From assembly GCA_964642915.1 (NCBI GenBank), contig CAZXPE010000003.1, forward strand, positions 1-37,842: DNA of 37,842 bases. The letters run 5' to 3'. The DNA is from an uncultured bacterium (GTDB taxonomy: Bacteria > Methylomirabilota > Methylomirabilia > Rokubacteriales > CSP1-6). Below the pieces are notes generated by a model. The model saw only the letters and a list, made by a program, of their open reading frames with translations. It had not been told where the DNA came from and did no database searches. Positions 1 through 37,842 of this stretch are shown one piece after another (positions within the stretch are counted from its first letter, which is position 1; the number at the start of each line of letters is the position of its first letter). A program made the position numbers and the translations under genes.

Positions 1-695
1 CTGAAGTTCCGCTGGTGGTCCCGGAGATCAACCCCCACGCGGCAAAAGGCCACAAAGGGATTGTTGCCAGCCCCAACTGCACGACAGTGGTTACGGTGAT
101 GCCTCTCAAGCCTATCCACGACGCAGCCCGCATCCGGCGGGTGGTCGCCACCAGCTATCAGGCCGTCTCGGGGGCCGGGGTGAACGGCGTCGAGGAGCTC
201 AAACGCCAGACCCTCGCGTGGGCCAAGGGGGAGCCTCTTGAGGTCAGGTTCTTCCCTCACCAGATCGCCTTCAATGTCCTGCCGCACATCGACCGCTTTG
301 ACGATAGCGGCTACACGGGGGAGGAGCTGAAGCTGGTCAACGAGGTGAGGAAGATCCTGGAAGACCCGGAGATGAAGATCTCACCGACCACAGTTCGCGT
401 TCCCGTCTTTACTGCCCATTCGGTGGCGGTGAACGTGGAGACCGAGGAGAAGGTGACGGTCGCCAGAGCGCGGGAGCTGTTCGACAGATTCCCGGGACTC
501 CGCCTCTGGGACGACCCGGCCCGGAACCGGTACCCGATGCCTATCGTGGTGGAGGGGCAGGACGACTGCTTCGTTGGCCGGATCCGCGAGGACCTCTCCT
601 CTGATCGGGGGCTCAACTTCTGGGTGGTGGGGGACCAGCTCAGAAAGGGCGCGGCGACCAACGCAGTCCAGATCGCTGAGCTGCTCATCCGCTGA
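1..695 (+). CDS. asd: aspartate-semialdehyde dehydrogenase (5'-truncated by window edge)
   Basis: Frame is open from the window start (EVPLVVPEIN); catalytic ASPNCTT, SYQAVSGAG, RVPVFTAHS and C-terminal WVVGDQLRKGAATNAVQIAE motifs. Confidence 0.96.
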   Translation, partial: EVPLVVPEINPHAAKGHKGIVASPNCTTVVTVMPLKPIHDAARIRRVVATSYQAVSGAGVNGVEELKRQTLAWAKGEPLEVRFFPHQIAFNVLPHIDRFDDSGYTGEELKLVNEVRKILEDPEMKISPTTVRVPVFTAHSVAVNVETEEKVTVARARELFDRFPGLRLWDDPARNRYPMPIVVEGQDDCFVGRIREDLSSDRGLNFWVVGDQLRKGAATNAVQIAELLIR

Positions 696-704
696 GGGGC
701 CCCG

Positions 705-1058
705 ATGGCGATTAGATGGTGGAGGATCGAACGACAGTTGTCCAGGGAGGGGCGCTTCTACCTCTATACGATCTTCACTATCGCCGTCGTGGCCTATATC
801 GTGGTTCCGTGGGTGATACAGATATTCGCCTCGTTCAGCGAATATAACCCGGACTACTACGAGCCCAAGGACTTTGAGAGAGGAAAGCAGATCGAGCGGA
901 CTCCCTTCATCACGGACGTGCTGTCCGGCCAGTTCTATCCGGAGTGGTGGAGGGAGGCGTTGAAGCTCATGCTGCTCGTCCTGGTCGGCGCCCTCTGGTT
1001 CATTACTTACTCCTCGTCATCGTTCAAAGGGCCGGGTCGCCGCTCCTCCCGCCGCTGA
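705..1058 (+). CDS. hypothetical membrane protein (two predicted TM segments)
   Basis: 117-aa ORF with GAGGGG SD-like sequence upstream; two hydrophobic stretches (FYLYTIFTIAVVAYIVVPWVIQIF; ALKLMLLVLVGALWFITY); fills the asd-truA gap. Confidence 0.7.
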   Translation: MAIRWWRIERQLSREGRFYLYTIFTIAVVAYIVVPWVIQIFASFSEYNPDYYEPKDFERGKQIERTPFITDVLSGQFYPEWWREALKLMLLVLVGALWFITYSSSSFKGPGRRSSRR

Positions 1059-1071
1059 CCCGGAAATCGGC

Positions 1072-1815
1072 ATTCGCACGCTCAAGCTGACCGTCGGCTA
1101 CGACGGCACGCCTTTCCACGGCTGGCAGATCCAGCCCGGCCTGCCAACTGTCCAGGGTATTCTCACCGAGGCGATCGAGCAGATTCTCCGCGAGCCCGTC
1201 AGGGTCGTCGGCGCCAGCCGGACCGACGCTGGCGTTCACGCGATTGGCCAGGTCGCCAGCCTGACCACGTCGAGCGCCTTATCTCTCCTCGCGATCAGGT
1301 CAGGGCTGAACGCCAGGCTCCCTCGTGAGATCCGCGTTTCGGCTGTCGAGGAGGCCCAGCCGGGGTTCGACGCTCGTCGCTGGGCGCGGGCCAAGCGCTA
1401 CGCGTACTTCATCGAGAACGGCCCGGTGGCCTCCCCGTTGCGCCGCGGATTCATGTGGCATGTCAGCCAGCCCCTCGACAGCGCCGCCATGATGGAGGCG
1501 CTGGGCTTTCTCAGGGGGAGGCACGACTTCACCTCCTTCTGCGCGGCCCCAGGACGCGCCAGGGATCCGGTCTGCCGAATTTTTTCAGCGAGGCTCCTCT
1601 GGCGCCGGCGGTCCCTGGCGTTTCTGTTCTCCGCCGACAGCTTCCTCCATCACATGGTCAGGAACATCGTGGGGAGCCTGGTCGAGGTGGGCAGAGGGCG
1701 CCGCCCTCCCCGATGGATACGGGAGGTCCTCCTCGCCAGGAACCGGAGCCTGGCCGGCCCGACGGCGCCCGCCCACGGGCTCGTGCTGCTACGCGCCCTC
1801 TATCCGAGAGATTGA
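1072..1815 (+). CDS. truA: tRNA pseudouridine(38-40) synthase; start codon non-canonical/uncertain
   Basis: Reading upstream in the frame of ORF 1426..1815 gives (I)RTLKLTVGYDGTPFHGWQIQPG...GASRTDAGVHAIGQV (catalytic Asp), then HDFTSF, FLHHMVRNIVG and GPTAPAHGL. No in-frame ATG/GTG/TTG between the stop at 961-963 and the conserved N-terminus; ATT at 1072 sits at the usual Met position. Confidence 0.93.
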   Translation: MRTLKLTVGYDGTPFHGWQIQPGLPTVQGILTEAIEQILREPVRVVGASRTDAGVHAIGQVASLTTSSALSLLAIRSGLNARLPREIRVSAVEEAQPGFDARRWARAKRYAYFIENGPVASPLRRGFMWHVSQPLDSAAMMEALGFLRGRHDFTSFCAAPGRARDPVCRIFSARLLWRRRSLAFLFSADSFLHHMVRNIVGSLVEVGRGRRPPRWIREVLLARNRSLAGPTAPAHGLVLLRALYPRD

Positions 1816-1850
1816 ACCGCCCGCCTCGCGGTTCCTGGTCTCCTCGTGTC

Positions 1851-1859
1851 TGGTATTAT
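1851..1859 (+). promoter_or_regulatory. possible extended -10 sigma-70 element for fdhD
   Basis: TGGTATTAT (TGn-TATTAT) is an AT-rich patch in a GC-rich gap, 37 nt upstream of the inferred fdhD start; no clear -35. Confidence 0.3.
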
Positions 1860-1895
1860 AGGGAAGGCATCGAGGTCCGACGGAGACCGAAGCCG

Positions 1896-2654
1896 GTGAG
1901 AAGCTACTTTCAGCTAAGGGGCGGCAGAACCGAAGAGGTCAGAGACGAGGTGGTGCGCGAGCAACCCCTCGTGATTTTCATCAACGAGAAGAAGTTCGTC
2001 ACCCTCCTCTGTTCCCCCTTCAAGCTTGACTGCCTGGTGGTGGGGTATCTATGGCTCGAACGGGTCATCGCGTCGGTGGAGGATATCGTCCGGCTCGAAA
2101 TTTCGGAGGTGGACGGCGTGGCAAGCGTGGCTCTTGCCCGGGAGATGGAGCTTCCTACGGAGAGAATCCTCACAACCGGGTGCGGTGGCGGGATTACCTT
2201 CCGGATTGATCCCCGGCTGTTCCCGAAACTTCACACTTCCCTCAAGGTCAGGCCCGAGCAGCTCTATCAGAGGATGAAGGACCTGTACGCCGAGGCCGTT
2301 CACTACAGGACCTCCAGAGGGATCCACGGCGCGGCGCTTACTGACGGCGACCGGCTTCTGGTTGTGGCCGAGGACGTCGGGCGCCACAACGCCGTTGACA
2401 AGGTGAAGGGAGAAGCATTGCTCAAAGGGATTCCGACGACCGACATGATTCTCCTCTCGACAGGGCGGGTCTCCTCCGAGATGTTGCTGAAGGCCGCCCG
2501 CATGGAGGCCCCCCTCGTGGCTTCGCGAACCTCTCCAACCGAGATGGCGGTGAGCCTTGCCGAACAGCTCGGCATCACGCTGGTCGGGTATCTGCGGTCA
2601 GGGGGCCTGAACTTGTATGCGGGCGATGCCGTCATGCTTGACGCTTCTCCTTGA
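1896..2654 (+). CDS. fdhD: formate dehydrogenase accessory sulfurtransferase FdhD
   Basis: VVREQPLVIFIN, TTGCGG, GIHGAAL, EDVGRHNAVDKVKG, STGRVSSEMLLKA, LGITLVGY motifs. Start moved to GTG 1896 (GGAG at 1882-1885) because the ORF-track extension overlaps truA. Confidence 0.92.
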   Translation: MRSYFQLRGGRTEEVRDEVVREQPLVIFINEKKFVTLLCSPFKLDCLVVGYLWLERVIASVEDIVRLEISEVDGVASVALAREMELPTERILTTGCGGGITFRIDPRLFPKLHTSLKVRPEQLYQRMKDLYAEAVHYRTSRGIHGAALTDGDRLLVVAEDVGRHNAVDKVKGEALLKGIPTTDMILLSTGRVSSEMLLKAARMEAPLVASRTSPTEMAVSLAEQLGITLVGYLRSGGLNLYAGDAVMLDASP

Positions 2655-2665
2655 GGGGGGCCTCG

Positions 2666-3574
2666 ATGGACGCGCCGCCGGATCTGGTCAGGTCTTTCCT
2701 CCCCGCGGTGGTCAACATTTACACGAAAGTGCCTGAGCGGCATCCGTCCACCCGCCTTCTCGGCGGGGAACGGATGGGCTCAGGAACTGTGATCGACCCC
2801 GGAGGCCTCATTCTCACAGTGAACTATGTGGTCATGGGAGGAGAGGCGATCCACGTCACGTTCTCCAAGGGCCGGTCGGTCAGGGCCGAGATCGCGGCGC
2901 AGGACTTCGACGTGGGCCTTGCTCTTCTCAAGGTGAAGCGGCAGGGGCTTCACGCCGTGGAGATTGATTCCTCGGAGTCTGTCGAGCTGGGGGACCCTGT
3001 GTTTGCCCTGGCGTCCACCGGCCCCCATGAGCGGCGTGTGTCAGGAGGCGCGGTCACGTACCTCGGGGAGTTCGAGGCGTACTGGGAATACCTGCTGGAG
3101 CGGGCCATTGCGTCCAGCGCCCCGAACCCGGGCTTCGGGGGCGGCCCCCTGTTCACCCTGGAGGGGAGGATGGTCGGGATCGTCTCGCTGAACCTCAACG
3201 AGGTCGTGCGGAGCTCCCTTTCGATTCCTGTCGGGTACTATCAAGATCATCAGCAGGAGCTGCTTCGCTTCGGGAGGGTGGTGAGCCGCCCGAGGCGGGC
3301 CTGGCTCGGGCTTTTCGCCCATCCGCTCGAGACGGGAGTGGTGGTAGCAGGGCTGGTTCCGAACGGGCCGGGCGAACGCTCGGGCCTCAGGGAGGGGGAT
3401 GTGATCGTTTCTTTGAGCTCGCAGGAGGTGGTTACTCGGAAGGACCTCTACCTTTCGCTCTGGCGCCATGGGCCTGGGGAGAGGATCAGCCTGGAGGTCA
3501 TGCGGGACAACGCGCTCGCGGGGATGGAGGTTACCTCTGGCGACCGGGCCGACTTCTACAAGCAGCTTTCGTGA
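2666..3574 (+). CDS. S1C/HtrA-fold trypsin-like protein with PDZ domain; catalytic triad substituted (likely pseudoprotease)
   Basis: GSGTVID...ILTVNYVV, DFDVGLALLK, NPGFGGGPLFTLEGRMVGI, then PDZ (RAWLGL...GLREGDVIVSL). ATG 2666 follows a GAGGGG SD; no signal peptide. Confidence 0.85.
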   Translation: MDAPPDLVRSFLPAVVNIYTKVPERHPSTRLLGGERMGSGTVIDPGGLILTVNYVVMGGEAIHVTFSKGRSVRAEIAAQDFDVGLALLKVKRQGLHAVEIDSSESVELGDPVFALASTGPHERRVSGGAVTYLGEFEAYWEYLLERAIASSAPNPGFGGGPLFTLEGRMVGIVSLNLNEVVRSSLSIPVGYYQDHQQELLRFGRVVSRPRRAWLGLFAHPLETGVVVAGLVPNGPGERSGLREGDVIVSLSSQEVVTRKDLYLSLWRHGPGERISLEVMRDNALAGMEVTSGDRADFYKQLS

Positions 3575-3587
3575 GGGGGAGCCGGGT

Positions 3588-4397
3588 GTGATCAGAGCGT
3601 TCCGCCTGGCGTCGGCCGGCTTCTTCTCCCGCCAGGGATTCTTCCTGGCCGCGGGGCTCTCCTTTTACTTTCTGATCTGCGTGGTTCCGCTTCTCTTCCT
3701 CGTCGTCTCTCTTGCCGGGTTCGTGCTCTCTCGGGAAACCGCCGCGGCTCAGGTCGTTTCCCGGCTCGGCCAGATCATCCCGGTCTATCAGCAGGAGATC
3801 ACCCGCGCCCTCCACAGGATCGTATCCACCCGAAAGCTCTCGGGGATCCTGGGGACCGTTATCCTTGTTCTTTTCTCGACTCAACTTTTCGCCGCCATTC
3901 GCTTCGTGCTGAACAGGATCCTCGGTGTCAAGGGACGGGGAGTGCTCCAGGGGATGGCGATTGATGTCGGGATGATCCTCCTCGCCGGCCCTCTCTTTGT
4001 TGCGGCTATCAGCGTGACTGACTTGCTGGTATGGCTCAAGGCCGTTGTCTTCCCGCCGGTAAAGCTCACCCGGCTGGCGTTGGAGCTGGCGGGGATAGGC
4101 TTCAGCCTGGGGTTTTCCATCTCCATGTTTTTCATCATCTATCGGTTTCTGCCCGGCGTGGCGCTTCCCTTGAGGGGCGCCTTTAGAGGAGCGGTCCTGG
4201 CCGGTTTGCTCTGGGAAGTTGCCAAGCAACTCTTCCGACTTTACATCACCAAGTTGGGGATATATGACCGAATTTACGGCCCTTTGGGTGTGTTGGTAGC
4301 GTTCGTTATGTTCGTCTATTACTCGGCGTGCGTTTTTGTCTTCGGGGCCGAGTACATTCGAGCTTTGAGTGAGCGGGCCTCCGGTACTGCCCCTTGA
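3588..4397 (+). CDS. YihY/BrkB-family membrane protein
   Basis: AAGLSFYFLICVVPLLF, IYRFLP, LLWEVAKQLFRLY, YDRIYGPLG, YYSACVFVFGAE; several TM helices; GTG 3588 after a GGGGAG SD. Confidence 0.88.
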   Translation: MIRAFRLASAGFFSRQGFFLAAGLSFYFLICVVPLLFLVVSLAGFVLSRETAAAQVVSRLGQIIPVYQQEITRALHRIVSTRKLSGILGTVILVLFSTQLFAAIRFVLNRILGVKGRGVLQGMAIDVGMILLAGPLFVAAISVTDLLVWLKAVVFPPVKLTRLALELAGIGFSLGFSISMFFIIYRFLPGVALPLRGAFRGAVLAGLLWEVAKQLFRLYITKLGIYDRIYGPLGVLVAFVMFVYYSACVFVFGAEYIRALSERASGTAP

Positions 4398-4454
4398 TCG
4401 TTCGTTTTTCGACCACCTCTTCATCTGCGTGTTGACTAAAAAAGGGCCGGACCG

Positions 4455-4495
4455 GTAAAAATCTTGACGCCCCCCCCGCTTTGTGATAGTCAAGA
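4455..4495 (+). promoter_or_regulatory. putative sigma-70 promoter/operator of the sigma-54 activator gene
   Basis: TTGACG (4464-4469), a C8 run (4470-4477), then TGTGATAGT (4482-4490); inverted repeat TCTTGAC/GTCAAGA (4462-4468/4489-4495). Confidence 0.4.
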
Positions 4496-4574
4496 AGAGC
4501 CTGTTGTCGCCTAGTCCCCGTCGTTGACTTCCTGACCCTCTTGACGGCGGCCCCGTCGGCCGAAGGTGGTCTAT

Positions 4575-5921
4575 ATGAACGTTGTCATGGTCGTTGATGA
4601 CGAGAAGAGCCTCAGGCGTCTCCTTCAAGAGGCCCTCACAGAAGAGCAGATGGAGGTCTACACTGCGGCCGACGGGAAAGAGACCCTCCAGATGCTGGAG
4701 GAGATCACTCCCGATCTCGTTCTTCTGGACCTCATCCTGCCGGATACGAACGGGCTTCAGCTCCTGAAGCATGTCCGCCGGCGCCACCCGGAGGCGGCCG
4801 TGATTATCATGACCGCCTTCGGGGAGATCAGGTCTGCCGTCGAGGCGATGAAGAACCAGGCCTATGACTATCTGACCAAGCCGTTCGACATCGAAGAGCT
4901 CAAGCTGACAATTCATCGGGCCCTGGAGACTATCAACGTCAAGAGGGAATACCAGCGGCTCCGCGAGACTCAGGAGGGACAGTACCGGGTTGACCAGATC
5001 GTGGGCGAGTCTGAGGCGACCCGGCAGCTACGCAACCGGGTCCGGCAGATAGCGTTGAGCGAGGCGCACACGATCCTGCTGGCCGGGGAGAGCGGGACCG
5101 GCAAGGATCTGGTCGCCAAGGCGCTCCACTACGACAGCCAGCGCCGCCAGTTTCCCATCGTCGAGATCAACTGCGCGGCGATCACCGAGACACTTTTCGA
5201 GTCGGAGCTGTTCGGCCACGAGCGGGGCGCGTTCACAGACGCCAAGGGAATGAAAAAAGGGCTCATCGAAATGGCGCATCGCGGCACCCTCTTTCTCGAC
5301 GAGATCAGCGAGATGTCTCTCGGGACACAGGCGAAATTCCTCCGGGTGCTTCAGGACCGGAGCTTCAAGCGGGTCGGGGGGACGCGCGAGATCGAGGTGG
5401 ATGTGAGGGTTGTGGCCGCCTCTAACAGGGACCTGGAAACCCATGTGCGAGAGGGGTCATTCCGCCAGGACCTGTTCTACAGGCTGAACGTCATTCCGGT
5501 GAGGCTTACCCCCCTGAGGGACAGGCCGGCGGACGTCCCTGTTCTGGCTTACCATTTTCTGGCCCGGGCGAATGTCCTGTTCCACAAGAACATCAAGGGG
5601 TTCACCCCGGAGGCCGAGGCGCTTCTCCGCTCATACAGATGGCCTGGAAATGTCAGGGAACTGAAAAACGTGGTGGAACGGATCGTCATCCTGGGGTCGT
5701 CCGACGTGATAGGGGCAGAAGACCTTCCCGGCGAGATCACGACCTTCCATGCCTCGCGCAACGCTTTTCCTGTCTCGGGTCCTCCCCGAAGGCTGGAGGA
5801 GGTGGAGAGGGCGTATATCCTTGAGGTCCTTAAAATGGTCAACGGGAACAAGACCAAAGCGGCCGAGGTTCTCGGGATCACTCGCCAGACCCTCAGAACC
5901 AAACTCTCAGAAACCGACTAG
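4575..5921 (+). CDS. sigma-54-dependent response regulator (REC-AAA+-Fis HTH), candidate flagellar master regulator
   Basis: REC (VVDDE, LLDLILPD, LTKPF), Walker A GESGTGKD, ESELFGHERGAFTDA, LFLDEI, FRQDLFYRLNV, WPGNVRELKN, HTH GNKTKAAEVLGITRQTL. ATG 4575 preferred over GTG 4566. Confidence 0.93.
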   Translation: MNVVMVVDDEKSLRRLLQEALTEEQMEVYTAADGKETLQMLEEITPDLVLLDLILPDTNGLQLLKHVRRRHPEAAVIIMTAFGEIRSAVEAMKNQAYDYLTKPFDIEELKLTIHRALETINVKREYQRLRETQEGQYRVDQIVGESEATRQLRNRVRQIALSEAHTILLAGESGTGKDLVAKALHYDSQRRQFPIVEINCAAITETLFESELFGHERGAFTDAKGMKKGLIEMAHRGTLFLDEISEMSLGTQAKFLRVLQDRSFKRVGGTREIEVDVRVVAASNRDLETHVREGSFRQDLFYRLNVIPVRLTPLRDRPADVPVLAYHFLARANVLFHKNIKGFTPEAEALLRSYRWPGNVRELKNVVERIVILGSSDVIGAEDLPGEITTFHASRNAFPVSGPPRRLEEVERAYILEVLKMVNGNKTKAAEVLGITRQTLRTKLSETD

Positions 5922-6017
5922 ATTTTCTCCGGCGCGATCAATTATTTGCCGATCCAAGCTCAATCCCGGGAACTATGTATTCCGGCGTGACTTTTAGAGT
6001 GCCTGCTCGGCTCGGCA

Positions 6018-6077
6018 GGTAAAGTTTTCACCCGCCTCGGAAAATTCTCTCCTGCGTCACCGGGGAAAAATTTTCTC
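6018..6077. promoter_or_regulatory. candidate upstream activator (enhancer) sites
   Basis: Three AT-core near-palindromes: GGTAAAGTTTTCACC (6018-6032), CGGAAAATTCTCTCC (6038-6052), GGGAAAAATTTTCTC (6063-6077), upstream of a sigma-54 promoter; similar to the palindrome at 15303. Confidence 0.5.
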
Positions 6078-6119
6078 TAACTCCCCGATTTTCCTGCCTT
6101 CGGAATTTCCTTCTCTTCC

Positions 6120-6135
6120 TGGCATCCAGATTGCT
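6120..6135 (+). promoter_or_regulatory. sigma-54 (-24/-12) promoter of the HEAT-che operon
   Basis: TGGCAT-CCAGA-TTGCT matches TGGCAC-N5-TTGC with exact GG-N10-GC spacing. Confidence 0.8.
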
Positions 6136-6152
6136 CATATTGGAGTCCGCCG

Positions 6153-8060
6153 ATGCAAGAGATTCCGTCCGTGGAGACTCATACTCGGCAACTCCAGCAT
6201 CCTGATCCAGACCTCAAACGGGAGGCCATCAGGAAAATTCTGGCGTCCCCCTCCTCTGAAGGGGAGCGGACGCTGGTTCAGCTTGTTACTGACCCCAGTC
6301 ACGGGGTGAGGGAGGCGGCTGCTCAGGCGCTCCGCATTGTCGGGGGACAGGCGGCGATAGAGGCCCTGATCCCTCTCCTCTACTCTGAACACCCCCACGT
6401 CAGAAACAGCGCCATCGAGCTTCTGGTCGCATTCGGGTCCCCGGTCGTGCCGCGAGTGGCCGCCCTCCAGCGCGACCCCGACTCTGACATCAGGAAATTC
6501 TCGGCGGACATCCTCGGGGCCGTCGGAAGCCGGGAGAGCCTCCTCTCGCTTTTAGTTCTTCTTGACGACCCCAACCCCAACGTCCAGCACGCCGCCGCTG
6601 AGGCGCTGGGACGTCTCGGCCTCCCCGAGGCTGTCCCGCGGCTCACGGCGCTCCTCTCAGTTCCAGGCCCTCACTGGTATCCGGTGGTGACGGCCCTGGG
6701 GCAGATCGGCGATCCTTCGGCGGCGCCGGTTCTTCTCTCTGCCCTGGCCCATGCGGACCCGATGACGGCTGTGGTCATCCTCGACGCGGTGGGACGACTG
6801 GGGGACGAAGCCGCTTACGAGCGGGTGGCGTGCCTCATCGAAGAGGCTAGGTGTTCCCGGAGCCCGAAGCAGACCCGGCTCGTGGTCGCCGCCTGTTTTA
6901 AGGCTCTTCTCCAACTTTCAATCCGCCTCGGCCGCCCGCTGCCCTTTCTGGATCAGAGCTTTGTCATTCAGAACGTGGAAGCCCTCCTGGACGAAGGCGA
7001 CCACGACGGGGTGATCGCCTCGATTCGAGCCTATGGCGCGATGATCCCGCCGAAATGGGCGCCCAGGATTGTCGCCCTTGCTGAGGATGATCCGGTCGCC
7101 GAACTTGTTGCGTTCGCCGCTGAGCTGTGCCGCCGGCTCCCCGCCATCATCGTACCCGCTCTGGAAAGCTGCCCCGCCGCTCTGAGGGAGGCGTTGCTGG
7201 GCGGGCTCGTCGAGGATCCGACTCCACAGGTTGTTGAGGCATTGGTCGAGGGACTTTCCCTGGAGAAGATTGGCGGTCATGCCGAGCTTGTCGAAGCGCT
7301 CGGAAGAATCGGCGATCCCCGAGCGGTCGGGACGATGCTCGCCATCCTCCGCGAAGGGGATTCATGGCTCAAGGCGCGCACCGCCGAGGCGCTCGGGCGG
7401 ATGGGAGCAATAGAGGCCGTCCCGACGCTGCTTGAGCTTATCGCCGAAGGGGAAGAGGAGGAACAAGTCCTTACCGCTTACGTCCGCGCCGTCAAGACTA
7501 TCGACCCGTTAACGGTGGGCCTGGCGTTTCCCGATCTTCTTGCTCACAGAGACCCGGTGGTTCGCAGGGCCGCGGTGGAAGCTCTGGGCGCCAGCCTGGA
7601 GGACCCGACCTTGCTCCTTCCGCTCAGCCAGGACCCGGATCCATCGGTGCGCCGGGCAGCCGTCCGGTTCCTCCCCAGGCTGCCATCGTCACTGGAGCCT
7701 CTCCTGCTTGCTCTCCTGGACGAAGATGCGGGGGTCCGCCGCGCCGCGGTCAGGGCCATCGCCGCTCTGGAGGCCGATGAGGCCGCGGCTTCGCTGGAGT
7801 CGCTCTACCGGGAGGAGGCGGACCCGCAGGTGCGCTGTGAGATTGTGGTCTCCCTGAGAGATCGGATGAGCGCGCAGGCAAAGCCGTTGCTCCTGGGCGC
7901 ACTCAGCGATCCAGCCCCGCTGGTCCGCGTCGCCGCTGCCTGCGCTTTCGGGGTTTCGGGAGATCCGCTGGAGCCCGCCGCCCGCGCCCAGCTCAGGCAA
8001 CTTGGGGATCCCGAGCTGGCCGCCGCTCTGGACGTTGATCCGCTCGTGCCCCGGCGATGA
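6153..8060 (+). CDS. HEAT-repeat (PBS lyase-like) protein associated with cheR
   Basis: Many L..D....VR.AAA.ALG.LG repeats (DPSHGVREAAAQAL, DPNPNVQHAAAEALGRLG, DPDPSVRRAAV, DEDAGVRRAAVRAI); stop overlaps the cheR start (ATGA). Confidence 0.9.
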   Translation: MQEIPSVETHTRQLQHPDPDLKREAIRKILASPSSEGERTLVQLVTDPSHGVREAAAQALRIVGGQAAIEALIPLLYSEHPHVRNSAIELLVAFGSPVVPRVAALQRDPDSDIRKFSADILGAVGSRESLLSLLVLLDDPNPNVQHAAAEALGRLGLPEAVPRLTALLSVPGPHWYPVVTALGQIGDPSAAPVLLSALAHADPMTAVVILDAVGRLGDEAAYERVACLIEEARCSRSPKQTRLVVAACFKALLQLSIRLGRPLPFLDQSFVIQNVEALLDEGDHDGVIASIRAYGAMIPPKWAPRIVALAEDDPVAELVAFAAELCRRLPAIIVPALESCPAALREALLGGLVEDPTPQVVEALVEGLSLEKIGGHAELVEALGRIGDPRAVGTMLAILREGDSWLKARTAEALGRMGAIEAVPTLLELIAEGEEEEQVLTAYVRAVKTIDPLTVGLAFPDLLAHRDPVVRRAAVEALGASLEDPTLLLPLSQDPDPSVRRAAVRFLPRLPSSLEPLLLALLDEDAGVRRAAVRAIAALEADEAAASLESLYREEADPQVRCEIVVSLRDRMSAQAKPLLLGALSDPAPLVRVAAACAFGVSGDPLEPAARAQLRQLGDPELAAALDVDPLVPRR

Positions 8061-8983
8061 TGCCGACAACTCTATCCCACGTCGCGCCCGCGGCGAGCGC
8101 GCCCGGCGCCGCGGCTTTGAGCTCCCCCCCCGCCTCCGGCTCCCCACCCTTGGCCCAGGAGATGAAATCGGAGGAGTTCACGCTCATTCGCGATTTCATT
8201 TACGAGCGGACCGGGCTTTACTTTGCGGAGACCAAAACCTACTTCCTCCAGAACCGTCTCTCGGAGCGGATGGCGCAGACCGGGTGCAGCTCCTATACGG
8301 ATTACTACTACCAGCTCAAGTACGATCCGAGCCAGAGGGAACTGGATCATCTCGTGGATCTCATCACCACGCGTGAGACCTCGTTCTTCAGGAATCCTCC
8401 CCAGCTCGCGGCGTTCCAGCACAAAGTGCTTCCCGAGCTCATCGAGCGCAAACGGCAGAACGGGCAGCGCGCCCTCAGGATATGGAGCGCCGGCTGCGCT
8501 AGCGGGGAGGAGCCGTACACCCTGGGCGTCATCCTTTTGGAGAGCGTGGCGGCCTCGGCTCTCTGGGATCTTCAGATCATCGCCAGCGACCTCTCGCTGG
8601 CCGCTCTGGCTCAGGCCCGGCGCGGGATTTACCCGAGGGAGGCCCTCAAGAACCTGGATCCGAACTGGCTTCAGCGCTTCTTCGTGCCGGTTTCGGGCAC
8701 CTACCACGTGAGGGACGAGGTCAGGCGCCTGGTGCACTGGAATCACCTGAACCTGGCTGACGACCGGAGGATGCGGATCATCCAGCACGTGGACGTGATC
8801 TTCTGCCGGAACGTGCTGATCTACTTCGGCCAGGAGGCCAAGAAGCGAGTCATCGACTGTTTTTACTCGGCCCTCAGCCCGGGCGGCTACCTCTTCCTGG
8901 GACACTCGGAGTCTCTGCATTCGATCTCCAAGGCGTTTCGGATACTGCCGTACGAAGGGGCCTTCGGGTACCAGAAGGACTGA
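8057..8983 (+). CDS. cheR: chemotaxis protein methyltransferase
   Basis: ITTRETSFFR, RIWSAGCASGEEPYT, IIASDLS, DVIFCRNVLIYF, GGYLFLGHSESL. The true start may be 8162 (MKSEEF). Confidence 0.95.
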   Translation: MMPTTLSHVAPAASAPGAAALSSPPASGSPPLAQEMKSEEFTLIRDFIYERTGLYFAETKTYFLQNRLSERMAQTGCSSYTDYYYQLKYDPSQRELDHLVDLITTRETSFFRNPPQLAAFQHKVLPELIERKRQNGQRALRIWSAGCASGEEPYTLGVILLESVAASALWDLQIIASDLSLAALAQARRGIYPREALKNLDPNWLQRFFVPVSGTYHVRDEVRRLVHWNHLNLADDRRMRIIQHVDVIFCRNVLIYFGQEAKKRVIDCFYSALSPGGYLFLGHSESLHSISKAFRILPYEGAFGYQKD

Positions 8984-9002
8984 GTTCCGGGAGGTGAGTG
9001 AT

Positions 9003-9404
9003 ATGGAGCAAGTGATCCTGGTGGTGGACGATTCAGCGATGGTCAGGAAGCTGCTCACGCTGACCCTTCGGATGCACGGGTACCGGACGGTGACCGCCGG
9101 CGACGGGATGGAAGCGCTCGAGCGGATCGCCGTGGAGCCGGTAAATCTGATAATCACCGACCTCAACATGCCGGCCATGGATGGCTACGAGCTTGTGTCC
9201 ACCATCCGCCGGGAGGGGCCAAATCGGATGATTCCGGTGATCATGCTCACCACAGAAGGAGAGGAGGAAGACCGGCGGCGGGGTTACGAGTCCGGGGTGG
9301 ACATATATCTTACCAAGCCCGCTCAGCCCCAGGACCTGCTGGCTTCAGTGCAGACGCTTCTCGTCAGACATAAGCAAAAGGAGGGAGTGGCATGCGAATC
9401 ATGA
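9003..9404 (+). CDS. cheY: single-domain response regulator (CheY-like)
   Basis: VVDDS, IITDLNMP, MLTT, YLTKP; GGAGG at 8989-8993 favours ATG 9003 over GTG 8994. Confidence 0.85.
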   Translation: MEQVILVVDDSAMVRKLLTLTLRMHGYRTVTAGDGMEALERIAVEPVNLIITDLNMPAMDGYELVSTIRREGPNRMIPVIMLTTEGEEEDRRRGYESGVDIYLTKPAQPQDLLASVQTLLVRHKQKEGVACES

Positions 9405-9760
9405 CGGTGGAAGACTCCGCCACCATGCGGAGGATCATCAAGAACACGCTGAAACGTCTGGGCTACGAGGACGTGATCGAGGCCGAAAACGGCCAGGTGG
9501 CCCTCGCCAAGCTCACCACCGATAAGGTTGACTTTGTCATCACCGACTGGAGCATGCCGGAGATGAACGGCCTCGACTTCATCATGGAGGTCAGGAAGAA
9601 CGAGGCCACCCGTTCTCTGCCGGTCCTCATGATCACGACCGTCGCTGAGCGGGAGGACATCATCACGGCGCTCCAGGCGGGCGTGAACAGCTACATCGTC
9701 AAGCCGTTTGACGCCGACACTTTGAAGGCCAAGATCGACCAGGTGCTCAGCGCATCCTGA
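9392..9760 (+). CDS. cheY: chemotaxis response regulator CheY
   Basis: MRRIIKNTLKRLGY, ITDWSMPEMNG, PVLMIT, AGVNSYIVKPF closely match motor-type CheY. Confidence 0.92.
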   Translation: MRIMTVEDSATMRRIIKNTLKRLGYEDVIEAENGQVALAKLTTDKVDFVITDWSMPEMNGLDFIMEVRKNEATRSLPVLMITTVAEREDIITALQAGVNSYIVKPFDADTLKAKIDQVLSAS

Positions 9761-9771
9761 TACCCCGCGCC

Positions 9772-11484
9772 ATGGGCGACACCTTCCCGGCCGAGGAGTT
9801 CGAGGAGATTCTCAGGGAGTTCGGCAACGAGGCGGCGGAGATCGTTGCCAGCCTCGAGGAGGATATGGTCCGTCTCGAGGACGAGCCGGAAAACCTGGAG
9901 CTGCTCCATCGGATCTTCAGGGGGATGCACACCCTGAAGGGGAACTCGGCGTTCCTGGGCTTCTCCAGGATGAAGGCGCTTGCCCACGAGGCGGAAAACG
10001 TCTTGAACCGCCTTCGCAGCGGAACTCTGCCTCTGGTCCCATCCCTCATGGACGCCCTTCTCGTCGCGCTTGACGGGGTCAAGGCGCTTCTCAGGGATAT
10101 CGCTGCTGACCGGGCGGAGAGGACGGAGATCGACGGGACTGTTCTCCTGCTCCAGCGCGCGGCTGAGAGCGCTGAACGGGAGACGCCGGGGGAAAATGCG
10201 GAATGCGGAATACGCAATGCGGAAGCGGTGGACGGGCCGGAGGGACGCGCTGAAGGCGGGACGCGGAGCCCGGAGGAGGGGGCGCGCGGTGGAAATGCCG
10301 CCACGATCCGAGTGGAAGTGCGGCGTCTGGATCACCTGATGAACCTGGTGGGCGAGCTGGTGATCGGGAGGAACCGGCTGCACCAGGTGCGGGGAGACTT
10401 AGAGCGGAAGCATGAGGGGGATTCCCTGGTCGGAGAGCTGGGCCAGGTGTCGGCCGAGTTCTCCCTGGTCTCATCCGAGCTTCAGGAGGCGGTGATGAAG
10501 GTCCGGATGGTTCCTATCCGGAACATCTTCAGCCGCTTCCCGCGTCTGGTCCGCGACCTCGCGCGCGAGCGGGAGAAAGCCGTGGACCTGGTGACGAGCG
10601 GTCACGAAACGGAGCTGGACCGTTCGGTGATCGAGGAGATCTGGGACCCGCTCGTCCATCTCGTGCGGAACGCCCTCGATCACGGCCTGGAGTCCCCGCG
10701 CGAGCGGCGGGCCTCGGGGAAGCCCGAGAAGGGAAGAATATCCATGTCGGCCCGCCAGGAGGGCAGCCACATCGTGATCCGGGTTGAGGACGACGGGCGC
10801 GGGATTGACGCGAGCCGGGTTCTCGACAAGGCCAGACGCCTGGGGCTCGTGGATGCGGGCGACGACCTTTCAGGAGCCGAGATCCTGAACTTGATCTTCA
10901 CACCGGGCTTCTCCACCAAGGACGAGATCTCGGACATCTCAGGCAGGGGCGTGGGCCTGGACGTGGTGAAGACCAACCTCAAGAAGCTCAACGGCCTGAT
11001 TGACGTTTACACGGTTCCCGGCAAGGGGACCCGCTTTACCCTCCAGATTCCCCTGACCCTCGCCATCGTTCAGGCCCTCCTGGTCCGCGTGGACTCGGAG
11101 ACCGCCGCAATCCCTCTTGCATCGGTGGTGGAGACGGTGCGCCTCCTTCCCCGGGAGCTGCGCACCATCGGCGGGCGCCCGGTTCTTCGCCTCCGTGACA
11201 ATGTTCTTCCGCTGATATGGCTTCACGACCTCTTTCACAGGCCCCGCCCCGGGGACAGGCGTTTCTACGTGATCGTGGTGGGGCTTGCCGAGGAGCGGGT
11301 AGGGATCGCGGTGGACGGCCTCCTTGGCCAGCAGGAGGTGGTGGTGAAGTCAGTGGGGAACTACCTCGGAGAGATCCAGGGGCTCGCGGGAGCAACCATC
11401 CTCGGGGACGGCCGCGTCGTGGTGATTCTCGACATGGCCACACTCATGGGTGATTCGCGCCTCTGTCGGCACGTGAAGCGATGA
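9772..11484 (+). CDS. cheA: chemotaxis histidine kinase CheA (Hpt-dimer-HATPase-CheW domain; no P2)
   Basis: IFRGMHTLKG (phospho-His), LDHLMNLVGELVI, HLVRNALDHG, DDGRGID, IFTPGFST, SGRGVGLDVV, GATILGDG. Confidence 0.96.
   Translation: MGDTFPAEEFEEILREFGNEAAEIVASLEEDMVRLEDEPENLELLHRIFRGMHTLKGNSAFLGFSRMKALAHEAENVLNRLRSGTLPLVPSLMDALLVALDGVKALLRDIAADRAERTEIDGTVLLLQRAAESAERETPGENAECGIRNAEAVDGPEGRAEGGTRSPEEGARGGNAATIRVEVRRLDHLMNLVGELVIGRNRLHQVRGDLERKHEGDSLVGELGQVSAEFSLVSSELQEAVMKVRMVPIRNIFSRFPRLVRDLAREREKAVDLVTSGHETELDRSVIEEIWDPLVHLVRNALDHGLESPRERRASGKPEKGRISMSARQEGSHIVIRVEDDGRGIDASRVLDKARRLGLVDAGDDLSGAEILNLIFTPGFSTKDEISDISGRGVGLDVVKTNLKKLNGLIDVYTVPGKGTRFTLQIPLTLAIVQALLVRVDSETAAIPLASVVETVRLLPRELRTIGGRPVLRLRDNVLPLIWLHDLFHRPRPGDRRFYVIVVGLAEERVGIAVDGLLGQQEVVVKSVGNYLGEIQGLAGATILGDGRVVVILDMATLMGDSRLCRHVKR
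10194..10228 (+). repeat. 7-bp tandem array (GAATGCG family) in the cheA linker
   Basis: AAATGCG GAATGCG GAATACG CAATGCG GAAGCGG, translated as ENAECGIRNAE. Confidence 0.85.
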
Positions 11485-12587
11485 CCGGCGACATGAACGT
11501 GGAGCGCGGAATGCGGAATGCGGAATGGAGGAGGGCCGGACGGGAGAAGCGCGACAGCGGCAAGATCGTTCGGGCTCTCGTGATAGACGATTCGGCCTTC
11601 ATGCGGAAGGCGCTCACTATCATGCTCGAATCGGATCCCGGGATCCAGGTGGTGGCCACAGCCAGGGATGGAGAGGAAGGTATCGCCAAGCTCACAGCTC
11701 ATCATCCCGACGTGGTGACCCTGGACATCGAGATGCCGCGGATGGCCGGGCTCGCCACGCTGGAGTGGATCATGAAGGAGCATCCGGTGCCTGTCCTGAT
11801 GGTCAGCTCCCAGACCCGGGATGGCGCCGAGATCACGCTTCGGGCCCTGGAGCTGGGGGCGGCGGACTTTGTCGCCAAAACTCCCGGCGGCGGTTTGGAC
11901 ATCCTCCAGATCCAGGAGGAGGTAGTAAGAAAAGCCCTCGCAGTCGCCTTCCACTGGAAACGGCGCGTCGCTGCTCCTCTCCCGGCGGCACCGCCACCCG
12001 CCGTCGGCCGGCGGAGTCGCCGGGTGGACATCGTCGCTGTCGGCTCCTCCACCGGAGGACCCCAGGCGCTCCAGGCGCTCTGCTCGAGCCTCCCCTCCGA
12101 CTTTCCGTGCGGGCTTCTGGTGGTCCAGCATATGCCTCCGGCCTTCACGGGGCCGCTGGCTCAGCGGCTCAACGGCCTCTCTCCTCTGATGGTCCTGGAA
12201 GCTTCTCAAGGGACTCTCGTGGAAGCTGGCACGGTCCTCGTGGCCCCCGGAGGGAGCCACATGTTGCTCAGGCGCCACGGCCTTGAAGTGCGGGTCGAAC
12301 TATCCGAAGAGCCGCGCGATCTGCCCCATCGTCCCTCGGTGGACGTGATGTTCACTTCCGCGGCCCAGGTTTTCGGGGGCCGGAGCCTCGGGGTCATCCT
12401 CACCGGAATGGGCAACGACGGCCTCCAGGGGTGCCGGGCCATCAGGGCGGCGGGGGGGCGAGTTCTGGCTCAGGACGAGGAAAGCTCGGTCGTGTACGGA
12501 ATGCCCCGGGCCGTCGCCGAGGCAGACCTGGCCGATCAGATCGTGCCGCTCGCGGCCATTCCAGAAACGATCGTCTCGAGTCTGTAA
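11481..12587 (+). CDS. cheB: chemotaxis methylesterase CheB (REC + methylesterase)
   Basis: IDDSAFMR, VTLDIEMP; catalytic GSSTGGP, VQHMP, ILTGMGNDG, VVYGMP. Start is uncertain because of a repeat-derived N-terminal extension. Confidence 0.95.
   Translation: MTGDMNVERGMRNAEWRRAGREKRDSGKIVRALVIDDSAFMRKALTIMLESDPGIQVVATARDGEEGIAKLTAHHPDVVTLDIEMPRMAGLATLEWIMKEHPVPVLMVSSQTRDGAEITLRALELGAADFVAKTPGGGLDILQIQEEVVRKALAVAFHWKRRVAAPLPAAPPPAVGRRSRRVDIVAVGSSTGGPQALQALCSSLPSDFPCGLLVVQHMPPAFTGPLAQRLNGLSPLMVLEASQGTLVEAGTVLVAPGGSHMLLRRHGLEVRVELSEEPRDLPHRPSVDVMFTSAAQVFGGRSLGVILTGMGNDGLQGCRAIRAAGGRVLAQDEESSVVYGMPRAVAEADLADQIVPLAAIPETIVSSL
11495..11529 (+). repeat. 7-bp tandem array (GAATGCG family) at the cheB 5' end
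   Basis: GAACGTG GAGCGCG GAATGCG GAATGCG GAATGGA, translated as NVERGMRNAEW. Confidence 0.85.
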
Positions 12588-12591
12588 GCTA

Positions 12592-13962
12592 ATGCGAGCC
12601 CCTAACCCCGGATCCCGAGCCCCGAAGAGAGAAAGGCTCACGGTAAAGCGAGGAGAGGCATCTGCTCATCTCGCCCTCGTGGCCGACGCCTTTCACGCCT
12701 TCACTTCGGCCAGCCAGAATCTTCAATCGAGCTACGGCGCCCTCCGGGAGCGCGTCCGGATGCTCAAGGCCGAGCTGGCCGAGGCCAACCGTCGCCTTTC
12801 GACGAGCCGGGAAGAGGGGGAGAGGATGCGCCAATACTTGGAAAACGCCCTGGAGGAAATCGGGAAGGGCGTGGTGGTGGTTGACGGGGACGAGCGGATA
12901 ACGGTGTTCAACCGGGCGGCCGAGATTCTGACCGGGTACACCCGGGACGAAGTCCAGGGCCAACCAATTCACAATTTCCTCAGCCTCTCCTATTCCGCAC
13001 TTCGCACTCCGCATTCCGCATTGGTTCCAGATGTCGCGAAGCTTCTGAGATCGAGCGGGGAGTGGCGGGAGGTTGATTGGTCAGCTTCCCCGATTCGGGA
13101 CCCCGACGGAGCTTTCCGGGGCGCCGTGGTCCTCCTGGAGGACCTGGCCGAAAAGCGGCGGGGCGACGAGGCGCGGGAGCGGACCAAGACGTTCTCGGCG
13201 CTCGGGGAGATGTCGGTGACCATCGCTCACGAGATCAGGAACCCCCTGGGGGCCATGGAGCTGTTCGCGAGCCTCCTGATGGAGGAGTTTCGCGGCGACG
13301 CGCGGAAGGCGGAGCTGGTCGAAAGTCTCATGCACGGAGTCCACACCCTGAACGCCATCGTCTCTAACCTTCTCTTCTTCGCGCGCCCCATGCATCCACT
13401 CCTGGAGCCCGTGGATCTCCACGAGGCGATCGACGAGGCGTTGGGGTTCGCCATCCACGCCGTGCGGCAGAAGCGGATTGCCCTCGAAAAGGTCTACTGC
13501 GGCGAACCCCTCACCGTGCGGGGAGACCGGGAGCAGCTCAAGCAGGTGTTCCTGAACCTCCTCCTGAATGCCGTCCAGGCAATGGACGAAGGCGGCCGCC
13601 TCGCGATTCAGACTCGCCGCGGGAGCCGCTCGAAGGACGGGCAGGCAGATGCGGAATGCGGAATGGGGAATGAAGAGGTCGCGGAGGTCAGCGTCGCGGA
13701 TTCCGGCCAGGGGATTCCCGCTGAGCTCCTGACCAGGATCTTCGATCCCTTCTTTACCACCAAGCCGAAAGGCACCGGGCTGGGGCTGGCCATCGTCCAG
13801 CGGATCCTGGACCAGCACGGCGCCGCGATCAGCGTTTCTTCGAAGCAGGGGAAAGGCACAACGTTTGTTCTTTCGTTCTCTCATCACGCGGTCGGGTCCT
13901 CTCCCGAGGCGCGGTCCGCCTCCGGGGGATGCCTGGCCGCAGCACGGAGGATTCCACGATGA
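12592..13962 (+). CDS. cytoplasmic PAS histidine kinase, FleS/FlrB-like
   Basis: N-terminal AFHAFTSASQNLQSSYGALRERV coiled coil resembles FleS/FlrB; PAS (GVVVVD...FNRAAE); H-box AHEIRNPL; QVFLNLLLNA, DSGQGI, FFTTKPKGTGLGL; no TM segment. Confidence 0.9.
   Translation: MRAPNPGSRAPKRERLTVKRGEASAHLALVADAFHAFTSASQNLQSSYGALRERVRMLKAELAEANRRLSTSREEGERMRQYLENALEEIGKGVVVVDGDERITVFNRAAEILTGYTRDEVQGQPIHNFLSLSYSALRTPHSALVPDVAKLLRSSGEWREVDWSASPIRDPDGAFRGAVVLLEDLAEKRRGDEARERTKTFSALGEMSVTIAHEIRNPLGAMELFASLLMEEFRGDARKAELVESLMHGVHTLNAIVSNLLFFARPMHPLLEPVDLHEAIDEALGFAIHAVRQKRIALEKVYCGEPLTVRGDREQLKQVFLNLLLNAVQAMDEGGRLAIQTRRGSRSKDGQADAECGMGNEEVAEVSVADSGQGIPAELLTRIFDPFFTTKPKGTGLGLAIVQRILDQHGAAISVSSKQGKGTTFVLSFSHHAVGSSPEARSASGGCLAAARRIPR
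12595..12625 (+). repeat. 7-bp tandem array (CGGACCC-like family) at the kinase 5' end
   Basis: CGAGCCC CTAACCC CGGATCC CGAGCCC CGA, translated as RAPNPGSRAP. Confidence 0.7.
12992..13022 (+). repeat. 7-bp tandem array (ATTCCGC family) inside the PAS domain
   Basis: ATTCCGC ACTTCGC ACTCCGC ATTCCGC ATT, translated as YSALRTPHSAL. Confidence 0.85.
13647..13674 (+). repeat. 7-bp tandem array (GAATGCG family) in a HATPase loop
   Basis: AGATGCG GAATGCG GAATGGG GAATGAA, translated as DAECGMGNE. Confidence 0.8.
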
Positions 13963-15296
13963 GCCGGACAGTGCTGGTGATCGACGATGAGCCTATGATG
14001 CGGAAGTCGCTGGCCGAAACTATCCGCCGGCGCGGGGTCGAGGTTTCGGTCGCATGCGACGGAGAGGACGGGCTCAGGCAGTTCAAGGCCACGCCTGCCT
14101 CTCTGGTGTTCTGCGACGTCCGCATGCCCAGGATGGACGGGCTGGAGTTCCTCCGCACGGCGAAGACGGTGGCCCCAGGGACCCACGTCGTGATGATCAC
14201 GGCCTTCGGTTCCGTGGAGACCGCCGTGGAAGCGATGAAGGAGGGGGCTGACGATTTTCTCATGAAACCATTCTCGGCGGACCGGGTCGAAGAGATCCTG
14301 AACAGGGCCCTGGCGGGACTGGGGCGGGTCGAGCCAAGCTCAGACTCGGGGATCATCACTCAGGATCCGCACCTCAAGGCGATTCTCGTCACTGCCGAGC
14401 GGGTTGCGTCCACCGAGGCGACGGTCCTGGTTCAGGGCGAGAGCGGAACGGGCAAGGAGCTTCTGGCTCGCGCCCTTCACAGGTGGAGTCGCCGGCACGA
14501 AGGGCCGTTCGTTCCGGTGAACTGCGCCGCGCTTCCCGAGGCGCTGCTCGAATCCGAGCTGTTCGGCCACGAAAAGGGCTCGTTCACAGGCGCCATAGCC
14601 AGAAGGATCGGACGGTTTGAAGCGGCCCACCGCGGCACGCTACTCCTGGACGAGATCAGCGAGATCCCGCTTGCGCTTCAGGCCAAGCTTCTCCGGGTGC
14701 TCCAGGAGCACGAGGTAGACCGGGTCGGCGCGAGCCACGCGGTAAAGGTGAATGTGCGTGTCATCGCGACCACGAACCGGCCGCTTCGCCAGGAGCTGGC
14801 AGAGGGGCGCTTCAGGCAGGACCTCTTCTACCGTCTGAACGTGATCCAGTTCCAGCTTCCGTCTCTCAGAGAGCGCGCAGGGGACGTGATGCTGCTCGCC
14901 GAGCACTTCCTTTCCCAGTACGCCGGGCTCCACGGAAGCCCCGTTAGAGGAATCTCGCCGGAGGCGCGTGATCTTATCGAGGGTTACCACTGGCCCGGCA
15001 ACGTCCGCGAGCTGGAGAACGCCATCCAGCGGGCGGTGATTCTCTGCCAGGAGCAGGAGCTCCGCCCGCGACACCTGTCGCTTGAAGGAAGCCAGACCCG
15101 CGAGCCGCTGTCCATGGTCGGGCGGCCGTTCGCCGAGATGGAGCGGGAGTTCATTCTCGAGACCCTCCGCCAGGTCGGCGACAACAGAACGAAGGCCGCA
15201 AAGGTCCTGGGACTTTCGGTCCGGACGATCCGGAACAAGCTTCGCGAGTACCGGACCCTGGCGAATGTGGCATGCGGAGCGCGGAACGCTGAGTGA
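13959..15296 (+). CDS. sigma-54-dependent response regulator, FleR/FlrC-like
   Basis: REC (VIDDE, FCDVRMP, LMKPF), GESGTGKE, ESELFGHEKGSFTGA, LLLDEI, WPGNVRELEN, HTH NRTKAAKVLGLSVRTIRNKL; ATG 13959 overlaps the kinase stop (ATGA) with a GGAGG SD. Confidence 0.93.
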   Translation: MSRTVLVIDDEPMMRKSLAETIRRRGVEVSVACDGEDGLRQFKATPASLVFCDVRMPRMDGLEFLRTAKTVAPGTHVVMITAFGSVETAVEAMKEGADDFLMKPFSADRVEEILNRALAGLGRVEPSSDSGIITQDPHLKAILVTAERVASTEATVLVQGESGTGKELLARALHRWSRRHEGPFVPVNCAALPEALLESELFGHEKGSFTGAIARRIGRFEAAHRGTLLLDEISEIPLALQAKLLRVLQEHEVDRVGASHAVKVNVRVIATTNRPLRQELAEGRFRQDLFYRLNVIQFQLPSLRERAGDVMLLAEHFLSQYAGLHGSPVRGISPEARDLIEGYHWPGNVRELENAIQRAVILCQEQELRPRHLSLEGSQTREPLSMVGRPFAEMEREFILETLRQVGDNRTKAAKVLGLSVRTIRNKLREYRTLANVACGARNAE

Positions 15297-15307
15297 AGGA
15301 TGCGGAA
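15263..15307 (+). repeat. 7-bp tandem array (GAATGCG family) across the regulator stop codon
   Basis: GAATGTG GCATGCG GAGCGCG GAACGCT GAGTGAA GGATGCG GAA, translated as NVACGARNAE-stop. Confidence 0.75.
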
Positions 15308-15317
15308 AAATTTTCCG
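15303..15317. promoter_or_regulatory. candidate enhancer palindrome upstream of the flgB promoter
   Basis: CGGAAAA-A-TTTTCCG is a perfect dyad centred about 73 bp upstream of the -24 GG. Confidence 0.55.
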
Positions 15318-15380
15318 TCCCTGGCCGCCTCCGCGCCTGCCAGGGCTTGGTTTGACGGGAGTTTGGGAGGGGCGACACGG

Positions 15381-15396
15381 TGGCACTGAAATTGCT
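15381..15396 (+). promoter_or_regulatory. sigma-54 (-24/-12) promoter of the flgB operon
   Basis: TGGCAC-TGAAA-TTGCT is a consensus match 30 nt upstream of the flgB ATG. Confidence 0.88.
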
Positions 15397-15425
15397 CCCT
15401 TCCATGGCTTGACGGACCTCTGGCC

Positions 15426-15815
15426 ATGAATCTGCTTTTCGGCGGGACGATAGAGCTTCTCCGACAGGCCGTGACGTATGCCACCCGGCGCCATCAGGTG
15501 CTCGCGCAGAACCTCGCGAACGCCGAAACCCCTGGCTATCGAGGGCAGGACATCGTCTTTCAGGATGAGCTGGAAACCGCCATGCGCGGACGGGCCGTGC
15601 CTGTCTCGGCGGCTCTCCCCGATCAGCGCGACAATCTACTGCGAACGGTCCAGGTCTATACGGGAGACGGCCGCCCCAGAGTGGACGGCAACGACGTCGA
15701 TCTTGACAGGCAGATGGTGCGCCTGGCTCAGAACGCGCTCTACCACAACTCCATGGTTCAGATCCTCAATCAGAAGTTCAGCGCGCTGAAGCGGGCGATC
15801 TCGGGACAGATCTGA
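15426..15815 (+). CDS. flgB: flagellar basal-body rod protein FlgB
   Basis: RHQVLAQNLANAETPGY, DGNDVDLDRQM. Confidence 0.95.
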   Translation: MNLLFGGTIELLRQAVTYATRRHQVLAQNLANAETPGYRGQDIVFQDELETAMRGRAVPVSAALPDQRDNLLRTVQVYTGDGRPRVDGNDVDLDRQMVRLAQNALYHNSMVQILNQKFSALKRAISGQI

Positions 15816-15816
15816 T

Positions 15817-16248
15817 ATGGACCTCATGAACGCGATGGACATCAGCGCGTCGGCACTGGCCGCCCAGCGCTTCAGGATGAACGTTGTCGCCGACAACCTG
15901 GCCAACGTGGAGACGACCCGCACCCCGGAAGGCGGGCCATACCGGCGCAAGGAGGTCATCTTCGGTGCCCAGCCTGTCCCGAGTTTCGCCGAGATCCTCC
16001 ACGGCGTCAGGGCCAAGCCGACTGGTGTCGAGGTCCTCGGGGTGGTGGAGGGCCGGAGCGCTCCCCGCCGGGTTTTCAATCCCGGTCACCCCGACGCCGA
16101 CGCCCAGGGGTTCGTGAGCTACCCGAACATCAATCCCCTGATGGAAATGGTGGACATGATAGGCGCCGCGCGCGCATACGAGGCCAACGTGACCGCCATT
16201 CAGACCACAAAAGGGATGGCCCAAAAGGCGCTGGAGATCGGCCGGTGA
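15817..16248 (+). CDS. flgC: flagellar basal-body rod protein FlgC
   Basis: NLANVETTRTPEGGPYRRK, PGHPDAD, YPNINPLMEMVDMI, RAYEAN. Confidence 0.96.
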   Translation: MDLMNAMDISASALAAQRFRMNVVADNLANVETTRTPEGGPYRRKEVIFGAQPVPSFAEILHGVRAKPTGVEVLGVVEGRSAPRRVFNPGHPDADAQGFVSYPNINPLMEMVDMIGAARAYEANVTAIQTTKGMAQKALEIGR

Positions 16249-16547
16249 GCGATTTGCGGGTTACGGGGATCGGGGGTCGAGGATCGGGGCTTGACGGCAT
16301 CCCGGACCCCGGACCCCGGACCCCGGCCAAGAGTTTTATTGAAACCTTGAAGGAATCCATCGAGCAGGTCAATCAGCTCCAGAAGAGCGCCGAGGAAGCG
16401 GCGCAGAATCTCGCCCTGGGGAAGGAGAAGGACGTCGCCCAGACGCTCGTCGCGATCGAGAAGGCCAATGTCTCCTTCCAGCTCATGATGCAGGTGAGGA
16501 ACAAGATTCTTGACGCGTATCAGGAAATCATGCGCATGTCCGTGTAA
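16245..16547 (+). CDS. fliE: flagellar hook-basal body protein FliE
   Basis: SFIETLKESIEQVN, EKANVSFQLMMQVRNKILDAYQEIMRM. Confidence 0.95.
   Translation: MSDLRVTGIGGRGSGLDGIPDPGPRTPAKSFIETLKESIEQVNQLQKSAEEAAQNLALGKEKDVAQTLVAIEKANVSFQLMMQVRNKILDAYQEIMRMSV
16253..16328. repeat. inverted pair of 7-bp tandem arrays in the fliE 5' region
   Basis: G-rich TTTGCGG GTTACGG GGATCGG GGGTCGA GGATCGG GGCTTGA, then C-rich (CCCGGAC)x3 CCCGGCC at 16301-16328. Confidence 0.85.
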
Positions 16548-16559
16548 CTCGGGGTCTCC

Positions 16560-18188
16560 ATGAATGAGTTGATTCAGCGGTACTGGCGGCAAGGATTGAC
16601 CCACTGGGGCGCGCTCTCCAGGATCCAGCAGGCGCTTGCGCTGGCCGCGGGCGGATCGGTCGTTGCCGCGCTTTTCGTGGCCGGCCTGTGGGCTTCGCGG
16701 CCGAACTACGGCACGCTCTTCGCCAACCTGAACTCAGAGGATTCGACCGCCATCCAGGAGCAGCTCAAGGCCCTCAAGGTTCCGTACCGCGTTGAGGGAA
16801 CGGGACAGCTTCTGGTGCCTGCCTCTCAAGTTCACGAGCTTCGCCTCAAGATCGCCGGCCAGGGGCTTCCCTCGGGCGGCGGAGTGGGGTTTGAGGTCTT
16901 CGACAAATCGAGCTTCGGCTTCACCGATTTCACCCAGCGGCTCAATTACCAGAGGGCACTTCAGGGAGAGCTTTCCAGAACTATCGGGCAGCTCAGGGCG
17001 GTGAGCCAGGCCAGGGTGCACCTGGCGCTCCCCCAGCCGACGCTCTTCAGCGACCGCGAGAAGCCGGCGACGGCCTCCGTGGTCCTCCGCCTCAAGCCCG
17101 GCGCCTCTCTCACGAACCAGGAGGTGCGCGGCGTGGTCCACCTCGTGGCCTCCAGCGTGGAAGGGCTCTCCGCCGACAAGATCACCGTGGTGGACACCAA
17201 CGGGAGAATTCTTTCCCAGGGCGGGGAGCGGGGAGCGTCCCAGCTCTCAGCCCAGCAGATCGAGACCCAGGCGATGTTGGAGGCGGACCTCGAGCGCCGG
17301 GTGACCACCATGCTGGAATCGGTCCTGGGGCCGGGGAAAGCGACGGTGCGCGTAGCTGCCAAGCTCTCGTTCGACCAGGTGGAGCGGACGGAGGAGCGTT
17401 TCGATCCGAACACGGTGGTCCGGCAGGAGCAACGCACCACGGAAAGCTCCAGCGGAGTCACGACGGCGCCGATCGGGACGCCCGGCGTGGCGTCCAACGT
17501 AGCGACGCCTCAGGGCGGCACAAGCACCATCAACAACAAGACCGGACGAGAGACAGAGGTGGTGAACTACGAGGTCGGGAAGACCGTGGAGCGGAAGGTC
17601 ATCGCTCCAGGGGAGATTGTGCGGCTGTCTGTCGCAGTCTTGATCGACAGCCCCTCCCGCCAGGGTGGGGCCGGCGCCGAAGCCGAAAGTCAGGAGCCGG
17701 CCGGCCGGAGCCAGGAAGAGATGGACAAGATCAGGCGTCTCGTGGTGTCGGCTGTCGGGTTCAACGCCGCTCGCGGCGACGATGTCCAGGTTGTTGAGCT
17801 GCCGTACGACACGTCGGCGGCCGAGCGCGAGCGGGCGGAGTCAGAGCGGGCGCGGCACGAGTCGCAGGCGAACCAGCGGAACGTCTGGGTTGGGGCTGCT
17901 GTGGCGGTGGTCGTCATGCTCCTCCTGATCGCGGTGTTCAGGGCTCTCCGCCGTCGCCGCCTGGCGACGGCCCTTAGCGAGGCCGGTTACAGCTCCGGAC
18001 CGGCTGTGAGCATCGAGGCCGCCAGGGCCGCGGTGGACGAGGCCCACACCCAGGAGATGCTCGAGCTCGAAGGGAAGCGCAAGGAGGAGCTTCGCCAGAA
18101 GGCCCTCGCCTTCGCGTACCAGAAGCCGGAAGAGGTGGCCCAGCTCCTGCGCGCCTGGATGCTCAAGCGAAAGGCGTCCACGACATGA
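16560..18188 (+). CDS. fliF: flagellar MS-ring protein FliF
   Basis: Two TMs; GVGFEVFDKSSFGFTDF, YQRALQGELSRTI, ARVHLALP, LVASSVEGL, RLSVAVLID, AVGFNAARGD, C-terminal PEEVAQLLRAWM. Confidence 0.96.
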   Translation: MNELIQRYWRQGLTHWGALSRIQQALALAAGGSVVAALFVAGLWASRPNYGTLFANLNSEDSTAIQEQLKALKVPYRVEGTGQLLVPASQVHELRLKIAGQGLPSGGGVGFEVFDKSSFGFTDFTQRLNYQRALQGELSRTIGQLRAVSQARVHLALPQPTLFSDREKPATASVVLRLKPGASLTNQEVRGVVHLVASSVEGLSADKITVVDTNGRILSQGGERGASQLSAQQIETQAMLEADLERRVTTMLESVLGPGKATVRVAAKLSFDQVERTEERFDPNTVVRQEQRTTESSSGVTTAPIGTPGVASNVATPQGGTSTINNKTGRETEVVNYEVGKTVERKVIAPGEIVRLSVAVLIDSPSRQGGAGAEAESQEPAGRSQEEMDKIRRLVVSAVGFNAARGDDVQVVELPYDTSAAERERAESERARHESQANQRNVWVGAAVAVVVMLLLIAVFRALRRRRLATALSEAGYSSGPAVSIEAARAAVDEAHTQEMLELEGKRKEELRQKALAFAYQKPEEVAQLLRAWMLKRKASTT

Positions 18189-19228
18189 GCGTTGCGATCG
18201 AGGTCGCCGGCTCTCCCGCCCAGCTCGAATCACTCTCCGGGCTGAGAAAAGCGGCGATCTTCCTTGTCTCCCTGGGCGCCGACGCGTCGGCCCAGGTCTT
18301 CAAGCTGCTCGACGAGGCGGAGATCGAGGTGCTCTCGGCCGAGATCAGCCGCCTCCGCGACGTGCCGGGGAACGTCACCGCCGCGGTCCTCAAAGAGTTC
18401 ACCCAGATGGCCCTGGCCCAGGAGTACATCACCAAGGGCGGGCTAAACTACGCAATGGAAGTTCTCGACAAGGCCCTGGGCAGGCAGCGGGCACTTGAGA
18501 TCATCAGCCGCCTTCAGGCGAACCTCCAGCCGGCGCCATTCGCCGTCATGAAGAAGGCAGACCCCAAGCACCTCCTTGATTTCATCCGGCGGGAGCACCC
18601 GCAGACCATCGCCCTGATCCTCGCCAACCTGGAATCAGACTCGGCGTCGGTGATCCTCTCCGAGCTTCCGCCGGAGAACCAGATAGACGTCGTGTTGCGG
18701 CTGGCGAACATGGACAAGACCAGCCCCGAGGTCTTGAAGCAGATCGAGCAGGTGCTCGAAAAGCGGGTCTCGGCTGTGTTCGCCCAGGAGGTGTCCTCGA
18801 TGGGAGGGGCCAAGGCCGTCGCTGAGATCCTGAACCGGGTGGACCGGAACACTGAGAAGAAGATCTTCCAGACGCTGGAAGAGATTGAGCCTGAACTGGC
18901 TGAGCAGATCAAGCGCCTCATGTTCACCTTCGAGGACCTGATCCTGGTGGACGATCGCGGGATCCAGCGGGTGCTCAAGGAGGTCGATCAGCGCGACCTC
19001 GCCCTTGCGCTCAAGGCCGCCGGCGAGGATGTCTCGGGGAAGGTGTTCAAGAACATGTCCGAGCGCGCCGCCGCCATCATCCGCCAGGAGATCGAATATC
19101 TGGGGCCGGTGAGGCTCCGCGACATCGAGGACGCTCAGCTCAGGATCGTTTCAATCACGAGGCGGCTTGAGGAGACGGGGGAGATCATTATTGCAGGCAG
19201 GGGCGGGAGCGATGAAATCGTCGTCTGA
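18185..19228 (+). CDS. fliG: flagellar motor switch protein FliG
   Basis: KAAIFLVSLG, EHPQTIALIL, MFTFEDL, NMSERAA, GPVRLRDIEDAQ. Confidence 0.97.
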   Translation: MSVAIEVAGSPAQLESLSGLRKAAIFLVSLGADASAQVFKLLDEAEIEVLSAEISRLRDVPGNVTAAVLKEFTQMALAQEYITKGGLNYAMEVLDKALGRQRALEIISRLQANLQPAPFAVMKKADPKHLLDFIRREHPQTIALILANLESDSASVILSELPPENQIDVVLRLANMDKTSPEVLKQIEQVLEKRVSAVFAQEVSSMGGAKAVAEILNRVDRNTEKKIFQTLEEIEPELAEQIKRLMFTFEDLILVDDRGIQRVLKEVDQRDLALALKAAGEDVSGKVFKNMSERAAAIIRQEIEYLGPVRLRDIEDAQLRIVSITRRLEETGEIIIAGRGGSDEIVV

Positions 19229-19994
19229 GGTGAAGAAGACCTCCGTCGCAGTTGCTCCCCGGGTATATCCGGTGCCTTCCGATCAGGACGAGGCTCCCTC
19301 GGCGGTCATCCAGACGGCCTCGTTCCCGGACCTTGGGGCGAGCCGCGCGGCGGAGCCGGTAGCGGCTCAGGCGATTGCCGATCTGATCGAGCCGCCCGAG
19401 ACGCTGGCTCTGGCCGAGTCGAGGCGTTTCCGCGAGGCCGCCCGCCGGGAGGCGGCGGCGCTCATTAGCCGGGCGCGCGAGGAGGCGGCGCGGCATTCCC
19501 AGGCCGCCTTCCAGGAAGGGCTCAAGCGGGGCGAAGCCGAGGGGCGCGAGGAGTGGCGGAAGCAGATGGCTTCCCCGTTTTCCGCGCTGGGGGAGGCCGC
19601 GAGGCGGCTCGCCGAATTCCGTGAGACATACCGCCGCTACCTGGACAGCCAGATCCCGCCCCTCGTCATTCTGTTGACCAAGAAGATGATCCGGCGCGAG
19701 CTGCTGCTGGAGGAAGGCACCATCGTGGGGATGGTGCGGGGAGCCCTTGCGCGGGTGGTTGGCGGCTCTGAGGTCACGCTCAGGGTCAGCCCGTCCGATT
19801 ACGAGGTGCTTAACGCGCGGAAAGCCGACCTCTCTGTCGGGCTCGAGGAGATCAAGGGGATCAGGTTCGAGGCTGATCAATCGGTTGCCCCGGGAGGGTG
19901 CCTTGTGGAGACTCCGAGCGGGCTCGTTGACGCCAGGCTGGAGACTCAACTGGAGGAAGCCGCGCTGATCCTCGAAGGGAAAGGTGACTCGTGA
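19212..19994 (+). CDS. fliH: flagellar export protein FliH
   Basis: AFQEGLKRGEAEG GxxxG repeats, LRVSPSD, GGCLVETPSGLVDARLETQL; lies between fliG and fliI; ATG 19212 after GGGAG. Confidence 0.9.
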   Translation: MKSSSEVKKTSVAVAPRVYPVPSDQDEAPSAVIQTASFPDLGASRAAEPVAAQAIADLIEPPETLALAESRRFREAARREAAALISRAREEAARHSQAAFQEGLKRGEAEGREEWRKQMASPFSALGEAARRLAEFRETYRRYLDSQIPPLVILLTKKMIRRELLLEEGTIVGMVRGALARVVGGSEVTLRVSPSDYEVLNARKADLSVGLEEIKGIRFEADQSVAPGGCLVETPSGLVDARLETQLEEAALILEGKGDS

Positions 19995-21373
19995 GCCGGA
20001 ACCTGGTGCCTATCGATAATCCTTTCGACCATCTCCGCCGCGCCGACCTGATCCGGGTCCGCGGGAAGGTGACTCAGGTCATCGGACTTGTCATCGAGGC
20101 CACCGGTCAGGTCGCCTCGGTGGGGGAGCTTTGCCGTATCCGGCCCCGGGGGGCCGGGCGCGAGGTGATGGCTGAGGTGGTGGGATTCCGCGACGATCGC
20201 CTCCTGCTCATGCCGTTGGGAGACCTCCAGGGCGTCGGCCCCGGCTCCGAGGTGCTCGCGACCGGTCGCCCTTTCCGGGTGGGTGTTGGCGCGTCGCTGC
20301 TGGGCCGGATCGTGGACGGCCTCGGCCGTCCGATGGACGGCAAGGGAGACCTGGATGTCGAGGGATTCTATCCGATCCATCAACCCCCGCCGAGCCCGCT
20401 TCAGCGCAGGCGGGTGACCGATCCGCTTCCCACGGGCGTCAGGGCCATAGACGGGTTCCTGACTGTCGGGAGCGGGCAGAGGGTCGGGATATTCGCCGGC
20501 TCCGGCGTGGGCAAGAGCATGCTGCTCGGGATGATCGCCCGGCACACCGCGGCCGACGTCAACGTCATCGGGTTAATCGGGGAACGGGGCCGCGAGGTGA
20601 AGGACTTCATCGAGCGCGACCTCGGACCCGAGGGACTCTCGCGGTCGGTGCTGGTTGTGGCGACCTCTGACGAACCCCCCCTCGTCCGAAGGCAAGCGGC
20701 ATTCATGGCGACCACTATCGCCGAATCATTCCGCGACCGGGGGAAGTCAGTCCTCCTGATGATGGATTCGGTGACCAGGTTTGCCCAGGCCCAGCGTGAA
20801 ATCGGGTTGACGATCGGAGAGCCTCCGACGACCAAGGGGTATCCGCCCTCGGTCTTCGCCCTGCTCCCCAAGCTTCTCGAACGGGCCGGCACCACCGAGC
20901 ACGAGGGGTCTATCACCGGGCTGTACACGATACTCGTGGAGGGCGATGACCTCGCCGACCCGATCGCCGACGGCGTCAGGGCGATCCTTGACGGCCACAC
21001 GATCCTCTCGCGGGAACTGGCGCACCAGAACCACTATCCGGCCATAGACGTGCTCCAGAGCGTGAGCCGGCTGATGATGGACGTTACGCCGGCAGGGCAC
21101 CAGGCCGCGGCAGGAGAGATCAGGGAACTGCTCGCGGCGTACCGCTCAGCCCAGGACCTGATCAACATCGGTGCATACGTCATGGGATCCAACCCGAGGA
21201 TCGATCGGGCCATCGGCCTCATCGAACGGATCAAAGCGTATCTGAGACAGCCGATCACCGAGCGGACTGAATTCAAAGACGCTGTCGGCAGGTTGTCTGA
21301 GATCGCTGCCGCTCCCATGCCGGGCCCCCAGGTGAAACGCGCCGGGACCCAGGCGCTGAGCGGAGCCAGATAA
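19991..21373 (+). CDS. fliI: flagellar export ATPase FliI
   Basis: GIFAGSGVGKS, LIGERGREV, LMMDSVTRFA, GEPPTTKGYPPS, ILDGH. Confidence 0.97.
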   Translation: MSRNLVPIDNPFDHLRRADLIRVRGKVTQVIGLVIEATGQVASVGELCRIRPRGAGREVMAEVVGFRDDRLLLMPLGDLQGVGPGSEVLATGRPFRVGVGASLLGRIVDGLGRPMDGKGDLDVEGFYPIHQPPPSPLQRRRVTDPLPTGVRAIDGFLTVGSGQRVGIFAGSGVGKSMLLGMIARHTAADVNVIGLIGERGREVKDFIERDLGPEGLSRSVLVVATSDEPPLVRRQAAFMATTIAESFRDRGKSVLLMMDSVTRFAQAQREIGLTIGEPPTTKGYPPSVFALLPKLLERAGTTEHEGSITGLYTILVEGDDLADPIADGVRAILDGHTILSRELAHQNHYPAIDVLQSVSRLMMDVTPAGHQAAAGEIRELLAAYRSAQDLINIGAYVMGSNPRIDRAIGLIERIKAYLRQPITERTEFKDAVGRLSEIAAAPMPGPQVKRAGTQALSGAR

Positions 21374-21382
21374 AGGACGATC

Positions 21383-21841
21383 ATGCGGTTTCGGTTCTCT
21401 CTTGAGACCCTGTTCCGTCATCGCCGCCGTCTGGAAGACGACGCCGTGGAGCGGCTGGCCCAGGCGCAGCGAAGGATGGCTGAGGAGGAGGCAACGCTCC
21501 AGCGACTTCGGGCCCTCGAAGCGTGGGGGGAGCAGGAGCTCTCATCGGTGCAGACCGGCCAAAGGTCGGGCTGGGAGCTGTCGGCCACGCAGGAGTATCT
21601 GGCGAGAGTCCGAGAGGAGATCCGCCGCTCCGGGGAGCGGCTCTCTGAGCGGGGCGCTCAATTCGAGACGGTGAGAACCGAGCTGCTGGAGCGGCGCAAG
21701 GGGCGCCGGGTCGTGGAGGTCCTCCGCGACAAGAGCCAGCAGGAGTATGTGCGGGAAACGGAGCGCATAGAGGGGCGCCAGTTGGACGAGGCGGCATCCA
21801 ACCAGTTCATCCGCCGGGGTGGAGAACGCCGTGTTCAGTAG
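21383..21841 (+). CDS. fliJ: flagellar export protein FliJ
   Basis: MRFRFSLETL N-terminus, coiled coil, E...LDE C-terminus, position after fliI. Confidence 0.9.
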   Translation: MRFRFSLETLFRHRRRLEDDAVERLAQAQRRMAEEEATLQRLRALEAWGEQELSSVQTGQRSGWELSATQEYLARVREEIRRSGERLSERGAQFETVRTELLERRKGRRVVEVLRDKSQQEYVRETERIEGRQLDEAASNQFIRRGGERRVQ

Positions 21842-22358
21842 AAAACTCTGGATCGCGTTCGGCTTCATCTTCTCCGGAATGGTGATGGTCTTCCTTGTCG
21901 TCACCGGGGTCTTTCGCGAGGGGATCTGGCCCAGGGTTAAGCCGGCTGCTGAGCGGGCGTTGGCGAAATGGCGGAGCCAGCCGGAGGCCGGCGCCAAGCG
22001 GCCGGCCACCGCGGAGCGGAGGCAGAGGACCGGAGCCGGCAACCGGCTTCAGGCGTCCGGCAGCGGGTCAGCGGCGGCGGAAGCCGGGGCCCTGACCGGG
22101 AGCAAGGCTGATTCGCAACAGAGAGCGCGGGGCGCTGAGCGGGGCGAGGAGCAGCAGGACGATCGGGCGCGGCTGGGGCGGCTTTACACCGGGATGCGCC
22201 CGCGGGAGGCGGCTTCGATTGTCGAGAAGCTTGAGCCTTCGCTGGCGGCCCAAATACTGGTCCGATTGCCGGATAGACAGGCGGCGAAGATCCTCGGCTC
22301 AATGGATCCCGAGATCGCGGCCCGCCTGACTCGAGGAATGACGAGAGGAGGGTCATGA
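21819..22358 (+). CDS. YlxF/MotE/FlbB-like flagellar protein (N-terminal TM, MgtE_N-like C-terminus)
   Basis: LGRLYTGMRPREAASIVEKL...AAKILGSMDPEIAARLT; typical position between fliJ and fliK. Confidence 0.8.
   Translation: MENAVFSRKLWIAFGFIFSGMVMVFLVVTGVFREGIWPRVKPAAERALAKWRSQPEAGAKRPATAERRQRTGAGNRLQASGSGSAAAEAGALTGSKADSQQRARGAERGEEQQDDRARLGRLYTGMRPREAASIVEKLEPSLAAQILVRLPDRQAAKILGSMDPEIAARLTRGMTRGGS
22018..22143 (+). repeat. degenerate 7-bp periodic tracts in the linker of the YlxF-like gene
   Basis: GGAGCCG GCAACCG GCTTCAG GCGTCCG GCAGCGG (22032-22066) and GAGCGCG GGGCGCT GAGCGGG (22123-22143). Confidence 0.4.
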
Positions 22359-23617
22359 CCTTTCCGCTCTTCCTTCTCATGCCCGCGCTCCGCTTGGTCG
22401 GCGGGTTCGTTCAATCGCTCACTCAGAGCCGGCCGGCCGACGCCCCGGTTAGTATCGTCGGAGGCGGTTCGCCCTCGGTGGAGTTCCAGCCGATGCTCCA
22501 GCAGATAATCGGGGCCCAGATGATCGCCCAGGGGGCCACTCAAGCGCTCCCTCAAGCGCCGGGGTCGTTGGGGTCATCGCTTGAGAGCGATTCCTCGTCT
22601 ACTCCGGCCTTCACTCTCCCGGCTCACTCCGCATTCCGCGCTCCACACTCCGCATTTGGCATTCCCCATTCCGCATTCCCCACTGCGCCGGTGGATGCGC
22701 GCATCGCTCCCGTCGTCGAGGTGGGGTCCATGGCCCTCGGCGTGGCGGATCCTCAAAGGCCAGCGATGGAGATCGGGTCCCAGCCGGCTCATCCCTCGTT
22801 TGCCGGCGCTGCCGCCACTCTTCAGTCTCAACCCGAGCCTTTCGCTCTCTCTTCGGCATTAATTGCTCAGCATCGCGCGTTTGCTTCTCTCCAGGCCGGG
22901 AGGCCAGGCGATGCCCCGCCTGTCGAGATCACAGGGCCGCTCTCCTCTGCGGTGGACCCGTTGTCACTGTACGAAGCCAGCCTCTTGGTCGAGCCGATCG
23001 ATCCGGCGGGTCGGACCGCCCGGAGCGGAGTGGCTGAGATCGGAGGGCCGGGGGAGGACGGAAGGGTCGGTCACCTTACGCCGGCGGCCTGGCAGGAGCC
23101 ATTCGCCTTGAGGCCTGACGGAATCGCGAGCCTCGGCCTGTCTTTATCAGCCGATCATGCGGCTCCCAAGGACGTGTCGGCGTCCCCTGCGCCTCAGCCG
23201 GCCGTGGAGCTGCCGCGCCTGGTCGACCAGCTTGCCGGCTCGGTGCGGGTGAGTTGGGAGAGCGGCAGGTCAGAGGCCCGGTTCTCGCTCGTCCCTCCTG
23301 ACCTGGGAACAGTTCGAGTCCAGATGGTGATGGAGCACTCGTCGCTTTCCCTCACGTTCACGGCGGGAAGCGAGCACGCGCGCGGCCTGATTCAATCATC
23401 GCTCTCGGAGCTGAAGGAGAACCTGACCGGGCAGGGGATCGACGTCGGCCAGATGAGCGTGCTGGTGGACCTGGCCGGGCGCAACAGTGAGAGGAGCTTC
23501 AGCGCCTTTGATCTAAACGATGGCCGTCCCGAAGCGCCGCCGAGGGCGCCAGTGGTCCAGCCGGTGCTGGCTGAGCGCCTGGCCCCGGCGCTGTCGGGAC
23601 TGGACCTCTTTGCATGA
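22355..23617 (+). CDS. fliK: flagellar hook-length control protein FliK
   Basis: Long Pro/Ala/Ser-rich N-terminal part plus T3S4 domain (ARFSLVPPDLGTVRV...LKENLTGQGI); lies before flgD. Confidence 0.9.
   Translation: MTFPLFLLMPALRLVGGFVQSLTQSRPADAPVSIVGGGSPSVEFQPMLQQIIGAQMIAQGATQALPQAPGSLGSSLESDSSSTPAFTLPAHSAFRAPHSAFGIPHSAFPTAPVDARIAPVVEVGSMALGVADPQRPAMEIGSQPAHPSFAGAAATLQSQPEPFALSSALIAQHRAFASLQAGRPGDAPPVEITGPLSSAVDPLSLYEASLLVEPIDPAGRTARSGVAEIGGPGEDGRVGHLTPAAWQEPFALRPDGIASLGLSLSADHAAPKDVSASPAPQPAVELPRLVDQLAGSVRVSWESGRSEARFSLVPPDLGTVRVQMVMEHSSLSLTFTAGSEHARGLIQSSLSELKENLTGQGIDVGQMSVLVDLAGRNSERSFSAFDLNDGRPEAPPRAPVVQPVLAERLAPALSGLDLFA
22626..22688 (+). repeat. nine-unit 7-bp tandem array (ATTCCGC family) in fliK
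   Basis: ACTCCGC ATTCCGC GCTCCAC ACTCCGC ATTTGGC ATTCCCC ATTCCGC ATTCCCC ACTGCGC (63 nt), translated as [21 protein letters not shown]. Confidence 0.9.
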
Positions 23618-23627
23618 GGAGCGCGTG

Positions 23628-24311
23628 ATGGCCACACAGCCGGCGTCGGCGATCTCTTACCTCCGGCAACCCGCCACTGTTTCAAGCTCGGGAAGCTCCA
23701 GGTCCGTCCTGGGGAAAGACGATTTTCTGCGGCTTCTGGTGACACAGCTCCAGCACCAGGATCCGCTCTCCCCGCTCGATCAGAACCAGTTTCTCGCCCA
23801 GTCAGCCCAGTTCAGCGCTCTTGAGGAGATGCAGAGGATCAGAGAGGCTCTGGAATCATCCCAGGGAGCCCAGGGAGGGTCAGCGCTCACACAGGCTGCG
23901 GTCCTGATCGGCAGGCAGGTGAGAGCCGGCTCTGCCCTTATCACCTTCGATGGGCGAACGCCTCCTCAGCTCCCGATCTCTCTCTCCGGGGACGTCGCGG
24001 GGGTGACAGTGGAGATCATGACCCAGGCCGGTCAGGCAGTTCGGACCTTGAGTCTCGGTCCCCAGACGGCGGGAGACCTGACAGTGCAGTGGGACGGCAG
24101 GAGCGCCAGCGGCGCCCTCCTCTCCCCGGGGACCTATCTCTATCGGGTGACCACATATGATTCCGCTGGCGCCGCAAGCGATCTCGGAGCGGCGGCAGCC
24201 GGCCTTGTCGATAGCGTAAGCCTTCAAAACGGGGAGCCCGTCCTCACGGTGGCCGGCAGGAAGGTGCGGCTCCAGGACGTGCTTTCAGTTCTTGCGTCGT
24301 TAAACCCATAG
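23628..24311 (+). CDS. flgD: flagellar hook capping protein FlgD
   Basis: LGKDDFLRLLVTQLQHQDPLSP, AQFSALE, WDGRS...GTY; start at ATG 23628 (or GTG 23625) after GAGGAG. Confidence 0.95.
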   Translation: MATQPASAISYLRQPATVSSSGSSRSVLGKDDFLRLLVTQLQHQDPLSPLDQNQFLAQSAQFSALEEMQRIREALESSQGAQGGSALTQAAVLIGRQVRAGSALITFDGRTPPQLPISLSGDVAGVTVEIMTQAGQAVRTLSLGPQTAGDLTVQWDGRSASGALLSPGTYLYRVTTYDSAGAASDLGAAAAGLVDSVSLQNGEPVLTVAGRKVRLQDVLSVLASLNP

Positions 24312-24342
24312 CGCCCATCGGGGCAGCAGAAGGAGGATCCAC

Positions 24343-25569
24343 ATGCTACGCAGTCTCTTCACCGGAGTAACCGGCCTTCGCAGCCACTCGCAGTGGCTCG
24401 ATGTGATCGGCAACAACGTCGCCAACGTTGACACCGTGGGCTACAAGAGCGCGGGAGTCACCTTCCAGGACCTTCTGAGCCAGACCATTCAGGGCGAGGT
24501 GCGTCCCGCCTCGGGCCAGGGAGGCGTGAGCGTCAAGCAGGTCGGCCTCGGCGTCACGGTTGGAAGCATCCGAAACTTCTTCAACCAGGGCGCCCTCCAG
24601 CAGACAGGGAACCCCACTGACCTCGCCGTCCAGGGCGATGGGTTCTTCACCCTATCTTCGGGCGCCGATACCCTCTACACCCGCGCCGGGGCGTTCACCC
24701 TCGACGCCAACGGAACCCTTGTCGATTCGGTGACTGGCTATACGGTCCAGGGCGCGAGCGGAGACGTCACCATCGCGCCGGGCTCGACTGTCGCCGCGAC
24801 GGCCACTACCACCGAGTACTTCAAGGGGAACCTGGACGCCTCGGTCGCCGACGGAGAGACCTACACGCTGACTTTGCCGGTGTACGACTCTCTCGGCACT
24901 TCCCGCACCATCACGCTGACCTTCACCAAAAACTTCGCGGCCTCCGCCGGCCAATGGGACTGGGCCGCCACTGAGTCCAGCGCCGATATATCCAGCCTGG
25001 GAGGCGCGGCAGGGAGCCTGGTTTTTGACACCGCCGGCGCGATCTCTTCGGGAGACACAGCGGCGCTGACGGTGAACTACGCGGCGTCTGCCGGGGCGGC
25101 CACCCCGCAGGTGGTGACACTCGACTTCGGGTCCGCCTCGAACACGACTCCGATGACGGGCTATGCGGGGGAGTCCACGGGGACCCTGGCGAGTCAGGAC
25201 GGCGTGGCGTCGGGGAGCCTCGAGAGCTTCACCATAGGAACCGATGGCTCGGTGACGGGGTTTTACAGCAACGGGACGAACCAGGTGCTCGATACGCTGC
25301 GCCTCGCCGGCTTCGCGAACCCGGGTGGTCTTCTCAAGGTGGGAGCCAACCTTTACAAAGAGACGGGCAACTCAGGGACTCCGAGCCTGGGGAATCCGGG
25401 AACCGGAGGCCGGGGCACGATCGCCTCAGGGAACCTCGAGATGTCCAACGTGGACCTGGCCCAGGAGTTCACAAACTTGATCATCGCCCAGCGGGGCTTT
25501 CAGGCCAACACCCGGGTGATCACGGCCAGCGACGAGGTGCTTCAGGATCTCGTCAACATCATCAGGTAA
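24343..25569 (+). CDS. flgE: flagellar hook protein FlgE
   Basis: DVIGNNVANVDTVGYK, DLAVQGDGFF, YTRAGAF, VYDSLG, LEMSNVDLAQEFTNLIIAQRGFQAN; AAGGAGG SD. Confidence 0.97.
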   Translation: MLRSLFTGVTGLRSHSQWLDVIGNNVANVDTVGYKSAGVTFQDLLSQTIQGEVRPASGQGGVSVKQVGLGVTVGSIRNFFNQGALQQTGNPTDLAVQGDGFFTLSSGADTLYTRAGAFTLDANGTLVDSVTGYTVQGASGDVTIAPGSTVAATATTTEYFKGNLDASVADGETYTLTLPVYDSLGTSRTITLTFTKNFAASAGQWDWAATESSADISSLGGAAGSLVFDTAGAISSGDTAALTVNYAASAGAATPQVVTLDFGSASNTTPMTGYAGESTGTLASQDGVASGSLESFTIGTDGSVTGFYSNGTNQVLDTLRLAGFANPGGLLKVGANLYKETGNSGTPSLGNPGTGGRGTIASGNLEMSNVDLAQEFTNLIIAQRGFQANTRVITASDEVLQDLVNIIR

Positions 25570-25578
25570 AGACGAGAC

Positions 25579-25788
25579 ATGATTGAGCTGCACCGGCTGA
25601 ACGGGTCGGCCATCGTCATAAACGCTGAGCTGGTAGAGAGCGTCGAGGCGACGCCCGACACGGTTATTACCCTCACCACCGGGCGGAGGATCCTTGTGAC
25701 CGAGACTCTCAGTTCCGTTATCGAGCTGGTGGTCGAGTACCGGCGAGCCGTTCTCCTTTCGCCGCTCGCCGCTGACCTCCGGCCATGA
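25579..25788 (+). CDS. flbD: flagellar FlbD/SwrD family protein
   Basis: MIELHRLNG...INAELVESVEATPDTVITLTTG...V.E; follows flgE. Confidence 0.92.
   Translation: MIELHRLNGSAIVINAELVESVEATPDTVITLTTGRRILVTETLSSVIELVVEYRRAVLLSPLAADLRP
25751..25785 (+). repeat. degenerate 7-bp periodic tract at the flbD 3' end
   Basis: TTCTCCT TTCGCCG CTCGCCG CTGACCT CCGGCCA, encoding the tail LLSPLAADLRP. Confidence 0.4.
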
Positions 25789-25795
25789 GGAGACA

Positions 25796-26323
25796 ATGAA
25801 TATGCCCAGCAAAGCGCCCTGGAGCCAAGCCGCCGTGCGCGATGCGCGTCCTTCTTCGCCGCCCTCCGAGGCGGCGCCCGCTCCGGCGCCGGCGCGGAAG
25901 GCGCCACAGTTGAAAATGGTCGCAGCGGTGGCGGGGATGGCCGTCCTGGCCCTTGCCCTGGTCCTGTTCGTCCTGAAACCGCTCCTTGTGCCCGGCGACG
26001 GCGCGGGGCCGAAAGCGGGCCCGAGCCGGACATTCACCCTCGGGACGGTAGTGGTCAACGTTGCCGAGACCGAGGGGCGGCGCTACCTCAAAGCCTCCGT
26101 GGAGCTTGGAATCAACGGAGGCCTCCATAAGGACCTGGAGACACGCAAGAGCCAGTTCGTTGACCTCCTGATCGCGATACTCTCCTCGAAGCCGCTGGTT
26201 GAGGTCACGTCCACCGAGGGGCGGGAGCGGATCAAGACTGAAATCCTGGACCGGATCAACGCCGAGCTTGGCGGGGGCGCTCGGGTCCAGCGGATTTTCT
26301 TCACCGAGTTCGTGGTTCAGTAA
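25796..26323 (+). CDS. fliL: flagellar basal body-associated protein FliL
   Basis: Single TM; VVNVAETEGRRYLK, EGRERIKTEILDRIN, IFFTEFVVQ. Confidence 0.93.
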   Translation: MNMPSKAPWSQAAVRDARPSSPPSEAAPAPAPARKAPQLKMVAAVAGMAVLALALVLFVLKPLLVPGDGAGPKAGPSRTFTLGTVVVNVAETEGRRYLKASVELGINGGLHKDLETRKSQFVDLLIAILSSKPLVEVTSTEGRERIKTEILDRINAELGGGARVQRIFFTEFVVQ

Positions 26324-27360
26324 TGAGCGAGATCCTGAGCCAGGACGAAATCGACGCGCTTCTGACGGCCGTCCACCGGGGCGACATCCCGATCGGCGCG
26401 GAAATCGCCGGGCAGGCCAGGGAGAAGAACGTCCTTCACTATAACTTCCGCCGCCCGAACCGCGTCGCCAAGGACCAGATCCGCACGCTCCAGATGCTGC
26501 ACGACTCCTTCGGAAAGATCTACGGCTCCTCGCTCTCAGCCCATCTGCGCACTGTGGTCGAAGTCGAGCTCGAGGCCGTGGAGCAGATCACGTACTCCGA
26601 GTTCGTCATGTCCCTCTCCATGCCCTCGTGCATCACGATCTTCAACATGGAGCCCCTCAAGGGCGGGGCGGTCCTGGAAATCAACCCCCACATCATCTTC
26701 ATGATGATCGACCGGCTCCTCGGCGGGATGGGACGATCCTCGGTCCGCGTGCGGGAGTTCACTGAGATAGAGAAGAGCCTGATCGAGCGGGTCGTCCTCA
26801 GGGCGATGGTTGATCTTCAGCAGGCGTGGCAGCACGTGGGCGCGTTTTCGTTCCGCCTCCTCAACATCGAGACGAACCCGCAGTTCGTCCAGATCACGTC
26901 CCCCAACGAGGTGGTGCTCGTCATCACGTTCAACATCCGGATCGGCGAAGTCTCCGGCGTGATGACGCTTTGCTTCCCGTACCTCCTGCTCGAGCCGGTG
27001 ATCCCGAAACTCTCAGCGCAGCGTTGGTTTACCTCGACACAGCGGGAGCAGTCCGTGGAGGCCAGGGGGCACATCCGATCCGAGATCATGAAGACCCGCC
27101 TTACGCTCCGGGCCTTTCTGGGCCAGGTGCCGCTCACCGTCCGAGATCTATTAGCCCTTCGGCCCGGCGACGTCGTCCGGCTCAGCACCGGCCCGGGAGC
27201 GATGGTGCCGGTCGAGGTGGAAGGGGTGACGAAGTTCTCGGCCAGCCCAGGCGTGCTTCGCCGGAAGAAGGCGGTGCAGATCCAGTCGATCACCGAACGA
27301 GGGGAGGTTCCCCATGACCAACACGTCCACGGTCCAACGGCCCGGGTCTATCACCCATAG
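26323..27360 (+). CDS. fliM: flagellar motor switch protein FliM
   Basis: CheY-binding N-peptide MSEILSQDEIDALL, YNFRRP, IDRLLGG, REFTEIE, ETNPQF, SpoA domain. Confidence 0.96.
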   Translation: MSEILSQDEIDALLTAVHRGDIPIGAEIAGQAREKNVLHYNFRRPNRVAKDQIRTLQMLHDSFGKIYGSSLSAHLRTVVEVELEAVEQITYSEFVMSLSMPSCITIFNMEPLKGGAVLEINPHIIFMMIDRLLGGMGRSSVRVREFTEIEKSLIERVVLRAMVDLQQAWQHVGAFSFRLLNIETNPQFVQITSPNEVVLVITFNIRIGEVSGVMTLCFPYLLLEPVIPKLSAQRWFTSTQREQSVEARGHIRSEIMKTRLTLRAFLGQVPLTVRDLLALRPGDVVRLSTGPGAMVPVEVEGVTKFSASPGVLRRKKAVQIQSITERGEVPHDQHVHGPTARVYHP

Positions 27361-28273
27361 CGGGGGTGAGGCGCTCCCCGAATCGACGGTGAGCGGAGGC
27401 CTCATGGCCTACGCCACGTCCCTGTTTGAGGGCGGGGCGGCGGGGCTCTCGACGCTCCTGAACCGGCAGATAGGACTCGACCCCATCCGGGTCGATGAGG
27501 TGGATCTGGGTTCCCTCTCTGAGAGGGTCCCGCTCCCGTGGGCGCTCGTGGAAGTGCGGTTCGTCCGCGGGTTCTCCGGCCACCACTGGCTCCTGTTCAG
27601 GCAGCAGGAGGCGATGACATTTGGCCAGCTCATGCTGGGTGAGGAGTTCTCCGCATTCAGCGATTTCACCTCGATCCACGAGGACGCGGTGCGCGAGGCG
27701 GTGAACCAGATGATGGGGTCAGCCGCCGCGGCCGTGAAGGTGTTCTGCGGCAGGCCGGTCTCGTTCAGCCAGTCGGAGCTGAGAAGGATTGATGAGCCTG
27801 AAGACTGGCAGCGGCAGCTCAAGGGAGTTCCATCCAGCCAGTGGCTTCTCGAGGGACACCTGACGGTGGACGGCGAGTCGGCCGCCCGCGCGTTCCTGAT
27901 CGTGGCTCCGGCTCTGGCCCAGGAGATCACCGGCCTGGCGCCTGGGGCTGCCGCTCCGTCCGATTCTCCCGGCGAAGTCTTCCCAAGCCTCAAGGAGAGG
28001 GAAGGCGGCTCGCCGGCCAGCATCGACATGATTCTTGACATCACCCTTCCGGTGACCGTCGAGCTGGGGCGCACGCGCATGTTGATCCGGGACATCCTGA
28101 ACCTCGCGCCGGGCTCGGTTCTTGAGCTCGACAAGCTGGCCGGCGAGCCTGTGGATCTCCTGGTCAACGACAAGCCCATCGCGAAGGGGGAGGTGGTGGT
28201 CATCGACGAGAACTTCGGGGTTCGTCTGACCAACATCGTCAACACCGCGGATCGGATAAAAAACCTCCGATGA
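27314..28273 (+). CDS. fliY: FliY-type switch protein (CheC-like domain + FliN domain)
   Basis: C-terminal FliN (ILDITLPVTVELGRT, LDKLAGEPVD, GEVVVIDENFGVR) preceded by a CheC-like domain containing DAVREAVNQMMGSAA. Confidence 0.85.
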   Translation: MTNTSTVQRPGSITHSGGEALPESTVSGGLMAYATSLFEGGAAGLSTLLNRQIGLDPIRVDEVDLGSLSERVPLPWALVEVRFVRGFSGHHWLLFRQQEAMTFGQLMLGEEFSAFSDFTSIHEDAVREAVNQMMGSAAAAVKVFCGRPVSFSQSELRRIDEPEDWQRQLKGVPSSQWLLEGHLTVDGESAARAFLIVAPALAQEITGLAPGAAAPSDSPGEVFPSLKEREGGSPASIDMILDITLPVTVELGRTRMLIRDILNLAPGSVLELDKLAGEPVDLLVNDKPIAKGEVVVIDENFGVRLTNIVNTADRIKNLR

Positions 28274-28893
28274 TCCGCTCACTTCGCATTCCGCGCCCCG
28301 CATTCCGCATTTATCCGGCGCTCCTGCTCCTGCTTGTGGTCACGGCGGCGGGGGCGGCTCAGCCCGAATCAACGGGGCCATCCGGCTCCCGGCCTGAGTA
28401 CCTGGCCTACCAGCCGCCCCAGAGCGGCGGTGAGTCGGCGGGGTGGATCGCGGCGCGGCTCTTCTCTTCTCTGCTTCTCGTCGGCGGTCTCCTGGCAGGA
28501 GGGCTGTTCGTCTATCGGCGATGGATGGGGCGCGGCGCCATCGGGCAAAGGGCGGACCTCATCAGGGTGGTGTCGCGGAGTTACATCGGGCCCAAGGAGT
28601 CGCTATGTCTGGTGCGGGTGGGGAAAGAGCACCTCCTGGTAGGGGTGACGGGGAGCCAGATCTCTTTTCTCCACAGGTGGGAGGGAGCGGTTCCAATCGA
28701 GCCATCCGTCCAGGAAGGGTGGGGGGGCGGAGGCCGCGGCGGCGATGGAGGCGGGGTTTCCCGCCAGTTCGAGGCGAGCGCGAGCCGCTTGCGCCTGACC
28801 GGTCTCGAGTCATCAATCCGCGGCCACATTATGTCGCTCAAGGGGCACCTGGCTTCTCTCGGCCGCTCCTCCAAAGGGACCCGCGATGCGTAG
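28270..28893 (+). CDS. fliO: flagellar biosynthesis protein FliO/FliZ
   Basis: TM followed by [30 protein letters not shown]; lies between fliY and fliP. Confidence 0.88.
28281..28311 (+). repeat. 7-bp tandem array (ATTCCGC family) at the fliO 5' end
   Basis: ACTTCGC ATTCCGC GCCCCGC ATTCCGC ATT, translated as [10 protein letters not shown]. Confidence 0.82.
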
Positions 28894-29644
28894 CCGCGGC
28901 ATGGTTCTAGTTGTCCTGGGCTTGGCGGCCATTCTGCTCGCCGCGGCGTCACCCGCCCTCGCCCAGGTGCCGTTCCCGCGAATCACCGTGAGCGCAGGCC
29001 CTGCCAAGGACCCCCAGGAGATGGCCCTGGCTATCCAGATACTCCTTCTCCTCACGGTCCTTACCCTGGCGCCGGCTATCTTGATAATGCTGACGTCGTT
29101 TACCCGGGTGATCGTCGTTCTCTCATTTCTCCGCCACGCCATCGGGACCCAGCAGATGCCTCCCAACCAGGTGATGATCGGGCTGGCCCTTTTTCTCACC
29201 GCCTTCATCATGGCGCCGGTGGGCGAAGAGGTGAACAGGACAGCTCTCCAGCCGTACATGTCACGGAAGATCAGCCAGGAGGAGGCGTTCAACCGCGCCC
29301 TGATCCCGGTGCGCGGGTTCATGCTGCGCCAGACGCGAGAATCTGACCTGGCGCTGATGGTCCACCTGGCGAAGATCGAGCGGCCCAAGAGCCCGGAAGG
29401 AGTGCCGACATACGCGCTGATCCCGGCCTTCGCAGTCTCGGAGCTGAGGACCGCGTTCCAGCTCGGGTTTGTGCTCTTCATCCCGTTCCTGATTATCGAC
29501 ATGGTGGTGGCGTCGGTGCTCATGTCCATGGGGATGCTCATGCTCCCCCCGGTCATGATCTCACTGCCATTCAAGATCCTTCTGTTCGTTTTAGCCGACG
29601 GGTGGCACCTCATCGCCAGGTCGCTGGTGATGGGCTTCCGTTAG
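28886..29644 (+). CDS. fliP: flagellar export gate protein FliP
   Basis: [57 protein letters not shown]. Confidence 0.97.
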
Positions 29645-29661
29645 ATCGGAGGGCAGCGCAG

Positions 29662-29931
29662 ATGAATCCGCAGATCGTTCTGGACCTGGGCCGTGAAGCG
29701 ATGCTGATGGTCCTGATGACATCGGGGCCGATCCTGGCGGCAAGCCTTCTGGTCGGACTCTTGATCTCGATCTTCCAGGCTGTGACCCAGGTGCACGAGA
29801 TGACACTCACATTCGTGCCGAAGATACTGGCGGTCTTCCTGACGCTGGTCATCTTCGCTCCATGGATGCTTCGCTTGATGGTGGGCTTTACCGGGACGAT
29901 ATTCTCCAACCTCCCGCTCTACGCGAGGTGA
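29662..29931 (+). CDS. fliQ: flagellar export gate protein FliQ
   Basis: GLLISIFQAVTQVHEMTLTFVPKI; ATG 29662 after GGAGGG. Confidence 0.96.
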   Translation: MNPQIVLDLGREAMLMVLMTSGPILAASLLVGLLISIFQAVTQVHEMTLTFVPKILAVFLTLVIFAPWMLRLMVGFTGTIFSNLPLYAR

Positions 29932-29938
29932 TCCGGGC

Positions 29939-30727
29939 GTGGACCTGTATCCAATCACGTTGAGGGACGCCCAGCTCTTCTTCCTGACTTTCATCCGGTC
30001 CGGCGGGGTGCTCTTCTTCGCCCCGCTCCTCGATCACAGGAGCCTTCCCGTTCGCTTCCGCCTCGGGCTCGGCTTCTTCCTGGCCCTGATCTTCTTCCCG
30101 ATCCTGCGAGCGGAGTCGTTCGTCCCGCTCCAGGACCCGGTCCACTTTGCCCTGATGGTGATCCTGGAGCTTCTCGTCGGGCTTTCGATCGGCCTCACGG
30201 CGCTCCTGACCTTCGCGGGGATCAAGTTCGGAGCCGAGACGGCAGCGTTCGCGATGGGATTCGGCATCGTCAGCGTCTTCGATCCCCAGTCGGGCGGGCA
30301 GTCATCCGTCTTTACCCAGTTCTTCGACATCCTCACCCTCCTCTTTTTCCTCTCTCTGAACGGCCACCACTGGTTCCTTCAAGCTCTGGGAGAGAGCTTC
30401 CGCCTGCTCCCGCCGCTCGGGATCTGGCCCTCGCCCGCTCTGGCCGATCTCCTGCTCGCTTCAGCGGCCCGGTTCTTCCTGATCGGTCTCCAGCTCGCGG
30501 CCCCGGTGCTGGCCGCCATCTTTCTGGCCTACGTGACCCTGGCGCTGCTGGCCCGCGCCGCTCCCCAGATGAACGCGTTCACCGCGAGCTTTTCAGTGAC
30601 CATTCCTCTCGGGTTCCTCGCTCTGGTCGCCGCCCTTCCCCTGATGGGCGTGACGATCCAGGCGGTCTTCGAGCAGATGGCGCGGGACCTCTCGCTGGTG
30701 GTCAGGAGCCTCTCCCGTGCCCTTTGA
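29939..30727 (+). CDS. fliR: flagellar export gate protein FliR
   Basis: MGFGIVSVFDP, LNGHHWFLQALGESF, LLARAAPQMN; multi-TM. Confidence 0.94.
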   Translation: MDLYPITLRDAQLFFLTFIRSGGVLFFAPLLDHRSLPVRFRLGLGFFLALIFFPILRAESFVPLQDPVHFALMVILELLVGLSIGLTALLTFAGIKFGAETAAFAMGFGIVSVFDPQSGGQSSVFTQFFDILTLLFFLSLNGHHWFLQALGESFRLLPPLGIWPSPALADLLLASAARFFLIGLQLAAPVLAAIFLAYVTLALLARAAPQMNAFTASFSVTIPLGFLALVAALPLMGVTIQAVFEQMARDLSLVVRSLSRAL

Positions 30728-31784
30728 CGACCGCGAGCGCACTGAAGCCCCAACAGCGCGCCGGCGCCAGGAAGCCCGGAGAAAAGGGCAGGTGGCGCGC
30801 AGCCAGGAGATCAACTCCGCGGTGATACTCCTGGCGTCGGTCGGCCTCTTTTATTTCCTCGGCGGCCCGTTCACCGGCCAGTTGATGAGCCTTCTCCGGA
30901 GCGGTCTGGCTTCTCTGCCGGCCGCTGAGCTGACGCAGGAAAACACCTACACGCTGCTCGTGGGGTGGGGGTGGCGCTTTCTGATCCTCATGGCGCCGTT
31001 TTTCTTCGGGCTCATGGTGGCGGGCGTGGCGGCCAATGCGCTTCAGGTCGGGTTCGTGATGAGCGAGGAAGCTCTCGCCCCGAAGTGGGAGCGGCTGAAC
31101 CCTGTCCGCGGGCTCGGCAATCTCCTGGGCCGCCGCGGCCTGGTGGAGATCGTCAAGTCTCCCCTGAAGCTCTTCCTGATCGGCGTGGTGGCCTACTTCA
31201 CGATCGCCCAGCGCGCCGAGGATCTCCTGCGCGTGGGGGGGATGCCGCCGGTCAGGGCCGTTTCTATCGTCTGGGAGGCCGCCTTCGCGCTCCTGGTCAG
31301 GGTTGCGATGTCGGTCTGCGTCCTCGGGCTCCTCGATTACCTCTATCAGCGGTGGGAACACGAGCGGTCGCTCCGCATGACGAAGGAGGAGGTCAAGGAC
31401 GAGCTTCGCCAATCGGAGGGCGACCCGCTGGTCAGGGCGCGGATCAGGAGCCTCCAGAAGCAGGCGGCTATGCGGCGGATGATGGCCGCAGTCCCGAAGG
31501 CCGACGTCGTGCTGACGAACCCGGTCCATCTGGCCGTGGCCCTCCGCTACGACGAGCGCGCCATGCGCGCCCCCAAGGTGGTGGCAAAGGGGCCGCGTCT
31601 CGTCGCCGAGCGGATCGTGGAGGCGGCGCGGCGGCACGGAGTTCCGATAGTCGAGAACAAGCCGCTGGCCCGCTCGCTCTACAAGCTCGTGGCAGTGGGT
31701 CAGGAGATCCCCGCGGCCCTCTACCGAGCGGTGGCGGAGATCCTGGCGTACGTTTATGCCCTCTCCGGGCGTCGGAGGCAATAA
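30717..31784 (+). CDS. flhB: flagellar export protein FlhB
   Basis: RTEAPTARR...ARRKGQV.RSQE, LRMTKEEVKDE.RQSEGDP, autocleavage loop TNPVH, APKVVAKG, LARSLY. Confidence 0.96.
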   Translation: MPFDDRERTEAPTARRRQEARRKGQVARSQEINSAVILLASVGLFYFLGGPFTGQLMSLLRSGLASLPAAELTQENTYTLLVGWGWRFLILMAPFFFGLMVAGVAANALQVGFVMSEEALAPKWERLNPVRGLGNLLGRRGLVEIVKSPLKLFLIGVVAYFTIAQRAEDLLRVGGMPPVRAVSIVWEAAFALLVRVAMSVCVLGLLDYLYQRWEHERSLRMTKEEVKDELRQSEGDPLVRARIRSLQKQAAMRRMMAAVPKADVVLTNPVHLAVALRYDERAMRAPKVVAKGPRLVAERIVEAARRHGVPIVENKPLARSLYKLVAVGQEIPAALYRAVAEILAYVYALSGRRRQ

Positions 31785-31785
31785 T

Positions 31786-33900
31786 ATGAGCCAGACCCGA
31801 ACCGCCGGCGCGATCTTTCGAAGGCTTCCCGGTTCCGATTTTGCCCTTGCGACGGGGATCATCGGGATCCTGACCGTGATGATCATCCCGCTGCCGGCGG
31901 CGCTTCTGGACCTTCTGCTCACGTTCAGCATCACTTTCTCGCTCCTGATCCTCCTGGTCACGATGTTCATCCTGCGCCCGATCGAATTCTCTGTTTTTCC
32001 GTCGCTGCTCCTGGTGGTCACGCTCTTCAGGCTCTCGCTGAACGTGGCCTCCACGCGCCTCATCCTGCTCAACGGCGCCGAGGGGACGGAGGCGGCGGGA
32101 CGCGTGATCCAGGCGTTCGGCCAGTTCGTGGTCGGGGGGAACTATGTGGTTGGTCTCGTCATCTTCCTGATCCTCGTGGTGATCCAGTTCGTCGTGATCA
32201 CCAAGGGCGCCGGCCGCATTGCGGAAGTCGCCGCGCGCTTCACCCTGGACGCCATGCCGGGAAAGCAGATGGCCATAGACGCCGACCTGAACGCCGGGCT
32301 CATCACCGACCAGGAAGCGCGTCGCCGCCGGGCCGAGATCTCGCGCGAGGCTGATTTCTACGGCGCCATGGACGGGGCGTCGAAGTTCGTCCGCGGCGAC
32401 GCCGTAGCCGGACTCCTCATCACAGCCATCAATATCTTAGGCGGGTTCGCGGTGGGTGTTTTTCAGCAGGGAATGGGCGTGATAGAGGCGCTCAAGACAT
32501 ACACGATCCTCACTATCGGCGACGGCCTCGTGACCCAGGTCCCCGCCCTGATCGTCTCGACGGCAGCCGGCCTCGTGGTGACGAGGGCCGCATCGGAGTC
32601 TGAGCTTCACCGGGACCTGATGGGGCAGATGACGCGCCACCCGCGAGCGCTCACGATCGCAGCGGTCGTGCTCGCGGTCCTGGGGCTGGCTCCGGGGATG
32701 CCGTTTCTTCCCTTCTTCATCCTGGCCGGGCTGGTCGGGACCGGAGCGTATTTTCTGGACAGGAAGAAAGCCGTCAAGGCCGGCGAGTCGAAGAGGGAAA
32801 CCTCCCCTCCGCCGCCAGAAAAAGTGGAGAGCCTTCTTCCCCTCGACCCGCTGGAGATCGAGGTCGGCTACGGGCTTGTCCCGCTGGTGGATCCGAACAA
32901 GGGCGGCGATCTCCTGGAGCGCATCAGGATGATCCGCCGCCAGTTCGTCCTGGACCTGGGCTTCGTCGTTCCCCCGATCCGCATCCGTGACAACCTCACG
33001 CTGCGCGCCAACCAGTACGCGGTCAAGCTGAAGGGGCATCAGGCGGCGGCGGGCGAAGTGTACCCTGACCGGTTCCTCGCGATGAACCCCGGCACAGTCC
33101 AGGGAGATCTGGAGGGTATCGAGACCCGCGAACCCACCTTCGGGCTTCCGGCCGTGTGGATCTCAACCCGTCAGAAGGAACGGGCCCAGGCCGCGGGGTT
33201 CACGGTCGTTGATCCGGCGACAGTCGTGGCCACCCATCTTTCGGAAATCGTCCGCCGCCACGCGCGCGACCTTCTGGGCAGACAGGACGCCCAGGCTCTT
33301 CTGGACCAAATCAAGTCGAGCCATCCGGCAGTCGTGGAGGGGCTCGTGCCGGCCCTTCTCCCCCTCGGGGTCGTCCACAAGGTGCTCCAGAACCTCCTCA
33401 CCGAGGGAGTCTCTATCCGCGACCTCACAACCGTGCTCGAAACGCTGGCCGACTACGCTCCGATGACAAAGGACGCGACGGCTCTGACCGAGTCGGTAAG
33501 GGCGGCGCTTGCCGCCGTGATCACCAGACCGTATCTGAGCGCCGACGGCGGCCTCAGGGCCTTTGTTCTCTCGCCATCCGCCGAGCGGCAGATGATAGAG
33601 CAGCTCAGGGAGGGCGAGGGGGCTCTGCCGCTGGACCCGCGCTCGGTTCAGCGGCTGGTGGACGGGATGGCCCGCTCCATAGAAAGATCGCACCCGCTGG
33701 AGGCCAAGCCGGTCCTCCTGGTTGCGCCGGCGATCAGGTGGCAGATCAGACGGCTTCTGGAGAGACCGTTCCCGCAGTTGGCCGTGATCTCGTACCAGGA
33801 GATTCCGCCGCACCTGACGGTGCACACCATCGCGGCGGTCGAGATGGGTGAGGAAGACGCCGCGCTTGCCGAGCGGGCTCCAGCGGGGGTCGCCGGTTAG
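31786..33900 (+). CDS. flhA: flagellar export protein FlhA
   Basis: FSVFPSLLL, RIAEVAARFTLDAMPGKQMAIDADL, FYGAMDGASKFVRGD, GDGLVTQVP; ATG 31786 after GGAGG. Confidence 0.97.
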   Translation: MSQTRTAGAIFRRLPGSDFALATGIIGILTVMIIPLPAALLDLLLTFSITFSLLILLVTMFILRPIEFSVFPSLLLVVTLFRLSLNVASTRLILLNGAEGTEAAGRVIQAFGQFVVGGNYVVGLVIFLILVVIQFVVITKGAGRIAEVAARFTLDAMPGKQMAIDADLNAGLITDQEARRRRAEISREADFYGAMDGASKFVRGDAVAGLLITAINILGGFAVGVFQQGMGVIEALKTYTILTIGDGLVTQVPALIVSTAAGLVVTRAASESELHRDLMGQMTRHPRALTIAAVVLAVLGLAPGMPFLPFFILAGLVGTGAYFLDRKKAVKAGESKRETSPPPPEKVESLLPLDPLEIEVGYGLVPLVDPNKGGDLLERIRMIRRQFVLDLGFVVPPIRIRDNLTLRANQYAVKLKGHQAAAGEVYPDRFLAMNPGTVQGDLEGIETREPTFGLPAVWISTRQKERAQAAGFTVVDPATVVATHLSEIVRRHARDLLGRQDAQALLDQIKSSHPAVVEGLVPALLPLGVVHKVLQNLLTEGVSIRDLTTVLETLADYAPMTKDATALTESVRAALAAVITRPYLSADGGLRAFVLSPSAERQMIEQLREGEGALPLDPRSVQRLVDGMARSIERSHPLEAKPVLLVAPAIRWQIRRLLERPFPQLAVISYQEIPPHLTVHTIAAVEMGEEDAALAERAPAGVAG

Positions 33901-33917
33901 AGGCCGGAGGGGACGCC

Positions 33918-35069
33918 GTGCACATCAAGCGTTTCGAAGGGGAGGACCTGGGCGAGGTGATGCGGCGCGTCAAGGAAGAGCTGGGCCGGGAAGCGGTCGT
34001 GCTCCACACCAAGCCGTTTCGCCGCGAGGGGATCCGGGGTCTCCTCAGACGTCAGGGCGTCGAGGTGCTCGCCGCCGTCGATCGTGACTCGGGGGATCCG
34101 AAATGCGGAGCGCAAAATGCGGAGCGCGAAATTCCGCATTCCGCATTCCCCATTCCGCATCCCCGATCCCAGAATCCCGATCTTTCGGCTGAGCTGGCGA
34201 GGATCAAGGAGATGCTGGAACGTCTCCTATCGCGCAGGCGCTTCGGCGCGGCCGGCAACCTCGAGGCCCCGTTCAGCGACCTCTACGAGGATCTCCTGCA
34301 GCGGGATGTTCTCGAGCCGCTTGCGTACGAGGCTGTCGCCGACTTGCGGGGATCTCACTCCGGCCTGAATCCTTCCTATGGGGAGCTTCAGGTAGCGGTC
34401 GGCGGCCGCCTCGGCGGGATGATGAGGAGCGTTGACCGGGCCGCGGGGCTGTTGAGCGGATCGGTGGTTGCGCTTGTGGGGCCCACAGGAGTCGGGAAGA
34501 CCACGACTCTGGCGAAGCTGGCGGCCCATCACAGGGTGGCCGCCGGAAGGAGCGTGGCGATTGTCTCGATCGACACCTACCGGATCGCGGCGATAGAGCA
34601 GCTCAAGAGATACGCAGACATCATCGGGGTCCCGTGCGAGGCGGCGTTGACCCCCGCCGACCTCGGCCGCGCCCTGGAGCGCTACCGTGACGCTGACTTC
34701 ATCTTCCTCGACACGACCGGCAGGAGCCCGCGGGACGGCCTCGGCATCGGGGAGATCAGGTCCTTCCTCTCCGTCGCCCGCAGGGAGCTTCTCTCCGCTG
34801 TAAGACCGATGGAGACTCACCTGGTGCTTTCCGTCACAGCCAAGGGGGACGACCTCCTCGAAACGGCGCGCCGCTTTGCTCCCCTTGAGCCGGACCGGCT
34901 GACCTTCACCAAAATCGACGAGACTCAGAGCTACGGCCATCTTCTCAACGTGAGCGTCCTCGCTGACCTTCCGGTGGCGTACCTCACCACCGGCCAGGAG
35001 GTGCCTGACGACATCGAGGAGGCCGGCCCGGAGAGGATCGCCCAGCTCGTCGTCTTCGGGGGCGCGTGA
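33918..35069 (+). CDS. flhF: SRP-family GTPase FlhF
   Basis: VKEELGREAVVL, GPTGVGKTTTLAKLAA, DTYRIAAIEQL, DTTGRS, TKIDE, GQEVPDDI. Confidence 0.95.
   Translation: MHIKRFEGEDLGEVMRRVKEELGREAVVLHTKPFRREGIRGLLRRQGVEVLAAVDRDSGDPKCGAQNAEREIPHSAFPIPHPRSQNPDLSAELARIKEMLERLLSRRRFGAAGNLEAPFSDLYEDLLQRDVLEPLAYEAVADLRGSHSGLNPSYGELQVAVGGRLGGMMRSVDRAAGLLSGSVVALVGPTGVGKTTTLAKLAAHHRVAAGRSVAIVSIDTYRIAAIEQLKRYADIIGVPCEAALTPADLGRALERYRDADFIFLDTTGRSPRDGLGIGEIRSFLSVARRELLSAVRPMETHLVLSVTAKGDDLLETARRFAPLEPDRLTFTKIDETQSYGHLLNVSVLADLPVAYLTTGQEVPDDIEEAGPERIAQLVVFGGA
34087..34182. repeat. inverted pair of 7-bp tandem arrays in the flhF B-domain
   Basis: ACTCGGG GGATCCG AAATGCG GAGCGCA AAATGCG GAGCGCG AA, then ATTCCGC ATTCCGC ATTCCCC ATTCCGC ATCCCCG ATCCCAG AATCCCG; translated as DSGDPKCGAQNAEREIPHSAFPIPHPRSQNPD. 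Confidence 0.9.
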
Positions 35070-35917
35070 TGCCGGATCAGGCGAGGTCTCTCAGACGTCT
35101 CACCGGGCGCGTTCCCGCTCTTCGGACGATCGCCTTCACCTCCGGTAAGGGTGGAGTCGGAAAATCGAGCCTGGCGCTCAACGTGGGGCTTGTCCTGGCC
35201 CGCCAGGGCAGGCGGGTTGTGATTCTCGACGGAGACCTGAGCCTGGCCAATATCGACGTCCTCCTGGGACTGACTCCCAAGCGGACGCTGAAAGACGTCG
35301 TCGAGGGCGACCTGAGCCTTCGCGACGTGATGCTGACCGGTCCTCATGGAATCGGCGTGATTCCGGCCAGCTCCGGGGTGGAGACCCTGGCGAGCCTCGA
35401 CCCGGGGAGGCGGGAACGTCTCCTGGCCAAGCTTTCTGAGATCGAGGAAATGGCCGACGTCCTCCTGGTGGACACCGCCGCGGGCGTTTCGCCGACGGTG
35501 CTCTCTCTCGTGCTGGCCTGCCAGGAGGCGGTGGTGGTGACGGTGCCCGAACCTACTGCCATCACTGATGCCTACGCGCTCCTCAAGATCATCTCCCGCA
35601 GGAACCCCGACCATGCTGTCAGGCTCCTGGTGAACATGGCCGAGAGCCAGGCCCAGGCGGAGGAGGTCTATCGGGGTATCCAGCGCGTGGTCCAGCGGTT
35701 CCTTCCGTTTCGCCCCCTCTACGCCGGTCACGTGGTGTGGGACCCGTGCGTGGGCAAGGCGGTCCAGGAGCAGAAGCCGCTGGCCATCTACTATCCCTAC
35801 ACCAAGGCCACTCGCTGCATCTCGGCGCTGGCCCACTCGCTTGTAACGTCGCCGCCGGCGGCGGGCGGGGGCGGGGCGTTCTGGAGCCGGATGGCCGCCG
35901 GAGTCTTGGTGAAGTAA
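35066..35917 (+). CDS. flhG: MinD-like ATPase FlhG/FleN
   Basis: DQARSLR, TSGKGGVGKS, DLSLANIDVLLG, PEPTAITDAYALLK. Confidence 0.95.
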   Translation: MMPDQARSLRRLTGRVPALRTIAFTSGKGGVGKSSLALNVGLVLARQGRRVVILDGDLSLANIDVLLGLTPKRTLKDVVEGDLSLRDVMLTGPHGIGVIPASSGVETLASLDPGRRERLLAKLSEIEEMADVLLVDTAAGVSPTVLSLVLACQEAVVVTVPEPTAITDAYALLKIISRRNPDHAVRLLVNMAESQAQAEEVYRGIQRVVQRFLPFRPLYAGHVVWDPCVGKAVQEQKPLAIYYPYTKATRCISALAHSLVTSPPAAGGGGAFWSRMAAGVLVK

Positions 35918-35924
35918 GCGGGTC

Positions 35925-36749
35925 ATGGGACCTCCAGCAGATCGTGATCTCTGGCAGCGCTACCGAAGGGAAAAAGATCCCGCGGTCAGGGAGGAGCTGA
36001 TCGCGCGCTACATCTATCTCGTCAAGTACGTGGCCGGGAGGATGGCGGCCCGGCTCCCGTCCCATGTGGACATCGGCGACCTCACCAGCGCCGGGCTCAT
36101 GGGGTTCCTGACAGCCATGGACGCGTACGACCCGGACCGCGAGGTGGATTTTCCCACGTACGCGCTCAATCGAATTCGCGGGGCGATTCTGGACGAGCTT
36201 CGTGGTCTCGACTGGGCCCCCCGCTTTTTAAGAAAGAAGGCGAGGGCAGTCGAGCGGGCCCTGGCGAGCCTCGAGCAGATGTTTCAGCGGTCCCCCAACG
36301 AAGCCGAGGTGGCGGCTCACCTCCAGGTGAGCGTGCCCGAGTACCGGGAGATGCTGTCAGAGGTGAGCGGGGCAACGCTCCTCTCTCTCGACGAAGGGTG
36401 GGACGAGGGAGGCGACGGGACCCCGAGGCACCCCGTGCGCGATCCAGCCGAGCCGGACCCGTTTACCCATCTGGCGGTCAAGGAGCGGCGCTCCATCCTC
36501 GGACGGCTCATCGAGGGGCTTCCCGATCAGGAACGGATCGTGCTCTCTCTCTACTACTATGACGAGCTGACGATGAAGGAGATCGGCAGGGTGCTTGACA
36601 TCTCCGAGTCCCGCGTTTCACAGATTCATGCCGCTGCCGTGCTTCGCCTTCGCGCGAGGCTCGGCCGGAACCGCCTCGAAGCCCGGGATCTGGCGATCGA
36701 AGGCTCCAGCTCTCAGACAGGCCGCCATGCCGGAAGGAGGGCGTCGTGA
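35925..36749 (+). CDS. fliA: RNA polymerase sigma-28 factor FliA
   Basis: LVKYVAGRM...LPSHV, RIRGAILDELRGLDW, LYYYDELTMKEIG.VLDISESRVSQIH. Confidence 0.96.
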   Translation: MGPPADRDLWQRYRREKDPAVREELIARYIYLVKYVAGRMAARLPSHVDIGDLTSAGLMGFLTAMDAYDPDREVDFPTYALNRIRGAILDELRGLDWAPRFLRKKARAVERALASLEQMFQRSPNEAEVAAHLQVSVPEYREMLSEVSGATLLSLDEGWDEGGDGTPRHPVRDPAEPDPFTHLAVKERRSILGRLIEGLPDQERIVLSLYYYDELTMKEIGRVLDISESRVSQIHAAAVLRLRARLGRNRLEARDLAIEGSSSQTGRHAGRRAS

Positions 36750-37372
36750 TCCGTCACGGCGTTTCTGCCCTCCTTCTCATGGTCTTCGCCGGATGCGCTC
36801 TCGCGACGGCCGAGCCGCCCCCGTCACAGAGCCGGCCTGCGGTGAGGCGCCAGGTTGTTCTTCCGGGACGGGTCGTCGTCCTCGCGGTATCGCCCGACGC
36901 CGACAATCGCCCGGTCGCTGAAGATGTCGCCAGGCGCGTGGGACGCGCGCTCCACGACCGCTGGGGGAGCGTGGTCGGCTACGACGCGTTTCTCAAAAGC
37001 GCCCAGGGCGCCGTGGCTCTCCCTGAAGAGATGGGGCTTCGTCTGGGTCTCCAGGGACGACCGGAAGGTCAGGATAGCAAGTGGCTGATGGAGCATCTCG
37101 GAGTTCAGACCGCGGTCCTGGTCGAGGTTTACGATCTGGAACAATTCTGGGGGAGGACGTCGAAGATCACCCGCGCGGGCGTTGACGTGCGCGCGCTCCA
37201 CCTTCCGACAGGGGAGCTGCTCTGGAGGGCCCGCTACCGCCCCGAGGTGGAAGGCCGGGCGGGCCGGGGAGTGGAGACCGCGATCGAATTGGCCATCCAC
37301 CAACTGGTGAGGGCGATCCACGGGGAATCTCAGGATCCGGTGAGTACTCAGTGGTGGCTCTGGAATCGGTAG
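36746..37372 (+). CDS. putative lipoprotein of unknown function
   Basis: Signal peptide with lipobox VFAG-C; C-terminal VRALHLPTGELLWR pattern reminiscent of TolB-N/CsgG/LpoB-like folds; GTGA overlap with fliA. Confidence 0.72.
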   Translation: MIRHGVSALLLMVFAGCALATAEPPPSQSRPAVRRQVVLPGRVVVLAVSPDADNRPVAEDVARRVGRALHDRWGSVVGYDAFLKSAQGAVALPEEMGLRLGLQGRPEGQDSKWLMEHLGVQTAVLVEVYDLEQFWGRTSKITRAGVDVRALHLPTGELLWRARYRPEVEGRAGRGVETAIELAIHQLVRAIHGESQDPVSTQWWLWNR

Positions 37373-37494
37373 CGCCGTGCCGATAACCGTCGCATCTCTG
37401 CGTCCTCGGTCGTCGCCGATCCTCGACGTACAGGAAGTACGCCTCCGGTCGGCTCCTCCCTGCGTCCTTGATCTGCTCGGTTCTCGGCCCGGCG
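37373..37494. repeat. 122-nt intergenic long imperfect palindrome (REP/MITE-like element or structured RNA)
   Basis: Terminal arms CGCCGTGCCGATAACCG..GCA and TGC.CGGTTCTCGGCCCGGCG are complementary; inner stems GCCGATC/GGTCGGC and CGTAC/GTACG; direct repeat CTGCGTCCT at 37398 and 37460. Confidence 0.7.
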
Positions 37495-37506
37495 GAGTTT
37501 GTAGCA

Positions 37507-37791
37507 ATGGTGCGGCCGGTTGAGCGTCAGGAGATCCCGCCGCCACCTCCGATCGAGAGGGTGCAGCAGGCTCGCCAGAGCGATCCTGACGCGAAACGGC
37601 AGTTTGCGCGGCAGCTCCAGAATGAGAGATCAAAGCGGCGTGAGCGCGCTGTGGGCGAGGAGGAGCAGGAAGGATCGGCTCTCCATGACGAGCTTTCAAC
37701 GGAAGAGAAGCTCGATCCCGGCGCGAAGGAAGCCGGGGATGAGATGAACGACGAGGGGCGTCCTGAAGGGAAGATTGACCTCAAGGTCTAG
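37507..37791 (+). CDS. small charged hypothetical protein (flagellar-locus associated)
   Basis: GGAG at 37494-37497 then ATG 37507; hydrophilic, Glu/Arg-rich, ends in GKIDLKV. Confidence 0.65.
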   Translation: MVRPVERQEIPPPPPIERVQQARQSDPDAKRQFARQLQNERSKRRERAVGEEEQEGSALHDELSTEEKLDPGAKEAGDEMNDEGRPEGKIDLKV

Positions 37792-37807
37792 CGGAGAGAG
37801 CCGATGA
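37781..37807 (+). promoter_or_regulatory. possible sigma-28 promoter
   Basis: TCAA-N15-GCCGATGA fits sigma-28 spacing, but overlaps the SD and ATG of the next ORF, so it may be coincidental. Confidence 0.3.
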
Positions 37808-37842
37808 TCTGGGTTCTTGCGGGGTTCCAACTTCTGTTTGAT
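37804..37842 (+). CDS. start of a probable membrane-anchored hypothetical protein (3'-truncated)
   Basis: GGAGAG SD then ATG; MIWVLAGFQLLFD runs off the window. Confidence 0.45.
   Translation, partial: MIWVLAGFQLLFD

Follow-up and report, generated by a model that had tools for sequence, protein, structure and literature searches.

Why should unrelated chemotaxis and flagellar genes carry the same short tandem repeat within their reading frames, and how could it have arrived there? A first-pass annotation of the 37,842-nt stretch of DNA analyzed here (the window) described heptamer arrays read in frame in these genes, and Tandem Repeats Finder (TRF), a pattern scan, Pfam, and ORF translations all bear out this core observation. 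The periodicity lies at the DNA level, and the arrays add peptide segments to unrelated proteins, as had been proposed; on in-frame translation these peptides are of the ECGMRNA or IPHSAFR type.

Arrays in the motility gene block

TRF returned 29 rows for the window, with period 7 in 11 (10195-10228, 11506-11527, 12992-13022, 13649-13672, 16264-16289, 16301-16326, 17221-17237, 22625-22688, 25759-25773, 28285-28311, and 34131-34160); a row of period 14 (34101-34132) corresponds to the second flhF arm. The heptamer ATTCCGC occurs 21 times against 7.23 expected, and 21 or more copies are seen in 0 of 100 shuffles. The host block (9772-35069, + strand) comprises cheA, cheB, a PAS kinase, a FleR-like activator, fliE through fliO, and flhF, as read from Pfam matches and the ORF list; the Pfam matches confirm the gene identities, and the open frames continue across the arrays. 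Zero arrays were found at positions 1-9771. The sites first listed in cheA, cheB, the kinase, the FleR-like gene, fliE, fliK, fliO, and flhF stand, except that the tract at 12595 is only weak. Two other tracts had already been called weaker, and neither is supported: that at 22018 has no period-7 TRF row, and that at 25751 comes to just 2.1 copies, at 25759.

The CheA array (10191-10228, + strand; about five GCGGAAT-type units) encodes amino acids (aa) 140-152 of 570, in the linker between the Hpt and dimerization domains. In CheB, three exact GCGGAAT units with degenerate flanks (11495-11535, + strand) fall in an N-terminal extension (aa 5-18); the receiver domain begins at aa 33, and the final in-frame start codon ahead of it is within the array. 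Two adjoining arrays in fliE (16264-16331, + strand), the first GGGGATC-like and the second 3.7 copies of CCCGGAC, encode residues ~7-29, N-terminal to the FliE domain. Since neither cheB nor fliE has a start codon between array and conserved domain, both arrays must be translated at least partly.

Within the PAS kinase, an array in ATTCCGC orientation (12991-13025, - strand) lies in a loop of the PAS domain (aa 134-144), a segment that is replaced, not conserved, in a 58%-identical orthologue. A GCGGAAT array (13644-13677, + strand) lies in a turn of the HATPase_c domain (aa 352-361), inside a 16-aa insertion relative to the orthologue in genome G022. The CheA array likewise sits in a 17-aa insertion, missing from orthologues of 71% and 44% identity. 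The weak CCCCGRA-like tract (12595-12640, + strand) was seen by eye, at the kinase N-terminus or 5′ of it, and was missed by TRF and by both threshold scans; the gene start was called 3′ of it, at 12679, and the G022 orthologue has no counterpart. The start codon assignment is uncertain for this N-terminal tract and for the ATTCCGC array at the FliO N-terminus (28283-28312, - strand; aa 4-15).

A degenerate GCGGAAT-like array (15263-15292, + strand), detected only after the threshold was lowered to 17/21, encodes the final residues of the FleR-like sigma-54 activator and reaches its stop codon, the HTH_8 domain ending at aa 441 of 455. The longest of the set is the FliK array (22623-22689, - strand), which is made of about nine degenerate ATTCCGC/ACTCCGC units and belongs to the N-terminal region of the protein (aa 89-111). 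The FlhF linker (aa 57-83) holds an inverted pair (34102-34167, no strand assigned) with arms of GCGGAGC/AAATGCGG at 34102-34123 and ATTCCGC at 34126-34167. Its predicted hairpin has an energy of -41.7 kcal/mol (z = -4.46), with equal stability in 0 of 200 shuffles. The G022 orthologue also bears arrays in this linker, but their units differ from those of the present genome (G000), a pattern as compatible with recurrent targeting or a function of the site as with neutral tolerance.

Array abundance and host genes across the genome

A scan of the whole 2.27-Mb genome and of three shuffles for periodic matches to GCGGAAT (threshold ≥18/21) gave 45 arrays, 7 of them in the window, against 0, 0, and 0 in the shuffles. 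Measured by lag-7 self-similarity, the genome has 36 arrays and triplet-shuffled sequence 0, so the arrays exceed what shuffled sequence yields. Control lags gave 12 versus 7 (lag 6), 1 versus 0 (lag 8), and 0 versus 0 (lag 9); the excess is peculiar to period 7, adjacent periods being near the controls. By our own grouping, the 56 arrays listed fall into the unit families GCGGAAT-like (31), CCCCGRA (13), GCTGA (8), and GAAGCTT (3). Typically an array has 4-7 degenerate units, alone or as an inverted pair able to form a hairpin, and gives an insert of 25-70 nt; the range of lengths is narrow (4-6.8 units at the 5th-95th percentile). Many arrays occur as inverted pairs whose units match, and two arrays lie at contig ends.

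The window is enriched ~7-fold (7 of 56 arrays versus 0.93 expected; Poisson, P = 5e-5). Restriction to chemotaxis and flagellar genes, as first suggested, is nevertheless too narrow: housekeeping genes across the genome are hosts as well, and all 20 further host ORFs (20/20), among them FtsZ, CarA/B, RibD, TruB, E2, ABC, CorA, and kinases, have real Pfam domains. According to a home-made gene caller, 32 of the 56 arrays are in protein-coding genes. They lie mostly in linkers, tails, and loops; in our reading of the domain tables ~21 of 29 are outside Pfam domain limits and 8 inside, 3 of these ~30-40 residues deep in a HATPase_c domain. Placement depends on stop codon content: stop-free units are found 31 times in coding sequence, 4 times at gene edges, and 10 times between genes, compared with 1, 1, and 9 for units in which one strand carries a stop (P = 2e-4, Fisher's test). 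Relative to the host gene, 11 arrays are in sense and 9 in antisense orientation, and this lack of strand bias favors an origin at the DNA level.

Variation among strains and distribution

Strain comparison relied on Logan contigs, a level at which rare single-unit variants are invisible; runs X4 and X5 come from study P2 and X7 from study P3. Differences of 21 nt occur at the kinase and fliK arrays: The X4 strain has an additional 21 nt (three units) at 13666 in the HATPase_c array, and 21 gap letters appear in an X7 contig aligned across the fliK array, where the X4 contigs end on both sides. In fliO, X4 has 75 other letters in place of 28278-28387, a 33-nt length change. All in-gene array differences seen, the two of 21 nt and that of 33 nt, keep the frame. 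The fliE and cheB arrays are retained: X4 covers the former without indels, with a single A>G difference at 16280 shared by X5, and X5 (~95% identical) covers the latter without gaps.

The host genome is a groundwater metagenome-assembled genome whose named relatives are Methylomirabilota. The GCGGAAT-type unit is patchy in the phylum (20 of 251 genomes) and, of the 158 other genomes in the same family, occurs in only 1. Beyond the phylum it is present in many phyla (at least eight others; at least 119 stretches) and in 66 viral stretches, including phage contigs; the host ORFs there, PurL among them, are real proteins too. The first-pass annotation had linked such arrays to four-helix-bundle genes, and this is true of other genomes. 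Five array-rich genomes from other phyla hold 30 TIGR02436 genes; 16 of these are bracketed by inverted heptamer arrays that share one unit, and a further 7 adjoin an array on a single flank.

Origin of the arrays

We consider it probable, at roughly 60%, that the arrays are an STRR-like family of dispersed heptamers that spreads by copying or by unit-specific amplification, is altered by slippage, and passes through a filter of selection. In this reading the array, single or as an inverted pair, is itself the element. New sites would be seeded by copying from existing arrays, through template switching or gene conversion, or alternatively by an amplification, specific to the unit, that starts from single copies present by chance. 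Slippage would afterward add and remove units, and selection would purge in-gene arrays that contain stops, have a length that is not a multiple of three, or lie at an intolerant site.

Slippage in situ at each site without copying, the dominant unit being exceptionally prone to slip on the host polymerase, has a small chance of being the whole explanation. A polymerase-footprint idea has been put forward to account for heptamers being in excess generally (Mrazek 2007, cited by PMC4692102 and PMC4679880), and runs of a single variant, such as GCGGAGT x3 (C9) and TCGGAAT x3 (C188), are local expansions. However, 8264 of the 16384 heptamers are stop-free on both strands, yet one unit family supplies 31 of the 56 arrays; independent slippage per site is inadequate for such sharing, as the first-pass annotation had argued. 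The near absence of the unit from the organism's own family, where the replication machinery should be similar, its recurrence with the same A/G variant in many phyla and phages, and the replacement of a whole segment in the X4 strain also count against it. We regard as unlikely that the arrays are contingency loci, with motility phase-varied by gain and loss of units in cheA, cheB, the kinase/regulator pair, fliE, fliK, fliO, and flhF. Seven is not a multiple of three, so one unit gained or lost would toggle the host gene; the motility block is enriched in arrays, copy number varies among strains, and Campylobacter flagellar regulators provide a precedent for phase variation through simple repeats. 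In addition, a 97%-identical FlhF from another metagenome is called only from residue 99, 3′ of the arrays, consistent with a frame break inside or close to the array, although a separate N-terminal FlhF fragment was looked for and not found. But the arrays are short and imperfect (70%-100% matches), which lowers slippage, the strain differences preserve the frame, and off-switching would be lethal in the essential FtsZ, CarA/B, RibD, and TruB genes, or in PurL elsewhere.

A role as functional nucleic acid elements is similarly doubtful. The arrays could on this account be RNA processing or stability stems, comparable to the intervening sequences cut by RNase III, or protein-binding sites, with regulatory in-gene copies that act, for example, in translation pausing at domain borders. 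The frequent matched-unit inverted pairs, the strong fold of the flhF pair, and the position of many arrays exactly at domain borders are consistent with such a role, as are the heptamer repeats at the RNase III site of the Coxiella intervening sequence (PMC4990558); the narrow array length could also reflect functional constraint instead of free slippage. Yet orientation is unbiased with respect to transcription (11 versus 9), most in-gene arrays are single arms, an Rfam search of the window gave no match, close strains differ by gain, loss, and replacement of arrays, and orthologues manage without them. The 16 TIGR02436 genes between inverted arrays and the 7 one-sided cases could point to a dedicated templated-addition system, in which a reverse transcriptase works with a partner of the Avd-like four-helix-bundle or GxxExxY kind, the writing machinery "encoded elsewhere" of the earlier proposal. 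We judge this very improbable: TIGR02436, TIGR04256, and RVT_1 are all without a match in the 76%-complete bin, and the bin's one Y1 transposase is flanked by a different inverted repeat of its own. Across genus g61, moreover, TIGR02436 copy number does not track the GCGGAAT array count (Spearman's correlation 0.05, P = 0.82), and the g61 genome that ranks second by hit count (20) has one weak match. Repeats do break assemblies, as at the two contig ends and where the X4 contigs stop at fliK, but an assembly or binning artifact is scarcely conceivable given the long frames open across arrays in 20 of 20 Pfam-verified genes, the arrays in X4, X5, and X7 runs from other studies, and similar arrays in hundreds of unrelated assemblies.

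Relation to known repeats

The STRR-like family that we favor is of one kind with cyanobacterial STRR and with the heptamer repeats of Xanthomonas, Nostoc, and Beggiatoa. It resembles STRR in its tandem 7-nt units, its several unit families per genome, and its dozens of dispersed copies. It differs in phylum, in units, and in that 32 of 56 arrays are in protein-coding genes and translated. In heterocystous cyanobacteria an STRR is reportedly tolerated inside a functional gene (RNase P); we know of no mechanism for STRR heptamers. According to one survey, heptamers are the most frequent long simple repeats, prefer about four units, and are mostly intergenic, although 32% of Nostoc heptamer repeats are intragenic (PMC4692102). 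GGGAATC of Xanthomonas and GGGGA(C/T)T of Nostoc, like the present units, have a G-rich core with A/T, and share with them about four units, paired inverted copies, overlap with stop codons, and length change between close relatives (PMC4692102). GCGGAAT has no G-tract, however, so a G-quadruplex explanation is inapplicable. TAACTGA, found in marine Beggiatoaceae, cyanobacteria, and Bacteroidetes, is likewise one heptamer that forms tandem sets at numerous sites; its spread across phyla is patchy, which suggests horizontal transfer by no known mechanism, and stop codon content dictates its placement (PMC4679880). It contains stops and is intergenic, just 5′ of start codons, whereas GCGGAAT is open on both strands and can enter genes. 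In TIGR02436/S23p cassettes and 23S rRNA intervening sequences, inverted heptamer arrays form a stem around a gene (16/30), and in Coxiella the number of GACAGAT repeats in the intervening sequence differs among strains (PMC4990558). Here the gene was not found in the bin, and the arrays stand alone in coding sequence.

Rickettsia palindromic elements, selfish repeats that insert in frame at tolerant surface sites of unrelated and even essential protein genes, are the nearest analogue as far as the consequences for proteins go. Those are units of 100-150 bp with a defined sequence in one genus; the insert here is a bare heptamer array of 25-70 nt, spread across phyla and phages. The repeat class itself is already known between genes, and here we see a coding-region form of it. 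The ECGMRNA- or IPHSAFR-type peptides would be by-products rather than a selected feature, and the most likely reason why the motility block is enriched is the tolerance of an accessory gene cluster with many linkers.

Heptamer arrays in the window

Eleven of the 29 rows that Tandem Repeats Finder returns for the window have a period of 7, lying in cheA, cheB, the kinase gene (two), fliE (two adjoining), fliK, fliO, and flhF; short rows of this period also lie at 17221 and 25759, and flhF has its other arm as a row of period 14. For the named genes these rows match the array positions of the first-pass annotation, among whose other tracts that at 12595 is present in weak form and those at 22018 and 25751 are unsupported. 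The tracts mostly have 3–5 units with 70%–100% matches, and no long perfect tract of the kind found in contingency loci occurs. ATTCCGC appears 21 times in the window against 7.2 expected (0 of 100 shuffles reached 21). Rfam has no matches in the window.

Pfam identifies the hosts as CheA, CheB, a PAS-HisKA-HATPase_c kinase, a sigma-54 activator, FliE, FliK, FliL, FliO, and FlhF, and finds an MgtE_N/FliG_M-like protein at 21819–22358. On in silico translation the arrays are read through, giving the ECGMRNA- or IPHSAFR-type peptides described at first reading. Pfam and translation together place the CheA array in the linker from Hpt (12–104) to the dimerisation domain (177–244). The FlhF array also occupies a linker, that of CheB forms an N-terminal extension, and those of FliE, FliK, and FliO lie in N-terminal regions; the sigma-54 activator carries its array in its last residues, and the kinase has one in a PAS loop and one in a turn within HATPase_c.

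The inserts are made of units only, and beyond an AAAT at the start and a loosely kept GAAGRGG at the end their flanks have nothing in common. Read in the GCGGAAT orientation, arrays of the source genome mostly start after AAAT and often finish in purine-rich GAAGRGG or GGAGG. The unit contains ATG, and arrays at 5′ gene ends, for example in cheB and at 1549–1588 of contig C102, could provide a ribosome-binding site and start codon. The inverted pair in flhF is predicted to form a hairpin of −41.7 kcal/mol (z = −4.46). Across 14369–15035 the summed contig depth is 1–2 orders of magnitude over neighboring bins in sequencing runs X4, X5, and X7, and about threefold in X1; we reject this as a copy-number signal, since the conserved sigma-54 AAA+ core attracts contigs of many other organisms.

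Genome-wide excess and placement

The source genome, G000, is a bin of 2.27 Mb in 266 contigs (64% G+C, 76% complete), of which the window is contig C3. A periodic GCGGAAT pattern finds 45 arrays in it, spread by our row count over 31 contigs, and none in three shuffles. The genome scan suggested in the first-pass annotation puts the arrays far above shuffled sequence: Self-similarity at lag 7 gives 36 arrays versus 0 after triplet shuffling, compared with 12 versus 7 at lag 6, 1 versus 0 at lag 8, and 0 versus 0 at lag 9. With a looser threshold there are 56 arrays in the genome and two in the shuffle. We grouped the 56 into 31 GCGGAAT-like, 13 CCCCGRA, eight GCTGA-type, three GAAGCTT, and one other; their median length is 5.1 units (5th–95th percentile, 4–6.8).

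An in-house gene caller, which predicts 2043 genes and 86.5% coding sequence, places 32 of the 56 arrays in coding sequences, five at gene edges, and 19 in intergenic DNA, which is still over-represented (34% of arrays versus 13.5% of bases). The window holds seven of the 56, all within 9772–35069 and none in 1–9771, versus 0.93 expected (P = 5 × 10^-5, Poisson). Although the window is enriched, the restriction to motility genes initially proposed does not hold, as arrays occur in housekeeping and other ORFs throughout the genome. In all 20 of the other host ORFs that we fetched, Pfam recognizes proper domains, and in the frame expected. The array is in the tail of RibD, a cytochrome bd-like protein, TsaE, and a molybdopterin oxidoreductase; in a linker of an ABC transporter (membrane domain to ATPase), CobQ, a fused methylase, E2 (lipoyl to E3-binding domain), and CarA; in the N-terminal region of FtsZ (as an extension), T2SSK, and FlgI; and at other or within-domain positions in TruB, a cytochrome c, CorA, a NuoG-like protein, a GATase, and CarB. 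By our reading, about 21 of 29 arrays are beyond Pfam domain limits. Two more kinases have an array within HATPase_c, ∼30–40 residues into the domain, at a depth similar to that in the window's kinase. Four unrelated histidine kinases carry an array at about this depth (window 13644–13677; contigs C58:6931–6974 and C82:6569–6606; fetched locus L081:7407–7446).

Placement differs strongly with the stop content of the unit (P = 2 × 10^-4, Fisher's test). Arrays of units open on both strands number 31 in coding sequences, four at gene edges, and 10 in intergenic DNA; where the unit has a stop on one strand, the numbers are one, one, and nine. This distribution is a sign of selection acting as a filter. 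Of all possible heptamers, half lack a stop on either strand, so openness alone fails to explain the choice of unit. Within genes, 11 arrays have their purine-rich strand as the coding strand and nine have it as the template, a balance that argues against selection on peptide or mRNA.

Comparison with orthologues and strains

Against orthologues 71% and 44% identical to it, CheA of G000 alone has a 17-aa insertion, with the array inside it, and none of 11 CheA loci of relatives has an array. Relative to a 58% orthologue in G022, a genome of another family, an insertion makes the HATPase_c turn of the kinase 16 aa longer, and a segment of its PAS loop is replaced. The array region of FlhF is a variable linker in all relatives. 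At the corresponding place in FlhF of G022 are a G-rich arm and a C-rich arm of other heptamers; the site is therefore common to both and the unit is not.

For the CheA encoded at 9772–11484, the closest match (71%) belongs to G022, the best in its own family being at most 46%, and FlhF was found in only seven of 61 relatives. The motility block looks accessory and is possibly a transferred cluster. An FlhF (P0001, on a 92-kb contig of another metagenome) that is 97% identical to the product of the window's flhF (33918–35069) is called only from Met-99, shortly after the arrays; a search for its N-terminal fragment found none, and that strain may have a break in the frame. A metagenome scan with the kinase yielded no close strain, generic kinase motifs dominating the patterns (best-segment identity at most 41%, top match 35%). 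Its background sample of 80 loci has seven period-7 arrays in 743 kb.

The strain comparison rests on assembled Logan contigs, in which the strain of X4 and X5 (both of study P2) is ∼95% identical to the window. In the X4 strain the kinase array is 21 nt longer, 108 nt of the fliO N-terminal segment correspond to 75 other letters, and in the intergenic tract ahead of fliL (25707–25801) 93 letters are skipped for 106 others. A contig of X7 (study P3) has 21 gap letters over the fliK array, at which the X4 contigs end; the fliE and cheB arrays are retained in the strain contigs. All length differences within genes are multiples of three: 21 nt, or three units, in the kinase and fliK, and a net 33 nt in fliO. 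Upstream of fliL the length change is no such multiple, consistent with a non-coding spacer and a fliL start near 25910. Low X4 cover in parts of cheA and cheB, and joints such as 10224 to 12992, are not rearrangements; these contigs come from other array loci.

Arrays in other genomes and phages

A 14-mer of two units is found in three of 61 relatives. Of the 251 genomes searched in the phylum, 20 contain an 18-mer; in the family of G000 it occurs in one of the 158 other genomes (two of 159 counting G000), and in another family in 12 of 21. A control pattern, the unit read backward, has 13 and 11 matches in genomes G104 and G119; these array-rich genomes thus hold the backward unit as arrays too, and the control is not neutral there.

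Across species (one genome per species, three units) we found at least 119 stretches, against a chance estimate of ours of about two. Those listed include Acidobacteriota, Verrucomicrobiota, Planctomycetota, Gemmatimonadota, Chloroflexota, Nitrospirota, and others. The loci usually have several arrays of other units each, often as inverted pairs. In these loci 62 of 163 arrays lie within an open frame that extends 60 residues or more to either side, compared with 28 of 43 in G000. Among the 10 longest frames of this kind, eight encode real proteins: PurL, a Methylomirabilis kinase (again in HATPase_c), Mfd, a U32 peptidase, a GH15 enzyme, HypF, a DUF11 protein, and a molybdopterin oxidoreductase.

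Viral contigs contain 66 stretches with the unit (loci L273–L338), and these loci have 223 period-7 arrays in 648 kb, about one per 2.9 kb. Five of 10 phage frames tested are phage proteins (terminase gpA, two portal proteins, a Mu transposase, and a Mu F-like protein), the array lying beside the domain rather than in it. Several array-rich viral contigs are Mu-like (Mu portal, Mu F, and Mu transposase).

Candidate mechanisms

The first-pass annotation had supposed a dispersal or templated-addition mechanism encoded elsewhere and had linked such arrays to four-helix-bundle genes. That link is borne out in other genomes: Five array-rich genomes have 2–12 TIGR02436 (four-helix-bundle) genes each, and of 30 such genes 16 stand between inverted arrays of one unit, seven have an array on one side, and seven have none. 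In genus g61 of the same phylum, 12 of whose 21 species have the unit, however, TIGR02436 copy number does not follow array count (rho = 0.05), and the 76%-complete bin has no match to TIGR02436, TIGR04256 (GxxExxY), or RVT_1 (reverse transcriptase). A dedicated writer is therefore not supported. RT/Avd-type templated systems have a reverse transcriptase and a four-helix-bundle gene, neither of which was found in this incomplete bin. A REP/RAYT reading does not fit, as the Y1 transposase is not flanked by heptamer arrays: The sole Y1_Tnp (IS200/RAYT-like) gene of the bin (C237:98–442; L272) has its own inverted repeat GGTGTCAGGRACC on both sides, a motif with three copies in the genome and unrelated to the arrays, and its contig has only a weak lag-7 tract (15/21) ∼1.3 kb downstream.

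Other conceivable causes would be CsrA-type recognition of GGA and a target site for a nickase or restriction enzyme, GAATGC spanning the unit junction. The missing strand bias speaks against an RNA-level role. Polymerase slippage is an idea cited for heptamers in PMC4692102 and PMC4679880.

Discussion

The arrays are a coding-region, cross-phylum variant of known dispersed heptamer repeats. They share with that class (STRR-like, long-SSR) both the tandem 7-nt excess and the presence of one unit at many unlinked sites, but the class is mainly intergenic, whereas 32 of 56 arrays here are in coding sequences. Strict STRR repeats have a heterocystous cyanobacterial host and STRR1–3 units, which differ from the heptamers here, and the named FlhF relatives in our data are Methylomirabilota. 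G-quadruplex-forming heptamers, as in Xanthomonas and Nostoc, would need at least four G-tracts per array, whereas GCGGAAT has no run of three G (such runs occur only in GGGGAAT variants) and so lacks the required tracts.

According to PMC4692102, repeats of GGGAATC in Xanthomonas and of GGGGAYT in Nostoc have a preferred length of four units and lie mostly between genes, with 32% intragenic in Nostoc. PMC4679880 describes TAACTGA repeats as patchy across phyla and restricted by their own stop codons, and cites Mrazek 2007 for a report that in most genomes heptamers outnumber all other long simple repeats. In PMC4990558 the Coxiella intervening sequence has heptamer repeats adjoining its S23p ORF. 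In the literature searched, which covers few subscription journals, we found no description of in-frame GCGGAAT arrays and nothing relevant on heptamer arrays with four-helix-bundle genes or in Planctomycetes, Verrucomicrobia, or Acidobacteria; PMC3315296 does not contain the terms heptanucleotide, 7-mer, or 7 bp, or either of two wordings for non-triplet units.

A few units are dispersed through the genome, filtered by stop content and site, read through in frame where they lie in genes, and changed by 21-nt steps or by replacement. Sites recur: Four kinases have arrays at one HATPase_c region, and two families have them in the FlhF linker, with a different unit in each. Arrays would also have to be seeded at new sites. 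In a more far-reaching and less likely reading, with a probability of about 0.3, one GCGGAAT/GCGGAGT array family would spread between phyla, possibly with Mu-like or other phages, would be amplified by a putative sequence-specific process, and would act as a general writer of new linkers, loops, N and C termini, and perhaps ribosome-binding-site/start-codon modules in bacterial and phage proteins.

Array-rich and array-free species in one genus, and ∼95%-identical strains differing at single arrays, are natural contrasts for finding the cause. The arrays are one reason why such genomes assemble poorly, and they carry a warning for annotation and homology searches, as peptides common to different proteins may be repeat-derived. 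Among the long simple repeats of prokaryotes, heptamers are the most common, and the stop-free units here are routinely built into proteins, essential and phage structural ones among them, so that 7-residue-periodic peptides recur in unrelated proteins across phyla. Like Rickettsia palindromic elements, the arrays of G000 lie in frame in unrelated protein genes and are absent from orthologues, although those elements have a defined consensus, with unique sequence and palindromic ends, and the inserts here have units only. The arrays are a concrete source of lineage-specific linkers and loops and, if that spread between phyla is true, would be a cross-phylum counterpart of the Rickettsia elements.
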